In this document: piece after piece, positions 1 to 64,000 of the stretch
How the letters are laid out: each line of letters opens with the position of its first letter
How positions within the stretch are numbered: the stretch's first letter is position 1
Assembly: GCA_964467035.1 (NCBI GenBank)
Contig: CAYXNX010000001.1
Location: 51,373-115,372, forward strand
DNA from: Candidatus Woesearchaeota archaeon
GTDB taxonomy: Archaea; Nanobdellota; Nanobdellia; Pacearchaeales; GW2011-AR1
Direction: 5' to 3'
DNA: 64,000 nucleotides
Translations under genes and position numbers: made by a program
Notes under the pieces: model-generated
Told to the model about the DNA's origin: nothing
The model's input: the letters and a program-made list of their open reading frames with translations, nothing else
Database searches by the model: none

Positions 1-749
1 CTAGTAGCATTAGCAGATATATTTTGAGGATCATAAGAAAAAATCCCAGATACATTAATTTTTGAGATATCAATTTCCAAAACAGCAGTATCTCCGTCAT
101 AATATTTTCCATTATCCCTTGTATTCAAAGCTGTCAAAATAGTGGAATATTTTTCTAATTGAGAATTAGCTGATGAAAAATTAGTAACTCTTGTGTATGG
201 ATCTGAAAATAAAACAGTATAATTAACTGAAAAATTCTTATATCCCACATCTTTCGTAGTTTTATCATAATTTAAAATACAATGTCCAGAATTATTTGTT
301 TCATTAGTTCCAATCAGAACAGAATTTTCATAAAAATTACATCTAACTTGCTCAATTCCCGAATTTGTTGAAGAATCATAAACTCTTGCAACCAAAATTT
401 CAATATTTGGAACAACCCCTTTATCATCCTCCCCACCAACAGAATCACTCCCCCTTATCAAAATAGAATTGTTTAAAGGAGATGTTAAATTAATCTCAAT
501 ATCATAATCAGTTGTCCCTCCCAAAATTCCAAATCTTCCACGAATTGCTCCGACAATATACTCTCCAACCAGCCCAATTCCTCCAACAGTTCTTTGACTA
601 TAACTTATTGAAGAAGAATTATCATATGAAAAAGAATCTATTTTATTATCACTAGAATAACTCGTTGAAGAACCCTGAAAAGATGAAACAAACGCAGTTA
701 GAACAATCCCAAAAAAAATCACTAAAATAATTAATTTTTTATTTATCAT
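1..749 (-). CDS. secreted/surface protein, N-terminal part only (gene continues beyond window start)
   Basis: ATG at 749 on minus strand; N-terminal hydrophobic signal MINKKLIILVIFFGIVLTAF; Ser/Asn/Thr-rich; open to window edge. Confidence 0.5.
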   Translation of the reverse strand, partial: MINKKLIILVIFFGIVLTAFVSSFQGSSTSYSSDNKIDSFSYDNSSSISYSQRTVGGIGLVGEYIVGAIRGRFGILGGTTDYDIEINLTSPLNNSILIRGSDSVGGEDDKGVVPNIEILVARVYDSSTNSGIEQVRCNFYENSVLIGTNETNNSGHCILNYDKTTKDVGYKNFSVNYTVLFSDPYTRVTNFSSANSQLEKYSTILTALNTRDNGKYYDGDTAVLEIDISKINVSGIFSYDPQNISANAT

Positions 750-914
750 TTTTGGATTTTTTAATAATAATTTCCTCCTTTTCAACATCTAAAAAAATTT
801 CAATATCATCGCTTTTTTTCAAACCAAGATTTTCCAACAAAGAATTAGGAAGAGCAATTCTATTTAATTGTTGAATTTTCAATTGACCAAATTTAACTCT
901 TTTTTTACTCATTA
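739..914 (-). CDS. AbrB/SpoVT/MazE-like swapped-hairpin DNA-binding protein, 58 aa
   Basis: Translation MSKKRVKFGQLKIQQLNRIALPNSLLENLGLKKSDDIEIFLDVEKEEIIIKK; stop overlaps start of downstream gene; not in ORF track (<60 aa). Confidence 0.45.
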
Positions 915-960
915 TACCAATACTATTATAATACTAAAATTAGTATTTAAAATTAACTGT

Positions 961-2367
961 TTAAATAGAATAATCTCCAATATATTCTTCAACTTCTTCA
1001 GTCTTCTCAGAATTTTCCTTAAGAGAATTAGCTATTTGTTTAATCCATTTAACTCTATCAAGTTTGACTTCATCATCCAAATTTTCCCTATCAGGATTAT
1101 AAGATTTTTCAAGCCAATAATCTCCAATTTCAAATCTTACAACCAATCTATTACTCACAATCTCAGATTTTGTAACTGAAACTTTTTTCTCACCAGTTTT
1201 AGATTGAACCAAAAAAGATTCTTTTTCTGTTAAATCATATTCGCTTAAATTTTCCAAAGTTTGATTATCTTTTGTTTCATTAGTTGTTAAATTTGATTCA
1301 ATTGTTTCATTGTCAATTAGCTCTGTTTCGTTATCAATTAGCTCTGTCTCGTTATCAATTAGCTCTGTCTCATTGTCAATTCTATCTGTTTCATTATCTT
1401 CTGAATTTTGAGAATCTCCAGAATCTTTTGAAAAAGATTCAATTTCCTCTCCAGAGTAAATCAATTTAACAGAAAAATCTTCAGAACTAACATTTAAAGG
1501 ATTTAAATCAATACTTAAATCATAAGTTTCATCTTGTAAAAACTCTTCACCAAATCCTTCGTGTGTTTCAGAATAATCAGTTGTAATAATTGCAATCCCA
1601 TCAGAAATTGAAAGCTCCACATCTTCTTCAGAAGAGACAATTTCAGCACTTTGTCCTTCAGATAATTCATATTCAAAAGGAGAATTTGCTGAAACAACAT
1701 CCTCCACAACATCGACTTGAGTTTGAACTGCATTTCCAGTTATAGAAGAACCCTCACCAGTTTGATTTTTTTCAGTTTGACTTTCTTCAGTTTGATTTTC
1801 TTCAGTTTGATTTTCTTCAGTTTGATTTTCTTCATCCCCCAAGTTTGAGGTTGAGGTATCATTTGAATCTCCACTATCTGAACTTGATGTATCATTTGAA
1901 TCTCCACTATCTGAACTTGATGTATCATTCACAGAATTATCCCCAGAACTCTCGCCAGAATCTTGAGATTCTTCAATTATTTTCATTGTAAATTCAACTT
2001 CGGGATAAACAGTCTTCTCCCCAACCAAACCATAACCGCTCCCATTTCCTGAAACTTGCTTATCACTAATAAAAAACTTTCCAGAATTTTCTTGCTCAGA
2101 AACTAAATCAGATAATTTATAAGATTGTGTTTTCCCATTAGAAATTAATTCAATATCTGTATCAGAAGGAATTAACTCTCCCTTGTTTAATGAAATAATC
2201 ATTTCCCCATCTTCCAAAGATTCAACATTTAAAATTGACTTTCCCACAATAGAATTTGAAAAATAAATAACAACAAAAGACAGAACCAAAATTACAAACA
2301 CAGCTAAATAAGAAAAAAGCTTTTTATTATTTAAAACCTCTTTTTTTTGTAAAATTTTTCTTGCCAT
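961..2367 (-). CDS. membrane-anchored acidic repeat protein (NETELID and SGDSNDTSSSD tandem repeats)
   Basis: N-terminal TM; internal tandem peptide repeats; low-complexity acidic. Confidence 0.5.
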   Translation of the reverse strand: MARKILQKKEVLNNKKLFSYLAVFVILVLSFVVIYFSNSIVGKSILNVESLEDGEMIISLNKGELIPSDTDIELISNGKTQSYKLSDLVSEQENSGKFFISDKQVSGNGSGYGLVGEKTVYPEVEFTMKIIEESQDSGESSGDNSVNDTSSSDSGDSNDTSSSDSGDSNDTSTSNLGDEENQTEENQTEENQTEESQTEKNQTGEGSSITGNAVQTQVDVVEDVVSANSPFEYELSEGQSAEIVSSEEDVELSISDGIAIITTDYSETHEGFGEEFLQDETYDLSIDLNPLNVSSEDFSVKLIYSGEEIESFSKDSGDSQNSEDNETDRIDNETELIDNETELIDNETELIDNETIESNLTTNETKDNQTLENLSEYDLTEKESFLVQSKTGEKKVSVTKSEIVSNRLVVRFEIGDYWLEKSYNPDRENLDDEVKLDRVKWIKQIANSLKENSEKTEEVEEYIGDYSI

Positions 2368-3066
2368 TTAACCTTTTGTTTGAACCATAGTTATTGCATT
2401 CCCCCAATCCACCTCACCACTAACTTGTGCATAAACTGAAATCACATCACCTTTCTTAAATTTAATAATATTTTCTGATTGCAAATCAAAATCTCTTTGA
2501 GTTTTATCTGATGAATCAATTAAATTACTAAAACCAGTATACTCTCCATTTTTGTAAACTTTCAATTCAACCTCTCCATCTCCAGAAATATCAAGATTTG
2601 TAGAAATTCCTGTAACACTTCCCTCCCTCATCATAACATATCCCTTAGTTTCACTTGTTTCCACACCAGTTACACTTTCCAAATAACTTGATTCATTAAC
2701 TATGCCAGATAAACCAAAATTCAAATTTTGAATATTTGTAACAATATTTTTTTGCACTTTTTCAAATTCATTAGTAGAATAAGTTACAACATAAACTTCC
2801 CCAGGTTTATTTTGTTGAGTATAATTCACCCCGTAGATTCCAATATTATTTTTATCAATTTTTTTAATTTTAACATTTTCAGGAAGTTTTGATTGATTTA
2901 TTTTATTAATATCTCTAACCTCTTCCTCACTAATTCCTCTTTTTGTTAAAAAAGATTTAACATATTCTTCTGCATCTCCTGTTACAGGTTCAGAAACAGA
3001 TTTTGCAAAAGCTCCGACTGAAAAAATAATCAAAAATGCAAATAAAACTAAAAATAATTTTTTCAT
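2368..3066 (-). CDS. secreted protein with signal peptide
   Basis: MKKLFLVLFAFLIIFSVGAFA signal; contiguous with upstream gene. Confidence 0.5.
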   Translation of the reverse strand: MKKLFLVLFAFLIIFSVGAFAKSVSEPVTGDAEEYVKSFLTKRGISEEEVRDINKINQSKLPENVKIKKIDKNNIGIYGVNYTQQNKPGEVYVVTYSTNEFEKVQKNIVTNIQNLNFGLSGIVNESSYLESVTGVETSETKGYVMMREGSVTGISTNLDISGDGEVELKVYKNGEYTGFSNLIDSSDKTQRDFDLQSENIIKFKKGDVISVYAQVSGEVDWGNAITMVQTKG

Positions 3067-3081
3067 TTTCCTCTTTTATAT

Positions 3082-3363
3082 TCATCCCAAATTTGTAGGA
3101 TTTTGTCCTTGTTCTGATTCTTGCAATTGTTGCTCTAATTGTTGGTTTCTTGCTAAAACAACAGTTTGTTCATCATTACTCAATACAATGTAACCTTGTT
3201 GATTTACTTGCTGTATTATTGTATTAACTGCTGCTTGCTGACTTTCTATTTGTTTGTTAATAACATAACCTTGGAAAGAAGGTGCTATAACAACTACTGT
3301 TAATAACGCAAGTGTAAGAATAACAATAACACCAATTGCAACTTTAAATTTAACGTCTTTCAT
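3082..3363 (-). CDS. small membrane protein with Gln-rich coiled coil
   Basis: one TM helix then Q-rich segment. Confidence 0.35.
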   Translation of the reverse strand: MKDVKFKVAIGVIVILTLALLTVVVIAPSFQGYVINKQIESQQAAVNTIIQQVNQQGYIVLSNDEQTVVLARNQQLEQQLQESEQGQNPTNLG

Positions 3364-3412
3364 CTTACCTCCAATAGTTTAAATTAATTAATCTTTTTAA
3401 ATTATTTGGTAA

Positions 3413-4618
3413 TTATCTAACAATTTCTCCCAACCCTATCAATCTCCAATGCCCTTTAATATTTCTTGCCAAACCTACACTATCCCCTTCAAAAGGAACT
3501 ACAGGAATACTTAAATTCATTTCTAAAACACCTTTTGACAATTTCACAACTTTTCCAACAGTTGTCGAAGTGCAAACACTCATCATCAACATTTCCCCTG
3601 GTTTAAAATCTTCAACATCTTGATGCCCCTCCATACCTAAAATCTCTTTAAAATGCTGGGCTTTAATCTTTAAATTATCCGTAATTTCAGGTAAACTTCC
3701 TTTCAGCCCTGCAACAGTTCCAGAAAGCAAATCAGTTTTTGTCAAAGCCATATCCAACTCTGTTTCAATAGATAAACTTCCTCCAGGAGTTGCCTTTTCT
3801 AATTTATGGCTTCCCCTAAAAATAGATTTAATTTTTGTTCTAACTGTTTCATATCTTTTTTGATTTTTTTCAACAACCAACCTCCCGGGTTTTATCTCAA
3901 TTTCATCCCCTTCTTTTAATTTACCCTTAATTAAAGCACCCCCCAAAACCCCTCCGTGCAAATCCTTAATTTTAGTTCCAGGTTTATTAATATCAAAACT
4001 TCTAGCAACAACAAAAACCGGTTCACTTTTTTCATCTTTTTCAGGAATATCCATGCTGGATAAATTTTCATAAATTTTATCAATATTAATTTTTTGTTCA
4101 GCAGATACCGGAATTATTGGAGAATTTTCTGCAATAGTTCCTTTAACAAATTCTTTTATCTCTTTATAATTTTTCAAAGCTTGCTCTTTAGAAACTAAAT
4201 CAATTTTATTTTGAACAATTACGATTTTATTAATATTCTTAGCTTGTAAAGCAATTAAATGTTCTTTTGTTTGAGGTTTAACACCCTCATTAGCAGCTAC
4301 AACTAAAATCGCAGCATCAACCATTGCAGCTCCAGAAAGCATAGTAGCCATCAACATTTCATGCCCAGGCACATCAACAAAAGTCAAATACCTAAAAACT
4401 TCTCCCTCTTTTATACCATATTTTCCATCTTTTTTTCTTAGAATAACATCTGCATAACCTAATTTAATTGTAATCCCTCTCTTAAGCTCCTCGCTATGAG
4501 TATCAGCAAACTTCCCAGTAAGAGCATTCAATAAAGTTGTTTTCCCATGATCAATATGCCCCACAACACCCACATTTAACACCGGAAGCTTTGAAATATC
4601 AATTTGTTCTTTTACCAT
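3413..4618 (-). CDS. eif2g: translation initiation factor 2 gamma subunit (aIF2-gamma)
   Basis: GTPase motifs VGHIDHGKTTL, DVPGHE, NKID; C-terminal beta-barrel domains; length 401 aa. Confidence 0.85.
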   Translation of the reverse strand: MVKEQIDISKLPVLNVGVVGHIDHGKTTLLNALTGKFADTHSEELKRGITIKLGYADVILRKKDGKYGIKEGEVFRYLTFVDVPGHEMLMATMLSGAAMVDAAILVVAANEGVKPQTKEHLIALQAKNINKIVIVQNKIDLVSKEQALKNYKEIKEFVKGTIAENSPIIPVSAEQKINIDKIYENLSSMDIPEKDEKSEPVFVVARSFDINKPGTKIKDLHGGVLGGALIKGKLKEGDEIEIKPGRLVVEKNQKRYETVRTKIKSIFRGSHKLEKATPGGSLSIETELDMALTKTDLLSGTVAGLKGSLPEITDNLKIKAQHFKEILGMEGHQDVEDFKPGEMLMMSVCTSTTVGKVVKLSKGVLEMNLSIPVVPFEGDSVGLARNIKGHWRLIGLGEIVR

Positions 4619-4639
4619 AAAATTTCAAGAAATACTTTG

Positions 4640-4960
4640 TTAAAAAATGTTTGGGTTGGTAGATTTGGTGAAACCACATAATATTTATTTTTCTATAACT
4701 AATTAATTCACCAACCTCTAAAGAGTTAGTGGGCGAAAGAAGACGAACACGAGTGCTAATTTTAATAAACAAAATTTTGATTCCCTTTCAAGAGTGGGCA
4801 ATCCAATGGGGTTAGGAATTGCCAGAGGGTGGGGCGTCTACAAACGACGCTCAAAATAAAAGAACCAAAATTTTGAAAGACAAGTGTAAGAACAAATTAG
4901 GAATATGGTGAGGGTAAGGTTTTGTCAAAAGCAAGATAGTAGAAATTCCTGAAAAATTCA
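4640..4960. ncRNA. candidate structured non-coding RNA (identity unknown) in ORF-free GC-rich patch
   Basis: 390-nt region with no ORF on either strand; local GC well above background; hairpins ggcaat..attgcc and ggcgtc-uacaaac-gacgcu. Confidence 0.2.
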
Positions 4961-5013
4961 AACTTATTTCTAAAATTATGAAAAGTCATTGGGAATACTC
5001 TAATGATTGTAAA

Positions 5014-5262
5014 TTACCTTCCATAAACATTCTTCCTATGACCCACTTTCAAAACATATAAAATCTTAACATCCTTTTCAATATCAATAATCAATCTATA
5101 ATTTCCTATTCTTAATTTATACCCTCTCAACTCAACCAAAGGTTCAAGAAATCTAAAAGGATCAATTTTACATTCTTGAAGTTTCATCCAAATTCTTTTT
5201 TTAATTTGATTGTCTAATTTATTTAAATAATTTAAAGCTCTTTTTTCAAAAATAAGTTTATA
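5014..5262 (-). CDS. RelE/ParE-family toxin, no in-frame ATG at expected start
   Basis: Frame immediately downstream of antitoxin translates YKLIFEKRALNYLNKLDNQIKKRIWMKLQECKIDPFRFLEPLVELRGYKLRIGNYRLIIDIEKDVKILYVLKVGHRKNVYGR; first ATG only at 5187. Confidence 0.5.
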   Translation of the reverse strand, partial: YKLIFEKRALNYLNKLDNQIKKRIWMKLQECKIDPFRFLEPLVELRGYKLRIGNYRLIIDIEKDVKILYVLKVGHRKNVYGR

Positions 5263-5266
5263 CCTT

Positions 5267-5509
5267 TTAAATGCCTAAAATTTTCTTAGCTTCTTCTTCA
5301 GTATAAAATTCTCCTTTCTTAATTTTCTCTCTTGCTTCTTTAATCTCAACAATTGTCTTCTGACTCAACTTAGGCTGTTTCTCACACAATTTCATTAGAT
5401 GAATCAATTTTCTAACTAATTCATCATAACTTTCATTCTTGTATTGTCTAAATGCATCCAATTCTGATTTTGTCTTTTGATTTATTCTTATTGTTGTTTC
5501 CATATACAA
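5267..5509 (-). CDS. antitoxin of RelE-type pair (family recurring 4 times in window)
   Basis: C-terminal motif EAREKIKKGEFYTEEEAKKILGI shared with 35248..35481, 43152..43355 and 63679..63943. Confidence 0.5.
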   Translation of the reverse strand: MYMETTIRINQKTKSELDAFRQYKNESYDELVRKLIHLMKLCEKQPKLSQKTIVEIKEAREKIKKGEFYTEEEAKKILGI

Positions 5510-5701
5510 ACATATACATAAGTAGATTATTTAAACTTTTCGTGTAAAAATTCAAAATTATTTCTAAAACTATAAAGATTTATTAAAATACTGTAAATCT
5601 ATTCTTTCCTTAAACTCTTATTTTGAGCTAAATAACAGCTACTACCTAAAACTTCTGCAGATCCAATAATAAAATACAAAGTTCATAAAAAAAGCACAAC
5701 A

Positions 5702-5875
5702 TATGGAAATAAAATTTGTTAATTTTCCTATCCAGGGTAACATAGACATTTTCAAAAATAAAGTTTTAATAGTTTCATGGAAAAATCCAAAGATAGGGAT
5801 TTTAATTCACTCAAAAAATATAGCAGACAATTTAAGAGAATATTTTAATCAAATCTGGAAAGAAAATCAATAAGC
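5702..5875 (+). other. orphan 57-aa ORF, possible gene remnant
   Basis: MEIKFVNFPIQGNIDIFKNKVLIVSWKNPKIGILIHSKNIADNLREYFNQIWKENQ; upstream frame closed by stops. Confidence 0.15.
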
Positions 5876-5914
5876 TCTAAATAAAAGAAATCTACCAAAT
5901 AGTTATAATAACCT

Positions 5915-6187
5915 CTATAAATCAGAATAATATTTTGGATAAAAAACCTTAACCATTAAATTCAACCCAATCATTCTCCCATTAGTATATTCAAATTGAT
6001 TATCACCAAGAATACTAGGCAAATATTCATCAATAATCCTATTAAAAATCATCAAATCCCCTGTCCCAGGTTTAAAAGCAGGATTAGTTCCTTTAACACT
6101 AGTCCATCCTTTATTAGCTCCCAAAGCATAATTTACCATTCCTTCTAAAATATCTTTTCTAATCTTCAAAATACTTGTAGAATCCAT
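5915..6187 (-). CDS. hypothetical protein
   Basis: ORF, start overlaps S6e stop. Confidence 0.35.
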   Translation of the reverse strand: MDSTSILKIRKDILEGMVNYALGANKGWTSVKGTNPAFKPGTGDLMIFNRIIDEYLPSILGDNQFEYTNGRMIGLNLMVKVFYPKYYSDL

Positions 6188-6582
6188 TATTCACTTTTCT
6201 CTTCACTCTCTTCTTTCTTAAAAACCTCTTCCAACTTTTTCCCGCCTTCTTTAATAACTTTAGTATTAATCTGAGAAGTTACTAAAGCAATTTGGTTTCC
6301 TCTTACTGATTTCTTCTTTCTTACTCCCTTATTTTTCACTTTTCTCAAAAAAGGCCCTTTTGTAAACATAACTTTCCTCAAATTCGACCCTTCTTCTTCC
6401 TTTTTTCCTGGAAAACCAGATTTATCACTTGTCCCAGTTATTTCAAGTTCATAACCCTGAAGCTCTCCAGAAACATCACCCCCAGAAATTCTTTCTCCCA
6501 TTTTTTTCCCAACTAAAAATTCATTTTCAATTTCCAGTTTATAGGTTTTGCCTTTATCTGATATATTAATCTTAAACGCCAT
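6187..6582 (-). CDS. rps6e: 30S ribosomal protein S6e
   Basis: MAFKINISD.., GFPGKK, KGPFLRKVKNKGVRKKKSVRGNQI typical of S6e. Confidence 0.8.
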   Translation of the reverse strand: MAFKINISDKGKTYKLEIENEFLVGKKMGERISGGDVSGELQGYELEITGTSDKSGFPGKKEEEGSNLRKVMFTKGPFLRKVKNKGVRKKKSVRGNQIALVTSQINTKVIKEGGKKLEEVFKKEESEEKSE

Positions 6583-6632
6583 ATTTATCCATCATCAAGA
6601 GCATTTTTAAAGCTTGCTATCTGCAAAAATCT

Positions 6633-7376
6633 ATGTCACAAGAAATTATTTTAGCAATAATTCAAGCTCTCACCGAATTCCTCCCAATATCTAGTTCTGG
6701 CCATCTAGCCTTCTTTTCAAATCTTATCGGTTCCCCAAATCTTTTTTTAATCACAATCCTACATATTGCCTCACTACTTGCAATTTTAATTTTCACAAGA
6801 AAAGAAATCTATGAAATCGCAACAATAAAACAAAATAAACTTTTAGCCTACTTAATAATCGCAACAATCCCTGCCGCCCTTTTTGGATTTTTTTTCAAAG
6901 ATTTTATTGAATCAGCCCTAAACTCTTTTCTTTTTATAGGAATATCTTTCCTCTTCACAGGCACAATCCTTTTACTAACAAAAATCCCAGTAAAATCTTC
7001 AAAATTAAATTTGAAAAATTCCCTATTCATTGGCTTATTTCAAACATTAGCCTTATTTCCAGGAGTTTCAAGAAGCGGAATGACAATCTCTGCCTCTTTG
7101 TTTTCAGGAATTTCAAAAGAAAAAGCAACAAAATTTTCCTTCCTTCTTTTCATTCCATTATCAATAGGTGCAATAATCTTAGAATCAGGGAATGCTTATT
7201 TTTCAATCCCTCTTGCAATCGCATTCATTATTTGTTTTTTCTTAAGCATTCTATTCCTTAATCTAATTTACATAATAATCAAAAAAGACAAATTTTGGCT
7301 ATTTTCATTCTATTGTTTTTTAATTGGAATAATATCTTTAATAATTTATTTTATGAATCTCTTCCAATTTCCTTAG
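6633..7376 (+). CDS. uppP: undecaprenyl-diphosphatase (UppP/BacA)
   Basis: motifs FLPISSSGHL and PGVSRSGMTIS; polytopic membrane protein. Confidence 0.85.
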   Translation: MSQEIILAIIQALTEFLPISSSGHLAFFSNLIGSPNLFLITILHIASLLAILIFTRKEIYEIATIKQNKLLAYLIIATIPAALFGFFFKDFIESALNSFLFIGISFLFTGTILLLTKIPVKSSKLNLKNSLFIGLFQTLALFPGVSRSGMTISASLFSGISKEKATKFSFLLFIPLSIGAIILESGNAYFSIPLAIAFIICFFLSILFLNLIYIIIKKDKFWLFSFYCFLIGIISLIIYFMNLFQFP

Positions 7377-7962
7377 ACCTTTTTTTAATTCTTTCAGCAA
7401 TTTCACTCAACAACTTAAAATCTTCTTTTTCTTCTCTAACCATTTCCTCAATCTTCCCAAAATCTCTTGATTGCAACAAAAAATTCATCGAACAAACTTC
7501 AACAAATGGAATTAAATTACCCATTCTTTGATAAAATTCATTTTCAATCAAATAAACTCTTTCAGGATTTTCAAATCTCTTCTGATCTTTCTCATCCATA
7601 TTTTCCAAATACATTCTTTGATCCTCTTGTTGTTCCTCTGAAAACTCTTCATAAACTTTTAAAGGTCTCCAACCTCTTCCAGAAATATTCTCAGAAAGAA
7701 CAGTCAAACACTTATATCCTTTCGGCTCCGAATCTTCTCCAATGTAAAAAGAAATATAAGGCCTTTTAAAACCAACAGAAGGAAAATAACTAAATTTTAA
7801 AAAACTGGGTTTAACACAAACTCCCTGAACATAATTCAAACTAACCTTTTTTTCCAAAGGATCAACAACCCCTAAAACCTCTCCCTTACCAACTTCTCTA
7901 ACATCATAAACTCTTTTTCCGTTTCTCAAGAAAAATTCATCCCGAACATCTAAATCAACCAT
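7351..7962 (-). CDS. hypothetical protein
   Basis: 203-aa ORF, no motif recognised. Confidence 0.35.
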   Translation of the reverse strand: MVDLDVRDEFFLRNGKRVYDVREVGKGEVLGVVDPLEKKVSLNYVQGVCVKPSFLKFSYFPSVGFKRPYISFYIGEDSEPKGYKCLTVLSENISGRGWRPLKVYEEFSEEQQEDQRMYLENMDEKDQKRFENPERVYLIENEFYQRMGNLIPFVEVCSMNFLLQSRDFGKIEEMVREEKEDFKLLSEIAERIKKRSKEIGRDS

Positions 7963-8008
7963 AAATAATAAAACAAAAACAAATTATTAAACTTTATTAA
8001 ATTCTAAA

Positions 8009-8401
8009 CTATAATTTAATTTTATCAAGAAGCTCCTCTTCCTCTTTCATATGAGCCCGAAGTTTATCAACCAACATTCTACCATCAGTATCTAAAGAAG
8101 CAATAATTTCACTTTCATCTCCAGATTTTATTGCATCATGAATAACCTTCAAATGTCCCTTCAATAATCTATGAGAAGTTTTCATCTTTTCAATCGGAAA
8201 ATCTTCTTCTGAAAAATTCTCTTCAAAAAACTTCTCTTCCTTATCTTCATGAGTATTCCACATATCATGCAATTTTTTAAAAACATGGGATAAATTAGCG
8301 TGATTAACTTCATTATTTTCTTCGGTATCTATAATAGTCTCTAACTCAATTAATTCCCTATTTATAGCCTCATGTTCTTTTTTTATATTAAAATTTTTCA
8401 T
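8009..8401 (-). CDS. hemerythrin-like HHE cation-binding domain protein
   Basis: spaced His/Glu pattern (H..E..H.....HE). Confidence 0.3.
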   Translation of the reverse strand: MKNFNIKKEHEAINRELIELETIIDTEENNEVNHANLSHVFKKLHDMWNTHEDKEEKFFEENFSEEDFPIEKMKTSHRLLKGHLKVIHDAIKSGDESEIIASLDTDGRMLVDKLRAHMKEEEELLDKIKL

Positions 8402-8445
8402 GTTAATTTGAGGTAATTAAATTATTTAAGTTTAACTATAAAAAA

Positions 8446-9042
8446 TCAGTCATTTACAATAGGCACAAAAACAAAATTCTGAAACTCTTGAATTTTATTC
8501 TCCCCTGATTCCTTTTTAACAACAACAATAGAATCTCTAACAGGAGCAACTAAAACTCCCTTAAATTTTAAATTATTATTAACTAAATCACTTGGGAATT
8601 CATCGAAAGCTGCACTTACTAAAATTCTATCAAATTTTTCATCACCAATTTTCTTCAATGCATTTCCACAATTTATCTCAATATTTTCATAATTTTTCAA
8701 TTTTTCTTTAGAACTTTGCACCAATTCGCTTATTCTTTCAATACCTAAAATCTTTCCATTTTTATTCAGTTCACTTAACAAAGCTAAAACATAACCACTT
8801 CCAGAACCAACTTCCAAAATCTTATCTCCCTCCTCAACTTCCAACAAAGTAAGCATAAAAGCAATAGTATAAGGTTGAGAAATCGTCTGTCCTCCAAAAA
8901 TTGGTAAAGGCACATTTTTATATGATTCTTCCTTTAACTCAGGTGAAACAAACAAACTCCTATCTACTTTTTCAAAAGCATCCATAATTTTATCTGGAAA
9001 ATTAAATTTCTTCAATTCCTTAATCATATTTTCTTTATTCAT
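8446..9042 (-). CDS. pcm: protein-L-isoaspartate O-methyltransferase
   Basis: ISQPYTIAFMLTLLEV..ILEVGSGSGY SAM-binding motif. Confidence 0.8.
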   Translation of the reverse strand: MNKENMIKELKKFNFPDKIMDAFEKVDRSLFVSPELKEESYKNVPLPIFGGQTISQPYTIAFMLTLLEVEEGDKILEVGSGSGYVLALLSELNKNGKILGIERISELVQSSKEKLKNYENIEINCGNALKKIGDEKFDRILVSAAFDEFPSDLVNNNLKFKGVLVAPVRDSIVVVKKESGENKIQEFQNFVFVPIVND

Positions 9043-9268
9043 TTTAATCCAAAGTATTTAACACAAAAAAATATTTAACACACAATTATGCAAATAACAA
9101 AGACCCCCAAATTTTAAGTAATTTTTGGTTTTAGATTCAAACAAATAAAATCAAAATCAGTCAAAGAAAAAAGGAATTAAGATAATTAAAACAAAAATTC
9201 CAAATTTTTAATAAACCAAAAATTATTTAATAATAACTATCCAAATACATAAAGGTAATCAAATAAAA

Positions 9269-9829
9269 ATGAAGTTTACAATTTGCAAAAAAATATTTGG
9301 AAAATATTCTGTCCAAGATTCTTCTGGAAAAAATTTATTTTTTTGCAAAAGAAAATTCCCTCTTTTTTGGAGATATAAGTTTATAGATTCAAATAAAAAA
9401 GAAATTTTTTCAATAAAAAGAAAAAAATTTTCATTTGCCTACGAAATTTATGAGTTAAAAAAAGAAAATAACAATTATGCAAAAGTGATAAAAGAACCAG
9501 CATTCAATATGCTTTTTCCAACAATCCCGTTAGGAGTAAATAAAAAATCAAACGACTTAACAATAGCAAAGATAAAAAAACAAAAAGGGACAACAATCAA
9601 AATGAATGCTAAAAATTTGATACAAGAAAATTATCAAGCAGATTTTATCCAAGAAGGCAAAACTATTGCAAAATCAAAAAAAATATTGGGATTAAAAGGA
9701 GTAACAAAACTATATGATGTTGAGATTATTAAAAGTCAAGATACTCCATTAATTTTTGCTAGCTTAATTATAATGGATATTATGTCAAAAAATACTAAAA
9801 AAACTCAAACAGCATGCAATCAGGCATAA
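9269..9829 (+). CDS. LURP-one-related / DUF567 (tubby-like fold) protein
   Basis: pattern FSIKRKKFSFAYEIYELKKENN.. resembles LOR family. Confidence 0.35.
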   Translation: MKFTICKKIFGKYSVQDSSGKNLFFCKRKFPLFWRYKFIDSNKKEIFSIKRKKFSFAYEIYELKKENNNYAKVIKEPAFNMLFPTIPLGVNKKSNDLTIAKIKKQKGTTIKMNAKNLIQENYQADFIQEGKTIAKSKKILGLKGVTKLYDVEIIKSQDTPLIFASLIIMDIMSKNTKKTQTACNQA

Positions 9830-9935
9830 GAATTGGGGGAAGAAAATAAAATAAAAATTCACTGAACAATACTACTTCCAATAAAATCTATTAATTCTAA
9901 ACTCCCCCCAACTATTAAAGAGAAGTGTGATACTT

Positions 9936-9953
9936 TTTCAAAGCGCCCCGACC
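9936..9953. repeat. attL-like 18-bp direct repeat tttcaaagcgccccgacc (copy of tRNA-Asp 3' end)
   Basis: exact match to 19792..19809. Confidence 0.7.
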
Positions 9954-9970
9954 GCACGTCATGAATTTGT

Positions 9971-11431
9971 TTAACGCTCTTTTTGTTTTAGTTTATTTAA
10001 TTTATTGAATCCCTCCAATAATTCTTTTATTTCTTTCTGAGCCTCTTCAATGATGGCTTTGCTTTCTCTATAATTAACTTCTTTCTCTTTCTCTTTCCGA
10101 TATCTATTAATTGATAAATCCCATCCTTTTTCTTTTATTTCTTCAAAAGGAACAAAGAAATGTTTTTCAAATCTGTCCTCGTTGCATTCATTGAATCTTT
10201 TTTTAAATCTCTCTAAAACATCAGGAATATCATTCTTTTCTATAGGATTTCTTTTATCATCTAAACTAAATCCATCATTTTCCATTTTGTAAAACCAAAC
10301 TTTTTCTGTAGGTTCTCCTTTTGTGAAGAATAAAACTGCAGTTGAAACTCCTGCATATGGCTTAAATACTCCCGAAGGCATAGATATAACTGCATCTAAT
10401 CGACACTCTTCTAATAACAGCTTTTTAACTGACTTATGAGCATTAGAATTACCAAATAAAACGCCTTCTGGAACAATTACAGCACATCTTCCACCAATAT
10501 TCAGAGAATTATACATAAGCTGTAAAAAAAGCAACTCTGTTTTGCTTGTGCTTATTGTTAAATCATCAGATTTCTCGCTTTGATTTATAGATCCCTTAAA
10601 TGGAGGATTTGCTAAAATTAAATCATAAATTCCTTTTTCATCATATCTTTTTGATAGAGTATCTTCTCCAATTATATTTGGATTAGTAATTCCGTGCATC
10701 ATTAAATTCATAACTGCAATTCTAACCATTGTTCTATCAATATCATAACCATAAAGGGATTCTTCATCCAATATTTTCTTTTTCTGATAAGTTAAGGTGC
10801 TAATACCATTTTTTTTATTTGTTTTTAATATGTGTTCATAAGCATTGACTAAAAATCCAGCAGTTCCACAGGCAGGATCTAAAATTCTATCACCAAATTC
10901 TGGTTTTGAGAGTTCAACCATCATCTTAATTATGTGTCTTGGAGTTCTAAATTGTCCATTCTTACCAGCAGTTGTTAATTCAGACAAAAGATATTCATAA
11001 ATATCTCCTTGTGTATCTTGGTTTTGTTCTTTTATATGTAAATCGTTGATAATATTAACTGCCTCAATTAAAAGCGAAGCAGTTGGTAATGAAAATGTAG
11101 CATCTTTCATATAATTATTATAATGTGAATTATTTCCTCCAAGGGTTCTCATAAAAAGAAATACTCTATCTCGAACATGAGGCAATATTTTGTCAGCAGG
11201 GTATTCACTCCAAACAGACCACTTACAATCTTCATTTCCCTCAAAAATAGATTTGTGTTTAATTCCCTTTAATCTTGCGTTTTGCTCTTCCCAAATGTCT
11301 CTGTCTTCAAGCTTTTTCATAAAAATTAAGTAGGATATTTGCTCAATTGCCTGAAGAGGATTACTAATTCCTCCGCTCCAAAATTTATCCCATAATTTTC
11401 TTATTTTTGATTTAAGTTCTGTGTGTAACAT
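9971..11431 (-). CDS. hsdM: type I restriction-modification system methyltransferase subunit
   Basis: N6-adenine MTase motifs DPACGTAGFL and NPPF. Confidence 0.9.
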   Translation of the reverse strand: MLHTELKSKIRKLWDKFWSGGISNPLQAIEQISYLIFMKKLEDRDIWEEQNARLKGIKHKSIFEGNEDCKWSVWSEYPADKILPHVRDRVFLFMRTLGGNNSHYNNYMKDATFSLPTASLLIEAVNIINDLHIKEQNQDTQGDIYEYLLSELTTAGKNGQFRTPRHIIKMMVELSKPEFGDRILDPACGTAGFLVNAYEHILKTNKKNGISTLTYQKKKILDEESLYGYDIDRTMVRIAVMNLMMHGITNPNIIGEDTLSKRYDEKGIYDLILANPPFKGSINQSEKSDDLTISTSKTELLFLQLMYNSLNIGGRCAVIVPEGVLFGNSNAHKSVKKLLLEECRLDAVISMPSGVFKPYAGVSTAVLFFTKGEPTEKVWFYKMENDGFSLDDKRNPIEKNDIPDVLERFKKRFNECNEDRFEKHFFVPFEEIKEKGWDLSINRYRKEKEKEVNYRESKAIIEEAQKEIKELLEGFNKLNKLKQKER

Positions 11432-11433
11432 GT

Positions 11434-12591
11434 TTATTGTGTTTCCTCTTTGTTTAAATCAGAGAGTGGAACCTTAAATACCTTTATAATACTTTTACAT
11501 TCATCTATGAGTTGTTGATAATTTTTTACTTGGATATTATGTAAATATTGGTTAAAAAGTTCAATAAAATCTTGCGGTTCTTTTCCGACTATTACCAAAC
11601 CAAACTGAATTCTATTACCTTCTTTTTTAGATTCCATGTAATGTATTAATTGAGAGATTGCTCTCCCAACTTGTGCTCCTATTGCATCTCTTTTTCTTTG
11701 TTTTACAATTGTTTTTGAAGAAGGAAGTTTCAACTCTATAAATATGTCCTTTCCTCTTTGAGATTTAAAACGGGAAACCCAAAGATCAATGTACCCTTTC
11801 TTATCTTTTCCAAATTTAACTTCAACCTCTTTTTCTAAATTAAATTGGCTAATATTTTGATATTTAAAATCAATAATCCAAATATTATTTTTAAGTTCAT
11901 CTCTTAATTCATCTTCAGAAATCTTCGGATTATTAACTTTTTCTTCAAATTCTTTTAATTTTTCTTCATAATAGGGAATATTCGTATGCAATTGGTTATG
12001 ATAATAATTCATAAACCCTGTAAATATTCTTGATGCTGTTTGTGGATCATTTTGTGGCAAATTCTCCATTATATCGTCAGGAGAAATATATTTTTTATTT
12101 TCTTTTTTAGTGTGTTTTAAATCTATCCAATCATTTATTATGTCTTCTTCTTCAGATGTGAGATCCTTAACAAGAAATAATCTTATTCGTTTATATTTAT
12201 CTGAAAAAGTTTGGATAAATTTCCTAAATCTTAATATATTAACTATTAAAATTTTTTTCCCATTTGAGAGAGTTTTATATTTAAAATTCCTGCTTATAGT
12301 TCGTGATACAATTAAATAATCAATTTCTTCTGAAACTAAATCAAATAAAGGAGTATGTGGGCCAATAATACTTGGGCCTGCTTTATTGGGCGTAAAATCG
12401 CATAAGACACTTCCAAAAGTTGTTTTACTTGTCCAATAAGGCTTAACAAAAATATTTAATTCATTTGCTATCATTCTGATAGTGGATTTAAGATATTTCT
12501 CACATCTTTGTTTAATATATTTGAGTGCAGTGGTATTGGAATACATCTTTTCAAGATCTCCTTTACGTATCCTTTGAAAATAATAACCCAT
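11434..12591 (-). CDS. uncharacterised protein with C-terminal PD-(D/E)xK nuclease-like motif (Shedu/DUF4263-like?) between hsdM and hsdS
   Basis: GYIDLWVSRFKSQRGKDIFIELKLPSSK then QVGRAISQLIHYM; position typical of defence insertions. Confidence 0.3.
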   Translation of the reverse strand: MGYYFQRIRKGDLEKMYSNTTALKYIKQRCEKYLKSTIRMIANELNIFVKPYWTSKTTFGSVLCDFTPNKAGPSIIGPHTPLFDLVSEEIDYLIVSRTISRNFKYKTLSNGKKILIVNILRFRKFIQTFSDKYKRIRLFLVKDLTSEEEDIINDWIDLKHTKKENKKYISPDDIMENLPQNDPQTASRIFTGFMNYYHNQLHTNIPYYEEKLKEFEEKVNNPKISEDELRDELKNNIWIIDFKYQNISQFNLEKEVEVKFGKDKKGYIDLWVSRFKSQRGKDIFIELKLPSSKTIVKQRKRDAIGAQVGRAISQLIHYMESKKEGNRIQFGLVIVGKEPQDFIELFNQYLHNIQVKNYQQLIDECKSIIKVFKVPLSDLNKEETQ

Positions 12592-12592
12592 C

Positions 12593-13717
12593 TTACAATT
12601 CCCCCCTAAATGCTTTACTAATAAGAGAATTAAATAATTCTTCAGAATTTTGTTTAGTTTTGTTTATTTGTTCTTTCATTTTTTCAACTTGTTTAACAAT
12701 AAAGGCAAATTTTTGTTGGAGAGGAAGGGGGGCATCTATAAAATTAATTCTGTAAACATCATTCCTGTTTAAGCCAGGTATTGCCGTAGAACTATTTAGT
12801 TTTAAGTTATAAAATTTTAATAAATAATACAAATATGCAAGGTCCATTTTCTTTAAGGGTTTTACATAATAAGTTGTATCAATAGCCCAAAAATTTTCTT
12901 TAGAATAATTAACCTCTCCTATTGACCCCTTTCTTCCTATGATTATTCCAGGACCTTCAATTAAAAATTTTGAATGTTTTCCCACAATTCCGTTAGACCC
13001 ATAAACAGGATATTTTCCCCCATCTCTTTGTTTTTCAGATAAACCTTTTCCATATGTTAATTCAAATAATTCTTTTCCTGTTTTTTCTTCAAACTCCTTA
13101 TTATAAAACATTTCATAAAAAACACTTTTCAAATATTCATCAAGTAATTCCTCTGCTTTTTCGCTTTTGTTAGTTAATTCCTCTGCTTTTTCTAAAAGTT
13201 TGACAATTCTTTCTTGTTCTTGCAAGTCTGGTTTGCCGTTGGAGAAAGGAATAGGTATTTTTATTGATTCAAATCTCCCTTTAGTTATGTGTTTCATAGT
13301 TGAGCCATGACTTTCTTTTAAGAAAAGATGAATAGTTTTTTTAACAAAATAATAAAGATATTTTTTATAAATAGATTCTTTTTTTGGAACAACCTTAAAG
13401 ATATGCTGATTTAACCAACCCTCTTCTTTATCCCATAAAAACGCATCTAATGTTGCAGACCATGAAATTAACAAGTCGCCTTTCTTAACAAGATATTTTT
13501 TATCAAAAGTTTTAGTTGTATAATTTGGATTAGTGATTGATCCAGTTAAATCCTGAATTCTAATTATTAATTTTCCTTTTGATTCCCATTCAAAAGGTTT
13601 GAATGCCCTACCATTTACAAATTGAGCTACATCTTTAAGTTCCAGTTCTTTCCATTCAGTTTTATTTTTTTGTATTTGTTGTTTCATTTTCTTTTTTCTT
13701 TTTCTGTTGAAATTCAT
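12593..13717 (-). CDS. hsdS: type I restriction-modification specificity subunit
   Basis: LKDVAQFVNGRAFKP target-recognition domain opening; coiled-coil spacer; two TRD halves. Confidence 0.8.
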   Translation of the reverse strand: MNFNRKRKKKMKQQIQKNKTEWKELELKDVAQFVNGRAFKPFEWESKGKLIIRIQDLTGSITNPNYTTKTFDKKYLVKKGDLLISWSATLDAFLWDKEEGWLNQHIFKVVPKKESIYKKYLYYFVKKTIHLFLKESHGSTMKHITKGRFESIKIPIPFSNGKPDLQEQERIVKLLEKAEELTNKSEKAEELLDEYLKSVFYEMFYNKEFEEKTGKELFELTYGKGLSEKQRDGGKYPVYGSNGIVGKHSKFLIEGPGIIIGRKGSIGEVNYSKENFWAIDTTYYVKPLKKMDLAYLYYLLKFYNLKLNSSTAIPGLNRNDVYRINFIDAPLPLQQKFAFIVKQVEKMKEQINKTKQNSEELFNSLISKAFRGEL

Positions 13718-14852
13718 AATTTCTTGTAGTTATATTTTCTATTATTTTAACAAGTTCAATGATTAACCTTTTCGCTCTTTCTTTGTCTATGTCGGTTTTT
13801 ACAATACTTCTTAATGCAGGAAGTTTTTCTGCAGTTGTGTAAGTGGGCTTAGGTTTTTCTTTTCCAGTTAAATCTACCAAATAAACAGGAACAACTACTT
13901 CAGAAATTATTTTGTGCCAATTAGAATGAATATAATTATTTCTTATAAATTCTCTTAATTGGTGTAAATACTTTTTTTCCTCTCCAGAAATATATTTCTC
14001 TACACAACAATCATTAATTAAATCAGACAATTCTCCTTCATAATGATTTCTTTTTTTATAATACCATATTTCTTTTAAAAAAGATTCAATAAAAATAGAT
14101 AACATACAAACAGAGGCATTAAAATTTCCAAACCAATAATTACTTATAGTTTCATAGTATAATGATTTATTTTCTGGTTCAAGATGAATTTTAGTTTCTA
14201 ATAGAGGTAATTCTCTAATTCTCTCTAAAATTTCTTCTTTTTTATTAAGAAAAGATTTGTAAATTTCCTCAGCCTCCTCCTTTTTTAAAAAATATTCTTC
14301 ATTCTTTATTTTTCTTTTGTTGAAATGTTCAGACCTATCCATTAGTTCATTTAATTCGTTAATTGCTTCGTCTATATGTTTTATAGCATCCGAATCTTCT
14401 TCATATCCTTCCTTTAACATTTTTTCTTTTTTGTACAAAAATCTATCTCTTTGAAAAATAAGATTTGTGTATGAAACAAATTTAGAAGGGTTTTCTACTG
14501 CATCTAAATTAAAATTATTTTCTAAATCTTGGAAATACTTAGCAAATTTGTAAATATTATTATTCTCATCTTTAAACGATTGAAATAATCTTGAATTGCC
14601 TCTATGTTCCGAAAACTCCTTACGGCTAATAATTTTTTTGTCATATAAAAAATCCAATAATGTTTGAATATCGCATTCATTTTTTATTTCTCTTGCGAGA
14701 TAATGATAGAGATTACTTTTATTATTAACAAAAAGTTTATCAAAACTCCCTTTTATTTCTTTTTTTAAATCTTCAAACTCTTTTTTAAGTTTTTCAAATT
14801 GAAATGTTATTTTTTCTGGTTCTGAAAATTTATCTTTATTCTTCTTGTCCAT
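13662..14852 (-). CDS. uncharacterised 396-aa protein with HEPN-like Rx4H motif (Abi-like) between hsdS and hsdR
   Basis: C-terminal FIRNNYIHSNWH; helical Lys/Glu-rich N-terminus. Confidence 0.3.
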   Translation of the reverse strand: MDKKNKDKFSEPEKITFQFEKLKKEFEDLKKEIKGSFDKLFVNNKSNLYHYLAREIKNECDIQTLLDFLYDKKIISRKEFSEHRGNSRLFQSFKDENNNIYKFAKYFQDLENNFNLDAVENPSKFVSYTNLIFQRDRFLYKKEKMLKEGYEEDSDAIKHIDEAINELNELMDRSEHFNKRKIKNEEYFLKKEEAEEIYKSFLNKKEEILERIRELPLLETKIHLEPENKSLYYETISNYWFGNFNASVCMLSIFIESFLKEIWYYKKRNHYEGELSDLINDCCVEKYISGEEKKYLHQLREFIRNNYIHSNWHKIISEVVVPVYLVDLTGKEKPKPTYTTAEKLPALRSIVKTDIDKERAKRLIIELVKIIENITTRNYEFQQKKKKENETTNTKK

Positions 14853-14853
14853 T

Positions 14854-15081
14854 TTAATTCTCTTTTCCTAAATTCAATATTTTAAATAAAATTCCGTATA
14901 TTCCTGAAATTTCTGCTATAAAAAAACACAGGATAAGCAAAGGATGTAACCAGCCATAGCCAGAAAGGGTTGGTATACCTTCTAAAGACTCTCTCAAAAT
15001 TTGAGTAAAAGAAAATGATAGATTTATTATTAATGCTAATATGCTACTTATTAAAATTTCAATTTGCGTTTTTTGTTCCAT
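14854..15081 (-). CDS. small two-TM membrane protein
   Basis: 75 aa, two hydrophobic helices; overlaps neighbours by 1-4 nt. Confidence 0.4.
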   Translation of the reverse strand: MEQKTQIEILISSILALIINLSFSFTQILRESLEGIPTLSGYGWLHPLLILCFFIAEISGIYGILFKILNLGKEN

Positions 15082-15716
15082 TATTGTGGTCTCCCATGAA
15101 TTTTTTCTTTAACTACTTCATCAAAAAATTTATCCACTCCAAAAGTTGATATCTTTTTATTTGTAATGAATGCTTTTGTTGAATCTTTAGAAATATAATC
15201 TACTAATGATTTTCCTGTATTATGAGTACAATGCAACAAAGCAATAAAATCTTTCTTTGGAGATTTTTCAAATTCGCAGTAATAAGCCATTTCTTTATTA
15301 TTCAACTTTATCCCGTGTCTATTTCCATGACCAATTAAATATATTACCCTTGCTTTAGGATTATTAATTATTTTTTTAAGATTTGCTCTATCAGTATTAA
15401 AATATATCTTATATGCCCAATTTTTCTTCCTAAAAAATTTAACTAATTTTTTCAAATTTTGTCTATAAATTAGTAATTTTTCAGGCATGTAATCATTACA
15501 TAAGATTATTGCAATATGATTTTTATTAGAATTTAATTCAAAATTTTTATGTAAATAATACCATTGTGGTAAGATGAATATAGAAAATGCAGGAACAAAT
15601 AAATAATTAATAATAAAAGTTCCAATTTTAAGATAAAGCCATGCAATCCCCATGTAAATAAAAAAGGCTAAAACAATTAAATGCAAATTAGTCAAAATCC
15701 AAGATAGCAAACTCAT
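15081..15716 (-). CDS. membrane-anchored minimal caspase-like (clan CD, His/Cys dyad) protein
   Basis: two N-terminal TM helices; IAIILCNDY strand, IYLIGHGNRHG (His motif), ALLHCTHNTG (DxCHSG-like Cys motif). Confidence 0.3.
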   Translation of the reverse strand: MSLLSWILTNLHLIVLAFFIYMGIAWLYLKIGTFIINYLFVPAFSIFILPQWYYLHKNFELNSNKNHIAIILCNDYMPEKLLIYRQNLKKLVKFFRKKNWAYKIYFNTDRANLKKIINNPKARVIYLIGHGNRHGIKLNNKEMAYYCEFEKSPKKDFIALLHCTHNTGKSLVDYISKDSTKAFITNKKISTFGVDKFFDEVVKEKIHGRPQ

Positions 15717-15886
15717 TCTTCATCCTCCAAATCAATCTCTTTTCTTACCATTTCTCTCAGTTTCTCATTTATAGACTTCTCCTCTTTTTCACAGAGTTTT
15801 TTTAACAGAAGAAATTCACTTTTATACAATCTTGTAGAAACAATCTTCCTCTCTTCCCCGCTTAAAGGATTATCTTTTATTACCAT
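15713..15886 (-). CDS. ribbon-helix-helix (CopG/Arc-like) protein, 57 aa
   Basis: MVIKDNPLSGEERKIVSTRLYKSEFLLLKKLCEKEEKSINEKLREMVRKEIDLEDEE; ATGA overlap with caspase-like gene; not in ORF track. Confidence 0.45.
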   Translation of the reverse strand: MVIKDNPLSGEERKIVSTRLYKSEFLLLKKLCEKEEKSINEKLREMVRKEIDLEDEE

Positions 15887-15947
15887 TAAAGATGTCAGAT
15901 AATTAGAGTATTTAAATCTTTTCTAAAAACCTGTATACACCTTTTGA

Positions 15948-16304
15948 CTAGTTATATTCCAAAATTTCTTTCTTTGGCTCCTTATGTCCAAGGCTAAGAG
16001 TTAAAGGAATTGATATATTTGCTTCTTTTCCTGCTTTTTTGAAAGTAACTATCAATAACACATAAACATGGTTTGTTTTATAATTAATTGACATTTTAAT
16101 GCTTTTAATTGATTTTAAAGTGTTCTTGTCTATGCCTAAATTTTCACTTGCATCCATTATCTCAATACCACATATAAAGTTATTGCGGTTTACGTCAAGA
16201 ACAAAATCCCCAATATCTATGGATACCCTTGCCTTTTCCCCATTATTTATAAAGAATATATCATTCTCAAAATCATAATCTATTGTTTTAATCTCTCTTG
16301 CCAT
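15948..16304 (-). CDS. DUF2283-family protein (antitoxin-like partner of DUF4258)
   Basis: YDFENDIFFINNGEKARVSIDIGDFVLDVNRNNFICGIEIMDASENLG. Confidence 0.5.
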   Translation of the reverse strand: MAREIKTIDYDFENDIFFINNGEKARVSIDIGDFVLDVNRNNFICGIEIMDASENLGIDKNTLKSIKSIKMSINYKTNHVYVLLIVTFKKAGKEANISIPLTLSLGHKEPKKEILEYN

Positions 16305-16588
16305 TTTCTATCACTATTCCAAGCACTTATAACTTTTAAATCTTTTGAAACAACGATTTCAATTATCAATACTAAAGAGTATTTTCTACTCATTTTAAAC
16401 CAAAGTTTAAATCTATCTTCTGTTTTTCCTTTTTCAATCTTTTCCAATTTATTTATTTGTGATAAAAAACTTCTCACCATGCTTTCGCTTATAGGTCTTT
16501 CACCCATTTTTTTGTAAAAATGAGGGTCAAAACTTACATTGTTTTGATTAAGATTTTCAAGGAATTTTTTAACTTCTTTCATTTCCAT
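16280..16588 (-). CDS. DUF4258-family protein (toxin-like)
   Basis: FDPHFYKKMGERPISESMVRSFL resembles DUF4258 H..ER..R.I motif; overlaps DUF2283 gene. Confidence 0.45.
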   Translation of the reverse strand: MEMKEVKKFLENLNQNNVSFDPHFYKKMGERPISESMVRSFLSQINKLEKIEKGKTEDRFKLWFKMSRKYSLVLIIEIVVSKDLKVISAWNSDRKWQERLKQ

Positions 16589-19329
16589 TTTAACCCATTA
16601 CATTTTTGAACTATTTTTTCAAGCTGTTTTTTAGTGAAAGAATCCAGAGGTCTTGCATCTGCAAGAGGATGCTCAGCAAGATTTTTTAATTCAATATGCT
16701 TTGCTCTTACAAAAACTTGTTCTAATAATCTTAAAAATTTCAATTGCTGAGAATTATAATGTTCATTTTTATCCATAACAAATTTATCAAATTCCCATTT
16801 AATCATCTCTTGAGGATCTGGCAATCCCTTTATATCTAATAATTCTCTTAAAAAAGAAATAAAATCTTTAGTCTGTTGAATATTCTCAATAGTCAAAGAA
16901 GGATTTAATTCTCTAAGTTTCTTTTCTATTCGGATAATCTCTTTTGGTGTAACTCCCTCGCCATTTTTTATTTTTTGCATAAGAGGATCGCTGTTAATAA
17001 AATAACTAAAATCTTCATCTTCTTTAACCTGCATCATTTCTTTTTCAACTTTAACTACTATATCTGGAGCATCTATTTTTAACATTTTCTTTCTTTCTTT
17101 TTCATAAAAAATCATGAGAGGGGCAATATCTCTAACTAAAAAATCAACATCTTCAAAAGTAATCTCTTCCCAGAATTGTTCTTTTTGGATTCTAATCAGA
17201 TCATCTTTTTTCTGTCTTACAGCATCAAGATTCTTATCCCAAATCGCTTCTGCCCTTTCAACTACATACTCCTGAACTTTTGCTATTTTATCATTATTCT
17301 CTGTTTTGATATAATCAAACAATTTAACACATTGGGAAATAAAACTATACACTTTTGTGTTCTCAGAAGGAGAATAAATTAACAAAGGGGCTATCTCATC
17401 TTTCAATTCTTTTATATGTTCTTTTAAATCAAATTTAGATGAAATAACTTTTTTAATAATCCCTTTCTTTTCTACCACCATAGGAGATTCTATGTCTATT
17501 TTTTTAACAGTATCTTTTATTTGCTTTTCAAGTATTCTTTTCTCTTTTTCATTAAGATTTTTTTCTAGAGTATCAACTTGTTCTAAGAATATTCTTGTTT
17601 TTGCATCTAAAGTTGGGGTTTTATGATTTAAATCTTGTAATTTGTGAACAAGTATATTTGAGTAGTCTCCAAATTTAAAATCAAGAATTAAAAAATTGTC
17701 TTTTATGTGTTGACCTTCATTATTTGTCGGAAGCCATTCTTTGTTTTCACATGCTGAGAAATTTCTGGTTCCTCTACCCAACATCTGCCAAAATCGTATA
17801 GAAGACATAACAGGTTTCACGAAAACTAAATTCATTACTTCAGGAATATCCACTCCTGTATCTAAAACACCGACAGATAAAGCAATTCTTGGACTATCTC
17901 TTTTTCCAAATCTTTTAACTTCGTCCATATAGCGTGCCCTGTCTGAAGTAATTACTTTAATTTCTTTTGCTAATGTAGGATAAAGTTTCTGGAAAAGAGC
18001 TTCTATAGATTCAGCGTGTTTAATGCTCGCACAAAAGAAAATGCTTTTACAAGGTCTTTTATCATCTGATTTATAACACCTTTCCATAAACTCTCTAATT
18101 ATTAACTCATTTGTCCTTTTATCTGTAAATAATCTTTCAAATTTAGAACCTGGAGTTTGGAAGCGTTCAGGATCTTCTTCCTGGACTTTTAACTTTTGTT
18201 GCAATTCCTTACTTAATGTTTTACCCTCTATTCCTAAAGAAAGGATTTTTGTTTCAATAATCTCTGAAACATATGGTGCTAAAACGCCATCTCTCACTGC
18301 AGAAAGATAATCATACTTATATGTTGGTTTTTTATTTTCACAACCAAATAATTCATAAGTGTTCCTCGAATCTTCAAAAGAAGGCGTGGCAGTAAGACCA
18401 ATTTTTATAGCATCAAAATACTTAAAGATATCATTATTTTTATCATAATAAGATCTATGTGCTTCATCAAAGATTATTAAGTCAAATGCTCCAGGACCAA
18501 ATTTCTCATAAAATTTTCCTCTTGGTTTTTGAGGAGACATCAGTGTTTGAACTGTAGAAACATAAAATCTTGCACTATCTGAGAAACCCTCTATGTTTAA
18601 CTCACAAACTGGAGTTTCAGGAAAGAATTTTTTAAAGCCTTTTTCTTTTGCTTGATTAGATAAAGAAATTCTATCAACTACAAATAAAACTTTTTGAACA
18701 TTTTCTGTTTTTACTAAACAATCAATTAAAGCCATAGCAACCCTTGTTTTTCCTGTTCCAGTAGCCATATTAATAAGAGCCCTTTTATGGCCTTGAAAAA
18801 TATGCTCTAAAATTACCTTAACAGCTTCAACCGCCCTTTTCCTGTCAAGGATATCTGATCTAATCTTAGAATTAACAGGATTTTTTCTTTTTTTCATCAA
18901 ACTAACAATTCTATGCAAATCTTTTTGTGAAAAAGGTAATGTGATTTTTCTTCTCCTGTCTAAATCATCTACATAATACCAACTTGTTCCATTTGTGAGA
19001 AAAATAGGGATTTTTATTTTGATTTGCTTTTCAATATCATTTCTATAAGTTCTTGCTTGGATTTCTCCTTTTTCAACGCTAACAGATGTTTTTTTTGCTT
19101 CAATAATTGCCAAAGGTGTTCTATCCTCATCTAATAATAAATAATCTATAAATCTATCAATTCCTTTTTCTATCCCTAATCCAATACCAAAATATTCCTT
19201 AGTTTGAAAATTAGATTTAACAGGATTTATTTCTTCTTTTACATAATGTCCTTTAACTTTCCATCCTGCTCTTTCTAAAATAGGATCAATTAATTTTTTT
19301 CTTGTTTCTTTCTCAGATATTTTATCCAT
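16579..19329 (-). CDS. hsdR: type I restriction enzyme R subunit
   Basis: N-terminal nuclease domain, helicase motifs NMATGTGKT and DEAH, 916 aa. Confidence 0.9.
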   Translation of the reverse strand: MDKISEKETRKKLIDPILERAGWKVKGHYVKEEINPVKSNFQTKEYFGIGLGIEKGIDRFIDYLLLDEDRTPLAIIEAKKTSVSVEKGEIQARTYRNDIEKQIKIKIPIFLTNGTSWYYVDDLDRRRKITLPFSQKDLHRIVSLMKKRKNPVNSKIRSDILDRKRAVEAVKVILEHIFQGHKRALINMATGTGKTRVAMALIDCLVKTENVQKVLFVVDRISLSNQAKEKGFKKFFPETPVCELNIEGFSDSARFYVSTVQTLMSPQKPRGKFYEKFGPGAFDLIIFDEAHRSYYDKNNDIFKYFDAIKIGLTATPSFEDSRNTYELFGCENKKPTYKYDYLSAVRDGVLAPYVSEIIETKILSLGIEGKTLSKELQQKLKVQEEDPERFQTPGSKFERLFTDKRTNELIIREFMERCYKSDDKRPCKSIFFCASIKHAESIEALFQKLYPTLAKEIKVITSDRARYMDEVKRFGKRDSPRIALSVGVLDTGVDIPEVMNLVFVKPVMSSIRFWQMLGRGTRNFSACENKEWLPTNNEGQHIKDNFLILDFKFGDYSNILVHKLQDLNHKTPTLDAKTRIFLEQVDTLEKNLNEKEKRILEKQIKDTVKKIDIESPMVVEKKGIIKKVISSKFDLKEHIKELKDEIAPLLIYSPSENTKVYSFISQCVKLFDYIKTENNDKIAKVQEYVVERAEAIWDKNLDAVRQKKDDLIRIQKEQFWEEITFEDVDFLVRDIAPLMIFYEKERKKMLKIDAPDIVVKVEKEMMQVKEDEDFSYFINSDPLMQKIKNGEGVTPKEIIRIEKKLRELNPSLTIENIQQTKDFISFLRELLDIKGLPDPQEMIKWEFDKFVMDKNEHYNSQQLKFLRLLEQVFVRAKHIELKNLAEHPLADARPLDSFTKKQLEKIVQKCNGLKWK

Positions 19330-19370
19330 ATTATTTGAAGAGAATCATGATATAAAAACTTATTTCTAAT

Positions 19371-19736
19371 TTATTTTACCCTAAATGCAGACTCAAGAAT
19401 CATTTTCCCAGAATCAGATATAATATATAGCTTTCCTTTTTTAGATTTTGGATTCAAACACTTTTTTGTTTCAGCAGACCATTCTTTTTGTTCAATCTCT
19501 GCAACAACTCTTCTTAAATCTTCTTTTGTTGCTTTTTCAAAGGGCTTATTTAGAATTAAAGCAAAAGTTCGAATATCTAACATATATCTTCCAATTTTAG
19601 CGACGCCAATTCCTTCACTTAAAAGATAATCTCTGAATTTAATACACGATTGTTTATTCTTAGCAGAAATTTTGTTATTTGACTTAATAAGCTCAACATT
19701 TCTTTCAAGCTGTCTTTTGTAGTTATGTATATCCAT
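19371..19736 (-). pseudogene. tyrosine recombinase/integrase N-terminal (SAM-like core-binding) domain only; catalytic domain missing
   Basis: 121 aa with A-T--i--fr-yl-----s--ti--yl-d-r-F pattern; ORF stops 41 nt before hsdR start. Confidence 0.5.
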
Positions 19737-19791
19737 TACTCATTTAACGTCCCAAGGGAGTAATAAAGGACATTGATGAGCGTTATCAAAA

Positions 19792-19809
19792 TTTCAAAGC
19801 GCCCCGACC
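19792..19809. repeat. attR-like 18-bp direct repeat overlapping tRNA-Asp 3' end
   Basis: exact match to 9936..9953. Confidence 0.7.
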
Positions 19810-19871
19810 GGGAATCGAACCCGGGACTCAACCGCGACAGGGTTGTATTATAACCACTTAACTACCAGGGC
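19800..19871 (-). tRNA. tRNA-Asp (anticodon GUC)
   Basis: hand-folded cloverleaf: acceptor GCCCUGG/UCGGGGC, D stem GUUA/UAAU, anticodon stem CAACC/GGUUG, loop CUGUCGC, T arm CCGGG-UUCGAUU-CCCGG. Confidence 0.85.
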
Positions 19872-19961
19872 AACTTAAACAATTTGGGTTTATTTGTTTT
19901 TAAATCTTACTAGTCAATATAAAAATAAAAATAAAAAGAAAAAAATTTGAAGAGAAGTTAT

Positions 19962-20213
19962 TTATTTTTCTTCGTCTTCTGAATCGTCTTCTGATTCATC
20001 TTCTGAATCGTCTTCTGATTCATCTTCCGAACTGTCGTCTTCCGAATCATCTGAATTATCATCAGAGTCATCGTCTTCTTCTGAATTTTCTGATTCGTCT
20101 TCACTTACTTCGACAGCTTCACTTTCTTCTGCTTCACTTTCTGGAGTTTCATTTAAATCTGCATTTTCAGATTCTCCAGATGTTTGTTCTTGGTTTATTT
20201 GTTCGTCTTCCAT
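19962..20213 (-). CDS. highly acidic (Asp/Glu/Ser-rich) low-complexity protein
   Basis: ORF of 83 aa, DSEDES-type repeats. Confidence 0.3.
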   Translation of the reverse strand: MEDEQINQEQTSGESENADLNETPESEAEESEAVEVSEDESENSEEDDDSDDNSDDSEDDSSEDESEDDSEDESEDDSEDEEK

Positions 20214-20291
20214 GTTTGTTAAATATTTTTTTGATTTTTAAATTTATCTTAATCCTAATGAGTGACATCATTTTAGGATTTTTGGGAAGTT

Positions 20292-20299
20292 TTAAATAT
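20292..20299 (+). promoter_or_regulatory. TATA-like box upstream of tRNA-Ile
   Basis: tttaaata about 25 nt upstream of tRNA 5' end. Confidence 0.3.
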
Positions 20300-20321
20300 T
20301 GTTTATTTTTATTTAAATCAA

Positions 20322-20443
20322 GAGCCCATAGCTCAGTCAGGTTAGAGCGCTGGTCTTATATGGCTACAATTCATTAGGATTGTTGTTCTCTAAGGATGAC
20401 CTAAGAGAGCCAGAGGTCCCCGGTTCGAATCCGGGTGGGCTCA
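20322..20443 (+). tRNA. tRNA-Ile (anticodon UAU) with 47-nt intron at canonical 37/38 position (intron 20361..20407)
   Basis: exons fold as acceptor GAGCCCA/UGGGCUC, D stem GCUC/GAGC, anticodon stem CUGGU/GCCAG, loop CUUAUAA, T arm CCCGG-UUCGAAU-CCGGG; intron ends pair with the exon anticodon-loop region. Confidence 0.7.
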
Positions 20444-20583
20444 GAATTAAGGGGAACTTCGCGAATCAAAGATTCGCGGCGTGAGGTCCCCGGTTCGAAT
20501 CCGGGTGGGCTCAGAATTAAGGGGAACTTCGCGAATCAAAGATTCGCGGCGTGAGGTCCCCGGTTCGAATCCGGGTGGGCTCA
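20414..20583 (+). repeat. 3 tandem copies (period 70 nt) of tRNA-Ile 3' portion (variable loop+T arm+acceptor 3' strand) separated by identical 40-nt hairpin spacer
   Basis: aggtccccggttcgaatccgggtgggctca x3; spacer contains cgcgaatc-aaa-gattcgcg hairpin. Confidence 0.8.
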
Positions 20584-20590
20584 GAAAAAA

Positions 20591-20983
20591 ATGATAAAAT
20601 TATTCGCAATTACTTTTTTTGGAACATTCATCGTAACTAGAATTATTACAACATTATTCCATGATTTTAATTGCACTAAACTAAAAAAAGACAAATCAAA
20701 AACACTTACAGGAATTATTAGAAAAAAATCAGGCCGAGATATTCCCCATATACATTTTGGATTTTTAATTTTAATCTTAACTTTAATTATTTATTTATTA
20801 AGCAAATTTGAAATAATTTTATTTGCTATTGGCTCAAGTCTTATATTAGATCAATTAATTCCTTGGATAAGTTTAAAATTTAATTTTATTCAAAAAATAG
20901 ACTATTTTAAAATTAAAGGAATTTTGTCCACCATAATCTTGCACATTTTATTTTTTATTTTAATTTTATATTTTTCTAAATAA
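20591..20983 (+). CDS. polytopic small membrane protein
   Basis: 130 aa, 3-4 TM. Confidence 0.4.
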   Translation: MIKLFAITFFGTFIVTRIITTLFHDFNCTKLKKDKSKTLTGIIRKKSGRDIPHIHFGFLILILTLIIYLLSKFEIILFAIGSSLILDQLIPWISLKFNFIQKIDYFKIKGILSTIILHILFFILILYFSK

Positions 20984-21023
20984 CTTTCCAAACATTTAAA
21001 TAGAATGTTTATTTTATTCTTTT

Positions 21024-21293
21024 ATGCCAAAGAAAAAGGTTGCAAAAAAGAGTGTGAAGAAAAGTTCTAATAAATCTAACAAAAAAATTGCAAGTAAAAA
21101 GACAAATAAAAAAACAGCCAAATCTTTTAATAAAAAACAGACAGATTCTCAATCAATCTTAGGAGCTTTCATAGCAACTTTTTTCAGTTTAATTGGAGCA
21201 GTAATTTCTTTATTAATCTGGCACAAAAACGAATATGTTGTTTTTTACGCTAAACAATCTTTAATTTTATTTCTCATTGCCTCATTGCATTAG
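21024..21293 (+). CDS. Lys-rich N-terminus plus TM protein; apparent frameshift, reading continues in another frame to 21397
   Basis: frame shifted by 2 nt after 21290 reads ALVLSIFSGLVLWIPIIGWGIGVVLQIFVIILWVLT*. Confidence 0.35.
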   Translation: MPKKKVAKKSVKKSSNKSNKKIASKKTNKKTAKSFNKKQTDSQSILGAFIATFFSLIGAVISLLIWHKNEYVVFYAKQSLILFLIASLH

Positions 21294-21647
21294 TTTTATC
21301 AATATTTTCCGGATTAGTATTATGGATACCAATCATTGGATGGGGAATCGGCGTAGTTTTACAAATTTTTGTAATCATCCTTTGGGTTTTAACATAGATT
21401 TATTCTTTATCTGGAGAAAAAAGAAAAATTCCTTTTATTAGAGTCTTTATGAGATAATTTTTTAAAAATATTAAAGTTAAAATAGTTGTAGGATTAATCA
21501 AAAACCTGAAAAATTTAAAAAATTCTCAAACAATTAAAACTCCCAAAATTTAAAAAGATAGTTAGATTTAAAAACTATTTTGCGATTTATTTTTTAGATG
21601 CTTTGGATAATTCCTCCAGGAATTTTCTAAAAGAAATCAAAGTCTTT

Positions 21648-21720
21648 GCCCCTGTGGTGTAGCGGTCAAGCATAGAGCCCTTTCGAGGCTCTGACCCGGG
21701 TTCGAGTCCCGGCGGGGGCA
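21648..21720 (+). tRNA. tRNA-Glu (anticodon UUC)
   Basis: acceptor GCCCCUG/CGGGGGC, anticodon stem GAGCC/GGCUC loop CUUUCGA, T arm CCGGG-UUCGAGU-CCCGG. Confidence 0.85.
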
Positions 21721-22143
21721 TTTAAAGATAAGGATTGAACAAAGTGAAATCCTTCTTTCTCCGAGAACTTCTGAGAACTCTGCTTGACAATTTCAATGAA
21801 AGGGAAGTTAAATGTTAAGAAACCATAGGGGTCATACAAGTTCGAGTCCGAGCAATTTTGCGAGTGGAGGAAAACAAGGGGTGAATCAAGGCGAGCAGGG
21901 TTGCGAGAAGGCGGGGGCATTTAAAGATAAGGATTGAACAAAGTGAAATCCTTCTTTCTCCGAGAACTTCTGAGAACTCTGCTTGACAATTTCAATGAAA
22001 GGGAAGTTAAATGTTAAGAAACCATAGGGGTCATACAAGTTCGAGTCCGAGCAATTTTGCGAGTGGAGGAAAACAAGGGGTGAATCAAGGCGAGCAGGGT
22101 TGCGAGAAGGCGGGGGCATTTAAAGATAAGGATTGAACAAAGT
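21721..22143 (+). repeat. 2.1 tandem copies of a 199-bp unit immediately after tRNA-Glu; each unit ends with the tRNA 3'-terminal 10 nt ggcgggggca
   Basis: 21721..21919 and 21920..22118 identical; third partial copy to 22143; contains degenerate T-loop-like gttcgagtcc. Confidence 0.8.
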
Positions 22144-22298
22144 CTGTGCGACCAACGGACATATGTCCCTAGGCTATACACAAAAAACACACCCAAAACT
22201 TTATAAAACAACTTCTCAATTAAATTAAGTAATAAATAGAAAAAACAGATTTTATTATTAATTTGTTAGAGAAATATTAACTATTTCTCACTAAAAAA

Positions 22299-23543
22299 AT
22301 GAACAAGTTTGAACAAATACTAGGAAGAGACAATCCTATCTTAAAATCAATAAAAGATAAGGAATTTGAAATCCCTACAGAAATACAAGAAAAAACAATT
22401 CCTCCAATTTTAGAAGGAAAAGATGTTATAGCTAGTTCTGCAACTGGTTCGGGAAAAACCTTCGCCTTTTCTGTTGGACTAATTAAAAACATTGAAAAAA
22501 ACAAAGGATTGCAAGGTATTGTCCTAACTCCTACAAGAGAATTAGCAGAACAAGTTAAAAAAGAACTATCAAACTTTTCAAAAATAAAAGAATTAAGCGT
22601 TGTAGAAATCTATGGAGGAGTTTCAATAGAACCCCAAATAAAAAGACTAAAAACAGCAGAAATAGTAATTGGAACACCTGGCAGAATTTTAGACCATTTA
22701 CAAAAAAACACACTCAATCTATCAAAAATAAATACTCTTGTTTTAGATGAAGCTGACAGGATGTTAAATATGGGTTTTATAGAAGATGTGAACAAAATCA
22801 TTTCAAAAATACCTAAACAAAAACAAACCCTTTTATTCTCTGCAACACTACCTCCCAGAATAATCAACTTATCAAAAAAATATATGAAAAACCCAATAGA
22901 ACTCTCCGCCCAAACAAATGTAGACCCAAAAAAATTAGAACAGGTTTTTTACGACATATCCCCTGACTTAAAATTCTCTCTTTTAGTCCACTTATTAAAA
23001 CAAGAAAAATCAAAACTTGTAATGATTTTCTGCAATACAAGAAACAATGTAGATTTTTTAGCAAACAATCTAAAACCCTTAGGATTTAACTCTACACCCA
23101 TTCACGGAGGATTTTCCCAAGATAAAAGAACAAAAACCCTAAACAAATTCCACTCCCAAGACACAAATATTTTAATTGCAACAGATGTAGCAGCAAGAGG
23201 ATTGGATATAAAAGAAGTAACCCACATCTACAACTATGACATACCAGCTAATGCTGAAGAATACACTCACAGAATTGGCAGAACAGCTCGTGCAGGAAAA
23301 GAAGGAAAAGTTATAAACATAGTTTCAAAACGAGACTACGACAATTTTAGAAATGTTGAGCCCTTAGAATTTGGAATTAAAGAATTAAAACCCCCTTATA
23401 TTGAAAAAGTTAGTCTAAAATGGATGCCAAAAAAAGATTTTAAAAAAGGATTTTCAAGAAGAAACAACCAAAACAATTCAAAACCCCAAAGAAATAGAAA
23501 TTCTAGAAAAAAATTCCAAAAAAATACAAGACGAAAATATTAA
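22299..23543 (+). CDS. DEAD-box ATP-dependent RNA helicase
   Basis: motifs ASSATGSGKTFAF, PTRELA, DEAD, SAT, HRIGRTARAG; basic C-tail. Confidence 0.9.
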   Translation: MNKFEQILGRDNPILKSIKDKEFEIPTEIQEKTIPPILEGKDVIASSATGSGKTFAFSVGLIKNIEKNKGLQGIVLTPTRELAEQVKKELSNFSKIKELSVVEIYGGVSIEPQIKRLKTAEIVIGTPGRILDHLQKNTLNLSKINTLVLDEADRMLNMGFIEDVNKIISKIPKQKQTLLFSATLPPRIINLSKKYMKNPIELSAQTNVDPKKLEQVFYDISPDLKFSLLVHLLKQEKSKLVMIFCNTRNNVDFLANNLKPLGFNSTPIHGGFSQDKRTKTLNKFHSQDTNILIATDVAARGLDIKEVTHIYNYDIPANAEEYTHRIGRTARAGKEGKVINIVSKRDYDNFRNVEPLEFGIKELKPPYIEKVSLKWMPKKDFKKGFSRRNNQNNSKPQRNRNSRKKFQKNTRRKY

Positions 23544-23567
23544 AAATATCAGATTCTCTAATTAAAT

Positions 23568-24749
23568 ATGAATACAATAAAAAGAGCTGGTTTATCAACA
23601 ATCCTTGCTTTGTCTTCTACATTTTTTCCAGGTTGCCCTCCTTACAGTCCATCCCCTTCACCAACCCCCTCACCAACACCCACCCCAACACCCACAACAG
23701 AAGTTGAAGGGAGAATTGATAATAATAACGAACACCATCCTGCAAATTTTGAAATAGACAACACAGAATATGACTTTTATTTCAATAACCAAGGAAGTTC
23801 AGGAGTTGTAATTAATGACAAAGATAACTGGGACTATTACTTGGGACTTTTCCAAGACCCTTTAGGAAACCCTTCCTATGTCCAACATCCAGAAGGATCA
23901 GCTGTAAAAGTTGAATACTTTGATGAAGACAAAGCAGGAATTTCAATTTATCATTCAAAAATTGATTACTCCAAAGATTTAGAAATCCCAAAACACTATA
24001 TCACAAACCCCAAAAAAAATCTTGAAAAAACAACATCTGAAGACATTTGCGATTCAATCCACGACATAACTAAAAATAAAAAATTATTGAGCAATTTTGC
24101 AGGACTAATTAGTTTATCCGGATGTGTTGCAAGCATTGTCGGAGATACAGCAACATTCCCTTCAGGAGAAGCTCTTTTAGGATGTGCAGCAAGCTATACC
24201 CATAGCAGAGATTTAACAGAAAAACTAGTAGATGGTGCAGAGAAAATAAGCGAAGCTACTTTGGGTTGTGATTTCAGTATTTCATCTCTAAATGATACAT
24301 CTCCTTCTGAAATGCCTCAAGAACCAATCTCTGGAACAGGTTTACCAACAATCAATTGGATTTATAATCCAGACAATAACCACCAATACACAATAGGCTC
24401 TCCAGGAAATTGGCAACAAGCACAAAGAGAAGCAAAAAATTTAGGAGGATACCTAGCAGTAATAAACAATTCTGAAGAAAATCAATGGCTGTTAAATACT
24501 TTTGCAGACACAGATAATGGCTACCCTTCCTTTTGGATAGGATACTCTGATTTGGGCACAGGAGGAATTTGGGAATGGGTAAACAATTCTTCATCAGGTT
24601 ACCAAAACTGGGAATTTGGAGAACCCTCAAACAATTCTCAAGAAAACTGCGCAGTTTGGCAAAATCTATACTCTTACTCAGAAGGAAAATGGAAATCTGT
24701 TGATTGCGATATAGAAAGACCAGGACTTATAGAAAGAGATACAATATAA
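23568..24749 (+). CDS. secreted/lipoprotein-like protein with PT-rich linker and C-terminal C-type lectin-like domain
   Basis: signal and Cys, SPSPSPTPSPTPTPTPT linker; C-terminal WQQAQREAKNLGGYLAVINNSEENQWL..FWIGYSD..ENCAVW..GKWKSVDCD. Confidence 0.5.
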   Translation: MNTIKRAGLSTILALSSTFFPGCPPYSPSPSPTPSPTPTPTPTTEVEGRIDNNNEHHPANFEIDNTEYDFYFNNQGSSGVVINDKDNWDYYLGLFQDPLGNPSYVQHPEGSAVKVEYFDEDKAGISIYHSKIDYSKDLEIPKHYITNPKKNLEKTTSEDICDSIHDITKNKKLLSNFAGLISLSGCVASIVGDTATFPSGEALLGCAASYTHSRDLTEKLVDGAEKISEATLGCDFSISSLNDTSPSEMPQEPISGTGLPTINWIYNPDNNHQYTIGSPGNWQQAQREAKNLGGYLAVINNSEENQWLLNTFADTDNGYPSFWIGYSDLGTGGIWEWVNNSSSGYQNWEFGEPSNNSQENCAVWQNLYSYSEGKWKSVDCDIERPGLIERDTI

Positions 24750-24783
24750 TCAATCTTAAAAACCCTTAAAATATACTAATTTA

Positions 24784-25131
24784 ATGATAGATTTCGCCTG
24801 CAAAACTTTTAACATAGAAGATGTAATAAAATGTGAACTAAACTTAACAAAAGCAGATTTCAAAATTTTTCTCCATTTTGTTAAAAATAACGAAAAAGAA
24901 TTTGATTCCCAGACACTTGCAAGACAAACAAACTTACAAACAACAACAGCTCAAAAAGCTGTAAAAAAATTACATGAAAAAAATATTATAACTCGTTATC
25001 AAAAAAATTTGCCAAAAGGAGGATATAACTTCACCTATAAATCCCAACAAAAATACAAAATAAGAAAAATTCTTAAACAAATAATTAATGAGTGGACAGA
25101 AAGAGTTTACCAAGAAATCGAAAAATGGTAA
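24784..25131 (+). CDS. winged-helix DNA-binding transcription regulator
   Basis: 115 aa, HTH-like central segment. Confidence 0.35.
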   Translation: MIDFACKTFNIEDVIKCELNLTKADFKIFLHFVKNNEKEFDSQTLARQTNLQTTTAQKAVKKLHEKNIITRYQKNLPKGGYNFTYKSQQKYKIRKILKQIINEWTERVYQEIEKW

Positions 25132-25682
25132 GAACAATTTACGCAGGAATTGATGAATCAAATCACGGAAAATTCCCAGAAGTTTATGCGATAGCTTTTT
25201 CAAATATACCCTCAGATACTTTAGAAGCTTTAACAGATATTCCAAAATTAAGGAAAAAACAAAAAAGAACATCAGTTTTTGCAAAATTTAACTCTTCAAG
25301 AGATTATTCATTTCTTTTATTAGACAATTTTTATTACAAACAAATAAAAAAACAATTCCACCCCGGTTTAATCACAGCAAGCTTAATGGGAGAAAATTTT
25401 GCAAAAAATTTAGATGCAGAATTAAGACTTTTCATTGACGGAGAAACTTCAAGAACCCAAATAACAAATACAAAATCAATTCTTGAAGAAATTTGCGGTT
25501 TTGACAAAAGACAAATCCATATAAAAGCAGGTCCAAACTTTGATAAAATCTATCCTATTGTAAATTTAGCAGACCAAGTCGCATACCAACTTTACAAAAC
25601 ACCTTTAGAAAACCTGTCCCAAAATTCAAAAAGAAAAGAAATCCTCTACAAATATTTTCCTTTCTATACTAAAACTTTTTAA
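25125..25682 (+). CDS. DUF3800-like protein
   Basis: N-terminal IYAGIDESNHG and C-terminal IVNLADQVAYQLY. Confidence 0.35.
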   Translation: MVRTIYAGIDESNHGKFPEVYAIAFSNIPSDTLEALTDIPKLRKKQKRTSVFAKFNSSRDYSFLLLDNFYYKQIKKQFHPGLITASLMGENFAKNLDAELRLFIDGETSRTQITNTKSILEEICGFDKRQIHIKAGPNFDKIYPIVNLADQVAYQLYKTPLENLSQNSKRKEILYKYFPFYTKTF

Positions 25683-25704
25683 ATCAAAAAAGATTAATTA
25701 AATT

Positions 25705-26547
25705 ATGAAAAAAGAGTTTATAATTTTATTTCTAACAATACTCACAGTAAGTTTTACTAGTGCAATATGTTCTTTAGATGCTACTTTGGTTAATCAAGAC
25801 CCTTACCCTGCAATCCCTGGAGAATATGTAGATGTTGTTTTCCAATTAACAGGTTTAGAAAACCCCGAATGCGGTGAAGTAAGTTTTAGGGTAGTTGAAA
25901 ATTTTCCTTTTTCACTTGACGAGGGAACTCAAAATAAAATCACTGTTGAAAGTAGCACCCATACACAAGAATTTAAGCCATTTCTTTTAGCCCCTTACAA
26001 ATTAAAAGTTGATAAAAATTCCTTAGATGGAAAAAACCCAATAAAAGTAAAATATGCAAAAAATGGATTAGATGAAAAGTCCAATTTTCAAGAAAAATTT
26101 AACATAACTATTGAAGATGCAAGAGTTGATTTTGAAATACACATAGAAGACTATTCCCAACAAACAAAAGAACTAACTTTAGAAATATTAAACACAGGAA
26201 AATACGATGTTGAAGCAGTAACTTTAGAAATACCTGAACAAGAAAATATCAAAATAATTGGAAGCAACAGGCAAATAATTGGAGACATATATTCAAATGA
26301 AGATGATAGAGCAATAATAAAAGCAATTACTAAAGAAGGAAAAATAAAATTAGATATTCTTTACATAGATAAAATTGGAGAAAGAAGGAAAGTTCAAAAA
26401 GAAGTTTATTTTAACCCAAAAAATTTTGAACCAATAGAAGAAGAATCAAAACTTAGCCCAACACTTGCTTTAATAATAGGAATCCTAATTCCAATAATCA
26501 TTTACTTTGTCTATAACTGGAACAAAAAAAGAAAAAACAAAAGATAA
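25705..26547 (+). CDS. cell-surface protein, signal peptide plus C-terminal TM anchor and basic tail
   Basis: hydrophobic N-term, C-terminal TM followed by KKRKNKR. Confidence 0.4.
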   Translation: MKKEFIILFLTILTVSFTSAICSLDATLVNQDPYPAIPGEYVDVVFQLTGLENPECGEVSFRVVENFPFSLDEGTQNKITVESSTHTQEFKPFLLAPYKLKVDKNSLDGKNPIKVKYAKNGLDEKSNFQEKFNITIEDARVDFEIHIEDYSQQTKELTLEILNTGKYDVEAVTLEIPEQENIKIIGSNRQIIGDIYSNEDDRAIIKAITKEGKIKLDILYIDKIGERRKVQKEVYFNPKNFEPIEEESKLSPTLALIIGILIPIIIYFVYNWNKKRKNKR

Positions 26548-26577
26548 ACTTAAAAACTATATTTCCAATAATATATA

Positions 26578-27150
26578 ATGGAAAACAACCCAAAAATTCC
26601 TGAAAAAAAGAGCGTTATACTTCTTATTTTCTTATCAGTAATAACTATGGGGATTTATCCTTATATCTGGTATCTAAAAAGAGTTAAAGAATTTAATAAT
26701 TTAGAAACACCAACAAAAGCAAAAAAAGGCATTGCAATATTTGCATTGGCTTTAATAATTTTATTATTATTGTCTGGAATTATAATGAATATTTACATAA
26801 CAATCTCCTCTCAAAAAACAGCTTCAAGTTTCTCTGAAATTCCTGCAACATTTTTAATTTTTTTTGGAACTAATTTCCTATTGTCTATTTTATTAGCAGT
26901 TACAACCTTACTAATGGCGTTTAGATATAAAAAAATCTTAAATGAAGCTTTAGAAAATAAAGAAACTTTTGTAAAAATCTCTTCATTATTCACATTTTTC
27001 TTCCAATTTTTATATCTTCAATATGAAATAAACAGAATCATTGAAGATAAAGAAGAAGATTCTCGTATAGCTCCTTGGGTTTGTTTCGGAATCTTCATAG
27101 GTCTACCAATATTGTTTTCAATAATTGGAGCAATAATCTCTTTAATTTAA
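26578..27150 (+). CDS. polytopic membrane protein
   Basis: 190 aa, 4 TM. Confidence 0.4.
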   Translation: MENNPKIPEKKSVILLIFLSVITMGIYPYIWYLKRVKEFNNLETPTKAKKGIAIFALALIILLLLSGIIMNIYITISSQKTASSFSEIPATFLIFFGTNFLLSILLAVTTLLMAFRYKKILNEALENKETFVKISSLFTFFFQFLYLQYEINRIIEDKEEDSRIAPWVCFGIFIGLPILFSIIGAIISLI

Positions 27151-28460
27151 AATGTTTCTTTTTCAGCTTTAACAGAAGTAGGTGCTTCTCCCCCATGCCA
27201 GGTAAATCTTGGCCTAACCCTCATAGGATATAACCTTTCAGAATTATCATCCAAAATCACAGCACTACCTTTTAAATTTGGCAAATCACCAATACTTTTC
27301 TTAATACCTGTCAATAAATAAGACTGCATAATTGAATTCAAGGCTTCCAAATCTGGTTTAGCTGTCAATCTATGAGAAATAATAATATCACTCTGAGTCA
27401 TAACATCTTTATGAATCTCTCCAGGTTGCTGTGTCGCTAAAACCAAAGACAATCCTGGCTGTCTACCTTCTCTTAAAACCTGAACCAAAGAATCAGTTGC
27501 CAAGGTCTTCCCTTGTTTAGGTAAAAACTCATGTGCTTCATCAATAAAAATCCAAACCAAAGGAGTTTCTTTTAAAGATTGAAAAGACAAATAATTAGCT
27601 CCATGCCTAACTGCCTCAACCTCTTCCATTTTCCTTGCCAACATTCTTTTATTAAACAACTTTCTCGACAACAAACCAATAACCATAGCCCGAACATTAA
27701 AAGCCCCAACACTTGAATAAACAGACAAATCAATTACAGAAGTTTCTCCAGGATTAAGTAAATCATCAATATCAGTTCCTTTATCTTCTTTAGACGCAAA
27801 CACTCCCCAAGTTTTAGCAGCTTCAAACAATCCAATCACAGAATTCCTTTCACTTCCCGCTGTCTTCGAATTTTTAACATTTTCAATAATATCATCAATA
27901 TCATACTCCTTCTCCAAAGAATCAAGGTGATATAAAGTTCTCTCAATTAAAGCAGAAGCAGGGTCAACAATACTCATCCCAAACATCAAAATCCAATCTT
28001 GAGCTTTCATATCTCTAACTTTAATAGAAAAGGAAGAATCAACAGGAATACCTTTTTCTTTATAAACTTGAGATTTCCCTATTGGAACAAAAACCTTAAC
28101 AGGTAATTTTTTTGGGCTAAGCTTCCACTCTCCCAACAATAACATATCTTTTTCATTTGCATATTTCATAGTCCAAAAAATCCCCATAGTATCAAAAATC
28201 AGTGGAGCAATATTACTTCTAACATCTACAGGAAGATTTGAAATTTCCTCAGCAACAACTCCTAAAGTATAAGATTTTCCTGAACCTCTTTTTCCAGCAA
28301 TCAGCATTACATGACTCCTCGCTACATCTAAATAAATAGGATTTGACAAACTTGTATAACGCCCCATATGAACATACCCTCTACCAAGATTTATCAACCC
28401 TTTTTTCCCAAAAACTTTTTTGTCTTCATCATCTCTTCCTACAATAATATCATAAGGCAT
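27147..28460 (-). CDS. P-loop ATPase of HerA/FtsK (DUF87) superfamily
   Basis: Walker A AGKRGSGKSYTLG, Walker B WIFIDEAHEF. Confidence 0.6.
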   Translation of the reverse strand: MPYDIIVGRDDEDKKVFGKKGLINLGRGYVHMGRYTSLSNPIYLDVARSHVMLIAGKRGSGKSYTLGVVAEEISNLPVDVRSNIAPLIFDTMGIFWTMKYANEKDMLLLGEWKLSPKKLPVKVFVPIGKSQVYKEKGIPVDSSFSIKVRDMKAQDWILMFGMSIVDPASALIERTLYHLDSLEKEYDIDDIIENVKNSKTAGSERNSVIGLFEAAKTWGVFASKEDKGTDIDDLLNPGETSVIDLSVYSSVGAFNVRAMVIGLLSRKLFNKRMLARKMEEVEAVRHGANYLSFQSLKETPLVWIFIDEAHEFLPKQGKTLATDSLVQVLREGRQPGLSLVLATQQPGEIHKDVMTQSDIIISHRLTAKPDLEALNSIMQSYLLTGIKKSIGDLPNLKGSAVILDDNSERLYPMRVRPRFTWHGGEAPTSVKAEKETF

Positions 28461-28594
28461 ATAATAACATAAAAAACCAAATATTTAAAATGATTGTTAT
28501 AACCCCAACAAAATCCACAACCCAAAATAAACAAAGATTCATTAAACAATAATAGCACCAAAATATTTTTAAATGGAAATTTATTAAACCATCT

Positions 28595-29497
28595 ATGGAA
28601 GATGAAATAAAAAAAGAGGAAAACCAAACATCAGATAATTTTCCCGAGAATAAAGAACCAAATTCTTTTCCCGAAAATAAAGAACAAAGTTCTCAATCTC
28701 TCCCTCCAAACAAAAAACCAAACCAAAATAATCAATTAACAGATTTCTTAGATAAAATTCCAAAACACAACTGGGCAATTGCAACTTATCTTTTAGCAAT
28801 AATTTCAGTTTTGCTTTTAGTAACTTCAGGAGGAATAACAGGAAAAGCAATATCTAATAATCAAATTGAATCACAAATCGAGGATTTTGTAACAAACCAA
28901 ATGATGCAAGGAATGGATGCAGATGCAAATATTGAAAGCATTACAGAAACAAGCGGACTTTATGTTGTTTCAACAAATATTGGAGGAGATATAGTTCCTT
29001 TATATTTCACTCAAGACGGAAGCTATATAACTCAAGGCAGAGAATTAATGCCAACAGACACTGATTCTTTAAATAATTTAGAACAAAACACAGAAACAAA
29101 CGAAAATTCAGAAGCAGAAGTTGATTGGTCTATTTTTGAAAATAAACTACCTGATAATGTAAAAGAACAAATTTTGAATTCTGAAACAGAAAAACCAACC
29201 CCTACAGATAATGAAAGAGTTGTAGAATTTGAATCATATCAAAAATGCGAAAATAATTTAATTATATTCTATCATCCAGAATGTAGCTGGTGTACAGAAT
29301 ATTTCCCTGTTTTAGAACAAATGCAACAAGAAAATCCAGATATGAATATATACGCTTTACTTTTAAGCGAAAATTCAGAAATTGCTAATAAATACGGAGT
29401 AACTGGAACACCTGCAAGCATAATTGATTGCAAATACTTTGCAAGTGGATATATGGATAAACCAACTTTAGAAAATGTTTTAGAGGAATTTAGATGA
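28595..29497 (+). CDS. membrane-anchored thioredoxin-fold protein (CxxC)
   Basis: TM helix; C-terminal IIFYHPECSWCTEYFP. Confidence 0.5.
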   Translation: MEDEIKKEENQTSDNFPENKEPNSFPENKEQSSQSLPPNKKPNQNNQLTDFLDKIPKHNWAIATYLLAIISVLLLVTSGGITGKAISNNQIESQIEDFVTNQMMQGMDADANIESITETSGLYVVSTNIGGDIVPLYFTQDGSYITQGRELMPTDTDSLNNLEQNTETNENSEAEVDWSIFENKLPDNVKEQILNSETEKPTPTDNERVVEFESYQKCENNLIIFYHPECSWCTEYFPVLEQMQQENPDMNIYALLLSENSEIANKYGVTGTPASIIDCKYFASGYMDKPTLENVLEEFR

Positions 29498-29892
29498 AAA
29501 TCTCAGAATTACAACCAGGACAAGGCAAAGTTAATCTTGAAGTAACTGTAACTTCTATGGAAGAACCAAAAACAATTAACAAATATGGAAAAGATTTAAA
29601 ACTTTGCAATGCAAAAGTAACTGACGGAGAATCAGAAATAAAATTAACTCTTTGGAACGACGATGTAGACAAAGTAAAAACTGGCTCAATACTTAAAATT
29701 GAAAATGGATATGTAAATGAATTTCAAGGAGAAAAACAATTAACAACCGGAAAATTTGGAAAACTTGAAATCCTTGATGGCTCTCAAAAAACAGAGGAAA
29801 ATTCAGAGTCACAATCAGAAAACTCTCAAGAATCTGAAGATAATGTTAAAGAAGAAAAAGTTTCTTTTGATGACGAAATTCAAGATTATTAA
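29494..29892 (+). CDS. OB-fold single-stranded nucleic-acid-binding protein (SSB/RPA-like) with acidic tail
   Basis: KVNLEVTV..KLTLWND..ILKIENGYV OB pattern. Confidence 0.4.
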   Translation: MKISELQPGQGKVNLEVTVTSMEEPKTINKYGKDLKLCNAKVTDGESEIKLTLWNDDVDKVKTGSILKIENGYVNEFQGEKQLTTGKFGKLEILDGSQKTEENSESQSENSQESEDNVKEEKVSFDDEIQDY

Positions 29893-30329
29893 ATTTTTAA
29901 ACAATTCTCTACAGCATACTTTGCAATTTTTGTATTAGCACCTAAATTAAGAAAAAAACTTTGCAAATCTTTTTTATCCTTAGAACAATTAATTAAAACT
30001 AATTTTACACCATATTTATTCACTAGAAAAATATTTTGTCTCTCCCTAGCAAATTTATTAGCAATTTCAAAATCATTTCCTTGTAATAATTTTTTTACAT
30101 CAATCCCAATTTTAATATCTTTATCCTTTGCAATTTTGCACAAAACATGATTTAAACCAGAATCTCTTTGCTTCAATTTATCTCTTGGACTATCTTCTCT
30201 TGGAAAAACCAGTCCCACTCCCAACTCCAAAACTTTTCTGTTAAAATTTTCATCTTTAGCCCTAACTAAAATTTCATTTTTATTTTTTACTTTCCGAATT
30301 TCTTTCAAATCTCCCTCAACCAATTCCAT
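29889..30329 (-). CDS. hypothetical protein, weak resemblance to RNase P protein subunit p30
   Basis: DSGLNHVLCKIAKDKDIKIGIDVKKLL segment. Confidence 0.2.
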   Translation of the reverse strand: MELVEGDLKEIRKVKNKNEILVRAKDENFNRKVLELGVGLVFPREDSPRDKLKQRDSGLNHVLCKIAKDKDIKIGIDVKKLLQGNDFEIANKFARERQNIFLVNKYGVKLVLINCSKDKKDLQSFFLNLGANTKIAKYAVENCLKI

Positions 30330-30379
30330 ATCTTATTTAAGAAAACAAACTTTATAAATGTTAAACAAATAATAAAATA

Positions 30380-30673
30380 ATGCGACTTTACAGAAAAGGA
30401 AAACCAGTAGATTTTGGAAGTAGTTGGTTTTCAACAATTTCAGAAGCAACAGAATTTGAAAAACCAAACGAAGAAAACATTATTTCAATAATGTGGCTAA
30501 AAAAACAACTTTTTAATAAATATTTTGAACACAATGGAATGGGATACAGGGCAAAATCTCCCAAGAATTATGCTCTTGCAAATCCTGTTATAGAATCAAT
30601 GACTATGGATAAATTTGAAGAAAGATTGCATCACCCAATAATCTCAAAATTTTATTGGGATGGAGAATATTAA
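30380..30673 (+). CDS. hypothetical protein
   Basis: 97-aa ORF. Confidence 0.3.
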   Translation: MRLYRKGKPVDFGSSWFSTISEATEFEKPNEENIISIMWLKKQLFNKYFEHNGMGYRAKSPKNYALANPVIESMTMDKFEERLHHPIISKFYWDGEY

Positions 30674-31359
30674 CCAGAAATCACTGACCCTCTAAAATTT
30701 TGACCTAAAAGCAACTTATCTAAATTATTCAAATTGTTTCCAACAATATAAGTTTTAATTTTTTCTTCTAAAATAATTTTAGCCGCATTTTGGTCTAAAA
30801 CAAAATGCTGTCCTGGGGAAAATTTAATAGAATTTGCCATTTTAAAAAAATCTTTCCAAGAAATTTCTTTTATAAATTTCGCACTTTTATACTTTTTTGG
30901 ATTTTTATCAAACAGCCCATCAACATTTGTAACATTAATAAATTCGCTTCCAAATTTTTTTGCAATCAAAGAAGCAGTTGAATCACTTGTTTGATTTGGC
31001 TTATACCCTAATGCACCGCAAAAAACAAAATTCTGTTTTTTCAAATATTTTTTAATTTCTTTCATTTTATGTGGAATTCCTTTTTCAGGGTCTAATTTAA
31101 AAAAATAACTCATAAATCTCGCATTAGTCCTTGTAACTGAAATACCTGCAAAACTCTGCAATTTATTACTTGCTTTAATCTCCCTTAATCCTTGAATATA
31201 CATTCTCGCCACCGAACCTCCCCCGCAAACCACCACAAACTTATAATTTTTAGAATGTTGTTTCAAAATTTTTTTAAACTTTTTAAGAAAACTTAAATTA
31301 ATTTTATTATCTTTAATAATCTGACTTCCCCCCAAACTTAAAACAATCACCTTTTTCAT
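30670..31359 (-). CDS. pyrH: uridylate (UMP) kinase, amino-acid kinase fold
   Basis: MKKVIVLSLGGS..VVVCGGGSVAR; 229 aa. Confidence 0.6.
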   Translation of the reverse strand: MKKVIVLSLGGSQIIKDNKINLSFLKKFKKILKQHSKNYKFVVVCGGGSVARMYIQGLREIKASNKLQSFAGISVTRTNARFMSYFFKLDPEKGIPHKMKEIKKYLKKQNFVFCGALGYKPNQTSDSTASLIAKKFGSEFINVTNVDGLFDKNPKKYKSAKFIKEISWKDFFKMANSIKFSPGQHFVLDQNAAKIILEEKIKTYIVGNNLNNLDKLLLGQNFRGSVISG

Positions 31360-31664
31360 AAATAAAAAAAGAAATTTATATATTTAAATTTACCTAACAG
31401 TAAACAACTTATCATCATCTACATCAAATACTCCCAATCTTACCCCTGCATCAATCCACCCATGAGCATAATTCAAAGCACCAAAACAATTAACATAATC
31501 TCCTTTTTCAAAAAAATGCCTTGCATCACTTAAATAATTCCCCGCCATCTCAATAATTTCCTTCGCCTCTTCTTTTTTAACAATATTTTCCTTCACAATT
31601 TCAAAAGCCCTTTCAGTAGTTTTAAAATATTTTTCAATCTTTTCTTTTGTTATTTTGGATTTCA
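31250..31664. repeat. 415-bp direct repeat copy 1 (pyrH 5' end plus intergenic plus 91-aa gene)
   Basis: near-identical to 32629..33043. Confidence 0.85.
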
Positions 31665-31665
31665 T
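31390..31665 (-). CDS. conserved small archaeal protein (91 aa), co-operonic with HEPN/MNT
   Basis: ATGA overlap with upstream HEPN gene; duplicate copy at 32768..33043. Confidence 0.45.
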   Translation of the reverse strand: MKSKITKEKIEKYFKTTERAFEIVKENIVKKEEAKEIIEMAGNYLSDARHFFEKGDYVNCFGALNYAHGWIDAGVRLGVFDVDDDKLFTVR

Positions 31666-32054
31666 AATTTCAGTTTTACAAATTTTTTCAATTTATTAAT
31701 TAACTCTTTCATCAAAAATTCATTCCTATCTAAATAATCTTTATCAATAAAAAATCCTTCATAAGATACCCTATTTCTTAAAACTCTAAGGTCATTAAAA
31801 AAATGATTATAACTCCTAAATTCCGAATATTTATCAACTAAATAGTCAAATAATTCTTTATGACTTAAAGTTTTGTAACCGTCAATCAACAAAACAGAGG
31901 TAGCTAATTCTTTTATAATTTCATAATAATCTGAAATAATTAAAGCAGACATTTTTTCCTTATTTTGAAGTTTAATTCTATCCTCAATTAAATTTATCAT
32001 TTTCAAAATACTTTTTGCTCTTTCTTTATCCGGAGTTATTTTTATCAAACTCAT
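31662..32054 (-). CDS. HEPN-domain protein (partner of MNT), R-N-x-x-x-Y variant motif
   Basis: RVLRNRVSYEG. Confidence 0.5.
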   Translation of the reverse strand: MSLIKITPDKERAKSILKMINLIEDRIKLQNKEKMSALIISDYYEIIKELATSVLLIDGYKTLSHKELFDYLVDKYSEFRSYNHFFNDLRVLRNRVSYEGFFIDKDYLDRNEFLMKELINKLKKFVKLKL

Positions 32055-32596
32055 TTTAATCTTACAAAACCTTTTAAAATAAATCCATTCAAAATATTGT
32101 TTTTCAATTCTTTATTTAATCTATTAATATCTGATTCAAATAAGATATTTAATTTTTTATTTAAAATATCCTCAAATTTTTTTATATTTAATTTCTTTGA
32201 TTTTGATTCTACAAAAATATCAACATCACTTTCATTTATGTCTTCACCTTTTGAATAACTTCCAAAAACAATAATAGAATTAGGCACACAGAAGTCATAT
32301 AAATAATCAACTAATTTAGATTCATACAAATTATGAATATTAAGAACTTTTTTCGCAAATAAAAATTCATTACTTTCTCTATTTGCAATATATCCAAAAA
32401 ATCTATCACCTTTCTTTTTTGATAAAATTTTTTGATTTTCTAAATTAATAAGATGTTTTTTAACAGAAGTCGGAGCTAAATTAATTTTTCGCGAAATTTC
32501 TTTAATAAAATGGATATTCAAAGGATCTTGAGAAAAAACACTAAATACTTTCCAAACACTTTGTTCAAATAAACATATTTGTTCCATAATAAACAT
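32051..32596 (-). CDS. minimal nucleotidyltransferase (MNT) with N-terminal wHTH
   Basis: IIVFGSYSKGEDINESDVDIFVE. Confidence 0.7.
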   Translation of the reverse strand: MFIMEQICLFEQSVWKVFSVFSQDPLNIHFIKEISRKINLAPTSVKKHLINLENQKILSKKKGDRFFGYIANRESNEFLFAKKVLNIHNLYESKLVDYLYDFCVPNSIIVFGSYSKGEDINESDVDIFVESKSKKLNIKKFEDILNKKLNILFESDINRLNKELKNNILNGFILKGFVRLK

Positions 32597-32628
32597 TTAT
32601 ATTGCTTAAAGTATATAAATGTTTCTAC

Positions 32629-32738
32629 TAGAATGTTGTTTCAAAATTTTTTTAAACTTTTTAAGAAAACTTAAATTAATTTTATTATCTTTAATAATCT
32701 GACTTCCCCCCAAACTTAAAACAATCACCTTTTTCATA
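32629..32738 (-). pseudogene. duplicated 5' fragment of pyrH (first ~36 codons)
   Basis: inside 415-bp repeat copy 2. Confidence 0.6.
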
Positions 32739-32767
32739 AATAAAAAAAGAAATTTATATATTTAAAT

Positions 32768-33043
32768 TTACCTAACAGTAAACAACTTATCATCATCTAC
32801 ATCAAATACTCCCAATCTTACCCCTGCATCAATCCACCCATGAGCATAATTCAAAGCACCAAAACAATTAACATAATCTCCTTTTTCAAAAAAATGCCTT
32901 GCATCACTTAAATAATTCCCCGCCATCTCAATAATTTCCTTCGCCTCTTCTTTTTTAACAATATTTTCCTTCACAATTTCAAAAGCCCTTTCAGTAGTTT
33001 TAAAATATTTTTCAATCTTTTCTTTTGTTATTTTGGATTTCAA
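32768..33043 (-). CDS. second copy of the 91-aa small protein (ATG replaced by TTG)
   Basis: identical protein; start codon position reads TTG. Confidence 0.4.
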   Translation of the reverse strand: MKSKITKEKIEKYFKTTERAFEIVKENIVKKEEAKEIIEMAGNYLSDARHFFEKGDYVNCFGALNYAHGWIDAGVRLGVFDVDDDKLFTVR

Positions 33044-33291
33044 TGTTTTGTATAACCTCCTTTTTTCTCATATTCTTTATGTAATTGATGGACCTCTAAA
33101 ATAATCTGTAAAATCCTTAATTCATCTCCAGCAACATTTGTATAAAAAGCTCTTGCCTCTTTAGTTAACTTAATTAAAAATAAATTACTTACACCATATT
33201 TTTGTTGAAAATATTTATAAATTGGAAGTCTCTTAGAAATTGGTTCACCTACCCTACCACTTTTCAAAAAATCAATAGTTTTAGTAATCAA
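33040..33291 (-). CDS. hypothetical small protein
   Basis: 83-aa ORF. Confidence 0.3.
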   Translation of the reverse strand: MITKTIDFLKSGRVGEPISKRLPIYKYFQQKYGVSNLFLIKLTKEARAFYTNVAGDELRILQIILEVHQLHKEYEKKGGYTKH

Positions 33292-33392
33292 AAAATAAAG
33301 ATCTTGATTAGTTTTATTTCCCTTGCTTAATTCAGATTCAATATTTAACTTAACCCTAAATAACTCCTTACTTAATTAAGTAATTTTGTCCT

Positions 33393-33659
33393 TCATACTT
33401 TAATAGCCTCAGAAATCAGCTTATTTAATTTTTTATTGTTTGGAAAAATCCAGATAATTTTATCCTCTTCAAACATAATCTTATTTGATTTTTCAAGATA
33501 ATTTAATATCAACTTAAATGTTTGATACTGCATTTGTTTAGGCAATGCCTTCCATAATTGCATCCGAGTAGGATAATCTCCAAAATCTTGTATTAACTTT
33601 TCAACTACTAAAATTGAATCCAACTTAGGATAATGTAGAATATTTATTTTGTTTTTCAT
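33393..33659 (-). CDS. hypothetical small protein
   Basis: 88-aa ORF. Confidence 0.3.
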   Translation of the reverse strand: MKNKINILHYPKLDSILVVEKLIQDFGDYPTRMQLWKALPKQMQYQTFKLILNYLEKSNKIMFEEDKIIWIFPNNKKLNKLISEAIKV

Positions 33660-33699
33660 TGTATAAACTTATACAATACATTATTTAAACTTTTCGATT

Positions 33700-33819
33700 A
33701 CAAAATCTCAATAATTTCCTTCGCCCCTTCTTCTTTAACAATATTTTTCTTCACAATTCTCAAGATCTTTTCAGTAAGATTATAATATTTCTCTAATTTT
33801 TTGTTATTTTATCTTTCAT
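33700..33819 (-). pseudogene. degenerate third copy of the 91-aa gene 5' end (in-frame stop after 8 codons)
   Basis: similar to 31550..31665; ATGA overlap with HEPN gene. Confidence 0.35.
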
Positions 33820-34268
33820 ATTTGTTTATTAATAATCTTAATTAGTTTAGTATAAATTTGTTTTGTAAATTTAATAACTTTTTTAGCATATTCTACATCA
33901 ATTTTAGTTCCGTAATACAACATTCCATTTCTAAAAAATCTAATCTGATTCAAAAAACCAATTTCCTTATCTGTAAATTCTAAATTTTTTAAATAAGAAA
34001 CTTCGGCTTCATGAGCTTTAAAACCAGAAGCATTAAATCCATGAATAAACATTTCAGCCCTAATCAATTCCATTAAAATATCATAACATTTTTTAACATA
34101 ATCGTTAGCATTTAGCTCATTAATTCCTATTTTTTCAATTAATATAATCAAATAATTATAATTTTGTTGAGATTCATCTATTAAAAATTTTGCTCTTGAT
34201 TTATCTGAAAATTGTTTTTTAACAATTCCCAATTTAAGAAATTCCTCAAATTTTTTAACAGGTTTCAT
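33816..34268 (-). CDS. HEPN-domain protein
   Basis: FFRNGMLYYG. Confidence 0.5.
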   Translation of the reverse strand: MKPVKKFEEFLKLGIVKKQFSDKSRAKFLIDESQQNYNYLIILIEKIGINELNANDYVKKCYDILMELIRAEMFIHGFNASGFKAHEAEVSYLKNLEFTDKEIGFLNQIRFFRNGMLYYGTKIDVEYAKKVIKFTKQIYTKLIKIINKQI

Positions 34269-34813
34269 AATTCAATTCCTCCAACAAGAACAATACCATT
34301 AAGTATATTTTCCTTTAAATTTTTATTCATTTCTTTAAATGAATCATAAAAATTAAGATTAATTTCTTTACTCAAAATTTTTTCAAAATTAGACAAATCT
34401 ATCTTTTTTTTCTTTCTTCCAATAATTGCTATATCAATATCAGAATTAAATATATCATCTCCTCTTGAGTAACTTCCAAAAAGAATAATTGTTCCACCTG
34501 CAAATTCTTTTTCCAAAAAATCAACAACATTTAAAAGATATAACTGTTCTAGATTATTGGCTCTTTTTAATTGTAAAATTTTATGATTATCTCTATTTAA
34601 TTCAATGCTCCAACGTTTAGATTCTTTATCTTGGTTAATAGTTATAAACTCCTTTTTTTCTAATAAAGGAAGAGCTTTCATAACTGCTGGAGCACTTACT
34701 TTTAAAAACTTAGAAAGAGATCTTTGATTAAAGCTTTGACCTGCCCGTACAAATAAAAAATCCAAAATATCTCTTTGCAAATTAGTTAATTTATGTCTAT
34801 TAATATTTACCAT
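34265..34813 (-). CDS. MNT nucleotidyltransferase with wHTH
   Basis: IILFGSYSRGDDIFNSDIDIAII. Confidence 0.7.
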   Translation of the reverse strand: MVNINRHKLTNLQRDILDFLFVRAGQSFNQRSLSKFLKVSAPAVMKALPLLEKKEFITINQDKESKRWSIELNRDNHKILQLKRANNLEQLYLLNVVDFLEKEFAGGTIILFGSYSRGDDIFNSDIDIAIIGRKKKKIDLSNFEKILSKEINLNFYDSFKEMNKNLKENILNGIVLVGGIEL

Positions 34814-35015
34814 AGTTAATATATATTAACCAAAGTTTATAAGTTTTTCTAATTTAACGGCTTTGTTGAAAAAGTTAAGATAATTTTTGATTTTACTAAA
34901 AGTTTAGGAAACTCCTGTAGAATATAGGGTGGGTTTTTCGACGAAGTCGAAACTTGTAGTGGGAAAATGTAAAATCAAAAACAAATAAAAATTTAGATTT
35001 TCAACAAAGCCTAAT

Positions 35016-35261
35016 TTAACCGTAAACTTTCTTTCTAGTATCTATATCAAAAACAATCCACACTTCCTCTTTCAACTCTAATAAAACTCTATACCCTCCA
35101 ATTCTTAATCTAAAAGAACTTTTATAACCTTGTAATTTTTTTATATCAATTCTTTTACCATCTAATAAATCCTTTAATTTTACATTAATTAAATTTCTTA
35201 TATTAAAAGGTAATTTAAAATATTTCTTTTTTGCTTTTGAAGAGAACTCAATCTTTTTCAT
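35016..35261 (-). CDS. RelE/ParE-family toxin
   Basis: FRLRIGGYRVLLELKEEVWIVFDIDTRKKVYG. Confidence 0.6.
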   Translation of the reverse strand: MKKIEFSSKAKKKYFKLPFNIRNLINVKLKDLLDGKRIDIKKLQGYKSSFRLRIGGYRVLLELKEEVWIVFDIDTRKKVYG

Positions 35262-35481
35262 TTTCTTTCAAAATTTCTTCAAAGGAAATTGTCTCTCCTT
35301 TTTTAAATTCCTCTAAAGCTTCCTTTCTCAAACTCTCACTTTCTTTAGATAAAGGAAGAAAAGGCTCTATAAAATGCCATATAACTTCATCATAAGAATC
35401 CAGCAAAAGCTGTTCTTTAAGTTTAGTCATTGCCAAATGTGTTTCATCTTTTATTCTAAGTTGCATACAATATGAATACAT
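35248..35481 (-). CDS. cognate antitoxin (same family as 5267..5509)
   Basis: C-terminal EEFKKGETISFEEILKE. Confidence 0.5.
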   Translation of the reverse strand: MYSYCMQLRIKDETHLAMTKLKEQLLLDSYDEVIWHFIEPFLPLSKESESLRKEALEEFKKGETISFEEILKENEKD

Positions 35482-35901
35482 TTTGTATTTATAAATTTTT
35501 CTAAACTCAAAACTCTTTTTCTTAATTTCATAACTAACTTGAAGGAGAAAAATTTATGTGGCAGTTTTTCTATATCAACAAGCAGTAGAAAAAGCATTAA
35601 AGGTTTATTCTTATTTTGACACAAGGAAGTAGTTCCTCAACCTTATTCTTTAATTTATCTTGCCACCAATACTTCAATCCCTGAAAAATATTTTTCTTTT
35701 TTAAGAAAATTAACTCTTTCATCAAAAATTCATCCTACCCAAATAATCTTTATCAACAAAAAATCCTTTACAAGATATTCTATTTCTCAAACATTTAACT
35801 TTCTTCAGTATTTAAAACTCAAAACAGAAAGTTTTGATTTGCTGAATTTTTTATCAAGAAAATTTAGAATATTAAATAAAAATTTGAAAAAAACTTTATA
35901 A

Positions 35902-37314
35902 TTACCTATAATCTCTTCTTCTATTTCTTTTTTTCAAAGCCAAAGCACCAGAGCCACCTACCAAAGCAGCTAAACCTGTTAATCCCCATCCCCCACTTAA
36001 AGGGATATTTGGAAAATCCATTTCATCAAGAGGGTCTGTTCCATACTGAACCTCTTCCCCATCATCAACACCATCCAAATCTGTATCAAAATGAAAGGGG
36101 TCTGTTCCATACTGATTAACCTCTTCCCCATCAGTTAAACCATCTCCGTCTGTATCAGGGTTAGAAGAATCTGTCCCTAACTCAAATTCTTCTAAATCAG
36201 TTAAACCATCATTATCTTGGTCTCTTGTAGGACTTGCAGGGCGAAAATTGGTAACATAAACCTCTCCACCACTATTATTTTCAACTTGTCTTTCCTTAAT
36301 TGCCCCTTCATCAATCAAAACTTCTGTAGAATATTTTGATTTTCCAGCAACAGGAGCTTCCCAATAATTCCCTTTAAAATATTGGTCTGGATTTTCCCCA
36401 GATTTTTCATCAGATTCTACCTGAACAACAGTTCTCCAATTAATAAAAGAATTATTCCCCTCTTCAATACCTGCATTAACTCCAGTTCCTTTAATCTCAA
36501 AAGCAACATTTTCCCCATTACCATAAAAAATATTATCCCTTACTTCTACATTTGAAACAGTTTCTTTAGAACTTTTCCCAGAATCTCCATAAACACGAGC
36601 AGCAGGACTTTTATCTCCTTCACTAAATTCAAAAATATTATTTCTTAACTCCAAATTACTATCAATCCCATCATAATTCAAAGGAGCTTTTAAAATACAA
36701 TTCTCAATTCTTCCATCAGGTCTTCCTTCTGAAGTTGTCCCAAGGTAACTAATAACATTACCCCTTCCAGGCAATACCAAATCATAAAATTCAACATCAT
36801 CAAGCCCATCTATCCCTGTCCCAGTTATTAATTCTGATAAATGTTCTCCATTTTCATAAGTTCCGATAAATCTTGTAGGTCTTGAAACAATAGGGCTATT
36901 AGTTCCCGGCTTAAATTCCCCCTCACCCAATTTTACTACAAGATGATTTGGATTATAATTATCTCCAGTTTCCTTAGTAAAATTTTCAAACAATTCCCGA
37001 GCAAGATTGCCTTCTTCCCCATGCACCAAATAATTTTCTTCACCCATTCCTTCTTCAACAGGTGTTTTATAAGAAAAATCATTAATCATATACTGAGAAT
37101 CATCAATCTCTCCCCCATTTACAGGAGTAAAAGGAGCATATTCACTATTTGGGATATCATTTATATTTCTTACTTCAACATATTGCTGAGGATTATCAAA
37201 ACTATATTCCTGTCCTTGAGCACCTAAAGAACTTAATCCAATAACTCCAGTTAACAAAGCTCCTTTAAATCCAGTTCTTAGCTTATTTGTTAAATTTTGC
37301 TTTTTATTCTGCAT
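35902..37314 (-). CDS. surface protein with parallel beta-helix repeats, Asp-rich calcium-binding repeats and PGF-CTERM-like tail
   Basis: DQDNDGLTD/DTDGDGLTDGEE repeats; C-term GLTGLAALVGGSGALALKKRNRRR; GC higher than neighbours. Confidence 0.5.
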   Translation of the reverse strand: MQNKKQNLTNKLRTGFKGALLTGVIGLSSLGAQGQEYSFDNPQQYVEVRNINDIPNSEYAPFTPVNGGEIDDSQYMINDFSYKTPVEEGMGEENYLVHGEEGNLARELFENFTKETGDNYNPNHLVVKLGEGEFKPGTNSPIVSRPTRFIGTYENGEHLSELITGTGIDGLDDVEFYDLVLPGRGNVISYLGTTSEGRPDGRIENCILKAPLNYDGIDSNLELRNNIFEFSEGDKSPAARVYGDSGKSSKETVSNVEVRDNIFYGNGENVAFEIKGTGVNAGIEEGNNSFINWRTVVQVESDEKSGENPDQYFKGNYWEAPVAGKSKYSTEVLIDEGAIKERQVENNSGGEVYVTNFRPASPTRDQDNDGLTDLEEFELGTDSSNPDTDGDGLTDGEEVNQYGTDPFHFDTDLDGVDDGEEVQYGTDPLDEMDFPNIPLSGGWGLTGLAALVGGSGALALKKRNRRRDYR

Positions 37315-37391
37315 AATCCCCTAACAAACAAATACTTTATAAATTTTTCTATTTCAATTTATAATAATTAAAACAAAATTTCACCCAATTT

Positions 37392-39599
37392 TTAACGTAC
37401 TTCCCATTTATTAAATCCAGCACTATCACTTAAATAAATTTTTCCCCCTTTATACACAAAAATTTGTTGCTCACCGAATCCTGTTCGGAACCAAAAATTA
37501 ACACCTCCTTTTAATTCCAAAGTGCAATTTCCATAAATACTTGTTTCAGGACCTTCAATTGAATAATTCTGAATCCCTTTATACCCTGTTTCAGGCACAC
37601 ACTTCCCATCTTCACACCCATAATTGCAAAAAATCTTTTTTGTATCTACATTTGCCCCATTACAATAAGCTTCTTCAACATACCAATCATCATTTCCAAA
37701 AGGATTATAAACACACTCATCCCAAACTGCTTCATTTGAATCCATTGCAACACTATAAATATATGAATCAAAATCATAATCCTTTACTTCATAATCAACA
37801 TTTAACAAATCACCACTTGTATTCATAAAATCATAATCAAAACACCCAATCTCTCCCAAACTTGTATCTTGAAAATCACTCCCATTAAAAGAATAAAAAC
37901 TTAAACCATCTGCTAAAAGAACCTTATCATGATAAGGACTATAATACCCGTGAGTAGGAGAAAAACTTGCTGTATAATTATCCTTAAACTTGTCTTCACT
38001 ATTAGTAGTTTCATTATTATGAACTATTTGCAACTTATTATCCTCCCACCAATGCAAATCTCCATACTCATTCCCAAAAGGACTTAAATAAGCTGTATCT
38101 ACTTTTTCAATAAATCCCGGATTATTTGTATCTTCAATATCATAAAATCTCCATAAATTACTAGTTGGATTAAAAACCAAAACCTTATCCCCTTTTTCAG
38201 ACCAAACATTAATCCTCCCCCCACCAACACTATCAAAACTATAAGCATTACTCACTTTTGCTGAAGGATTTGGGTCATCCCCATAATAAAAACTACAAGT
38301 CCTATTACACTCCCAATTATCCATCTCAGGGTCACAAGGACCTTCACCATGTTCTACAATTAATTTAATAGGGTAATAACTATCCTCTCCCATTTCTCCA
38401 GCAAACTCTAAATACCCTTCTTCTCCACCACTTCCCAAAAATTCATAACTTGACTTTAACCCGATTGCAAAAAAATCATCTTTCAAATTTGCCTTCAAAT
38501 CTTCTTCTGCATTACTTCCCAAAAAATACCTATCAACACTTGTCTCATTTGCTGACTCATTATAAAAAGAAGTAGAATTTTCAACATAAAAACCCAACCC
38601 ATTTGCCCCCTGCCCAATATCATTAAATAAATCTTCATTTCCTGTTTCATTATCTGGATAATTTGATTCATTTGTTATTTGAGTATCATTAAATCTTGAA
38701 ATAGAAACATTTATAGCACGAGTTCCACTTTGTCTTATTAACGGAACTGTAAGCTCAACACCTCTTATTTCCACAATATCATCAATAACTGAAGTATCAA
38801 ACTCTATAAAACCCCTATAAACAGAATTGTAAGAATTTTGCCCAGATTCTGTATTACCAATAGTTTTCAGATTTGTGCTACCTAAAAAAGAAGCACGAAG
38901 ATCTACTCTTTCAAAATCATAAACATCTCCATTTTGTTTAACAGTCCCTTTAAAAGGTCCATCAAAACAATTTACTACACAAGGAAGCCCATCAACTGGG
39001 TCAACCTCAATAGGATACTCAGCATTTTCCAACCATTCTTTATCAATCTCAACATTTAAATCAAGAAGTTTATTCCTTTCATCAAAATAAATTACATAAT
39101 TTCCATAAGAAACATCCCCATTATAATCAGTAGCAAAAGGCCTTGCAAGAGAATGAACAAACTGCTTATTAAAATCTCTTAAAACCAATTCCTCATTTTC
39201 AATACTTACTTTAACTCCTTTATGGATTTCATAAATTCCAAAATCAAAAACATTTTTTTCAGGAATATCATCAACCGGAATTATTGTTTTTTCAAGTTTT
39301 GGATTTGATAATTTTTCTAATTCAACAAATTGCTCTCCATCATAAAAAAATATATCTTCTGGAAAAATCTCAGTTCTATAACCTCCCCCACTTTTTCTAA
39401 ATGTTTTAGAGCTATATGTTCTCTTGGAAATAATTTCTTTTCCTTCTACTTCTTCAACACTTGAATTAACCTGCTCTTCAACAACATTTCCACTAATCTT
39501 ATTTTCTGTTTGAAAAAAATTCCCATCCCCCACCGCCCACGCCAAACCCCCAATTACCAAAACAACTATTCCAAAACTCATCCAAAATTTACTATTCAT
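37392..39599 (-). CDS. large secreted protein (735 aa) whose N-terminus is the intact copy of the R element
   Basis: MNSKFWMSFGIVVLVIGGLAWAVG signal. Confidence 0.5.
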   Translation of the reverse strand: MNSKFWMSFGIVVLVIGGLAWAVGDGNFFQTENKISGNVVEEQVNSSVEEVEGKEIISKRTYSSKTFRKSGGGYRTEIFPEDIFFYDGEQFVELEKLSNPKLEKTIIPVDDIPEKNVFDFGIYEIHKGVKVSIENEELVLRDFNKQFVHSLARPFATDYNGDVSYGNYVIYFDERNKLLDLNVEIDKEWLENAEYPIEVDPVDGLPCVVNCFDGPFKGTVKQNGDVYDFERVDLRASFLGSTNLKTIGNTESGQNSYNSVYRGFIEFDTSVIDDIVEIRGVELTVPLIRQSGTRAINVSISRFNDTQITNESNYPDNETGNEDLFNDIGQGANGLGFYVENSTSFYNESANETSVDRYFLGSNAEEDLKANLKDDFFAIGLKSSYEFLGSGGEEGYLEFAGEMGEDSYYPIKLIVEHGEGPCDPEMDNWECNRTCSFYYGDDPNPSAKVSNAYSFDSVGGGRINVWSEKGDKVLVFNPTSNLWRFYDIEDTNNPGFIEKVDTAYLSPFGNEYGDLHWWEDNKLQIVHNNETTNSEDKFKDNYTASFSPTHGYYSPYHDKVLLADGLSFYSFNGSDFQDTSLGEIGCFDYDFMNTSGDLLNVDYEVKDYDFDSYIYSVAMDSNEAVWDECVYNPFGNDDWYVEEAYCNGANVDTKKIFCNYGCEDGKCVPETGYKGIQNYSIEGPETSIYGNCTLELKGGVNFWFRTGFGEQQIFVYKGGKIYLSDSAGFNKWEVR

Positions 39600-40065
39600 T
39601 TAACATTACCTCAATTTCATCAACAATCTTCTTAGATTTATCTAACAAATTATTTAAAATTTCCTTATTAACTTCAGTTTTAATACCGTATTGAAATTCC
39701 TCTCTCAAAGTTTTTGCATCTTTTTCTATCATTTGACCAGTAGTTCTAATAAATGAAACAACTGATTTATCTAATTTTATCTCTCCAATTTCAATAAAAT
39801 GTTCAATTGCATTAATACTACACTCATAATTTTTGGATTCAAACCCTTTACTAAACAATATAATTAAAAAAGAATGATAAACTGCATAATACAATTGAGC
39901 AACTACCCAATCTTCAAATCCTCCCTCAATATTATAATTAGCCGCCTTAATATTATGTTTCGCTTTTTTAATATGTGCACTAGATAATTCTAAGTTTGGA
40001 ACTATCCTCTTCATTCTCTTCTCACTTTTCAAACACCAATTAAATTTTGATTCAATATCTTGCAT
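39592..40065 (-). CDS. HEPN-domain protein (PF05168-like)
   Basis: AQLYYAVYHSFLIILFSKG..SKNYECSINAIEHF. Confidence 0.45.
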   Translation of the reverse strand: MQDIESKFNWCLKSEKRMKRIVPNLELSSAHIKKAKHNIKAANYNIEGGFEDWVVAQLYYAVYHSFLIILFSKGFESKNYECSINAIEHFIEIGEIKLDKSVVSFIRTTGQMIEKDAKTLREEFQYGIKTEVNKEILNNLLDKSKKIVDEIEVMLNE

Positions 40066-40630
40066 TTTTTATCACCTCTAAAAATACTGATTCCCCTTTT
40101 ATCACAATTCCTTTTCTAATAATATCCAAAATAACTTCATTTTTAATTTTTACCTTATTGATTAAATCTTGTTCTTTCAAAATTAAAGGGACAATAGGCT
40201 TACTCCTAGATCTAGAAATACTTAAACAAAAATCATTAACTTGTTTAATTTTATTTGTCATAAATAAAACATCAACATCATTAAAACTTTTTTTATCTAA
40301 AATAGAACCAAACAAAATAATCAAATTTGCATTTTCAAATTCTTTAAGTTCTTCAAAATAAATTTTGGCAAATCCTTTTAAATTATTTCTTTCTTCAATA
40401 AGTAAAAATTCACAAATTTTAATTGTTTGATCTTCTTCAAAATTCAACCAATATTTTTTAACATTCCCAATATTTTCCGATAAAACAAATTTTTTCATTT
40501 CAAGATTTTTAAGAATTTTAAACGCACTTCCAACACTAATATTAAGTTTTCTAGAAATCTGATTAATACTATTATTTTCAAAATTTTTTAATAAATACAA
40601 GATTATTTTTTTGGTATTTCTTGAAATCAT
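40052..40630 (-). CDS. MNT nucleotidyltransferase with wHTH
   Basis: ILFGSILDKKSFNDVDVLFM. Confidence 0.6.
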   Translation of the reverse strand: MISRNTKKIILYLLKNFENNSINQISRKLNISVGSAFKILKNLEMKKFVLSENIGNVKKYWLNFEEDQTIKICEFLLIEERNNLKGFAKIYFEELKEFENANLIILFGSILDKKSFNDVDVLFMTNKIKQVNDFCLSISRSRSKPIVPLILKEQDLINKVKIKNEVILDIIRKGIVIKGESVFLEVIKNARY

Positions 40631-40676
40631 TTTCCTTTAAAGTGAATAATCATTCACAAATAATGAATGTTTATAA

Positions 40677-40849
40677 ATCTTTCCAAATCCCACGCACTCA
40701 CCCCCACCTCCCACACCAAACCCCAAATTACCAAAACCACAATTCCTAAACTCGTCCAAATTTACTATTCATTTCACCCCTCCAACCACCCACGCCCTCG
40801 CCGCTCCCAAAACAACTATTCCAATTAAAAATAAATTTTTACTTCGCAT
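40677..40849. repeat. two tandem degenerate R elements (orphan start + signal-peptide-coding fragments)
   Basis: reverse complement reads MNSKFGRV* and MRSKNLFLIGIVVLGAARAWVVGG. Confidence 0.6.
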
Positions 40850-41459
40850 TTTCAAAATCCTCTTTTTTTATTTTAATCCATCTTGAACAAACTTTTAGCA
40901 AATGATTAGATAAAGAAAAAGGACTACCTCTTTTTCTATCAAAATAAGTATAAAGAATAATTTCAGTACCTCTTTTATTTAAATCTTCTAAAATTGGACA
41001 AAAATCAGTATCAGAAGAAATCAAAACAATTTTTTTAATAAGAGGATAATCTTCTTTAATATGACTTAAATCTAAAGCCAACAAAATATCAACCCCTTTT
41101 TGTTTATACTCAAATCCATCATTTACTTTTAATCTTTGGACTCTTCCCTCTCTAAAAATAATTCCCTCTTTAATTAAAGAACTTCGAAAGGAATCATACT
41201 TAACTTTTCTTCTAATTTGTTCTCTAGTAGGATTATTTGACTGGAATGGCGGAGCAGTATATAAAAAAATTTTTTCAAAATCAAAATTTTCCCCCAAACA
41301 GATATTTTCTACAAAATTTTTAATTTTAAAAGGAATATAATACCCTTCACCCAAATGAATGTTTAATTTTGATAAAAACCCCAAATCTATAAAAAATAAA
41401 ACTTTATTATTCATTTTTAAAAAAGCCTCCAAAATTTTTTTCAGAAAAATAAAAAACAT
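40839..41459 (-). CDS. NYN/LabA-like (PIN-fold) nuclease domain protein
   Basis: IVLISSDTDFCPILEDLNKRGTEIILY. Confidence 0.45.
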   Translation of the reverse strand: MFFIFLKKILEAFLKMNNKVLFFIDLGFLSKLNIHLGEGYYIPFKIKNFVENICLGENFDFEKIFLYTAPPFQSNNPTREQIRRKVKYDSFRSSLIKEGIIFREGRVQRLKVNDGFEYKQKGVDILLALDLSHIKEDYPLIKKIVLISSDTDFCPILEDLNKRGTEIILYTYFDRKRGSPFSLSNHLLKVCSRWIKIKKEDFENAK

Positions 41460-41551
41460 CTAGTGACCTAAAAAGATCACTAGGGAACATTTCACTAACA
41501 AAAGAATGATCCAATTTATAAACTTTTCTATTAGTTTGGATTGTTGCACGA

Positions 41552-41806
41552 TTAGGTAACAATTTTAAATATTCTATATCTAGCATTATAGTCTTTTAAC
41601 AATTTTACTAGGTTTTTAGGTTTATTTTTCATTAAGATAACTCCTTTTGCTAATTTCTCAAAAGTGTTTTGTTTGAGAACACCTTCTCTAAAATAGGAAT
41701 AAGTCCCAAAATTAGAATAATCCTTATATCCATAGAGTTTTCTATTAAATTCAAGTCTTTTCTTTGGAGCTATAGAATCAAACCCATAAATTAACACGTA
41801 TTTCAT
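41552..41806 (-). CDS. hypothetical small protein (faint Cas2/VapD-like pattern)
   Basis: 84-aa ORF MKYVLIYGFDSIAPKKRLEFNRKLYGY. Confidence 0.25.
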   Translation of the reverse strand: MKYVLIYGFDSIAPKKRLEFNRKLYGYKDYSNFGTYSYFREGVLKQNTFEKLAKGVILMKNKPKNLVKLLKDYNARYRIFKIVT

Positions 41807-41859
41807 ACTGGTAACTATGAACAGTAATATTTAAATATTACTGTATACTAATACAGTAT

Positions 41860-42732
41860 ATGAATACAGTAAAAAGAGATTGGAAAACTTATAATGAAAA
41901 ACTAATAAAAAGAGGAGAGTTCTACTTAAATCCAAAATTCCTTGATACATGGTTAGATGAAATAAAGAAGATGAATGCTGGTAAGATAGGAGAACCTTAT
42001 CTTTATCCTGATTCTATGATAAAATTTCTAGCTGTTTTGCATGCAAAAAATTTTGATTATAGAGCTCTTGAAGGTATTATGAGGGTTTTTTCAGGAATGA
42101 ATTTTAATTTTCCAGTAATAAGTTATACTCAAATTTGTCGTCGAGTTAATAATCTTGACCTTTCATTTGATATTAAGGAAAAAGATTTAGTTGTTGCAAT
42201 TGATGGTTCTGGAGAAAAAGTCAGTAATAGAGGAGAATGGATAAGACAAAAGTGGAAGGTGAGAAGAGGTTGGATAAAAGTAGTGATAATGGGAACCCCT
42301 GAAGGAAAGATAGTTGATATAAGAGTTGGAAATGAAAAGCTTGATGAAAGAAAAGCTGCTAGAGGTATGTTAAGAGATAATAATTCTAAAATCAGTAAGG
42401 CAATTATGGATGGCCTGCATGATTGCAGAGATACATTTAATGTTTGTGAAAAAAGAAAAATAGAGCCAGTGATAAAAATTAGAAAGAATGCGAGAACAAG
42501 ATCAAAAGGATCTCCAAAAAGAAGAGAAGCTGTTGTTGAATATCAAAGATTAGGACATAATGATTGGGTTAGAAAAAAAGGATATGGAATGAGGTGGCCT
42601 GCTTCAGAGGGTATTTTTTCTGCTGATAAAAGAATATTTGGGGAGAGTGTTAGAGCAACTAAAAAAAGAAACATGTATCAGGAAGTCAAACTAAAATTTT
42701 GGGTATACAATAAACTTCAGAAAATAGGGTAA
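41860..42732 (+). CDS. putative DDE-type transposase (IS5/ISH-like)
   Basis: VVAIDGSGEKV candidate first Asp; 290 aa, basic; only plus-strand gene in minus-strand array. Confidence 0.35.
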   Translation: MNTVKRDWKTYNEKLIKRGEFYLNPKFLDTWLDEIKKMNAGKIGEPYLYPDSMIKFLAVLHAKNFDYRALEGIMRVFSGMNFNFPVISYTQICRRVNNLDLSFDIKEKDLVVAIDGSGEKVSNRGEWIRQKWKVRRGWIKVVIMGTPEGKIVDIRVGNEKLDERKAARGMLRDNNSKISKAIMDGLHDCRDTFNVCEKRKIEPVIKIRKNARTRSKGSPKRREAVVEYQRLGHNDWVRKKGYGMRWPASEGIFSADKRIFGESVRATKKRNMYQEVKLKFWVYNKLQKIG

Positions 42733-42808
42733 AAAAAGGTTAGATAGCGAGAGCCTTGTTTAAATTAAGAATCATGCAACAGAGCATATTAGTTAAAATC
42801 AAAGTCTT

Positions 42809-42901
42809 ATTCATTAAAAAATACCTCCTTGAACCATCCCTCCCAAACCCCAAATTACCAAAACCACAGTTCCAATTAAAAATAAATTTTACTATTTCCC
42901 A
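42809..42901. repeat. R element (orphan)
   Basis: reverse complement ATGGGAAATAGTAAAATTTATTTTTAATTGG.. overlaps RelE stop. Confidence 0.55.
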
Positions 42902-43155
42902 TAAACTTTACCTCTTTTATCCATTTTAAAAATAATAATTTTTTTATCTTTATAACTTATTCTATATAAAACCCTATAATCTCCAATTCTAATCCTAAAA
43001 CAATTATGCTTTCCAATTATGGATTTAGAATCAGAAGGAACAGAAGTTTTATTAAAAACTTGATTTAACTTACCCAAAATTCTTTTAGAAATATTTTTAT
43101 CTTGTTTTTCCAAAAATTTTATAGGTTGAGAATCATAAACTAAAGAAAAATTCAT
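42892..43155 (-). CDS. RelE/ParE-family toxin
   Basis: FRIRIGDYRVLYRISYKDKKIIIFKMDKRGKVYGK. Confidence 0.6.
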   Translation of the reverse strand: MNFSLVYDSQPIKFLEKQDKNISKRILGKLNQVFNKTSVPSDSKSIIGKHNCFRIRIGDYRVLYRISYKDKKIIIFKMDKRGKVYGK

Positions 43156-43355
43156 AAGCTTAATTCTTTTTCAATATCTTCATTAGAAATCAACAAACCT
43201 TTTTTTTCGTTTTCATAACTTTCTTCAAGCAAATTTTCTTCTTCAGTTGTTAAAAAAGAATCATCCAAAGTTTCCTGAATATTTAAAACAAGATTTTTTA
43301 AATTATTCAAATCATTATGTATTGTTTCCAAGGTTATATTTTCCATATTAAACAA
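43152..43355 (-). CDS. cognate antitoxin
   Basis: C-terminal ENEKKGLLISNEDIEKELSL. Confidence 0.5.
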   Translation of the reverse strand: MFNMENITLETIHNDLNNLKNLVLNIQETLDDSFLTTEEENLLEESYENEKKGLLISNEDIEKELSL

Positions 43356-43357
43356 AA

Positions 43358-43543
43358 TTAATGAAGACTTAAAAAACTTTCCCTCCTTTCAGTTTTATAT
43401 CTTTTAGATTCTCGTGCAAATCCCCCAACCACCGCCCACACCAAACCCCTCATTACCCTTTCTAAATCTCCCACCTCCCACGCCAAACCCCCAATTACCA
43501 AAACTCCAGTTCCAATTAAAAATAAATTTTTACTATTCACCAT
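43358..43543 (-). pseudogene. orphan R element with 61-codon ORF (signal-peptide fragment, duplicated GLAWxVG motif)
   Basis: MVNSKNLFLIGTGVLVIGGLAWEVGDLERVMRGLVWAVVGGFAR. Confidence 0.45.
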
Positions 43544-44019
43544 CTTTTTTCAAACCCCTCTCTAAAATCCTGAATATTTTTATTAGTTAATTTTGAAACA
43601 AAATCCAAAATATAATCAAAAAAAGATTCTGCGCTTTTTATAGTTTCTCCCACTTCATCTTTAGAAATTTCAAAATCTACATAATACTGTTTATCAACCC
43701 TTTCATACTTTGCTTTCCTAATCTCAGAATTATCTAAATTAAACAAATCTTTCAATAAAATTATTGAAGCCATATGATTCTCAGACTTTATTCCAACTTT
43801 AAAAAACAAAGAAATTAAAATATTATACATAGAATAATAAGCAAGAACAACAGATTCTTCCAATTTATTTTCTCTAAAAAGAATTTTTGCAGAACTAAGA
43901 TTACTCTCAGATTTAAGAATATAAGAATCTTTCAAATTTTCACTAGGATCAACAAGTTCTAATTTTCCTTGTTTTTTTAATTTAGTCAAAAAATCCATTT
44001 TTAGCGTAAAATTCTTCAA
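43537..44019 (-). CDS. HEPN-domain protein (PF05168-like)
   Basis: VVLAYYSMYNILISLFFKVGIKSENHMASIILL. Confidence 0.45.
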   Translation of the reverse strand: MKNFTLKMDFLTKLKKQGKLELVDPSENLKDSYILKSESNLSSAKILFRENKLEESVVLAYYSMYNILISLFFKVGIKSENHMASIILLKDLFNLDNSEIRKAKYERVDKQYYVDFEISKDEVGETIKSAESFFDYILDFVSKLTNKNIQDFREGFEKRW

Positions 44020-44540
44020 ATCCTTTTAAGATAACATGATTCTTTTCAATTTCTTTTATCAAAATATGCTTTGAGTCATATTTACCCATTTTCAAACTCA
44101 ATCTTGAATCAATTTTCAATAAATCTTCTTTTAATTCTTTACTTGAATTTTCAATATAAATATCAATGTCACTATTTTTTTTTGCAATTTCCTTAGAATA
44201 AGAACCAAATAAAATAGCTAATTTAATCCGTTTATCTAATTGAATTCTTTCAATTAATCTTCTTAAAGAAGGATAATTTTTAATAACACGATTCAATTTG
44301 TAAACTTCAGACATTAATATATAATTTCTCGCTTCTATACTTTTTTTAAGAAAAAAAACTTTATTCCTCCCTTTTTCTTCAAAATCTACAACATTCTCTT
44401 TCATTAATTCATTCATTCTCCTTACCACAACCATATGGTTAGTTTTTAATAACTTAGCAATTTCCCTAATATGATTTTTTTCTTTGATTAATTGAATAAT
44501 TACTTCCAATTTAAAATCTTTATGTTCCATATGTAACACT
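43982..44540 (-). CDS. MNT nucleotidyltransferase with wHTH
   Basis: AILFGSYSKEIAKKNSDIDIYIE; track start is GTG, ATG 9 nt later. Confidence 0.6.
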
Positions 44541-44555
44541 TATGTTCCATTATTT

Positions 44556-44655
44556 ATAAATCTTTCCAAATCCCACGCACCCACCCCCACCGCCCACGCC
44601 AAACCCCCAATTACAAAACAACTATTCCAATTAAAAATAAATTTTTATTATTCAT
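44556..44655. repeat. R element (orphan; stop after 14 codons)
   Basis: begins tttataaatctttccaaatcccacgcac as at 40668; reverse complement MNNKNLFLIGIVVL*. Confidence 0.6.
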
Positions 44656-45065
44656 TTTAATTTATCTTCAATCAATTTAGACAATTTTTTAATTACCAAT
44701 ACAATTTCTTTTTCATAATTTTGAAGAAAAGTTTCATTCACTTTTTTCCCATAATATACAATTCCATTTCTTGATTTTCTTAAAGTATCTATAAGTAATA
44801 ATTGATTGTCATTTAATAAATCATAATTTGTAGAGAAGTATTCTAACAATTTTTTATGACTTAGAGTCTTAAATCCATCTATGTACATAATACTTGTCAA
44901 AAAACCTAGAACAATTTCATAATATTCTTCAACAATTTTATATGGTTTATCTCTAGGCAAAATTTTAATTATATCCAATCTCTCTTTAGAAATTTCGAAC
45001 AATTCTCTAGACCTAATTAAATCTTTCTCTATTTTAAAAATTTCTTCATCCATAAATACCTCCAT
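44652..45065 (-). CDS. HEPN-domain protein
   Basis: RKSRNGIVYYGKKV. Confidence 0.5.
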   Translation of the reverse strand: MEVFMDEEIFKIEKDLIRSRELFEISKERLDIIKILPRDKPYKIVEEYYEIVLGFLTSIMYIDGFKTLSHKKLLEYFSTNYDLLNDNQLLLIDTLRKSRNGIVYYGKKVNETFLQNYEKEIVLVIKKLSKLIEDKLK

Positions 45066-45573
45066 ACAAAGTCAATCCATTTAAAATTTTATTTTTTAAA
45101 GGTTTATTCAATTTATTTAAGTTATTTACATTAATAAAATTTATCTCTCTACCTAAATTATCTTCAAATTTAGAAACATCTAACTTTTTTTTAATATTGG
45201 ATAAAATAAAAATATCAATGTCACTTAACTCTACATCATTGCCTGTTGAATAAGAACCAAAAAGTATTATTGCCTTAGGATTTAAGTTAAATTTAATGGA
45301 TTCAACCAAATCATAGAGAGAATAAAGATTATACAATTTTTTGTAAAAAGTAAATCTATCATTATCTCTATGCGCAACATAACCATCAAAAGGTTTAGAT
45401 TTTTTAATTTTTATCAAACCTTCTTTCAATAAGTCTTGTATATTTTTTCTAACAGAAGTATGAGCCAAATTTATTTTTTTACTAATCTCTCTAATAAAAT
45501 GAATATTTGTTGGTTCTTTAAAAAAAACTTCTAAAACTTTTAGGTAGCTACTTTTTTGTATCATTATAAACAT
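45046..45573 (-). CDS. MNT nucleotidyltransferase with wHTH
   Basis: IILFGSYSTGNDVELSDIDIFIL. Confidence 0.7.
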   Translation of the reverse strand: MFIMIQKSSYLKVLEVFFKEPTNIHFIREISKKINLAHTSVRKNIQDLLKEGLIKIKKSKPFDGYVAHRDNDRFTFYKKLYNLYSLYDLVESIKFNLNPKAIILFGSYSTGNDVELSDIDIFILSNIKKKLDVSKFEDNLGREINFINVNNLNKLNKPLKNKILNGLTLYGGIYG

Positions 45574-45689
45574 AAATATACTAATTAGTATATAAAACTA
45601 TCGGTCAAACTCTGCTTTAACTAATTTAAAAAAATCATCATCTGCAAAAATCAAAGTATCATTAATTAAAAAATACCTCCTTAAAAAAA

Positions 45690-45860
45690 TCCCCCACACC
45701 AAAACCCCCATTACCCTTTCCAAATTCCCAACCACCCCCACACCAAATCCCTCATTACCCTTTCCAAATTCCCAACCACCCCCACACCAAATCCCTCATT
45801 ACCCTTTCCAAATCCCCACCGCCCACGCCAAACCCCCCATTACCAAAACCAAAATCCTAA
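45690..45860. repeat. tandem array (3 units, about 48 nt period) of the G/W-rich core of the R element
   Basis: cccaaccacccccacaccaaatccctcattaccctttccaaat repeated. Confidence 0.65.
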
Positions 45861-45869
45861 AATAATTAT

Positions 45870-48722
45870 TTACTCTCCAACTTTAATAACTAATCTTTCA
45901 TTTGAATCATCCCAATAAATCTGCCCATCCCCCATATGCTGAGTCCCAGTAACATTTGTATCTCCATCAACATGCAAATCTTGTTGGGGACTATCTGTTC
46001 CTATTCCCACATTTCCTGAATCATCAATTCTCATTGACTCACTAGCAGAACCTGTATAAAACGCTAATTCATTAAACCCATCAGAAGGACCAAAAACAAT
46101 TCCAGCTCTTTTACTTCCATCTAAATGATTCCAAACACCCTTATCATCTCCTCTATCTACAAAAATATCTCCACCACTTACATCCAGTTTAGCTTGAGGA
46201 CTATCTGTTCCTATTCCTACTTTACCATCTGATTTTATTACCATTCTTGTATCATCTATTGAAACCTCATTGTCATCAGCAGTTCCGTCATTCAAGAAAT
46301 ACAAATCCCCCCTACCGTATGTTCCAGTCCTAGCAAAAGCGATTCCTCCCTTTCCATAATCTGCTGTTGTCGCAGTAAATACAATTCCTGTAGCTGTGTC
46401 ATAACCTGTTGCATAATTTTTTAGTCTTAAGGGATATGTCAATAAACCATCTGATGTGTCAACTATTTCTAATTTTGTACTTGGACTATCTGTTCCTATT
46501 CCTACATTACCTCCATTAAAATAGGAACTTGTACCTGAGCCACTAGTGAGTTTAATCTTTGTTTCACCATTTTGTGACAATTCTAAATATCCTCTATTAT
46601 TATCATTTGAGTATAATTTAGCATAGGTTTCTCCCGTAGACTCATCACTTAAAGTTAAACCATCATTTGCACCTGTTTGAATTTCTAATTTTTCATTAGG
46701 ACTATCTGTTCCTATCCCTACTTTACCCCCATTTGTAACTGTAAATAAAGAATCTGTTTCAGCAGAATCCTTCTTAACTGAAAATAAACCTGTTCCAGAG
46801 TTACTTTCATCCATAACCATATTAATATTTTTAGTAGAATATAAAGTCATATCTTGATCTGAATCAGTAACATCTAATTTATTAACCCCCGATGCTACAC
46901 CTGTTGGAAAAGAAATATCTTGAAAAGTAACTGAAGAAGAAGTTTTAACATCCTGATTCATTCCATAAAGCTCATTTGCTCCTTGCCCTGTATTAACAGT
47001 TGAAAAATTTACATCATCAGTTGTATTCAAAGATTGGTCAAATATATTTCCTGTTATAAATCCTTGATTATCTACATAATTAATTGCTGGTTCTGTTTGA
47101 TTATACAACCATTTCTTAACCCCTTCCCCTTCAACAAAAACATTGCTTCCAAAATAACCATTTCTCCATTGCCAAGTTTCATTACCTACATCAAAAGTAT
47201 TATCCCAATCAATAGGCAATAAACTCCCATTTATATCTAAATTATTAACTCCTAACGAGGTTATGTTATAAGTATAAAGTGCCTGAGCAAAAACCTCTCC
47301 ATCAATTACAGAAACTCCTCCGTTTTGCCAACCCTCATCAAAATTAACCTCTCCGGTAATTTCCATCCCTTCACTTACATTTAAACTATTAAACACAACA
47401 TCATCAGTTGTATTCAAAGATTGGTCAAATATATTTTCTGTTATAGCTCTTGTATCTATTGTGTTGTTTAGTAAAGTTTCATTGAAGTCTAAAGTAGAAC
47501 CATCAAAGGAGTTGTAATTATCTCCTGTTGTCCAATTAAAAACTCCAAAAAAATCCCCATAAAAAGCAGGTGAAGAAATATTATAAATAGCATTAAAATA
47601 ATCTGCTTTTGCTTCTCCTGCAATATCTAAAGCATCTCCAGTCATCTCTCCCTCAACTTTAACATCATCACTAAAATAAAATCTACTATTAGAATAATCA
47701 TATCCTAAAACATTAGTATCTATAAGATAATTTTCAGATTCTGAATTATTTGTATGGAAAAACATTATTGTAGGGTCATCCTCACTTGATACATCACTTA
47801 TTAAAGTTGCAATTTCTCCCAAATTAATAACACTATCTGTACCTCCAAAAGAACCTACATCATTTGAATATGGGTTTAATGTAGGAATATCTAACATCGA
47901 ACCAGGAGAAAAAGCACTATAGTTTAGTGTAAATGTTGAAAGGTTTATATTTGTATTTTCATCTCCTATAAAGACACTTTGATTAGTTGTTGAACCTCTT
48001 TCTGTTACTGATTGTAGTGTGTCAGTTTCTGAAGAAGCTGACCTATCATCTATTGTGGAATTTAATTCTGTTTCGTTTAAATAAATATAATTGGAATCAT
48101 TATAAAGATAAATTCCTCCACCTGATTTTTCTGTGTTAGTATCTTCAGCATCTATATTTCCACATTCCCAATTTCCAGAAGTAGTATTATAAATAGCAAC
48201 TTCTTCATCAGAACAACTAAGTCCTCCAATATATTCGTCAGAAGTATAAAGAACATTTGAACAACTTCCATCTTGTGAACAATTTGTATCTGCTTCAAAG
48301 TTATCCCTTGCATCAATAGTCCTATTTAATTCTGTTTCATTGAAATCTAAATCTATATCATTATCATTTGAATCTAAAGAAATTGAAAGATATTTAGAAA
48401 GTGTTGTTGCTATATTTCTGAATTGCAATGTTGTTGAACTTTTCCCACCAAATACTCCAATACCATCTGTTCCTATATTACTTCCATCATTTGCTTCTCC
48501 ACTTCCCCCGCTCTGATTCACATCATCCCAGTTACCAATACAATCATTCCCAATACAATATCCGCTATCAGAACTTATATTTCCTAAAACTGTCAAATTC
48601 CCTGTATTTCCATAAATAATTGCTAAATCAGTTCCTGATTTATTTTGAAACTTATAATCTCCTGCACTAACAAAACCAACCATACAAATTATCAACAAAA
48701 TCAAAACCAGTTTTTTATTCAT
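45870..48722 (-). CDS. giant secreted protein (950 aa) with repeated VGIGTDSPxxKLxV motifs
   Basis: signal peptide; four GIGTDSP repeats in C-terminal third. Confidence 0.5.
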   Translation of the reverse strand: MNKKLVLILLIICMVGFVSAGDYKFQNKSGTDLAIIYGNTGNLTVLGNISSDSGYCIGNDCIGNWDDVNQSGGSGEANDGSNIGTDGIGVFGGKSSTTLQFRNIATTLSKYLSISLDSNDNDIDLDFNETELNRTIDARDNFEADTNCSQDGSCSNVLYTSDEYIGGLSCSDEEVAIYNTTSGNWECGNIDAEDTNTEKSGGGIYLYNDSNYIYLNETELNSTIDDRSASSETDTLQSVTERGSTTNQSVFIGDENTNINLSTFTLNYSAFSPGSMLDIPTLNPYSNDVGSFGGTDSVINLGEIATLISDVSSEDDPTIMFFHTNNSESENYLIDTNVLGYDYSNSRFYFSDDVKVEGEMTGDALDIAGEAKADYFNAIYNISSPAFYGDFFGVFNWTTGDNYNSFDGSTLDFNETLLNNTIDTRAITENIFDQSLNTTDDVVFNSLNVSEGMEITGEVNFDEGWQNGGVSVIDGEVFAQALYTYNITSLGVNNLDINGSLLPIDWDNTFDVGNETWQWRNGYFGSNVFVEGEGVKKWLYNQTEPAINYVDNQGFITGNIFDQSLNTTDDVNFSTVNTGQGANELYGMNQDVKTSSSVTFQDISFPTGVASGVNKLDVTDSDQDMTLYSTKNINMVMDESNSGTGLFSVKKDSAETDSLFTVTNGGKVGIGTDSPNEKLEIQTGANDGLTLSDESTGETYAKLYSNDNNRGYLELSQNGETKIKLTSGSGTSSYFNGGNVGIGTDSPSTKLEIVDTSDGLLTYPLRLKNYATGYDTATGIVFTATTADYGKGGIAFARTGTYGRGDLYFLNDGTADDNEVSIDDTRMVIKSDGKVGIGTDSPQAKLDVSGGDIFVDRGDDKGVWNHLDGSKRAGIVFGPSDGFNELAFYTGSASESMRIDDSGNVGIGTDSPQQDLHVDGDTNVTGTQHMGDGQIYWDDSNERLVIKVGE

Positions 48723-48723
48723 T

Positions 48724-51573
48724 TTAAATCCTAAAAATCATATCACCTCCTTTTTCATAAATCTCAGCATCACCAATTGATAAATTTTGGGTTATATTAA
48801 CATTTCCCCCAACTTTCAATTTATCTTCCGAACTATTAACCCCAATTCCCACATTATAATCTAAATCATTTGGATGTAATGTATCTTCACTAACATCCCA
48901 CTCACCACTTAAAGTATCATTGCTTCCGTGATAAGCTGTATAATGAACAACAATATCAGAATCTGCTTCAGTTATATTAATATTAAAACCACCATCTGTA
49001 AAATTAACCAACTCTCCTTTTATATATCCGATAGAATCTCCGTTTTGGTCTGCATATCTTATTCCAATACACTCAGAACTATCTCCATATTCTGAAACTG
49101 CATTAATTGAATTACCTGAAGCTCCACTATGCACAACTCCTTGCTCTAAATTTGTTCCTGTCCATTTTGCATATCCGTGCATTGTCCCACCATAGTTATC
49201 AACATTATTTGCATTTTGAGTTCCTTCATCATCAACATCCTCATTCTCAACAGGAGCAACAGCTGTAAAAGTAACTCTATCAGGTTCAAAAGGAACATTT
49301 GAAATTGTCTTAATTCCTTCTTCTTCAATTACAAAACTCCCTGTATCAACTAAATTAACAACAGTTCCATTAACTATAGTTGCATTAACTCCATGACTGG
49401 CAGTAGACAAACATTGCCCTGAATCTAAACAAACATCATTAGTTGCTTCAATATCATCAACATTTAAAGTGCCTGTTGCTTCTTCGTAAAAGAAATCATC
49501 ATCTTCCCCTATATTTTCACTTACAGAACTATCAACAAAAAGAACATTATTATTACTTAAACCAGAAATTGCATTTCTCAAACCAGTATTTGAAGAAATT
49601 TGATTAGTTAAACCTCCTGGCATCAAACCAGATAAAACATCTGTAGCTAATCTTGTCGCTCTTGTGTATTCATTTAATGATAAATGATAATACTCATCAA
49701 TCTCTGGACTTCCTCCTTGCAAATCAGATAAAGTATTATGTGAAATTGAAGAAACAATTGTAACCCACGCACTTCCATCAAAAGTATAACCAACACTTTC
49801 ATCCTCTACAATAACTGCCCAACCAACACTTGGCTCACCATAATCAGTATCAGAATCCATCCAATAACTTCCTGTTTCATTCCATTCAACAATATAATTC
49901 TCTAATCCTGCCCAATCTCCTTCAGCCCCACTTGGCTCTTCTGAAGCACCCTTTGAAATCAGATTATCTCTTCTATTTTCATACCAGTTATTATGATTAT
50001 CCCCATTCCAAGGGTCTGCAACAACACCCAATTCATAAATAGTTCCTTCAAAATAAGCACCTGTTACATAACCATCATGAAAATCCTTTCCATTTCCACC
50101 AGTATAACCAATTCCCCCATTTCCACTATGAGCATTCATTATTTCAGGAGTTTCCTCATTCCCAATTTCAACCCCATTAACATAAAAACTATAATTCCCA
50201 TCACTATCATAATTCATAGAAACATAATAATCTGTATCTGTAGAAATAGAAGTTGAAAAATGATTGCCATCCCAACCCTGTGATTCACTCCACCACCGAG
50301 CATATAAATCTCCTTGATAAATATAAAGCAAAACCCCATTAACATGAGCCCCTTCTGCTAATATGGCCTGTCTTGAAGTTATATCACTTCCAGAATTAAA
50401 AATAACATTATGTGTTCTTTCACTTCCAGAATCTTGCTCATCCCATTGAGATTCCCAAATAGCTAAATCTGCCATACTCCAAGCATCATCATCTCCATCA
50501 AAACTCACCCCATAACCTTTTTCATCACTATCATCAGTTGGACTTCCAAGTTCAGAAATGTAATGATTAGAACTTCCTGATTTATCAATTCCTCCTTCAG
50601 TTAAATTAAAATCATAAAACATAATATAATCATCTGAAAAAACAGCTGCCCCAGATTCAGAATTCACAGCATCAGAATTATTAAAATATAAATAAAATGT
50701 TTCATCACTTGAAGAACTTAAAGTAGGAATCTTAACATAAGCACTTAATACCTGGGCAGATTTGTTAAATCTCTCTATCCTATGTTCAAATTTTTCATCC
50801 CCTGAACTATCTCCAAAAATAATATCATCTCCATTATCTTGAGCTTCACTAAATAAATCATTCGCTCCATTTATTTGAACTTGAATTAAAGCATTTGTTT
50901 CATCTTCATCAACACTAGAACTTTGAATTGTTAAAGGAATTCTTTTATCCCAAGCAAAACTATACCAATCAGCTGAAGGAGAAACAATATATCTATCCCC
51001 ATCACTAGGATTATCAGGAGGAGAGTTTAAATCTTTATCTGAAACAGGAGATTTCCAAGTTGTTGTTGCATTTGTTTGAGGATTAATAGTTTGAGTATTT
51101 AATTGTCCCCCAATTTCTTGAAAAATCCCTTCAGCATTAGTAGAATTATAATAACCCGCATTATCGCTTACACTAATTTCCAAAGCTGAAACATTTCCAA
51201 TACTACTTTGAAAAACCTGCCTTTCCTCGCCCCCAAAATCCAAATCTTCACCATTAACAAACATTTCAATATAATAATACTCTCCATAATTCAAAGACAA
51301 AGGATTTGAATCATTATCTCCTAACAAAATATCATACTTTCCAGAAGAAACAGCCCCATTAAACTCATTTGAAGAGTTATAAATCAAATTACCTCCTGTT
51401 GGAGAATCATAAATTAAAACAGTCAAATTTCCTAAATCAAGATTACTCCCCCCCTCTAAAACATTTCCTTGTAACGCTAACAAATCATCTTTACTAACAA
51501 CAAAAGAAGTTAATAAAGTAACCAAAACTAACAAAAACACCATTGTTAAAAAATATTTAAAAAATTTTTCCAT
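48724..51573 (-). CDS. giant secreted protein (949 aa), Ser/Asp/Gly/Asn-rich
   Basis: signal/TM N-terminus; 1 nt from downstream gene. Confidence 0.5.
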   Translation of the reverse strand: MEKFFKYFLTMVFLLVLVTLLTSFVVSKDDLLALQGNVLEGGSNLDLGNLTVLIYDSPTGGNLIYNSSNEFNGAVSSGKYDILLGDNDSNPLSLNYGEYYYIEMFVNGEDLDFGGEERQVFQSSIGNVSALEISVSDNAGYYNSTNAEGIFQEIGGQLNTQTINPQTNATTTWKSPVSDKDLNSPPDNPSDGDRYIVSPSADWYSFAWDKRIPLTIQSSSVDEDETNALIQVQINGANDLFSEAQDNGDDIIFGDSSGDEKFEHRIERFNKSAQVLSAYVKIPTLSSSSDETFYLYFNNSDAVNSESGAAVFSDDYIMFYDFNLTEGGIDKSGSSNHYISELGSPTDDSDEKGYGVSFDGDDDAWSMADLAIWESQWDEQDSGSERTHNVIFNSGSDITSRQAILAEGAHVNGVLLYIYQGDLYARWWSESQGWDGNHFSTSISTDTDYYVSMNYDSDGNYSFYVNGVEIGNEETPEIMNAHSGNGGIGYTGGNGKDFHDGYVTGAYFEGTIYELGVVADPWNGDNHNNWYENRRDNLISKGASEEPSGAEGDWAGLENYIVEWNETGSYWMDSDTDYGEPSVGWAVIVEDESVGYTFDGSAWVTIVSSISHNTLSDLQGGSPEIDEYYHLSLNEYTRATRLATDVLSGLMPGGLTNQISSNTGLRNAISGLSNNNVLFVDSSVSENIGEDDDFFYEEATGTLNVDDIEATNDVCLDSGQCLSTASHGVNATIVNGTVVNLVDTGSFVIEEEGIKTISNVPFEPDRVTFTAVAPVENEDVDDEGTQNANNVDNYGGTMHGYAKWTGTNLEQGVVHSGASGNSINAVSEYGDSSECIGIRYADQNGDSIGYIKGELVNFTDGGFNINITEADSDIVVHYTAYHGSNDTLSGEWDVSEDTLHPNDLDYNVGIGVNSSEDKLKVGGNVNITQNLSIGDAEIYEKGGDMIFRI

Positions 51574-51660
51574 TTTCTCTTTTTTATAATATAAATTGTG
51601 AATAATACTATATAAATATTGTGCCTTTCTTAAAAATTTACCGACGAAGTATCTTAAAAA

Positions 51661-53637
51661 CTAAATAAACCCAACAGCATCTAAAACTCTTTTATCAGGA
51701 GACAAAACATAAACATGGTCTTTTGTAGAACGCACTCCCCGATAAATTTTTTGCAAAAATTCTCTCTGAGCTTTATCTTTATAAACAGCCCAAAAATACT
51801 GGGGATGTGTTTGCTTCAAAATTTTCCAAAAAAGAGATTTAACTTGAGGATTCGGATACTTTGTAAAAACAATACTTTTGCACTGTTCTCCTGGAAAATC
51901 AACTCCTCGCCCACATTTAGTTGTAAACAAAACAGGAATCTCTTTATTTTTGAACCTTGCAATATACTTTTGAGCTTCACTTTGCAAAGCAAAAATCTTA
52001 GCTTTAGTTACCAAATTATCCAAACCATAAGCTCTTTTTTCATCATCACTAGGCAAATCATCAAAAGAATTAACATGAACAAGGGCAGGTTTTGGAGCTT
52101 GCCCAACAACTTCATCAAAAGATTCTAAAAAATCTTTTCTTGATTTATATCCGCTCTTAAAATTACTGAACTTGCAATCAAATTCTTTTCCAGTTTTTTT
52201 AACATCTATCTCTCCCTGATTTATAATTTCTGCATCAATAACTTCAAAATTATCCAAACCATAAACATATCTTAACACATTTTCATTATGTATTGTCCCA
52301 GACATCATAACAATTGCTTCGCTTTTATCAACCATTTCTTCAAACCTTTTCGCCAAATTTGTAGTAACAATACTTGCATAAAATCCTCTTTCACTTTCAG
52401 AAAAAGAAACAAAACTATCTTCCAAAAAATCAGAAAATTCAGAAACAATCTCATATACATTATGGACATAATTATCTTCATCCACTTCTTTAATAAAATC
52501 AGAACTATTGCTTAAAACTTCAAATAAATTCACAACATTGCTCTCATCTAATTTAAAAACATCTCCACTTCCAATTGAATCTTTAAATTCTTGATTATTA
52601 ATAATTTGAGAAACAATTCTTCTTAGCTTTAATAAAACATTTTCAGTTTCAACTTCTGTAACAAAAACATTCTTCAAAGCACTTTGCAAACGATTAAAAT
52701 TAATATTTTTAACATTTGAAAAACTATCCAAAAACTCATCACACTCATCAATAATTTCAACCTTTGTTTTAGGCTTTCTATCCATCAACATCTCTAACTT
52801 ATATTTTGCAGAATTAAAAACAACCGCTTCAGCTTCAGCATAAGAATTAAATTGATTATAATAACTACACCCTTTTTTTCTATTATGAATAGTATACTCA
52901 ACCCCTTTCAAACCCAGATATCTTTTTTTCTCAGATTTTAAAGGAAAATCATATTCAGAAGGCATTATCGGACTCCAATAAGGACAAACAGGGGCAACAC
53001 TCATTCTTCTAATATCTTTCAAATCCAAATCATTTTTAACTTTAGGATTTTCTTTCAAATACTCTTTTAATTTATCAAAATTACTTTCTTTAATTTCAAT
53101 CTTGCACGGAAGTTCTGAAAAATCCGCATTTTCCCCCCGACAAAACAAACACCTATGATTTTGTCTTCCAGTTATAACTTTAATCTTCAACTTTTTATGA
53201 TTATCTTTCAAAACATAACAACTTTTAGAATAATCTTCATAATATTGCTTTTGCAAAGCTTTCCCAGGAACAACAATACTGGCACTTCCGAGCTCTTTTG
53301 CAATATTCAAAGCAATTGCACTTTTTCCACTCCCACACACCCCCCGAATAAAAATAACCTTTTTACCTTCTTCAATTAAATCTACAGCTTCTTTAACAAT
53401 ATCTCCTTGTGTTTTCCCATTTGAAAATTTTAAACCCTCCCTCCTCTCCCCATTTTTATAAAAATTAAAACCCTTCACATCATCTTCTAAATTAAACTTC
53501 TCATCAGAAAATTCTTGTTCTTCCCAAATATCAAGTTCATTTTCTTTATTTGAAAGTTGATTATTTGATTTTTGGTTAGATTGGGAAACTTGTAATCTAC
53601 CATCAGAATCAAATTTTAGTTGTGACACCTCATCCAT
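51661..53637 (-). CDS. Rad3/XPD/DinG-family helicase with Fe-S cluster Cys motifs
   Basis: P-loop GVCGSGKS, IIDECDEF (DExD), CLFCRG..C..VCPYW cysteines, GRGVDFPG, QKIYRGVRS. Confidence 0.45.
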   Translation of the reverse strand: MDEVSQLKFDSDGRLQVSQSNQKSNNQLSNKENELDIWEEQEFSDEKFNLEDDVKGFNFYKNGERREGLKFSNGKTQGDIVKEAVDLIEEGKKVIFIRGVCGSGKSAIALNIAKELGSASIVVPGKALQKQYYEDYSKSCYVLKDNHKKLKIKVITGRQNHRCLFCRGENADFSELPCKIEIKESNFDKLKEYLKENPKVKNDLDLKDIRRMSVAPVCPYWSPIMPSEYDFPLKSEKKRYLGLKGVEYTIHNRKKGCSYYNQFNSYAEAEAVVFNSAKYKLEMLMDRKPKTKVEIIDECDEFLDSFSNVKNINFNRLQSALKNVFVTEVETENVLLKLRRIVSQIINNQEFKDSIGSGDVFKLDESNVVNLFEVLSNSSDFIKEVDEDNYVHNVYEIVSEFSDFLEDSFVSFSESERGFYASIVTTNLAKRFEEMVDKSEAIVMMSGTIHNENVLRYVYGLDNFEVIDAEIINQGEIDVKKTGKEFDCKFSNFKSGYKSRKDFLESFDEVVGQAPKPALVHVNSFDDLPSDDEKRAYGLDNLVTKAKIFALQSEAQKYIARFKNKEIPVLFTTKCGRGVDFPGEQCKSIVFTKYPNPQVKSLFWKILKQTHPQYFWAVYKDKAQREFLQKIYRGVRSTKDHVYVLSPDKRVLDAVGFI

Positions 53638-53703
53638 AGATAACTAAATCAAAAACAACACTTTTAAATTTTTATGTAGAAAATTTTTCAAAATACCTAA
53701 AAA

Positions 53704-54087
53704 TCACTTAAACAATAATTCAATTTTTTTTGGATTTCTTTTTATATCTTTAACAATACTTGCAGGCCCAATAATTGTCATAGATGCAGTATCTCCAACC
53801 AAAATTTTTGCAATTCCTTTAGAAAACCGCGCTCCAAAACCTTCTTCACTTTCACTTCCAATAACTGCTAATTCAATTCCTTTAAAATTTTGAACATGCC
53901 CAATCATTGCCATAGTATCCTCAATTAACCTTGTCTCTTCTTCAGGTTTTAAACGCCCTTGCAAAACAATAACTTTATTTTTCAAAACAATATTTAATAA
54001 TTTCTTAATTCTCTCCCCAGCGCTTAAATGCCTTATTTCTGAATATGGTAAAAACTCAATTGTTAACCCCTTTATTTTTTTAACCAT
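53704..54087 (-). CDS. hypothetical protein encoded downstream of small GTPase (possible regulatory partner)
   Basis: 127-aa ORF. Confidence 0.3.
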   Translation of the reverse strand: MVKKIKGLTIEFLPYSEIRHLSAGERIKKLLNIVLKNKVIVLQGRLKPEEETRLIEDTMAMIGHVQNFKGIELAVIGSESEEGFGARFSKGIAKILVGDTASMTIIGPASIVKDIKRNPKKIELLFK

Positions 54088-54117
54088 TTTAATATAAATT
54101 CATACTCCTTTTTAAAT

Positions 54118-54747
54118 TTACTCAACAAGCTTAAACAAAGTCTCATAAAACTCCTCAATATTGTCTCCTGTCTTCGCACTTATCCCAACAACCTCATACT
54201 CTGGAAAAGCTGATTTAATTTTATCAATATTTGCCTTTTTCAAATCAATCTTATTTGCTACAATTAAAACAGGAATATTTCTTGCAACCAAATTTCCAAT
54301 AATAGTAATATTTACTTGCGAATAAGGATTTTTAGTAGCATCTAAAACAACAATAACAGCATCCATATCTTCAATCCATTTAATTGATTCAATAATTCCT
54401 TCAGTTGCTTCCTTTGCTCTTTTCTGGGCTTCTTTCTTTTTAACCCCAAACTTAATAAAATCTTCATAATCAATCTTTGTAGCAATCCCCGGAGTATCAA
54501 CCATTTTAAAATTTAAACTCTTACCTTTATGATTAATTTCAACTTTTTCTTTATATTGAATATGTCTTGTCTCATGAGGAACATTAGAAACATCCCCAAT
54601 CTCTTCACCAATCCAATCCTTGCATAAATGATTTGCTAAACTTGTCTTTCCTGCATTTGGAGGACCATAAAAGCCCAAACTAATATTTTTCCTCTTTTTG
54701 AAAATATTCGGAAACACTTTTTTTAAAAAATTTGATAAGGATCTCAT
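54118..54747 (-). CDS. small GTP-binding protein
   Basis: G1 GPPNAGKTSL, G3 DTPGI, G4 NKIDL. Confidence 0.7.
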   Translation of the reverse strand: MRSLSNFLKKVFPNIFKKRKNISLGFYGPPNAGKTSLANHLCKDWIGEEIGDVSNVPHETRHIQYKEKVEINHKGKSLNFKMVDTPGIATKIDYEDFIKFGVKKKEAQKRAKEATEGIIESIKWIEDMDAVIVVLDATKNPYSQVNITIIGNLVARNIPVLIVANKIDLKKANIDKIKSAFPEYEVVGISAKTGDNIEEFYETLFKLVE

Positions 54748-54799
54748 AATTAATAATTAAAGTATTTATGTTTTTTTAAATATTTGCGTTTAAAAACAT

Positions 54800-57424
54800 T
54801 TATTTTTTCTTTTTAGATTCTTTACTTTTTAAAAAACTCAAACCAAAACCTATATCTTTCCCTTTGTATGTTTTCAAAGCATAATCAATTTGTTCTCCAC
54901 TCCACCTACTATTTTTTAATTTTTTCTTTATTTCTTCATCACTCAATCTTTTCTTCCTCGCATTTCTTATAAAATAAATCAAATTTTTAAGATTAGATTT
55001 ATCTTTAAATAAATAATCTTCATATTTTTCTTCATACCACTTTTCTAATAAATAATAAATCACCATAGTAACAGCAAGCAAACCCCCAAATGCTAAAAAC
55101 AAAACAAGCAATACACTCATACCCTCCTCATCCGCTTTATTAGTTTGATTTTTTATTAAACTCAAATCAGGAACAAAATACATTTCAGTTTTAACATCAT
55201 TTGCTTCAGCAAAAACAATGTTTGTATCTTGTGAAAGATTAACAAAGATTCCTGTTAAATCCACCATCTCATTCCCAAAAGAATAGTTTCCATTAAAAAC
55301 AATATTATCTCTATCTTTATTAATCATAAAATAACCCTTTTTATTAAAAAATTCTTTAGGAGAAATTAAAACATTAAACTCGCTAAAAACAGGTTCCACC
55401 CTATTTGGATATTGAATTGAATAAACTTTTCGAGTTATCTCAACATTCATATTATCTAAAAACCAAGAAACAATTTTTTCTTTAGTTTTTTCAGTATCAT
55501 TATAATTCCTGTCTCCAAAAATATCACTTACCTTAACTAACTTAATATCATTTGCATTTAAAGTTAATTTTGAAGTTCTAATCCGGGTTGGTTGAATTGA
55601 TAAAGGAATCTCTTTAAAACCAACAAGTTCTTCCATCAGATTAACATAATCTCCATCAGGTGTATCAGAACTTGAAACATATTTTTTATATTGATTTTTA
55701 AAATCACCCAAACTAGTTTCCAAGCTATTAAAATCCAAATCATCTTCAAATAAAGGTTTATAAGAATCAGGAAAATCATTATAAACTTTTTTAATTTCTT
55801 CAAGATTTGAAGTATATTTTTTAAGTGTAGAATTAATTGCTTGTTTAGGAGATTCAATATTTACCTCAAAAACTTTAGAACCAATAATTTCTCCAGAGCT
55901 CTTCAAACTTACTTTAACAGTTTTATTTCCTGTTGTTAAAAAAGTATAAACTTTTTCATTTTTTTCTGTAACTTCTTCCCCCTCCCCAAAATCCCAAACA
56001 TAACTTAAATCAGATTCATTAAAAGAAGGGTCAATAAAAACTTTAAATAAAGTAGGTCTAGCAGCAGAAACAGTTGTTGGAAATATTTGCCTTACAATTC
56101 CCAAAGGTTCTTGAGAAGAATAACCGACTGAAAGATTTTCTTCAGATAAAATCAAATTATCCCCTAAAAAAATATCCACAGAATAATTCCCCTTAGTTTT
56201 AGGCAAATCAAAATCTCCTTTTCTTAAATCAAAAACAGAAAGATTAGTTTTTACAAATGCAGGTGTTTTATCTAATTCAAACAAATAATTTTCTTCTAAA
56301 CCACCTCCACCCTGAACATCATAATCTATTTTCAAATTGCTTAAATCCAAATTTTGGTTTTTACCTGAAATTTTTAAAGGAACAATACATCCTGAAGTAC
56401 AATCTTTTTGATATTTTTCTTGTAAATATTCTTCAATATACTCTTCAATTACAACATTATTTTGTTTAGAAAAAGAGTCAGAATTTAACTTAAAATCACC
56501 CACTTCTGAATATTTTTGGGGAACAGCATTAATCCCATAACTTGCCACACCTTCTGGATTAGTAGTTGGATCCCAATGAAAACCACACCCTCCTCCAAGA
56601 TTAGCCGATAAAGTATAATTCCCATTAACCTCTCCATCTTTTAACGAAACACAAACATAATGCTCTGATTTCTCTTTATTTGTATAATCCATAACACACT
56701 CACTTTTTCCCAAAGAAGGATTTGTCAAATCACAAGTTTCTTTTAAATTTCCTTGATGATAAATATACCCTTTCAAATCACCTCCCTTAAAATCTCCCTT
56801 AATTCTTTCAATATCTGCACTTATTTTAAAAGCTGGTGCAACAGGTAATTCAAATTTATCACAATAAGTTTTTTTATCCAAATCAACTTGATATGGAAAA
56901 TCCCCCTCACTACATAAAGGGCTTAATTCCTCCCCACAATTTTCTTCAATATATTTATTATTAACCCAATTAACATTCCCGTCATCACCCATATCAATAA
57001 CCAACTGATTTTCACAAGAACTCCGAACATCACTCTCCAAACCCAATTCAAAATTATTTAATTCAATCCCTTTACCCAATAACTCAAACCCTACAAGTTT
57101 TTCATCATCAAGCTCAAAAGATTTTGAATTAAACTTTTCCCCCTTTATTTCATAATCCTCTTTACACCCCAAGGGTTCGCAAGTGTAAGTAATATTATTA
57201 GCATCAATAAAATCAACCACATTTATCTTAGAACTATCCCCATTTGAAAAATGAATTTTTAAATTTTCATTAATTCTATTATCAAAACTTATATTCAAAC
57301 TACCTTTTAAAAAATCTTCATCATAATAATTCTCATTAATTTCTCCTGCAAGATTTCCCGACTCTGCACTCACAAAAATAAAAATACATATTGCAAAAAC
57401 AAAAAACAAAGTTTTCAACCCCAT
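54800..57424 (-). CDS. large surface protein (874 aa), signal peptide plus C-terminal TM and basic tail
   Basis: MGLKTLFFVFAICIFIFVSAES; C-terminal TM. Confidence 0.5.
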   Translation of the reverse strand: MGLKTLFFVFAICIFIFVSAESGNLAGEINENYYDEDFLKGSLNISFDNRINENLKIHFSNGDSSKINVVDFIDANNITYTCEPLGCKEDYEIKGEKFNSKSFELDDEKLVGFELLGKGIELNNFELGLESDVRSSCENQLVIDMGDDGNVNWVNNKYIEENCGEELSPLCSEGDFPYQVDLDKKTYCDKFELPVAPAFKISADIERIKGDFKGGDLKGYIYHQGNLKETCDLTNPSLGKSECVMDYTNKEKSEHYVCVSLKDGEVNGNYTLSANLGGGCGFHWDPTTNPEGVASYGINAVPQKYSEVGDFKLNSDSFSKQNNVVIEEYIEEYLQEKYQKDCTSGCIVPLKISGKNQNLDLSNLKIDYDVQGGGGLEENYLFELDKTPAFVKTNLSVFDLRKGDFDLPKTKGNYSVDIFLGDNLILSEENLSVGYSSQEPLGIVRQIFPTTVSAARPTLFKVFIDPSFNESDLSYVWDFGEGEEVTEKNEKVYTFLTTGNKTVKVSLKSSGEIIGSKVFEVNIESPKQAINSTLKKYTSNLEEIKKVYNDFPDSYKPLFEDDLDFNSLETSLGDFKNQYKKYVSSSDTPDGDYVNLMEELVGFKEIPLSIQPTRIRTSKLTLNANDIKLVKVSDIFGDRNYNDTEKTKEKIVSWFLDNMNVEITRKVYSIQYPNRVEPVFSEFNVLISPKEFFNKKGYFMINKDRDNIVFNGNYSFGNEMVDLTGIFVNLSQDTNIVFAEANDVKTEMYFVPDLSLIKNQTNKADEEGMSVLLVLFLAFGGLLAVTMVIYYLLEKWYEEKYEDYLFKDKSNLKNLIYFIRNARKKRLSDEEIKKKLKNSRWSGEQIDYALKTYKGKDIGFGLSFLKSKESKKKK

Positions 57425-57458
57425 ATTTTATATAAAAAAACAGGTTTTATAAATTATT

Positions 57459-59483
57459 CTAAAATTGCTCATTTTTTCTAAAAGTTTTAACAAAGAAAAA
57501 ATAAAAAATCAAAGTTAAAAATCCTGCAATTACAAAATTCACCAAAGAGAAAAACGGCTCAACAGTCATTGGAGGACAAGGAAATTTAACATCCCCACTT
57601 TCGCAATTATTTTCAGAACTTTCACCATCTGAATTCCCATTTTCATCATACCACTCAGCAGTCCAGCTAACAGTATACTCATCTCCTGGCTCAACACACT
57701 CCCCAATTAAATCACCAACCTCAGTTTCACAACTCCCAAATCTATTATACAAATCACTACTAGCAGGAATACAATTATCTATGGTTTCAACCCAGCCCGT
57801 TATGGAATTACAACTACCACTCCCCCAACCACACCCACAACTATAAATCAGACCACATTTAATATGTGTTCCATTTTTACCCCCATCAGGAACTTCCCTA
57901 ACAATCCATTCTTCATCAGAATCATAACTACTATTAGCTTTCCATTCATCACCCACAGGATTAGACTCTTCTTCAAAATCATAACAACTAGGCGGATTGC
58001 CACCTGAACTACTACCATATTCTCTAATCGCTTGAAGAAGTTCTTCACCATCTAAATCTGAAGAATTTGGATGAGCATTATCCTTACAAACAGATCTTTC
58101 ATCAAACTCGCTACAAGCAATTTTTTGGCGAGGACCAGGAGGATCGGGTCCAGAATCAACAACATTTAAAGTAACACTACTCGATAAACCCTCATAAGAT
58201 ACCAATACCGTAGTCTCCCCTTCATCCAAACCTTTAAACACATTATCCCCTGCAGAATTATTTGCAACATTTGGCTTACTACTAGAAAAGGAGGCATCAT
58301 CAGTAACATCCTCCTTCTCTCCGTTTGAATCAATAAGCTTTGCTGTATACCTTTGAATTTCCCCTACCCCAATCCCAGAAGTTGGAGGTTCCAATTCAAT
58401 ATGAGAATCAACAACTACTCCTCTCCCCCCTTCCCAACTTAAAAAAGGATAAGACACCTTATCATCCTCATTAACAATATTCCAAATATAATTCTCATCA
58501 ACACTATCTTCATCCACCTCACCAATACTCCAACTACCAAAAGTATCAACATCCCTCATTTGATTTGTTGATTTTCCTTCACCACCATCACTATCATCCT
58601 GCCCCGATGTATCTTTATCCCAATATGAATTTTCAATTGTTCCCCCACTATTCCACCCAACCAACCCACCAACATAATTATCATCTCCACTCACCTCTCC
58701 AGTTGAATATGATTTTTCAATTGTTCTACTATTATACCCAACCAACCCTCCGCCTATTTTTGTTGAATCTTCAGTAATATCTCTTAACATAACTTCCCCT
58801 TCAGAATACGAATTTTTAATTGTCCCCGAATTTTGATAAACTAATCCTCCTGCGTCTGAAGCATTCACTATACCCTTAAAATAAGAATTCTCAATTGTTC
58901 CAAGATTAACACCAGCCAATCCTCCTGCATCATCAAAACCATTAACAGTTCCTATAAAAGAAGAATTTTTAATTAACCCTCCTCTCCCAATTGTAGAAGC
59001 TATCCCCCCACAACGAGCATTCGATCCGCAAATTATGTCTCCTGTCACATGACAATTTTGAATAATCCCTCTATTTTCTTCGCCAACCTGAACAAGAATA
59101 GCCAATGCTGCCCCATCATAACCACTTTCTGTTTCAACAGACACATTAATTAAATTAAGATTTTTAACTTCTGAATCAGAATTATAAGAAATCATAAGAA
59201 AGAGAGCTTTATTACCATAAGATTTTGCCCCTATTTCCAAGTTAGTTATATTATACCCTTGCCCATCAAAACTTCCATTAAATCTCTGAATTGGATTAAA
59301 ATTTTCCATCTCACTACAATCAATATTATTAACTAATTTATATTCTTCATATTGTCCAAATGTAGTTCTTGAAATACCTTGCAAATCCTGACAATTACTA
59401 ATCTCAGTAACAGCACCCACCCCGCCCACCAAAAAAACACCTACAAAAACTAACAAAAATAAAATCAATAAACTCTTTTTCAT
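57459..59483 (-). CDS. Cys-rich surface protein, paralog B (start at MKKSLL; track's upstream extension is probably not translated)
   Basis: N- and C-termini identical to paralog A; C-terminal PFFSLVNFVIAGFLTLIFYFFFVKTFRKNEQF. Confidence 0.5.
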   Translation of the reverse strand: MKKSLLILFLLVFVGVFLVGGVGAVTEISNCQDLQGISRTTFGQYEEYKLVNNIDCSEMENFNPIQRFNGSFDGQGYNITNLEIGAKSYGNKALFLMISYNSDSEVKNLNLINVSVETESGYDGAALAILVQVGEENRGIIQNCHVTGDIICGSNARCGGIASTIGRGGLIKNSSFIGTVNGFDDAGGLAGVNLGTIENSYFKGIVNASDAGGLVYQNSGTIKNSYSEGEVMLRDITEDSTKIGGGLVGYNSRTIEKSYSTGEVSGDDNYVGGLVGWNSGGTIENSYWDKDTSGQDDSDGGEGKSTNQMRDVDTFGSWSIGEVDEDSVDENYIWNIVNEDDKVSYPFLSWEGGRGVVVDSHIELEPPTSGIGVGEIQRYTAKLIDSNGEKEDVTDDASFSSSKPNVANNSAGDNVFKGLDEGETTVLVSYEGLSSSVTLNVVDSGPDPPGPRQKIACSEFDERSVCKDNAHPNSSDLDGEELLQAIREYGSSSGGNPPSCYDFEEESNPVGDEWKANSSYDSDEEWIVREVPDGGKNGTHIKCGLIYSCGCGWGSGSCNSITGWVETIDNCIPASSDLYNRFGSCETEVGDLIGECVEPGDEYTVSWTAEWYDENGNSDGESSENNCESGDVKFPCPPMTVEPFFSLVNFVIAGFLTLIFYFFFVKTFRKNEQF

Positions 59484-59504
59484 ACTTATCAAGAGGATAA
59501 CATA

Positions 59505-59512
59505 TTTATAAA
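59505..59512 (-). promoter_or_regulatory. TATA box for paralog B
   Basis: tttataaa 22-29 nt upstream of ATG 59483; same at 63047..63054 for paralog A. Confidence 0.35.
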
Positions 59513-59632
59513 TCTTATTAAAATAAATAATTTTATGAAAAATATCCAAAAATAAAAATACATATTCCAAAAACAAAAAACAAAGTTTTCAACCCCATAT
59601 TTTATATAAAAAAACAGGTTTTATAAATTATT

Positions 59633-62600
59633 CTAAAATTGCTCATTTTTTCTAAAAGTTTTAACAAAGAAAAAATAAAAAATCAAAGTTAAAAATCCTG
59701 CAATTACAAAATTCACCAAAGAGAAAAACGGCTCAACAGTCATTGGAGGACAAGGAAATTTAACATCCCCACTTTCGCAATTATTTTCAGAACTTTCACC
59801 ATCTGAATTCCCATTTTCATCATACCACTCAGCAGTCCAGCTAACAGTATACTCATCTCCTGGCTCAACACACTCTCCAACTAAATCACCAACATCAGTT
59901 TCACAATATCCATAATCATCATCAGTGCATCCAGTTATAGTTTCAACCCATTCCCTTTTATTGTTACAATTACCCTCACTCCAATCACACCCACAACTAT
60001 AAATCCGACCACATTTAATATGTGTTCCATTTTTACCCTCATCAGGAACTTCCCTAACAATCCATTTATCCTCATCAGCATAACTACTATTAGCTTGCCA
60101 TTCATCACCCACAGGATTAGACTCTTCTTCAAAAGTATAACAACTAATCGGATTGTCACCTGAACCATAAGTTTCAATATTTGAAAGAAGTTCTTCATCA
60201 TCTAAATCTGAAGAATTTGGATGAGCATTATCATTACAAACCTGATCTCTCCCAAAATCACTACAACCTAAGGATTGGGGAGAAATTCCTCCAACAACCT
60301 CCAAAATAGCACTACTCTCTAAACCTTCATAAAATGCATCTATTATAACTACTCCTTCAACCAAACCTTCAAACTCATTATCCCCCTCAGAATTATTTGC
60401 AACATCTGGATCACTACTAGAAAAGGAGGCCTCATCAATAACATCCTCCTCCTCTCCATTTGAATCAATAAGCTTCGCTGTATAATCTTGAATGCCCCCT
60501 TCATCAATCTCAGAATTTTGAGGTTCCAATTTAATATGAGAATCAACCAATTCATCATCATCTACAATTATTAAATGAGCACCACTGGCAAAACATCCTT
60601 GATAAGTTGCAAGAACTACTGTTTCTCCAACATCTTCTGGCACAACTTTATTATCCCCATTTATTGTTGCAATACTTTGATTCAAAGAATAGATATCTGA
60701 ATTATCAGTAACATCCTCTCCGCTCTCAAAATCTAAAACAGTAAAATTATCCGTTGATTCACTCAAACTTACATTAACACTCATCTCAGGAGGAACAAGA
60801 CCCAAATCATACTGGTTACAATCAGGACCCCCCTCCCCTACTTTCAATCTAACTGAATCACTCTCCGCCTCATCCCCATCATTATAATAAGCTACAATAT
60901 CAACTGTCCCATTACTCACCCCTGTTGCTTCATCCCCATTTATTGAAGCAATTGAACTATTACTACTGTTTATTATTGCATAATCAGTAACAACTTGGCT
61001 AGAACTTCCTGAATAATAAGCAGTAACATTATAAGTTTGAAAATCCCCTACCCCAATTTCTGCCTCATCAGGTTTTAACTCAATGCTAGATAATTCATCA
61101 GTTCCCTTAGGAGTAATTGTCAAATCAGTACAATTCCGATGAAGAACGCCAGAATCATCTGTATAATTCGCGCAAACTACTGTTTCTCCAACACTTACCG
61201 GCACAACTTTATTATCCCCATTTATTGTTGCAATACTTTGATTCAAAGAATAGATATCTGAATCATCTACTACATTATGTGTCCTTATTCCATCAAGAGG
61301 ACCAAGCAAAGACTCATAACCATTAACAGTATATTCCCAATCAGGAATACTACCTAAATCAACACTCCTGCTTTTTGGTTCAATTTCTATATAATCCACA
61401 CTTATCGTGGAAGGACGAGGAGAGCTAGAACAACCACTAGTATCAAACTCACAAGTATCATCACAAGTTAAAGTTCCTCCTGTAAAATCATCAAAATCCG
61501 AACAAGTTTTTCCTCCTAACTCATCCCCATCACAAGCTTCTTTCCCCACATCTAGATGACCATCATTATTACAATCATAATCAGTACATCCACTAGTATC
61601 AAACTCACAAGTATCATCACAAGTTAAAGTTCCTCCCGAAAATCCAAAAGACTCACAATCTTTCCCATCTAATCGATCTCTATCACAAGCCTCTCCTTCA
61701 TCTAAAATACCATTATTATTACATTCCCCCGCTCCACTACCCAACACACGAAATGTCTGACTAGTATTAAAAACCCCCTCATTATCAGAGTTCAAAATTC
61801 CCACAAATGCCCTTCCTTCAATTTCCTCACCCACTTCAATATTGCTAACTTCTTCATCTCCACTATATTCTATCGCGTCAGAACAATCATGAGATTCATA
61901 TTCACAAACCCGTATATCCACATTATCCACATTTTCCGAATCCCATTCAACTTTAGGAATAGATTCTCCTTGCTCAATCTCCTCCAACAGATTATCCCCA
62001 GAATCCAATGCCCTTACATTAAAAATTCTCCCCTCCCCTTCGTCACTCTCATAACATCCACTAGTATCAACTCTACATTCGCTCTCACTTCCAGGACTAT
62101 AACAACCCAACTCTCCCCCATCCCAATCACCAATATCTTCACAAGAATCCATACCCTCCATAAAAATAGGATCCCCATTACTACCAAAATCACAAGATTC
62201 ACCCGCAAAACCAACATCTATATATCCATCTCCACAAGCACGTTCAACACAATCACTAAAAGAACCACCATCATAAACTATTTCTGGAGTTGTCCCATCC
62301 TCACCAGTATCTCCTTCGCCAGGATTCCATTGAACCCAATGATAACCCAAAGTAGGTTCCTGGACATTTGGAGATTGGTCAAAATCCCCATATTCAAGCA
62401 ATTCATTATAACCGTCTTTTCTCTTCAAACTTATATCATCAAAATAACACTCTCCCTCTGGCTTATCATTCCCCGAGAAATCATCTTCTCTTCTTCCATC
62501 TAACCTTAATCTTACTTGATATTCTCCCCCCTTGCCCTCAGGAATTCTTATTTCAGTACCATACTCTCTCCAATTTATCAAAATTCCCTCTACACCATTC

Positions 62601-63025
62601 TGAGCCCCTTCAACCCTTTCTGTCCATCCAGGAGAACCATCGTCATAATAATCAAGATAATTATCACTGTAAACATCCATTAAACAAGAACCCTTTTCTA
62701 AATTAGCTTTAATATTGCCTTTTAAAATATAAGTTCCTTTCCCCAAATTAACATCTTGGCTAACAACATTGTAATCATTTAAACCCTCACTACCCAATTT
62801 TAAAACCTTGCCAGGATGAAAATAAAAACACTCCTCACTCTCTTCACAATCATCATCATCAAAACATGGATCTGTGTCAGGAAACTCACTATCCGAATCA
62901 TCATCTCCCGAAAGCTGAGGCTCCTCCCCCCAAGTCCAAGGATTCCACCAAGCTCCTTGAACACTCCCCGCCAAAAACACACCTACAAAAACTAACAAAA
63001 ATAAAATCAATAAACTCTTTTTCAT
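59633..63025 (-). CDS. Cys-rich giant surface protein, paralog A (about 1130 aa)
   Basis: shares first ~20 and last ~100 residues with paralog B. Confidence 0.5.
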   Translation of the reverse strand: MKKSLLILFLLVFVGVFLAGSVQGAWWNPWTWGEEPQLSGDDDSDSEFPDTDPCFDDDDCEESEECFYFHPGKVLKLGSEGLNDYNVVSQDVNLGKGTYILKGNIKANLEKGSCLMDVYSDNYLDYYDDGSPGWTERVEGAQNGVEGILINWREYGTEIRIPEGKGGEYQVRLRLDGRREDDFSGNDKPEGECYFDDISLKRKDGYNELLEYGDFDQSPNVQEPTLGYHWVQWNPGEGDTGEDGTTPEIVYDGGSFSDCVERACGDGYIDVGFAGESCDFGSNGDPIFMEGMDSCEDIGDWDGGELGCYSPGSESECRVDTSGCYESDEGEGRIFNVRALDSGDNLLEEIEQGESIPKVEWDSENVDNVDIRVCEYESHDCSDAIEYSGDEEVSNIEVGEEIEGRAFVGILNSDNEGVFNTSQTFRVLGSGAGECNNNGILDEGEACDRDRLDGKDCESFGFSGGTLTCDDTCEFDTSGCTDYDCNNDGHLDVGKEACDGDELGGKTCSDFDDFTGGTLTCDDTCEFDTSGCSSSPRPSTISVDYIEIEPKSRSVDLGSIPDWEYTVNGYESLLGPLDGIRTHNVVDDSDIYSLNQSIATINGDNKVVPVSVGETVVCANYTDDSGVLHRNCTDLTITPKGTDELSSIELKPDEAEIGVGDFQTYNVTAYYSGSSSQVVTDYAIINSSNSSIASINGDEATGVSNGTVDIVAYYNDGDEAESDSVRLKVGEGGPDCNQYDLGLVPPEMSVNVSLSESTDNFTVLDFESGEDVTDNSDIYSLNQSIATINGDNKVVPEDVGETVVLATYQGCFASGAHLIIVDDDELVDSHIKLEPQNSEIDEGGIQDYTAKLIDSNGEEEDVIDEASFSSSDPDVANNSEGDNEFEGLVEGVVIIDAFYEGLESSAILEVVGGISPQSLGCSDFGRDQVCNDNAHPNSSDLDDEELLSNIETYGSGDNPISCYTFEEESNPVGDEWQANSSYADEDKWIVREVPDEGKNGTHIKCGRIYSCGCDWSEGNCNNKREWVETITGCTDDDYGYCETDVGDLVGECVEPGDEYTVSWTAEWYDENGNSDGESSENNCESGDVKFPCPPMTVEPFFSLVNFVIAGFLTLIFYFFFVKTFRKNEQF

Positions 63026-63104
63026 ACTTATCAAGAGATTTAATTATTTATAAATCTTATTAAAATAAAAGTAAAATTTATAATCTCCCAAAATAAATAA
63101 TTTT

Positions 63105-63401
63105 ATGAAAAATATCCAAAAAACACTTTTAACAACTTTAATAATTTCCTTAATTACAATCCTTTTAGCAATCTTTGTCCAGTTTAATGCAATTTCAAAA
63201 ATAACTCAATGCAGTTATTTAGACCCAATCATCATCGACATTTTGGCATTTTCAGCTGCTTTATTTTTAATAATCGAAGGTTTTGCAAGAATTTTTGAAC
63301 ATCCCAAAGCAACACTAAAAAGACAATTCACAAGAATAATTAGAATATCTTTTGGTTTTACAATTCTAACTTTGCACATAATTCAGTTTATCCATAAATG
63401 A
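63105..63401 (+). CDS. small membrane protein
   Basis: 98 aa, 3 TM. Confidence 0.4.
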   Translation: MKNIQKTLLTTLIISLITILLAIFVQFNAISKITQCSYLDPIIIDILAFSAALFLIIEGFARIFEHPKATLKRQFTRIIRISFGFTILTLHIIQFIHK

Positions 63402-63439
63402 CAAAGTTATTTTAAAAAAATTAACTTATCTAGAAAGTT

Positions 63440-63690
63440 AATAAATAAATATTTTCTATTTTCCCAATTTCAGTAACTAAATAATCCTCATTTGGAAATT
63501 TTTTAATCTATATTCTAAACTCTCCAACCCCTATTCTGTATTCATCAATTTTACCTTTCATTTTTTAATACCTACTTTTTCACCTTGTTTAAAACATTTA
63601 AGAATTTTTAAGATTTTTTTCTAATAAATGGATTAAATTTTAGTAACTGTTTATCTGCTCTTTTAGAAATTATTAAGTTCATTCTTCAAA
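63440..63690 (-). pseudogene. degenerate RelE-family toxin (frameshift plus in-frame TAG)
   Basis: reverse complement reads MNLIISKRADKQLLKFNPFIRKKILKILKCFKQGEKVGIKK* then KGKIDEYRIGVGEFRI*IKKFPNEDYLVTEIGKIENIY. Confidence 0.3.
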
Positions 63691-63943
63691 CCCATATTTT
63701 TCCTCAAGTTCTTCAAATGTAAAATAATCTCCTTTTTTATATTCTTTAATAGAAGCTTCAATATTTTTTTTTAGTTTCTTCATTTAACTCTAAATGAGCC
63801 TCTATTAAATTCCAAATTATTTCCTCATAACTTTCTTTAGGATAAGTCTTCATACTTTTAAGTAGTTCAAGAATTTGTTTACTTACCCTTATACTAGTTT
63901 GTTCATTTATTTCCTGCATAAATTTGTATTCAATATGATGCAT
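63679..63943 (-). pseudogene. antitoxin of the recurring family, frameshifted in a T9 homopolymer
   Basis: ORF ends ..ETKKKY*; alternate frame continues ETKKNIEASIKEYKKGDYFTFEELEEKYGFEE. Confidence 0.35.
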
Positions 63944-64000
63944 TTAAATCTTTTTCAAATCCCCCAAATAATCACCCCATAACAACAATCAACGGCTTCA

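Follow-up and report, generated by a model that had tools for sequence, protein, structure and literature searches.

In the MntA/HepT pair, MntA acts by AMPylation. Among mobile elements, repeats of 25–52 nt that derive from a target gene's 3' end are typical of integrase att cores. Integrons and clusters of attC sites lacking an integrase (CALINs) have been reported from Nanoarchaeota, where toxin-antitoxin (TA) cassettes are common (PMC9668308). In the 64-kb stretch analysed here (the window), which comes from a Pacearchaeota-like DPANN archaeon, we identified ten small TA-type cassettes stacked beside two resident genes. The gene content proposed in the first-pass annotation was borne out by Pfam, structure and homology. 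Encoded on the minus strand are five wHTH-MNT/HEPN pairs, two RelE/ParE pairs and one NYN nuclease, and on the opposite strand an IS5 transposase. Profiles built from the MNT and HEPN proteins matched only inside the array when the window was searched. However, what had been described as an array is interrupted at 35902-39599 by two large surface-protein genes and consists of two sub-arrays. The features of sub-array A are as follows.

30670-31359, minus strand: pyrH (UMP kinase), resident anchor downstream of sub-array A (Pfam AA_kinase, 101 bits)
31390-31665, minus strand: DUF357 copy A, the intact resident gene (Pfam DUF357, 88 bits; PDB relatives 2pmr and 2oo2)
31662-32054, minus strand: HEPN-like 1 (R-N-R-x2-Y, no His; AlphaFold model and Foldseek)
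32051-32596, minus strand: MNT1, wHTH and minimal nucleotidyltransferase (Pfam NTP_transf_2/Polbeta; PADLOC PDC-M05A, E 6e-12)
32629-33042, minus strand: exact duplicate of 31251-31664 (100% identity over 414 nt)
33040-33659, minus strand: two-gene module of o88 (33393-33659) and o83 (33040-33291) (homologous pairs, tblastn, frame analysis)
33705-33823, minus strand: degenerate DUF357 5' fragment with stop codons (81–83% to copies A and B)
33816-34268 and 34265-34813, minus strand: HEPN-like 2 (R-N-x3-Y-Y-G) and MNT2 (Pfam nucleotidyltransferase and MarR for MNT2)
35016-35261, minus strand: RelE/ParE-like 1, with an overlapping upstream antitoxin-sized ORF at 35248-35481 (homology to RelE2)
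35708-35791, minus strand: relic of a HEPN-like-1-type gene, 3' fragment (89% to 31698-31782)

DUF357-pyrH-Rpp30 synteny is kept in about 20 relatives, and pyrH is 67% identical to that of Ca. Pacearchaeota MAGs. The start codon of DUF357 copy A overlaps the HEPN1 stop codon (ATGA). The 414-nt duplicate, placed after o83, contains, besides the spacer, all of DUF357 (copy B, in which the start ATG has become TTG) and 109 nt from the pyrH 5' end; the degenerate DUF357 fragment (118 nt) begins at the HEPN2 stop (ATGA). Sub-array A has the same layout as sub-array B, built with an unrelated sequence, the 5' end of DUF357(-pyrH). RelE/ParE-like 1 scored 19.6 bits against Pfam ParE_toxin, below the cutoff of 23, but aligned with RelE2 at 47% identity over 45 aa (E 2e-10). 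The o83 product is RelE-like in appearance, with an in-frame TAA at codon 7.

Sub-array B and its boundary genes comprise the following features.

35902-39599, minus strand: two resident surface-protein genes (470 aa with TSP3 repeats; 735 aa)
39520-39604, minus strand: R1, start codon and TM helix (MNSKFWMSFGIVVLVIGGLAWAVG) of the 735-aa gene, overlapping the HEPN3 stop
39592-40065 and 40052-40630, minus strand: HEPN3 (PF05168) and MNT3 (Pfam)
40668-40777, minus strand: R2b, ending in TATA-like ATTTATAAA ahead of MNT3
40780-40849, minus strand: R2a, directly following the NYN stop; truncated, without promoter
40839-41459, minus strand: NYN nuclease (Pfam NYN, 38 bits; weak PADLOC NYN match)
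41552-41806, minus strand: 84-aa ORF of no assigned family, preceding NYN
41860-42732, plus strand: IS5-family DDE transposase (Pfam DDE_Tnp_1_5 and DDE_Tnp_1)
42843-42902, minus strand: R3, truncated copy behind the RelE2 stop; without promoter
42892-43155, minus strand: RelE/ParE 2, with an antitoxin-sized ORF at 43152-43355 (Pfam ParE_toxin, 36.6 bits, above cutoff)
43424-43543, minus strand: R4, leader and 2 units behind the HEPN4 stop, reading as a 61-aa ORF
43537-44019 and 43982-44539, minus strand: HEPN4 (PF05168) and MNT4 (Pfam)
44553-44658, minus strand: R5, frameshifted copy ending in TATA-like ATTTATAAA ahead of MNT4
44652-45065 and 45046-45573, minus strand: HEPN-like 5 (HEPN-like alignment) and MNT5 (Pfam)
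45691-45869, minus strand: R6, starting at the 950-aa gene stop codon; 3.6 tandem 44-nt G-rich units
45870-48722, minus strand: 950-aa surface-protein gene, upstream boundary of sub-array B

R1 forms the beginning of the 735-aa gene. The R element consists of the start codon and membrane-helix coding segment of this gene followed by G-rich units of 44 nt, a length that is not a multiple of 3; the G-richness is strong and on one strand. Recurring R repeats had been reported between the cassettes. They are confined to 39.5–45.9 kb of the window, with none expected by chance, whereas the left sub-array carries DUF357/pyrH fragments instead. The R copies are about 90% conserved and the cassettes between them about 30% identical. 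The start points of the copies agree to within about 6 nt, and each copy directly abuts the stop codon of the upstream cassette (the 950-aa gene in the case of R6), with the exception of R2b, which lies behind R2a; a T5 run in the leader falls just after each stop codon. At their 3' ends, the copies vary, extending over roughly 0.6, 1, 1.3, 2 or 4 units. The region's only canonical G4 motif lies in R5 (44572-44595). The 61-aa peptide of R4 had no relative besides itself among 5.8 billion proteins, and R itself had none in any collection searched. The IS5-family transposase shares 33% identity with an IS5 transposase from Sulfolobus and sits within a signal-peptide-like gene remnant downstream of R3; we looked for clear terminal inverted repeats of this element and found none.

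All five MNTs combine a wHTH with an NTP_transf_2/Polbeta domain by Pfam, and each overlaps a downstream partner gene of ~130–160 aa. Pfam HEPN PF05168 was matched by two of the five partners, HEPN3 (34.9 bits) and HEPN4 (36.3 bits); the other three had no match in Pfam or NCBIfam. HEPN-like 1, the sole Pfam-less partner that was modelled, adopts a confident 5-helix bundle (pLDDT 94) in its AlphaFold model, and its top PDB matches by Foldseek are all HEPN proteins (2hsb, 6m6w, 7ae8 and 3o10). It also matches PADLOC PDC-M05B (E 0.004) and has 353 homologues at 62–72% identity. HEPN-like 2 aligns with the HEPN-like family, in which the R, N, Y and G are invariant. The R-N-x3-Y-Y-G variant lacking His that was noted at first pass is real: in a MAFFT alignment of all five, which pairs sequences 11–33% identical, Arg and the Tyr five residues on are invariant, and the PF05168-type partners too read R-x4-Y, not R-x4-H.

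Within the array, the MNTs are 28–47% and the HEPNs 22–33% identical. For the four MNTs searched, closer relatives occur outside it: MNT1 at 53%, to an MNT upstream of DUF357 in the relative L010, MNT3 at 65% (686 family homologues, 58–65% identity), MNT4 at 56–57% and MNT5 at 52%. The MNT5 relative is encoded with a protein 55% identical to HEPN-like 5, in a pair adjoining DUF357 in L028. Recent duplication in place, which had been named as the finding that would overturn the array interpretation, is therefore not what the data show. Judged by identity, which is higher to outside proteins than within the array, the cassettes appear to have been acquired separately.

In related genomes, cassettes are bracketed by direct repeats of 22–89 nt, usually the end of a neighbouring resident gene, and one such bracketed array probably sits at the orthologous locus. 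In L010, a 22-nt exact repeat that includes the DUF357 start codon flanks the MNT-HEPN pair lying upstream of that gene. The L033 array, from the same MAG, lies downstream of the same helicase type and a homologous surface-protein gene of 844 aa; this gene and our 950-aa gene (30% identity over 514 aa; 53% at the C-terminus) are each downstream of a Helicase_C_2 helicase. The terminal 52 nt of the 844-aa gene reappear behind MNT3-HEPN3 (96%) and a further copy of its end (25 nt, 80%) behind the next cassette, and the helicase gene's last 25 nt reappear behind a MazEF pair. In L006/L007, an MNT1-type pair is bracketed by an 89-nt repeat, which in L006 resembles a promoter-bearing intergenic element rather than a gene end. 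Two MNT-HEPN contexts, in L003 and in L037-L039, showed no flanking repeat. The DUF357-pyrH-Rpp30 neighbourhood is a lineage-wide hotspot, with different slots around it filled by an antitoxin-RelE pair (between DUF357 and pyrH in L010), o88-o83 homologues (93 + 117 aa pairs in the pyrH-Rpp30 interval of L023 and L026) and MNT5/HEPN5-type cassettes (L028). Also, L036 shares 1465 nt with L033 at 100% identity (844-aa gene end, MNT3-HEPN3, repeat copy and 110 nt more, ending at the contig end), yet this segment is joined to a DUF357 gene only 90% identical to that of L010, a contig from the MAG that also includes L035, itself 99% identical to L033. This arrangement fits a recent exchange between strains.

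Based on these observations, we consider the chances about even that the two adjacent arrays, with their five MNT-HEPN pairs, two or three RelE/ParE pairs and NYN nuclease, grew by homology-anchored accretion at this hotspot. Each array would have grown at a resident-gene boundary, the 5' end of DUF357-pyrH for A and the junction of the 950-aa and 735-aa genes for B. DNA from related strains would bring a cassette together with the start of the conserved gene and enter by one crossover in that gene and one illegitimate join; equivalent routes would be a small circle integrating by the Campbell mechanism or alleles exchanging unequally, and neither a dedicated integrase nor a hairpin site would be required. 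Behind every added cassette there would then be a copy of the first 55–414 nt of the downstream resident gene, which itself would persist intact at the array's far end, with older, shortened copies lying between cassettes (H-X-H-X-H-gene). The 1378-bp unit (MNT1 promoter-MNT1-HEPN1-DUF357-pyrH'109) is the exact product expected of such a crossover and join. Accretion is further supported by the identity of R with the 735-aa gene start, by copies abutting stop codons with variable 3' ends, and by the same direct-repeat signature in L010, L033 and L006/L007. Expression may read through from the cassettes into the anchor genes.

The sharp 5' edge of R (about 6 nt) would equally come from a site-specific event, and R and, separately, the DUF357 start could be att-like sites for a site-specific recombinase whose gene lies elsewhere in the genome or on a helper element. 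The cassettes themselves would be integrase-less satellites accreting in tandem, as cis-mobilisable elements do at bacterial gene ends; the direct repeats bracketing them, of which those from target-gene 3' ends in L033 span 25–52 nt, agree with this. We regard it as unlikely, since at least four unrelated sequences (R, the DUF357 start, the 844-aa gene end and the helicase end), with repeats spread over 22 to 414 nt, would have to be recognised, R has no dyad symmetry, and no integrase was found in the cassettes or the scanned ORFs of the window. Two unrelated repeat sequences of 55 to 414 nt in one region likewise favour homology over one site-specific enzyme. Other observations weigh against accretion: a donor, an empty site and a circular junction were all unseen, the 22–25-nt repeats in relatives are short for RadA-type recombination, some relatives' contexts have no repeat or, in L006, one that is not gene-end-like, and R has no relative in the collections searched. 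The perfect 414-nt repeat also makes the assembly graph ambiguous between an integrated copy and a free 1378-bp circle or tandem. Part of the region could thus be an assembly product, if the chromosome lacked MNT1-HEPN1 and the unit existed as a free circle or tandem multimer, or if two strain alleles had been co-assembled: the repeat would exceed typical short reads, and the Logan contig L002 reaches 30 nt into either copy and then ends, which implies a graph with two in-edges and two out-edges. However, the junctions of the window are backed by independent Logan contigs from run SRR11308339 with 100% matches to it (L001, 45738-44618, with an exact copy of the HEPN-like 5 and MNT5 pair; L002, 32658-31635). 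The novel junction of pyrH'109 with the MNT1 promoter is present in the reads, the diverged repeats (R copies, degenerate DUF357 fragment, HEPN1 relic) cannot be artefacts, and L032, compared by gene order, agrees with the window from MNT4 via R4, R3 and the IS as far as NYN, leaving this a decidedly improbable account.

The terminator-like T5 run, the G-rich units, tandemly amplified in R6 and out of frame by length, and the TATA-like ATTTATAAA of R2b and R5 at promoter distance from the next MNT would also suit a lineage-specific intergenic module, spread or homogenised by gene conversion between operons, with cassettes arriving by unrelated means and the 735-aa gene taking one R copy as its signal anchor. 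The L006 repeat is likewise promoter-bearing and intergenic. We think this rather improbable: sub-array A, whose repeat is plainly a housekeeping gene 5' end with 109 nt of pyrH, would be left unexplained, no further R copy occurs in the 64 kb, and R3 and R2a are truncated and promoterless. An origin of the MNT-HEPN pairs by old tandem duplication in place and divergence could draw on the closeness of MNT1 and MNT5 (47% aa identity over 177 aa; 66% nt over 487 nt), but four of five MNTs, HEPN-like 1 and HEPN-like 5 are closer to proteins of other genomes, the partners belong to two different HEPN families, and the repeats are far better conserved than the cassettes they separate; the chance of it is very small. 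We accord almost no likelihood to an archaeal integron or CALIN, a reading already contradicted by structural tests, even though such elements with TA cassettes are reported from Nanoarchaeota (PMC9668308). The parallel drawn earlier holds for co-oriented, mutually unrelated small cassettes, each trailed by a ~90%-conserved repeat, but not for the defining integron features. As noted at first pass, no integrase is visible: a Pfam scan of ORFs across the window returned no tyrosine recombinase, including IntI. R is not a recombination hairpin, since as ssDNA it forms none on either strand (z -1.4 to +0.9); RYYYAAC...GTTRRRY (R''/R' core) pairs are absent between cassettes, Rfam gave no match, and some cassettes carry their own TATA-like promoters. 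A single recombinase on a dedicated R site also fails for the whole region, because the sub-array A "repeat" is the DUF357-pyrH 5' end.

Since the MNT1 and MNT3 families are unusually conserved in housekeeping contexts, the cassettes need not all be selfish TA modules. The MNT-HEPN pairs themselves are of the PDC-M05/type VII TA kind, and by analogy with AMPylating MntA/HepT, the MNT would neutralise its HEPN partner, with the wHTH domain probably serving in autoregulation.

The array at 31390–45573 is a real, dense island of TA-type cassettes with an unusual and recurrent architecture, and our analysis points to accretion at resident genes as its origin. The first-pass annotation had treated it as one array; the gene content was as described, but two large surface-protein genes make two sub-arrays of it. 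The main features are as follows.

31.4–35.8 kb: sub-array A, punctuated by copies of the DUF357 gene
33040–33659: o88/o83, a two-gene module
35016–35261: RelE1 toxin gene
35902–39599: two large surface-protein genes (470 and 735 aa)
39.6–45.9 kb: sub-array B, punctuated by the repeat R
40839–41459: NYN nuclease gene
42892–43155: RelE2 toxin gene

The five annotated MNT+HEPN pairs were recovered: five genes (MNT1–MNT5) encode an N-terminal winged helix and an MNT domain, and each overlaps a downstream gene of 130–160 aa. The nucleotidyltransferase domain was matched in all five by the Pfam models NTP_transf_2 and/or Polbeta (MNT3 scores 24.2 bits against Polbeta, under the cutoff of 26.9). The GS...DxD motif is present, with F-G-S and both D-x-D aspartates invariant across the MNT alignment. 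MNT1 and MNT3 match the PADLOC profile PDC-M05A (E 6e-12 and 9e-8, respectively), and the PDC-M05B profile matches HEPN-like 1, the partner of MNT1. Profiles built from the array MNT and HEPN proteins had no other match in the 64 kb save one winged-helix-only protein, a 115-aa ORF (24784–25131) that was rejected as an MNT, its match to the MNT profile running through the wHTH domain only.

A HEPN-fold partner lies directly downstream of the MNT. PF05168 was matched in two of the five partners (HEPN3 and HEPN4); Pfam and NCBIfam searches returned no match for HEPN-like 1, 2 and 5, which form one family with R, N, Y and G invariant in an aligned "LRxLRNxxxY.G" motif. The AlphaFold model of HEPN-like 1 (pLDDT 94) contains five helices, and its best Foldseek matches in the PDB, with weak E-values of at least 0.04, are all HEPN proteins: AF_0298 (2hsb, TM 0.68, probability 1.00), the sacsin HEPN domain (TM 0.70) and the HepT toxins 6m6w, 7ae8 and 5yep. 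A PDB sequence search with HEPN-like 1 gave no meaningful match, and hhalign of the HEPN-like family against HEPN3 reached no significance. HEPN-like 1 is the modelled member, and HEPN-like 2 and 5 probably share its fold, as judged by their alignment with the HEPN-like family. HEPN-like 1 (31662–32054) and its homologues (P0002–P0120) make up a HEPN-fold family of ~132 aa without a Pfam model, in which H65, R90, R93, N94, Y98 and G100 are invariant. Identity among members is 62–72% across Nanoarchaeota and Woesearchaeota, on hundreds of contigs, which is unusual conservation for a "toxin"; in the contexts examined they follow an MNT of 174–182 aa.

Absence of the catalytic histidine, annotated for one HEPN variant, extends to all five partners: the alignment reads R-x4-Y and not R-x4-H, PF05168 members included, and the catalytic R-x4-6-H RNase motif is absent from every one. 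The HEPN-like family does have an invariant histidine elsewhere, H65 in "SHK". In MntA/HepT systems the MNT neutralises the HEPN protein by AMPylating a tyrosine near the active site; by analogy, the array MNTs would neutralise their partners by Tyr AMPylation, and the winged helix would autoregulate. The pairs are of the MNT–HEPN kind (type VII TA, and the PADLOC candidate system PDC-M05; PMC12988326), and their function is inferred. Two of the array's MNT–HEPN families are highly conserved across Nanoarchaeota in housekeeping contexts, and the same sort of conservation was described for a DPANN MNT–HEPN cluster (Makarova, Wolf & Koonin 2019; PMC6393860). Because the catalytic histidine is missing throughout and two families are conserved in such contexts, classical RNase toxicity is uncertain; given R-x4-Y in all five proteins and this wide conservation, one may ask if these "toxins" act as RNases.

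Both annotated RelE toxins have an overlapping small upstream ORF. RelE2 scores 36.6 bits against a Pfam cutoff of 23 and is overlapped by a 67-aa ORF; RelE1 falls under the cutoff (19.6 bits) and is 47% identical to RelE2 over 45 aa. The NYN nuclease matches PF01936 (NYN, LabA-like domain) at 38 bits against a cutoff of 24.2. Upstream of it, at 41407–41806 on the minus strand, two overlapping ORFs (84 and 59 aa) match no family and could be its partner. The oppositely oriented transposase belongs to the IS5 family (DDE_Tnp_1 domains by Pfam; 33% identity to a Sulfolobus IS5 transposase), and no convincing terminal inverted repeats were found for this element. An NCBIfam search of the array's small ORFs returned no match. 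Between RelE1 and MNT2, a ~147-nt element (34866–35012) flanked by inverted repeats of 14–15 nt (GGCTTTGTTGAAAA ... TTTTCAACAAAGCC) folds better than its shuffles (z −2.95), has no Rfam match and appears MITE-like or regulatory-like.

Recent in-situ duplication, the origin that would have argued against the annotated array, is excluded. The MNTs are 28–47% identical to one another and the HEPN partners 22–33%, and most cassettes have closer relatives elsewhere in searches covering MNT1, MNT3, MNT4 and MNT5, HEPN-like 1 and HEPN-like 5.

Identity of array proteins to relatives elsewhere
MNT1: best 53% (contig L010)
HEPN-like 1: 62–72% (353 proteins)
MNT3: 58–65% (686 proteins)
MNT4: 56–57%
MNT5 / HEPN-like 5: 52% / 55% (contig L028)

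The repeat thought to recur between the cassettes is present as R but is confined to sub-array B. On the coding (minus) strand R consists of "ATGAATAGTAAAAATTTATTTTTAATTGGAATAGTTGTTTT" followed by at least one 44-nt G-rich unit, GGTAAT..GGGTTTGGYGTGGG.GGTGG..GATTTGGAAAG. R1, at 39.6 kb, is where the 735-aa gene truly begins; this copy codes for the sole membrane helix of the protein, MNSKFWMSFGIVVLVIGGLAWAVG, and overlaps the HEPN3 stop. Six more copies lie upstream, five of which start within a few nt of the preceding stop codon (R2a after NYN, R3 after RelE2, R4 after HEPN4, R5 after HEPN5 and R6 after the 950-aa surface-protein gene), with R2b directly after R2a. The 5′ edges agree to ~6 nt and the 3′ extents range from ~55 to ~180 nt, R6 holding ~4 units. 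Copies are 76–96% identical to one another; the cassettes between them are unrelated. With frameshifts in R3 and R5 and a truncation in R2a, such copies are relics and not genes. The R DNA pattern, exact or degenerate, had no match in GTDB genomes, JGI metagenomes or IMG/VR, and the R-encoded peptide matched itself alone among 5.8 billion proteins.

A tandem repeat with a G-rich unit of 44 nt (3.6 copies, 91% matches) occupies 45691–45844 in this genome of 29% G+C. Its period is not divisible by 3, and gain or loss of units where the 735-aa gene starts could alter that gene's reading frame. A canonical three-tetrad G-quadruplex motif occurs in R5 only (44572–44595), the other copies giving two-tetrad predictions only, and a G-quadruplex role for R is kept as speculation. 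The G-rich 44-nt units, with their partial G-quadruplex potential, might make the surface-gene junction recombination-prone. R3 and R6 are also both followed by a segment of the form "AAGGAGGTATTTTTTAAT..ATGA..CTTTGATTTT" (42760–42842 and 45600–45690), ~80% identical over 65–69 nt with a 39-nt core at 90%, which looks like the RBS and start of a secreted-protein gene. The IS5 element interrupts the one on the R3 side; the one on the R6 side is degenerate.

Integrons and CALINs are known from archaea, Nanoarchaeota among them, and TA cassettes are frequent in them (Ghaly et al, 2022; PMC9668308). The likeness to an integron proposed on first reading holds for the layout of co-oriented, TA-rich cassettes each with a conserved repeat, but integrase, attC fold and core sites were all not found. 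As annotated, no integron integrase is visible, with no Phage_integrase-type match among the Pfam-scanned ORFs of the 64-kb window. R folded as single-stranded DNA on both strands gave no attC-type hairpin (55–140-nt imperfect palindrome; z −1.43 to +0.93), and its G-rich core showed essentially no pairing; given its G-versus-C strand asymmetry, R is not an imperfect palindrome and has no dyad symmetry. R''/R' cores (RYYYAAC, GTTRRRY) were absent from the cassette boundaries, the only two pairs in 31–46 kb lying inside the MNT5 coding sequence, and an Rfam scan of 29–48 kb at E≤1 returned no match. By its defining features, the array is not an integron.

Sub-array A has the same layout with a different repeat sequence. 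DUF357 copy A begins at the HEPN1 stop (ATGA overlap), and a perfect 414-nt duplicate after o83 takes in DUF357 in full, the spacer and pyrH as far as nt 109. A fragment of the DUF357 5′ end, 118 nt long and decayed (81–83% identical, with stop codons), starts at the HEPN2 stop, and farther upstream is what remains of a HEPN1-type 3′ end (85 nt). The 1378-bp spacing identifies the newest unit as MNT1 promoter–MNT1–HEPN1–DUF357–pyrH' 1–109; the new junction between pyrH' 109 and the MNT1 promoter is also found in an independent assembly. A supposed fourth DUF357 fragment after o88 (33395) was rejected, being the start-codon region of o83 itself followed by an in-frame stop. The o88–o83 module recurs in two relatives (L023 10553–11191; L026 5494–6132) as a conserved pair of 93 and 117 aa with no family assigned; the second protein carries a RelE-like C-terminal pattern, and o83 of the window has an in-frame stop at codon 7.

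Two Logan contigs from run SRR11308339 (L001, L002) match parts of the array at 100% identity, and from MNT4 to NYN the gene order of a further contig (L032) follows that of the array. Exact-protein look-ups of DUF357, pyrH and NYN found none on record. The DUF357–pyrH–Rpp30–PheRS backbone is conserved in ~20 related contigs, and the slots around it vary:

L010: MNT–HEPN upstream of DUF357; AT–RelE between DUF357 and pyrH
L023, L026: o88–o83 pair between pyrH and Rpp30
L028: MNT5/HEPN5-type pair, opposite strand, after DUF357

The MNT–HEPN pair of L010 is bracketed by an exact 22-nt direct repeat containing the DUF357 start codon. L033, 99% identical to L035 (which belongs to the same MAG as L010), carries a helicase of the Helicase_C_2 type, a MazEF pair, a gene of 844 aa encoding a homologue of the 950-aa surface protein, and then an MNT3–HEPN3 / NTase / HEPN–MNT / RelE array. 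The last 52 nt of its 844-aa gene recur after HEPN3 at 96% identity and the gene end again after the next cassette (25 nt at 80%), and MazEF is followed by a copy of the final 25 nt of the helicase gene. An MNT1-type pair of a more distantly related Nanoarchaeote (L006/L007) is bracketed by an 89-nt repeat. No flanking repeat was found in two MNT–HEPN contexts (L003; L037–L039).

L036 (3131–4595) and L033 (5718–7182), from two metagenome samples and with different flanks, share a 1465-nt block at 100% identity that runs from the 844-aa gene end through cassette and repeat copy to the contig end. In L036 the block adjoins a DUF357 gene that shares only 90% identity with its L010 counterpart, and comparison of these sequences suggests recent exchange. 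The block there follows DUF357 (2458–2748) and a 5′-truncated surface-protein gene fragment, and the two contigs do not have the same number of copies of a tandem spacer of 79 nt (3 versus 2).

The recurrent pattern is H–X–H, in which H is a resident gene terminus or its promoter region, 22–414 nt long and of several unrelated sequences. We rank first, at about even probability, the homology-anchored accretion of cassettes at a lineage-wide hotspot. One homologous crossover in a conserved gene and one illegitimate join would yield H–X–H exactly and would leave an intact resident gene at one end. Equivalent routes would be the integration of a small circle by a Campbell-type event, or an unequal exchange in which the alleles carry different cassettes. 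The sharp 5′ edge of R is the main reason to consider instead a site-specific recombinase acting in trans, which we think unlikely. Of the features of integrase-driven tandem accretion, direct repeats are present, but no cognate integrase was found in the cassettes or the 64-kb window, and the repeats are of several unrelated sequences. Very unlikely, and a partial alternative, is that R serves as an intergenic module with a terminator or promoter. The perfect 414-nt repeat leaves room for the newest unit being a free circle or a tandem in part of the population; this we likewise consider very unlikely, and if true it would itself fit the circle model.

Beyond accretion at the hotspot, we tentatively propose, as a doubtful but possible extension, an integrase-free cassette system in Pacearchaeota and their relatives. 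Small TA or defence cassettes would pass from strain to strain with a conserved-gene terminus as portable homology arm, loop out as circles (e.g., the 1378-bp MNT1–HEPN1–DUF357–pyrH'), re-enter by host recombination and stack into arrays resembling integrons. The genomes of DPANN archaea are tiny and encode few recognised enzymes of mobile elements, but their accessory genes turn over; if conserved-gene ends act as homology arms, this would be a simple, enzyme-independent way for defence and TA genes to spread in these lineages.

The window (~29% G+C), part of a 149-kb contig, places the array among archaeal housekeeping genes: pyrH, an SSB-like OB-fold protein, eIF2-gamma and OapB. The pyrH product shares 67% identity with its counterparts in two Candidatus Pacearchaeota MAGs, from which the source is taken to be a Pacearchaeota-like DPANN chromosome. 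Another ORF has no Pfam match of its own; its homologue in relatives is the Rpp30-like gene next after pyrH. The OapB (origin-associated protein) homologue lies at 53704–54087 (minus), and a replication origin may be near the array. A second defence island, of type I R-M, occupies 9971–19329 (minus) beside tRNA-Asp (19799–19871):

9971–11431, minus: HsdM
11434–12591: Shedu SduA-like PD-(D/E)XK nuclease, inserted between hsdM and hsdS
12593–13717, minus: HsdS
15948–16304: DUF2283 protein
16579–19329, minus: HsdR

The island also holds a 396-aa ORF with no assigned function. Outside the array, a degraded TA pair at 5014–5509 (minus) consists of a DUF7557-type antitoxin (80 aa) and a 57-aa C-terminal ParE/RelE toxin remnant, and a C-type lectin domain protein (Lectin_C, 62 bits) is encoded in this archaeal genome at 23568–24749 (plus).

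Integrative (ICE) and cis-mobilisable (CIME) elements accrete in tandem at gene ends. The array resembles them in its head-to-tail stacking, in direct repeats that are partial target-gene ends and in an intact target on one side; unlike them, its cassettes are small (0.5–1.4 kb) and lack an integrase, its repeat lengths vary widely and its targets are several and unrelated. Homology-facilitated illegitimate recombination, described in naturally transformable bacteria, likewise uses a homologous anchor and an illegitimate join to put foreign DNA beside a conserved gene, and such a combination would account for the seamless 414-nt duplication. Here, however, the host is an archaeon, and the event would have been repeated at the same two anchors to build an array.

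Like type VII HepT/MntA and PDC-M05 systems, the pairs have a nucleotidyltransferase gene overlapping a downstream HEPN-fold gene, with matches to both PDC-M05 profiles and structural matches to HepT and other HEPN toxins. They differ in the N-terminal winged helix of the MNT, in R-x4-Y replacing the catalytic R-x4-6-H in all five partners, and in the unusual conservation of two families in Nanoarchaeota housekeeping contexts. With archaeal TA and defence islands (PMC6393860) the array shares MNT, HEPN, RelE and nuclease genes and an IS beside variable surface-protein genes, with a type I R-M and Shedu-like island 12 kb away. Its components are of known kinds; what is new is the regular punctuation by copies of resident-gene termini, recurring in relatives, which we did not find described in the literature cited here. 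Finally, sedentary chromosomal integrons and CALINs (PMC9668308) share the small, co-oriented, TA-rich cassettes with a conserved repeat after each, and within-genome repeats more alike than the cassettes. In the array, by contrast, IntI was not found, the repeat is neither an imperfect palindrome nor equipped with R''/R' cores but is the coding 5′ end of a resident gene, the second sub-array uses another repeat, and several cassettes have promoter-like TATA boxes of their own. If the accretion reading is correct, a repeat-punctuated cassette array is not always an integron.

Follow-up and report, generated by a model that had tools for sequence, protein, structure and literature searches.

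What are the G-rich repeats that separate a row of small TA/defence cassettes next to the gene of a 735-aa putative surface protein, in a 64-kb window (the whole stretch of DNA that was analysed) of a low-GC DPANN (Pacearchaeota-like) archaeon? The cassettes, which bring their own promoters, lie in one orientation with a repeat between them (Table 1). The preliminary description saw orphan elements with a start codon and signal peptide, and offered three readings, namely attC-like recombination sites, remnants of surface-protein 5' ends at cassette insertions, or silent N-terminal cassettes for surface-protein switching; the remnant reading is the one that the evidence below upholds.

The family itself is real. 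The 23-nt core GGTAATTGGGGGTTTGGCGTGGG gave seven matches at ≤3 mismatches, all on the minus strand and between 39536 and 45844, where none was expected (100 shuffles), and the 5' half AGTAAAAATTTATTTTTAATTGGAA occurs three times against an expectation of 0. In a multiple alignment, a check that had been proposed beforehand, one family of seven copies (A, B2, B1, C, D, E, and F) was recovered, boundaries were defined for all of them, and the positions first reported agreed with the alignment. The element (R) is G-rich as read on the minus strand. Copy A is indeed the genuine N-terminus of the 735-aa protein, as it has an intact ORF and is collinear with the N-terminus of the orthologue P0002; the six orphan copies are intergenic and lie between 40.6 and 45.9 kb. 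As far as the 64-kb window reaches, R copies are restricted to 39.5–45.9 kb and are essentially local duplicates of one gene start, the outcome that the preliminary description had set against its own proposal.

Table 1. Features of the cassette array and of the second locus (positions of the window).
Feature	Coordinates	Strand	Description
Copy A	39515–39599	-	Genuine 5' end (start codon and signal-anchor MNSKFWMSFGIVVLVIGGLAWAVGDGNFF) of the 735-aa gene (37392–39599); ATG overlaps stop of HEPN 39592–40065
Copy B2	40670–40772	-	Orphan A-type head, stop after 8 codons; then G-rich core, extension GTGAGTGCGTGGG, and BRE/TATA (GGAAAG ATTTATAAA) ~40 nt upstream of MNT ATG at 40630
Copy B1	40770–40849	-	Orphan head, 26-aa ORF; ATG overlaps stop of NYN gene 40839–41459; own stop overlaps B2 ATG
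Copy C	42830–42901	-	Orphan head, stop after 8 codons; G-rich core truncated; ATG overlaps ParE stop (42892)
Second module after C	42787–42829	-	Common to C and F, AAGGAGGTATTTTTTAAT.AAT.A.ACTTTGATTTT; cut by IS5-like element
Copy D	43400–43543	-	Orphan head and two G-rich units, intact 61-aa ORF; ATG overlaps stop of HEPN 43537–44019
ParD leader after D	43356–43399	-	94% identical to L011 leader
Copy E	44553–44655	-	Orphan head, 1-nt deletion leading to a stop after 14 codons; ATGA overlap with stop of HEPN 44652–45065; then G-rich core, extension, and BRE/TATA ahead of MNT 43982–44539
Copy F	45683–45872	-	Degenerate head without ATG; begins at stop of 950-aa gene (45870)
Tandem array in F		-	44-nt period, 3.6 copies; G-rich 3' half (core) and ATTTGGAAAG only; no start codon
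Second module after F	45612–45682	-	SD-like AAGGAGGT and degenerate AT-rich head-like stretch, then promoter of MNT 45046–45573
Cassette 1	39592–40630	-	wHTH-MNT (40052–40630) and HEPN (39592–40065)
Cassette 2	40839–41586	-	NYN-domain gene (40839–41459) and short ORF upstream
IS5-like insertion sequence	41540–42786	+	DDE transposase 41860–42732; boundaries approximate, by eye; secondary insertion into spacer after copy C
Cassette 3	42892–43355	-	Antitoxin (43152–43355) and ParE toxin (42892–43155); orthologous to L011 341–795, 81–82% nt identity
Cassette 4	43537–44539	-	wHTH-MNT (43982–44539) and HEPN (43537–44019); L011 has no counterpart at the corresponding position
Cassette 5	44652–45573	-	wHTH-MNT (45046–45573) and HEPN-like gene (44652–45065); HEPN orthologous to L011 3–203
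414-nt repeat, proximal copy	31251–31664	-	DUF357 gene start through codon ~37 of amino-acid-kinase gene; 100% identical to distal copy
MNT-HEPN cassette between 414-nt repeats	31662–32596	-	Orthologous to L011 5999–6936
414-nt repeat, distal copy	32629–33042	-	DUF357 with TTG start and 43-aa kinase stub; ends 5 nt before MNT promoter
Third, older DUF357-start relic	33705–33829	-	81% identical; stop after 8 codons; overlaps stop of HEPN 33816–34268, then next cassette's BRE/TATA

On the 5' side, the copies begin at the stop codon of the cassette gene before them (HEPN in three cases, NYN, ParE, and the 950-aa gene), and the ATG overlaps that stop in all copies that keep an ATG. At the 3' side, B2 and E end in the BRE/TATA of the next cassette, D continues with further G-rich units followed by a leader and promoter, and C and F are followed by a second shared module. 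The latter may be a relic of an AT-rich gene start (MNKTLI..) of the type seen in L011, a contig of a related metagenomic lineage (L011/L012/L013), to whose head it bears a weak similarity (P = 0.01–0.04 with one query, no significance with the other). The orphans had been described as truncated ORFs, some of them with premature stops; such stops are present in B2, C, and E, D and B1 are intact, and F has no ATG; in total, four of the six are broken through frameshift, early stop, or loss of the ATG. Beyond codon ~25, the sequence is unlike in every copy. Three copies had been counted at 45690–45860, where repeated units do exist but prove to be those of the F array, whose period is not a multiple of 3. 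A promoter-proximal string, thought to open several copies in front of MNT genes, is likewise real (28/28 nt identical) and does precede MNT genes, but it is found just in B2 and E and, read on the coding (minus) strand, closes the element. B2 and E have a common tail that extends through the TATA box, even though unrelated cassettes lie behind them, and at least some copies were therefore derived from one another and not from the gene.

Small TA-rich cassettes with a repeat after each are known from integron cassette arrays and CALINs, archaeal ones included (PMC9668308), and the present array resembles them in both respects. Unlike these systems, the cassettes here are self-promoted, and the repeat duplicates the coding start of a gene. 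Neither strand of the R copies forms the hairpin that an inverted-repeat structure would give (DNA MFE 0 to −3.3 kcal/mol, mostly no better than shuffles, with z from +1.4 to −0.8); one strand of the F array reached z −2.0, yet with an MFE of only −1.4 kcal/mol. None of the R copies contains a pair of R''/R' core sites, and no IntI or other tyrosine recombinase/integrase was found among the scanned ORFs of the 64 kb (nearly all ORFs of at least 90 aa). As hairpin, core sites, and, among these ORFs, an integrase are all missing, the attC reading is not supported.

It is also rather unlikely that R works, in the manner of an integron or CALIN, as the cassette-boundary site of some site-specific recombinase, with the G-rich core as crossover and the 735-aa gene start as terminal array site. 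The one-orientation array would suit such a site, as would the 94–97% identity of the G-rich core in copies A, D, E, and F, the recombinant combinations in which the 5' and 3' halves occur, and the C-rich 42–44-nt tandem arrays that, always in one orientation, occupy five of the L011 spacers next to TA cassettes. The missing hairpin, core sites, and integrase as well as the cassettes' own promoters weigh against it here too. Furthermore, the duplicates of the gene start in L011 lack the G-rich core entirely, homology of the window's units to the L011 units was not demonstrated (not significant), and a second locus has equal geometry with an unrelated sequence.

At this second locus, a perfect 414-nt repeat from a DUF357/amino-acid-kinase gene pair lies on either side of an MNT-HEPN cassette. 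The repeat starts within a start codon overlapping the HEPN stop, a geometry identical to that of the R copies, and no clear microhomology was seen at the junction of the duplication. The orthologous cassette of L011 has other surroundings, and its boundaries there are the TATA box and stop codon. A perfect repeat could resemble a mis-join, and repeats beside a surface-protein gene recall antigenic-variation loci. That the array is an assembly artefact or consists of silent 5' cassettes for switching or varying the surface-protein N-terminus is nevertheless very improbable. The distal junction of the 414-nt repeat is confirmed by an independent contig (L017), independent Logan contigs from SRR11308339 match the window exactly at 32658–31635 and 44613–40812 and break only inside repeats, and diverged copies could not arise as assembly duplicates. 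The suggestion of switching fails as most copies are broken and only the signal-anchor segment, which is all they span, would vary.

The architecture recurs in the L011 lineage, where three samples show it, a further point against an artefact. Here, a 711-aa orthologue (43% identical to the 735-aa protein) closes the order HEPN, 41-aa orphan ORF, ParD-ParE, 711-aa gene, and over 78 nt the orphan matches the AT-rich gene start of the same genome at 96% identity. Copy D with its leader is collinear with the L011 orphan and leader, but orthologous copies across the two genomes share 63–70% identity, against 86% for D and A within the window's genome. The same architecture, with a genome's own start duplicated around an orthologous ParDE cassette, indicates by sequence comparison that the copies evolve in concert within each genome. 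Moreover, the breakpoints of cassette presence or absence between the two lineages fall at copies. Together with the geometry shared by the related lineage and the unrelated gene pair, this supports remnants of the surface-protein 5' end at cassette insertions. In more distant relatives, MNT-HEPN/HepT cassettes adjoin the homologous surface gene or sit elsewhere with no flanking duplication; the process is thus lineage-restricted.

The direction could be reversed if a native G-rich intergenic tandem repeat marked cassette boundaries and one unit became codons 15–29 of the 735-aa gene. Codons 15–25 are anomalous (rare codons GCG, 7%, twice; GTG, 10%; GGG, 24%; P about 3.5e-4), F and D contain headless 44-nt units, and the L011 boundary arrays have the same period and composition with a copy number that is polymorphic between samples. 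We consider this origin unlikely: copy A's head lines up with the AT-rich L011 N-terminus (FGI..L..LA..V..G.F at the same positions), which makes the segment an orthologous coding sequence, the orphans clearly have gene-start sequence as their 5' half (ATG..TTTTGG), and unit homology between the genomes is not significant. Even less credible is that each copy encodes a functional small membrane peptide, whose translation is coupled to that of the toxin and which adds a third component to the cassette. Such coupling would fit the overlap of ATG and upstream stop, absent only in F, and the intact ORFs of D, B1, and the L011 orphan, the first and last of which are orthologous. However, B2, C, E, and F are broken, the copies diverge past codon ~25, and open ORFs need no selection where gene conversion from the intact gene can maintain them. 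When 5.8 billion proteins were searched with a profile, only the D ORF itself was matched; the sensitivity was imperfect, as the 735-aa protein was missed too.

A reasonably likely account is that serial homology-driven cassette accretion left the R elements behind as partial direct duplicates of the 735-aa gene start, with gene conversion and decay following. The source would be the first ~85–100 nt of the resident gene (start codon and signal-anchor coding region). TA/defence cassettes (MNT-HEPN, ParDE, NYN), each from BRE/TATA to stop codon, would have recombined one by one exactly at the start codon, every insertion leaving a truncated copy of the gene start upstream and an intact copy on the gene. 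We infer the route, since no circular intermediate, empty site, or recombinase was seen: it may have been a Campbell-type single crossover of a circularised cassette bearing a copy of the gene start, or, with equivalent outcome, a template-switch duplication-insertion. Older copies would be displaced upstream and lose their coding capacity, persisting as intergenic spacers that could supply the stop codon to the toxin gene before them (both other frames of the ATGAATAGTAAA start contain stops). They may also serve as terminators through a T5 terminator-like tract and, in B2 and E, provide the BRE/TATA of the next cassette. Gene conversion would keep the copies alike, and unequal exchange or slippage may have amplified the G-rich 3' half to 44-nt tandem units.

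Accretion of this kind has known counterparts. ICEs, CIMEs, and genomic islands form arrays by tandem accretion at an att site in a gene end (tRNA or protein genes), for example SXT at the 5' end of prfC. Like here, successive insertions occur at one gene end, direct repeats of that end lie between the elements, the gene stays intact, and the newest element adjoins it. Here, in contrast, no integrase and no short att core conserved across lineages were found, repeats reach 414 nt, the elements are TA operons of 0.5–1 kb and not islands, and the site targeted is a protein gene's start codon, in a DPANN archaeon. In Campbell-type single-crossover or homology-facilitated illegitimate recombination, the insert is flanked by direct repeats of the shared homology, and the gene is left as a complete copy and a truncated one. 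Both the perfect 414-nt repeat and, in L011, the 78-nt repeat at 96% identity fit this pattern; the serial events at one site with subsequent concerted evolution depart from it, and a circular donor was not observed. The Neisseria pilE G4 element, on which G4-dependent pilin antigenic variation relies, shares a G-rich, G4-prone tract 5' of a surface-protein gene and gene conversion with nearby partial copies. Unlike in pilE, a canonical G3+ motif (loops ≤7 nt) is found in copy E only, the G4s predicted in R elements have two tetrads, and the mature protein is not diversified by the copies.

Besides the unseen intermediates, the lack of clear microhomology at the 414-nt junction, the common tail of B2 and E, and the distant relatives with no duplication, two further observations run against duplication and decay as the whole account. 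Copy D and its L011 counterpart both keep their ORFs intact, and passive decay would predict a lower conservation of the G-rich core than is seen among A, D, E, and F; this conservation and the rare codons hint at selection or bias acting on the DNA itself.

The 5' end of the gene for the 735-aa putative surface protein (37392-39599, minus strand) belongs to a recurring element, as the preliminary description had proposed. On the minus strand, this R element runs from a head ATGAATAGTAAAAATTTATTTTTAATTGGAATAGTTGTTTTG, the 5' half with the start codon, through a G-rich core GTAATTGGGGGTTTGGCGTGGGCGGTGGGGG to ATTTGGAAAG. The 23-nt core occurs seven times at ≤3 mismatches against an expectation of 0; the seven sites share one strand and span 39536 to 45844. 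The 5' half of the element and its 28-nt tail are non-random to the same degree. A multiple alignment set the boundaries of seven copies (listed below), i.e., the genuine gene start A and the orphans B1 to F, each of which starts on the stop codon of the gene before it. The inverted-repeat structure that had also been envisaged was found neither in nor around the copies, and a MITE- or IS-derived repeat was rejected on that ground. Since its period of 44 nt is not divisible by three, the amplified part of the element is not coding.

Copies of the R element in the window, and C-rich tandem arrays on L011, a contig of a related metagenomic lineage (positions on that contig)
Feature	Position	Strand	Preceding gene and its stop	Remarks
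Copy A	39515-39599	minus	HEPN, 39592	true start of the 735-aa ORF
Copies B1 + B2	40670-40849	minus	NYN, 40839	orphans; B1 open, 26 aa; B2 stops after 8 codons
Copy C	42830-42901	minus	ParE, 42892	orphan; stop after 8 codons
Copy D	43400-43543	minus	HEPN, 43537	orphan; open, 61 aa; two 44-nt units
Copy E	44553-44655	minus	HEPN, 44652	orphan; 1-nt deletion leading to a stop after 14 codons
Copy F	45683-45872	minus	950-aa gene, 45870	orphan; without ATG; 44-nt tandem array of 3.6 units
L011 C-rich arrays	4459-4547, 5770-5935, 6977-7082, 7792-7959, 9648-9798			also in L012 and L013

The head sequence ATGAATAGTAAA carries TGA, TAG, and TAA in its other two frames and therefore terminates whatever reads into it. 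Copies B2 and E end in GGAAAG-ATTTATAAA (28 nt are identical between both), which we take to be a BRE/TATA from general knowledge of archaeal promoters and which is located about 25-45 nt ahead of MNT start codons. Moreover, TTTATTTTT is found 12-20 nt past the upstream stop in the heads of B1, C, D, and E and resembles an archaeal oligo-T terminator. From these motifs, we infer promoter and terminator roles for the orphan copies.

The window has a GC content of ~29%, carries the majority of its genes on the minus strand, and encodes archaeal markers (eIF2-gamma, ribosomal protein S6e, and OapB); among named organisms, its proteins have their nearest relatives in Candidatus Pacearchaeota/Nanoarchaeota MAGs. 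A protein identical to the 735-aa one is recorded for a 149-kb NCBI contig. Between the R copies lie compact toxin-antitoxin (TA)/defence cassettes, namely wHTH-MNT + HEPN (three times), antitoxin + ParE, and an NYN-domain gene. Pfam matches to MNT/NTP_transf_2, paired with HEPN, and to the ParE toxin place type II/VII TA modules among them, with the HEPN genes 44652-45065 and 31662-32054, which have no Pfam match, assigned by their position as the partners of an MNT gene. The region 30.6-45.9 kb as a whole is a TA-cassette island around two surface-protein genes. An IS5-like element (~41540-42786, DDE transposase 41860-42732 on the plus strand, possible terminal repeats TGTTGCAYGATT) is a secondary insertion into the spacer after copy C, where it splits a short ORF continuing toward the NYN gene. 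Downstream of the TSP3-repeat surface gene, a small TA-like pair (77 aa + 81 aa, 35016-35481) and a HEPN pseudogene fragment (35724-35798, within 35500-35900, 80% identical to 31715-31789) are found.

The same geometry occurs at a second, unrelated target gene, where the 414-nt segments 31251-31664 and 32629-33042 are 100% identical. The segment starts within the DUF357 start codon, at its overlap with the upstream gene's TGA (A·TGA and T·TGA in the two copies), and extends through DUF357 to codon ~37 of an amino-acid-kinase gene; its distal copy stops 5 nt short of the BRE/TATA of the MNT-HEPN cassette 31662-32596. An older third relic (33705-33829, 81% identical, with a stop after 8 codons) lies behind the next HEPN gene and abuts the promoter of the following cassette. 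On L011, the orthologue of cassette 31662-32596 stands in a different context, and the homology is limited to the stretch from ~36 nt before the MNT ATG to the HEPN stop codon, so that the unit that transposes is the bare transcription unit. The rule is general, and the phenomenon is thus not specific to signal peptides or surface proteins. Among the readings proposed earlier, the one in which the copies are remains of surface-protein 5' ends that had received cassettes is supported and, through the DUF357 locus, extends beyond surface proteins. An assembly artefact is ruled out by contigs of an independent assembly (Logan, SRR11308339), which match the window exactly across both cassette junctions of the 414-nt duplication (32658-31635) and from the core of E through D, ParDE, C, the IS, and NYN to B1 (44613-40812), ending only within repeated 30-mers.

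The related lineage is represented by JGI contigs from three samples (L011-L013), which carry a full-length orthologue of the 735-aa protein (P0002, 43% identical). The gene order HEPN (44652-type), ParD-ParE, surface gene, and TSP3-repeat protein is common to the window and L011. In L011, a 41-aa ORF (MVNKTLIIFAIGILLVISLALFVSAGAF...) overlaps the HEPN stop and is followed by a ParD leader, ParD, and ParE, whose stop is in turn overlapped by the 711-aa gene (MKNKTLIIFGIGILLVISLALFVNAGAF...); the two gene-start copies are 96% identical over 78 nt, AT-rich, and without a G-rich core. Copy D and its leader are collinear with the L011 orphan and its leader, having in common AAAAAAGATGGTGAA at the left junction, TTTGCA, TATAAAA, and then GAAAGGAGGnAAAGTTTTTTAAGTCTT (leader identity of 94% over 36 nt), so that D and the L011 orphan descend from a single ancestral insertion. 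Within each genome, D is 86% identical to A and the L011 orphan 96% identical to the L011 gene start, whereas orthologous heads are only 63-70% identical between the two genomes (ParDE, 81-82%). The pattern is one of concerted evolution, in which the copies exchange sequence inside each genome. In L011, the orthologous HEPN gene leads directly to one head and ParDE, and ParE directly to the surface gene; the window has one further cassette at the first point (E to D) and several at the second (C to A). The result is a presence/absence polymorphism with breakpoints at the copies, as is looked for in accretive or Campbell-type integration. The inserted units are flanked by a truncated copy and a complete, gene-continuous copy in the same orientation at A-F, at the 414-nt repeat, and at the 78-nt repeat of L011. 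A search for L011-type head relics after copies C and F gave P = 0.01-0.04 for one query and no significance for the other, so that such relics are weakly supported.

We hold it rather probable that cassettes integrated serially at the gene start and that gene conversion and decay followed, with an insertion route that we infer from the recurring order of truncated gene start, promoter-cassette-stop, and intact gene start, because the simplest process yielding this pattern is repeated Campbell-type integration. Here, a circular cassette bearing a copy of the gene start would integrate by a single crossover, and the circles themselves would be products of recombination between a pair of flanking copies within the existing array; template-switch duplication-insertion might be an alternative route. 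Afterward, gene conversion would act among the copies, distal copies would decay, and unequal exchange would amplify the core. Both accretive gene-end integration and Campbell-type duplication are known kinds of process, but here they would operate without an integrase, at start codons, with TA cassettes, and in a DPANN archaeon.

The higher identity within than between genomes is a property that the R copies have in common with integron attC sites and CALINs, and the copies had been considered as attC-like recombination sites. DNA folding, however, found no hairpin on either strand of B2, D, E, and F (MFE 0 to -3.3 kcal/mol), and the folding z-scores of these copies range from +1.4 to -0.8, except for one strand of F (z -2.0 at an MFE of only -1.4 kcal/mol). 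No R copy within 30.5-46 kb contains attC core pairs (RYYYAAC ... GTTRRRY, 50-160 nt apart); the only candidates in that region, three pairs per strand, all lie within the MNT coding region 45178-45292. Among the scanned ORFs (nearly all of those of at least 90 aa in the 64-kb window), none matches the Phage_integrase/tyrosine-recombinase Pfam models, and the sole mobility gene is the IS5-like DDE transposase. An adjacent IntI is not required for CALINs. Archaeal attCs retain the single-stranded fold that defines attC (PMC9668308), and R was rejected as an integron attC since it comes without hairpin fold, R''/R' core pairs, or, among the scanned ORFs, an integrase. The further proposal of silent cassettes for N-terminal switching is not supported either.

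Rfam covariance models gave no match at E ≤1 in 30-50 kb, and a described RNA family was therefore rejected. A family of small membrane-protein genes was also discarded, as four of the six orphans are broken in translation and the only homologue matched is the D ORF itself; the underlying search of 5.8 billion proteins with a head-peptide profile is a weak negative because it also missed the 735-aa protein. The G-rich core, searched as the exact DNA pattern GGTAATNNGGGNTTTGGYGTGGG, gave only single chance matches in unrelated higher-GC genomes when genome_contigs, metagenome_contigs, and viral_contigs were searched (without the source genome), and the L011 unit pattern had no match in viral_contigs.

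For a genome of 29% GC, the head has a conspicuously G-rich 3' half, whose orthologous codons in L011 are AT-rich. This half employs rare codons (GCG 7%, GTG 10%, and GGG 24%; P about 3.5e-4), shows 94-97% identity between copies A, D, E, and F, and is also the amplified part. A strict G-quadruplex (G4) motif (four G3+ tracts, loops ≤7 nt) is found only in copy E (44572-44595); when loops of up to 12 nt are allowed, six of the nine G4-like motifs of the window fall in R copies. Folding predicts only two-tetrad G4s, which are significant versus shuffles for A, B, and E only; a candidate G4-forming oligonucleotide is GGGCGGTGGGGGTGGGTGCGTGGG. In L011, five TA-cassette-bordering spacers contain C-rich tandem arrays of two to four 42-44-nt units in one orientation, regardless of cassette orientation, and the last array is one unit shorter in L012, which is otherwise 99.9% identical to L011. 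These arrays agree with the 44-nt units of the window in period, composition, and position, which suggests that the two are linked, although homology is not demonstrable (zero nhmmer matches; Smith-Waterman versus dinucleotide shuffles, P = 0.42, 0.04, and 0.58). Owing to the G-richness with its rare codons, the conservation and amplification of the core, the concentration of G4-like motifs in the copies, and the L011 arrays, two rival readings stay alive: R might be a site-specific or G4-initiated recombination site, or a repeat might have invaded the gene start; we consider both unlikely.

DPANN archaea have tiny, streamlined genomes, and their means of acquiring and reshuffling defence and addiction modules are poorly known. 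The locus studied here records more than 10 junctions of one geometry, in which a cassette stop codon is followed by a duplicated gene start and then by the next element, mostly the promoter of the next cassette. Such junctions were found for two unrelated target genes and two lineages, with clear concerted evolution among the copies. Together, they point to homology-driven stacking of cassettes at gene starts for which an integrase is not needed, and such stacking also accounts for orphan "mini-ORFs" in annotations. A more speculative and rather unlikely extension is that the duplicate of the gene start serves as a protein-coding "att", i.e., a portable homology block by which promoter-bearing TA/defence cassettes are captured at a gene start, excised as circles, and passed between strains without a dedicated integrase, in which gene conversion keeps the copies uniform and the G-rich, G4-prone core (44-nt units, possibly related to the L011 arrays) initiates recombination. 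If true, this would be an integron-like cassette platform in DPANN archaea powered by homologous recombination, and if the G-rich core stimulates recombination, archaea would have in it a counterpart to the G4-initiated gene conversion of bacterial surface-protein loci.

On more distant, Pacearchaeota-like contigs (L014 and L015), the homologous surface gene is also preceded by MNT/HepT cassettes, which makes this intergenic position a cassette hotspot of long standing. No flanking direct repeats were found at these cassettes, nor at the MNT-HEPN cassettes of two further lineages (P0027 and P0010); the 41-aa ORF that precedes the homologue on L014 does not represent a copy of the head. In the Nanoarchaeota-like P0027 lineage (L018-L027), the MNT-HEPN pair lies at a boundary, with large, strain-variable surface/S-layer genes on its upstream side and conserved genes on its downstream side, which suggests that variable surface-protein regions are often bordered by TA cassettes. 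On L028/L029 (2230-4898), an RVT_1 reverse-transcriptase ORF and then a 610-aa ORF lie directly upstream of an MNT-HEPN pair, and this locus may be a diversity-generating retroelement. C-type lectin folds are typical targets of such retroelements in DPANN archaea; in the window, ORF 23568-24749 (+) combines a C-type lectin domain with a C-rich stretch (23626-23708), and no reverse transcriptase was seen there.

Elsewhere in the window, a type I restriction-modification operon (9971-19329) comprises HsdM (9971-11431), HsdS (12593-13717), and HsdR (16579-19329), with an ORF carrying a Shedu SduA_C nuclease domain (11434-12591) between hsdM and hsdS. A third tRNA gene (20322-20443 (+), 122 nt), probably intron-containing, was detected by Rfam and missed by ARAGORN. 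Finally, a homologue of the origin-associated protein OapB (53704-54087) adjoins a helicase gene (51661-53637) that is syntenic with L014, and a replication origin may be located nearby.

What the first reader, a model, noticed from the sequence alone, without database searches (positions are those of the whole stretch)
57365..63120. Tandem paralogous giant Cys-rich surface proteins with identical termini and duplicated flanks
Paralogs B (57459..59483) and A (59633..63025) share an identical signal peptide MKKSLLILFLLVFVGVFL, identical promoter TATA regions, and an identical last ~100 codons plus ~60 nt downstream. Between them lies an orphan copy of the start of the next gene (MGLKTLFFVF.., 59535..59595) and of the divergent plus-strand gene start (MKNIQK*, 59537..). 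The middle domains differ completely. Conserved ends with variable cores suggest recombination-driven surface variation. The C-terminus PFFSLVNFVIAGFLTLIFYFFFVKTFRKNEQF resembles a PGF-CTERM/archaeosortase-type sorting signal, with PFF in place of PGF.
Basis: seen in the sequence. Interest (0 to 1): 0.55.

Follow-up and report, generated by a model that had tools for sequence, protein, structure and literature searches.

The report
Tandem surface genes sharing one anchor
Two neighbouring genes of a small-genome (Pacearchaeota-like) archaeon carry different cell-surface "heads" on the same cysteine-rich stalk and membrane anchor, were joined side by side by a recent recombination accident, and expose an undescribed anchor module whose DNA stays uniform among the copies within each genome.

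Summary
Genes B (57459-59483) and A (59633-63025), both on the minus strand, lie in a head-to-tail duplication (57373-59552 / 59547-63122). The junction is a 6-nt microhomology (CAAAAA). It left orphan starts of both flanking genes.

The copies are mosaic:
- 328 nt at the 3' end are 99.7% identical.
- The next ~720 nt are ~85% identical.
- The N-terminal heads are unrelated (GLUG repeats versus Cys-rich repeats plus Ig-like domains).
- The 18-residue signal peptide is identical in protein but has 5 synonymous differences.

The shared C-terminus is not private to A and B. A profile search found 46 distant relatives, where named all Candidatus Pacearchaeota. Each ends in the same module: a domain with 8 invariant Cys, then CP-x5-[LVI]PFF, a membrane helix with an invariant Tyr exactly 17 residues after the first Phe, and a basic end. 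No Pfam or NCBIfam model matches it, including PGF-CTERM.

In three genomes, paralogs share near-identical tails, synonymous sites included, while tails differ between genomes. This indicates DNA-level homogenisation of a 3' cassette.

Whether the tail is a permanent anchor or a cleaved sorting signal is open. No archaeosortase was seen, but only 64 kb of this genome could be read.

The parts
54800..57424 (-). Gene C, 874 aa. It has a signal peptide, a weak PKD-like region, one transmembrane helix and a ~100-aa cytoplasmic tail. It is the conserved downstream neighbour of the variable slot.
   Evidence: ORF. Weak PKD matches. Homologs follow a PFF-module gene in L001 (41% identity), L006 (32%) and L005 (25%).
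57373..57700 (-). 3' cassette, copy 1. It covers the last 80 codons of B, the stop, the 34-nt spacer and the first 52 nt of gene C.
   Evidence: 99.7% identical over 328 nt to 59547-59874. Zero differences in the last 80 codons.
57459..59483 (-). Gene B, 674 aa. Order: signal peptide, GLUG-repeat head, Ig-like domain, Cys-rich stalk, PFF/TM/basic tail.
   Evidence: Pfam Glug PF07581, E 1.4e-12 and 5e-14 on the head alone. More than 3400 GLUG homologs cover only the head.
57462..57557 (-). B tail, PFFSLVNFVIAGFLTLIFYFFFVKTFRKNEQF: the PFF motif, a predicted TM helix and a basic end.
   Evidence: Coordinates. Conservation statistics. The AlphaFold model of the identical A tail gives a helix at residues 123-148 of the modelled 150.
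57462..58415 (-). Region of B homologous to A (aa 357-674): Ig-like domain plus Cys-rich module plus tail.
   Evidence: blastp 72% over 318 aligned columns, E 7e-147. Nucleotide alignment.
59430..59483 (-). B signal peptide, 18 aa, identical in protein to that of A.
   Evidence: There are 5 synonymous differences between the copies.
59503..59512 (-). TATA-like element of B (TTTATAAATA on the gene strand, -29..-20 from the ATG).
   Evidence: Read. The same element sits at the same spacing before A. Promoter function is inferred.
59535..59555 (+). Orphan copy of the start of the 98-aa plus-strand gene (MKNIQK*).
   Evidence: 59520-59552 is 100% identical to 63090-63122. Translation.
59547..59552 (.). 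Duplication junction: CAAAAA, shared by both parental edges (6-nt microhomology).
   Evidence: Position-by-position comparison.
59533..59598 (-). Orphan copy of the start of gene C, now a 21-codon ORF, MGLKTLFFVFGICIFIFGYFS*. Gene C's upstream spacer is copied with it (59599-59632).
59547..59874 (-). 3' cassette, copy 2. It covers the last 80 codons of A, the stop, the spacer and the orphan gene C start.
59633..63025 (-). Gene A, 1130 aa. Order: signal peptide, unassigned ~230-aa N-terminal domain, Cys-rich repeats (aa 261-330 and 434-533), Ig-like (Big_2) repeats, shared Ig-like domain, Cys-rich stalk, PFF/TM/basic tail.
   Evidence: Big_2 PF02368 at aa 647-722, 24.3 bits against a cut-off of 22.8. 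Homologs hit only through Cys-rich repeats of DUF4215/MopE-type proteins and cover at most 39% of A. Internal repeats D4 and D10.
59636..59731 (-). A tail, identical to the B tail.
59636..60550 (-). Region of A homologous to B (aa 826-1130).
62972..63025 (-). A signal peptide.
63045..63054 (-). TATA-like element of A.
   Evidence: Read.
63105..63401 (+). 98-aa small membrane protein gene, divergent from A. Its first 18 nt and 15 nt upstream form the right edge of the duplicated unit.
   Evidence: A 67%-identical ortholog sits next to RtcB in L010.

Best explanation
**What A and B are.** A and B are secreted, C-terminally membrane-anchored surface proteins of a Pacearchaeota-like DPANN archaeon. 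Each has a different adhesin-type head: GLUG repeats in B, Cys-rich repeats plus Ig-like domains in A. Both heads sit on one shared membrane-proximal module. That module is a small disulfide-rich beta domain with 8 invariant Cys. It is followed directly by CP-x5-[LVI]PFF, a transmembrane helix of fixed length with an invariant Tyr, and a basic C-terminus. The module defines an uncurated family.

**How the anchor most likely works (inferred).** I read the tail as a permanent type-I anchor. The FF and Y residues would sit at the two membrane interfaces, and a conserved Asn in the helix could mediate helix-helix contacts.

**How the tandem pair arose (shown).** One illegitimate recombination at a 6-nt microhomology (CAAAAA) joined the start of the upstream 98-aa gene to the start of downstream gene C. 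This duplicated the slot.

**Timing (inferred).** The junction-proximal flanks are about 1% diverged, while the cores have dS of about 0.2-0.4 or are unrelated. The simplest history is therefore an unequal crossover between two chromosomes that already carried different alleles of this hypervariable slot. The alternative is a recent duplication followed by exchange of one core through the conserved ends.

**Family-wide behaviour (shown).** The 3' end (tail plus a little downstream DNA) acts as a recombination or gene-conversion cassette kept uniform among paralogs within a genome. This lets heads be exchanged or added on a constant anchor.
For: **Duplication anatomy**
- Identity steps from 99.7% (328 nt) to ~85% at about 57700.
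- The last 80 codons have 0 differences, against dS 0.18-0.21 just upstream and 0.40 in the signal peptide.

**Family**
- A profile of the A/B C-terminus found 46 further proteins (E 3e-23 to 8e-4), 84-1474 aa long. Nearly all match only the last ~130 profile positions, and 45 of the 46 match at their own C-terminus.
- Over the 46 aligned sequences (A, B and 44 relatives), 8 Cys, F120 and Y137 are invariant and F121 is present in 45 of 46. P119 occurs in 35 and N125 in 36. The F-to-Y spacing is identical in all 46.
- The AlphaFold model has mean pLDDT 80, with a beta domain followed by a helix at 123-148.
- No Pfam or NCBIfam family matches. No solved-structure match reaches E<0.1.

**Synteny**
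- L001 (Candidatus Pacearchaeota) has one gene with a different head and the same module, followed by gene C (41% identity), the GTPase and OapB, as in the window.
- L006, L013 and L005 show 1-3 module genes in the same island.

**Concerted tails**
- P0240, a 303-aa family member recorded on a contig of the same length (149,292 bp) as A and B, shares 21 of 24 tail residues with A/B. Its Cys-rich domain is only about 31-35% identical to theirs. Its closest relative from another genome, P0252, shares only 9 of 24.
- Within L013 and L006, tail third-codon-position identity is 0.73-0.88, against 0.46-0.64 in the adjacent domain. Between genomes it is 0.42-0.61.
Against: - No reads were available, so the junction and the perfect identity of the repeat are not validated. 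An assembler can collapse near-identical repeats and exaggerate identity.
- P0240's DNA could not be retrieved.
- The history 'two alleles joined' cannot be separated from 'older duplication plus two conversion tracts that run to the junction'.
- dN/dS of about 1.1-1.35 in the diverged shared region was not tested for significance.
- The permanent-anchor reading is inference. The motif-TM-basic layout at the extreme C-terminus, several paralogs per genome and a near-invariant short motif at the outer membrane face are also the hallmarks of sortase-type signals.
- There is no expression or localisation evidence.
Confidence: 0.6

Rival explanations
1. The PFF-TM-basic tail is a cleavable sorting signal, in effect a 'PFF-CTERM'. 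An archaeosortase-like or still unknown transpeptidase would recognise PFF, remove the TM helix and basic end, and attach the Cys-rich stalk to a lipid or envelope component, as ArtA does for PGF-CTERM proteins. Within-genome uniformity of tails would then reflect co-adaptation to one enzyme.
For: - The tripartite layout sits at the extreme C-terminus in 45 of the 46 relatives found, as in A and B.
- FF is essentially invariant and P occurs in 35 of 46, exactly at the outer end of the predicted helix.
- There are at least 3 paralogs per genome.
- Tails are genome-specific.
- From the literature, ArtA substrates were long mistaken for TM-anchored proteins (PMC6098224).
Against: - No CTERM model matches the tail. 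PGF-CTERM gave no hit at all. Loki- and Heimdall-CTERM matched only 1-2 of 46 members at E 0.1-0.4.
- The tail never occurs without its Cys-rich domain. This held for the window, the 16 related loci and 236 unrelated GLUG or Cys-repeat homologs. It therefore does not behave as a portable signal.
- An invariant Tyr deep in the helix and a fixed helix length suit a retained helix.
- Tail similarity within genomes extends to synonymous sites and, in L013, 36 nt past the stop codon. Enzyme co-adaptation does not explain that.
- No PF09721-type gene lies in the window or the loci.
- The 2018 review read here places archaeosortases in a subset of Euryarchaeota.
Confidence: 0.25
2. The duplication is old and happened in situ. 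A and B diverged in place by domain gain and loss. The near-identical flanks come from two later gene-conversion tracts that each ran to the end of homology, not from joining two pre-diverged alleles.
For: - Family-wide evidence shows that 3' tails are repeatedly homogenised among paralogs.
- A conversion tract necessarily stops where homology stops, which is the junction.
Against: - It needs two independent tracts, each abutting the junction: 328 nt on one side, and the 33 identical nt plus the promoter on the other.
- The signal-peptide DNA between them keeps dS 0.40.
- The orphan fragments are non-functional yet about 99% identical.
Confidence: 0.25
3. The tandem pair is an assembly chimera. 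Two strain alleles of one locus were concatenated by the assembler.
For: - The source is a metagenome-type contig.
- The two copies share flanks, as strain bubbles do.
Against: - The junction joins two unrelated sequences across only 6 shared bases, far below any assembly k-mer. It creates truncated copies of both flanking genes in the arrangement expected of a real tandem duplication.
- Clusters of several module genes are normal in related contigs from independent projects.
Confidence: 0.07
4. The conserved ends reflect only purifying selection on protein sequence, or targeted hypermutation of the core such as a diversity-generating retroelement.
For: The signal peptide is conserved in protein with synonymous changes.
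Against: - The 3' tract has no synonymous or non-coding differences.
- Substitutions in the ~85%-identical region show no adenine bias: 70 transitions and 66 transversions, spread over all four bases.
- No reverse transcriptase was seen among the window proteins scanned.
Confidence: 0.02

Closest known systems
[quoted passage not shown]
   Same: Both are Sec-secreted surface proteins that end in a short motif, a hydrophobic helix and a basic cluster at the extreme C-terminus. Both occur as several paralogs per genome. In both, the motif begins with Pro and contains an aromatic residue at the outer membrane face.
   Different: - The motif here is PFF, not PGF, and the PGF-CTERM model does not match.
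- A structured Cys-rich domain abuts the motif. From general knowledge, PGF-CTERM proteins usually have a Ser/Thr-rich linker there.
- The tail is not seen on unrelated proteins.
- No ArtA homolog was found in the sequence available.
- The lineage is DPANN, not Euryarchaeota.
PEP-CTERM/exosortase and other curated CTERM sorting domains (Loki-CTERM, Heimdall-CTERM, LPXTG)
   Same: The tripartite layout is the same. Signals resemble each other within a genome.
   Different: Only chance-level matches were found: 1-2 of 46 members at E 0.1-0.4. Sequence uniformity here extends to synonymous sites, which points to DNA exchange, not enzyme recognition.
Giardia variant-specific surface proteins (an analogy, not homology; from general knowledge and the abstracts listed)
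   Same: Both are Cys-rich extracellular proteins with highly variable N-terminal parts on a conserved C-terminal membrane anchor with a short conserved cytoplasmic end. Both form multigene families.
   Different: Giardia is a eukaryote with a different motif (CRGKA) and expression switching among about 200 genes. Here there are only 2-4 genes per genome, each with its own promoter, and no evidence of switching.
Gene-conversion or cassette-based surface variation in bacteria, such as Neisseria pilE/pilS and Borrelia vlsE (from general knowledge)
   Same: Conserved end segments flank variable cores and serve as substrates for homologous recombination. Here this is shown by the stepwise identity profile and third-position identity.
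   Different: No silent cassette array exists. Only two copies of each end are present in 64 kb. All copies look like complete genes.
GLUG-motif (PF07581) surface proteins and DUF4215/MopE-type Cys-rich repeat proteins
   Same: B's head is a clear GLUG-repeat region. A's repeats retrieve proteins annotated as DUF4215, cysteine-rich repeat or MopE-related.
   Different: None of the 236 homologs retrieved carries the Cys-rich stalk or the PFF tail. The heads are borrowed, widespread domains, whereas the anchor is lineage-specific.

Membership tests
PGF-CTERM (archaeosortase A sorting domain) | The C-terminal domain matches the curated PGF-CTERM model with a PGF signature. | tested here: not met
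   The tail alone gave 0 NCBIfam families at E<=10. PGF-CTERM is not among the 23 families listed at E<=1 for the 46 members. The motif is PFF.
PGF-CTERM (archaeosortase A sorting domain) | An archaeosortase A gene is present in the same genome. | not testable with these tools
   Only 64 kb of the 149-kb contig was readable, and none of the rest of the genome. No exosortase or archaeosortase Pfam hit was found among the window's multi-pass membrane proteins or in the gene tables of the related loci.
Generic sortase-type C-terminal sorting signal (exosortase/archaeosortase class) | Tripartite layout: short signature motif, TM helix and basic cluster at the extreme C-terminus. | tested here: met
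   All 47 tails listed show it.
Generic sortase-type C-terminal sorting signal (exosortase/archaeosortase class) | The signal is portable, meaning it is found on otherwise unrelated proteins of the same genome. | tested here: not met
   A tail-only HMM hit only ORFs that also match the Cys-rich-domain HMM. This held for the window plus 16 loci and for 291 retrieved proteins. The sample is limited to about 64 kb of this genome.
Generic sortase-type C-terminal sorting signal (exosortase/archaeosortase class) | Several substrates per genome. | tested here: met
   A, B and P0240 are on one contig. L006 and L013 each have three.
Generic sortase-type C-terminal sorting signal (exosortase/archaeosortase class) | Proteolytic removal of the TM segment and covalent attachment of the mature protein. 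| not testable with these tools
   This needs proteomics or biochemistry.
Tandem duplication by microhomology-mediated illegitimate recombination | Head-to-tail units, a junction at a short shared sequence, and truncated copies of both flanking genes at the junction. | tested here: met
GLUG-motif proteins (PF07581), gene B | Pfam Glug match above the gathering score. | tested here: met
   47.6 bits against a cut-off of 20.5, E 1.4e-12. Three stretches on the head alone.
Bacterial Ig-like group 2 (PF02368), gene A | Pfam Big_2 match above the gathering score. | tested here: met
   24.3 bits against a cut-off of 22.8 on the segment aa 540-913. No hit was reported on the full-length protein, so this is borderline.
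DUF4215 / Myxococcus-type Cys-rich repeat (PF13948), gene A | Pfam model match. | tested here: inconclusive
   No Pfam hit at E<=1 on the repeat segments. However, phmmer retrieves many PF13948-annotated proteins at 45-55% identity over 8-9% of A.
Diversity-generating retroelement target | Adenine-specific differences between two repeat copies, and a nearby reverse transcriptase. | tested here: not met
   No adenine bias among the 136 mismatches. No reverse transcriptase among the scanned window proteins.

The most novel reading that the evidence does not exclude
The Cys-rich stalk plus PFF-TM-basic tail would be a new, lineage-specific protein-sorting and anchoring system of Pacearchaeota-type DPANN archaea, in effect a 'PFF-CTERM', served by a processing enzyme not yet recognised. 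Its 3' cassette would double as a dedicated recombination handle, letting these host-dependent cells swap or add adhesin heads on a constant anchor. That would be a recombination-based surface-variation system in archaea.
Probability: 0.2. Interest if true: 0.8.

Novelty: new variant of a known kind. Interest (0 to 1): 0.55.

Why it matters
DPANN archaea are thought to live attached to other cells, yet the proteins that make and vary that contact are almost all 'hypothetical'. Single-cell work on Nanoarchaeota found the highest non-synonymous SNP densities in hypothetical surface proteins (PMC6142677).

This locus offers three concrete things:
- A searchable signature for one family of Pacearchaeota surface proteins: 8 Cys, CP-x5-[LVI]PFF-x3-N, then Y 17 residues after the first F, then a basic end.
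- A conserved genomic island in which these genes sit: Archease, RtcB, module genes, gene C, GTPase, OapB. In several genomes a type IV pilus-like operon lies alongside.
- Direct sequence evidence that heads are exchanged or added on a constant anchor by recombination at conserved ends.

If the tail proves to be processed, it would extend sortase-like sorting to DPANN. If it is a permanent anchor, the genome-specific uniformity of a membrane helix still needs an explanation, whether by gene conversion or by a shared membrane partner such as gene C.

Tried and rejected
- **Word-index protein search with the C-terminal module alone.** It returned nothing, not even A or B themselves, so one search was lost. 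The exhaustive representative search did the job instead.
- **Exact-sequence contig look-ups for A, B and P0240.** None is on record, so the rest of the 149-kb source contig, and P0240's DNA, could not be read.
- **The search for related loci with the 46-sequence alignment.** The source genome itself was not recovered.
- **Known sorting domains.** No match in NCBIfam or Pfam.
- **Diversity-generating retroelement.** Rejected because the mismatches show no adenine bias.
- **Silent cassette array.** Rejected because each end cassette has only two copies in the window.
- **Bacterial-type promoter and terminator scan.** Uninformative for an archaeon.
- **Literature searches for 'PFF-CTERM' and for archaeosortase in Pacearchaeota or other DPANN.** Nothing relevant. 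Haft et al. 2012 was not held.
- **Homology between the adjacent ~950-aa proteins at 45870-51573.** They share only a 33-residue C-terminal motif and are not a second A/B-like pair.


Full report
**1. Setting**

The window is AT-rich, about 30% G+C. It is archaeal: it carries an intron-containing tRNA at 20322-20443 (ARAGORN did not call it) and an OapB origin-associated protein. Exact copies of A and B exist in the protein collection, from NCBI only, on a contig of 149,292 bp. Related loci that carry names are all Candidatus Pacearchaeota. I therefore treat the organism as a Pacearchaeota-like DPANN archaeon. That is an inference from synteny and homology.

**2. The observation**

Three genes lie in a row on the minus strand, and one lies on the plus strand:

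| Gene | Coordinates | Strand | Length |
|---|---|---|---|
| A | 59633-63025 | - | 1130 aa |
| B | 57459-59483 | - | 674 aa |
| C | 54800-57424 | - | 874 aa |
| 98-aa gene | 63105-63401 | + | 98 aa, divergent from A |

The repeat search and alignments give a head-to-tail duplication with units 57373-59552 and 59547-63122. Read along the gene strand, the two units compare as follows:

| Segment | Comparison |
|---|---|
| Far upstream edge, including the first 18 nt of the 98-aa gene | 33 nt, 100% identical |
| Next upstream | 28-nt indel |
| Segment holding the same TATA-like element at -29..-20 | 24 nt identical |
| Next | 8-nt substituted block |
| Next | 12 nt identical |
| Signal peptide | 18 aa identical, but 5 synonymous differences, dS 0.40 |
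| Heads | No detectable similarity (B about 330 aa, A about 800 aa) |
| Next ~720 nt | ~85% identical (72% aa) |
| Final 328 nt | One mismatch |

The final 328 nt cover the last 80 codons, the stop codon, the 34-nt spacer and the first 52 nt of gene C. The step from ~85% to ~100% falls at about 57700 and is abrupt.

The junction is CAAAAA at 59547-59552, and this hexamer is present at both parental edges. Two relics flank it. One is MKNIQK* on the plus strand at 59535-59555. The other is a 21-codon remnant of gene C on the minus strand at 59533-59598. The corrections are 80 identical codons, not ~100, 86 nt downstream, not ~60, and a homologous C-terminal third in place of 'completely different' middles.

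**3. What the proteins are**

B's head is a GLUG-repeat region (Pfam PF07581). More than 3400 database proteins match it, and apart from A they cover only this head.

A contains Cys-rich repeats that retrieve DUF4215, 'cysteine-rich repeat' and MopE-related proteins. It also has Ig-like Big_2 domains and internal repeats of 90-93% nt identity. No database protein other than A and B themselves covers more than 39% of A.

Both proteins have a typical N-terminal signal peptide and a C-terminal hydrophobic helix with a basic end. They are therefore predicted type-I surface proteins (inference).

**4. The shared C-terminus is a family**

An exhaustive profile search with the Cys-rich region plus tail of A and B (alignment A1) found 46 further cluster representatives among 1.84 billion proteins, with E from 3e-23 to 8e-4. 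They are 84-1474 aa long. Nearly all match only the last ~130 profile positions, and 45 of the 46 match at their own extreme C-terminus.

Their tails and the alignment of 46 sequences (A, B and 44 relatives) give this signature:

- Eight invariant Cys.
- SWTA-like W in more than 90%.
- C-x2-G (G in 44 of 46).
- [FL]PCP.
- Five variable residues.
- [LVI] in 41 of 46.
- P in 35 of 46.
- F in 46 of 46.
- F in 45 of 46.
- x3, then N in 36 of 46.
- A hydrophobic stretch with an invariant Y exactly 17 residues after the first F in all 46 sequences.
- A run of K/R at the end.

AlphaFold2 with this alignment gives a confident model, mean pLDDT 80. It has a small beta domain at residues 27-111 and one long helix at 123-148 that begins right after PFF. 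Foldseek found no solved structure at E<0.1. No Pfam or NCBIfam model matches the module. In particular, PGF-CTERM gave no hit, and Loki-CTERM, Heimdall-CTERM and LPXTG appeared only as chance-level hits in 1-2 members. No paper in the searched library mentions 'PFF-CTERM'.

**5. Genomic context in relatives**

L001 (Candidatus Pacearchaeota) is syntenic with the window. It has one module-bearing gene, with a third, different head and an in-frame TAA. Next come a gene C ortholog (41% identity), the same GTPase and OapB.

Other contigs extend this to a conserved island. In several genomes it begins with a type IV pilus-like T2SSE/T2SSF operon. Then come:

1. Archease.
2. A large secreted protein.
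3. A ~240-310-aa module protein.
4. Sometimes another module protein.
5. RtcB.
6. A large module protein.
7. A gene C-like protein.
8. The GTPase.
9. OapB.

The window's 98-aa protein has a 67%-identical ortholog right after RtcB in L010. The number of module genes per island is 1-3, and their heads differ: beta-helix/NosD, Cys-rich repeats, GLUG, Ig-like. The slot occupied by A and B is thus a place where heads vary between relatives. The tandem A-B pair is a derived state.

**6. Tails are homogenised within genomes**

P0240 (303 aa) belongs to the small subfamily. It is recorded from NCBI only, on a contig of the same length as that of A and B. Synteny places it just beyond the window's right end.

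| Comparison | Cys-rich domain identity | Tail residues shared |
|---|---|---|
| P0240 versus A/B | about 31-35% | 21 of 24 |
| P0240 versus P0252, its closest relative from another genome (43% identical overall) | 40% | 9 of 24 |
| P0242 versus P0267 | 31% | 24 of 26 |
| All pairs, median | 28% | 9 of 24 |

P0242 versus P0267 is the other extreme outlier. P0267 sits on one contig with two more module genes, one of which is P0242-like (1223 aa).

Codon-level comparison gives the following third-position identities:

| Pairs | Tail | Adjacent Cys-rich domain |
|---|---|---|
| Within-genome paralogs in L013 and L006 | 0.73-0.88 | 0.46-0.64 |
| Between genomes | 0.42-0.61 | 0.46-0.59 |

In L013 the similarity (87% over 167 nt) runs 36 nt past the stop codon. 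This is DNA-level concerted evolution of a 3' cassette, seen independently in three genomes. The 328-nt identity between A and B is its most recent instance.

**7. How the tandem pair arose**

Shown: a single illegitimate join at a 6-nt microhomology, and flanks about 1% diverged against cores with dS 0.2-0.4 or no similarity.

Inferred: the cores diverged long before the junction formed. The most economical history is an unequal crossover between two chromosomes, from sister genome copies or related strains, that carried different alleles of the slot. A recent duplication followed by replacement of one core through the conserved promoter and tail segments gives the same product. An old in-situ duplication with two conversion tracts that each reach the junction remains possible (rival, 0.25).

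An assembly chimera is unlikely, because six shared bases cannot seed an assembly join and the truncated flanking genes are arranged as a true duplication predicts. Without reads, however, it cannot be excluded (0.07).

Diversity-generating retroelement mutagenesis is rejected. Selection-only conservation is rejected for the 3' end. In the diverged shared region dN/dS is about 1.1-1.35. This fits relaxed or diversifying selection on the exposed part but was not tested for significance.

**8. Anchor or sorting signal?**

The tail has the architecture of sortase-type signals, and there are several copies per genome.

Three tests speak against membership in the known classes, or at least fail to support it:
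- No curated model matches.
- The tail is never separated from its Cys-rich domain in any sequence I could examine.
- No exosortase or archaeosortase gene lies in the window or the related loci.

Two features also suit a retained transmembrane helix:
- The invariant aromatic residues sit at a fixed 17-residue distance, which fits the two membrane interfaces of one helix.
- A conserved Asn lies within the helix. From general knowledge, Asn promotes helix-helix association.

I therefore favour a permanent anchor, possibly pairing with a conserved partner such as gene C. I keep the processed-signal model at about 0.25. The decisive test, a whole-genome search for a co-occurring processing enzyme plus proteomics, was outside these tools.

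**9. Verdict**

The duplication itself is an ordinary kind of event, though unusually informative here.

The added value is threefold:
- An uncurated, lineage-restricted C-terminal stalk-plus-anchor module.
- Its conserved genomic island.
- Replicated evidence that its 3' end is kept uniform within genomes while heads vary.

I rate this a new variant of a known kind (C-terminal anchor or sorting modules, and recombination-based surface variation), with interest 0.55.

Noticed in passing
L001:1046-2710: The single module gene at the syntenic slot of the Pacearchaeota contig is interrupted by an in-frame TAA at 2201-2203. The same frame continues into the Cys-rich module. It could be a pseudogene, a sequencing error or read-through.
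   Followed up: partly
window:59599-59632 and 59533-59598: The duplication also copied gene C's upstream spacer, with its TATA-like run, in front of the 21-codon orphan ORF. A second copy of gene C's putative promoter therefore now points into B's promoter and gene B.
   Followed up: no
window:60602-60706 vs 61163-61267; 61427-61486 vs 61583-61642: Gene A contains internal direct repeats of 90% and 93% nt identity, in an Ig-like segment and a Cys-rich repeat. These are further substrates for intragenic recombination.
   Followed up: no
window:45870-48722 and 48724-51573: Two adjacent ~950-aa secreted proteins. One has DUF2341 and DUF2793 matches. They are unrelated apart from a 33-residue C-terminal motif (NVGIG..S....L.V.G).
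   Followed up: partly
window:35902-37314 and 25705-26547: Two other secreted proteins end in a TM helix plus a basic tail, but without PFF (...PLSGGWGLTGLAALVGGSGALALKKRNRRRDYR, with bacterial TSP3 repeats; ...SPTLALIIGILIPIIIYFVYNWNKKRKNKR). This genome therefore uses more than one kind of C-terminal anchor.
   Followed up: partly
window:9971-19329: A type I restriction-modification system (HsdM, HsdS, HsdR by Pfam) with a Shedu SduA_C-like protein inserted between M and S.
   Followed up: partly
window:31662-34813, 39592-40630, 43537-45573: Several small gene pairs look like nucleotidyltransferase/HEPN-type toxin-antitoxin modules. One member was confirmed as NTP_transf_2. A DDE transposase lies at 41860-42732.
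   Followed up: partly
window:23568-24749: A secreted protein with a eukaryote-type C-type lectin domain (PF00059, E 1e-16), which is unusual in an archaeon.
   Followed up: no
window:20322-20443: Rfam calls a 122-nt tRNA here that ARAGORN missed. It is presumably an intron-containing archaeal tRNA.
   Followed up: no
L002:2474-10876, L007:2546-10711, L009, L005: In several relatives the small module protein lies a few genes downstream of a type IV pilus-like operon (T2SSE plus two T2SSF) and Archease. It abuts or overlaps the gene before it, which suggests co-translation with a partner protein.
   Followed up: partly
window:28595-29497: A protein with a C-terminal thioredoxin-fold domain and a low-complexity N-terminus. 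It is a possible disulfide oxidoreductase in a genome rich in Cys-rich secreted proteins.
   Followed up: no
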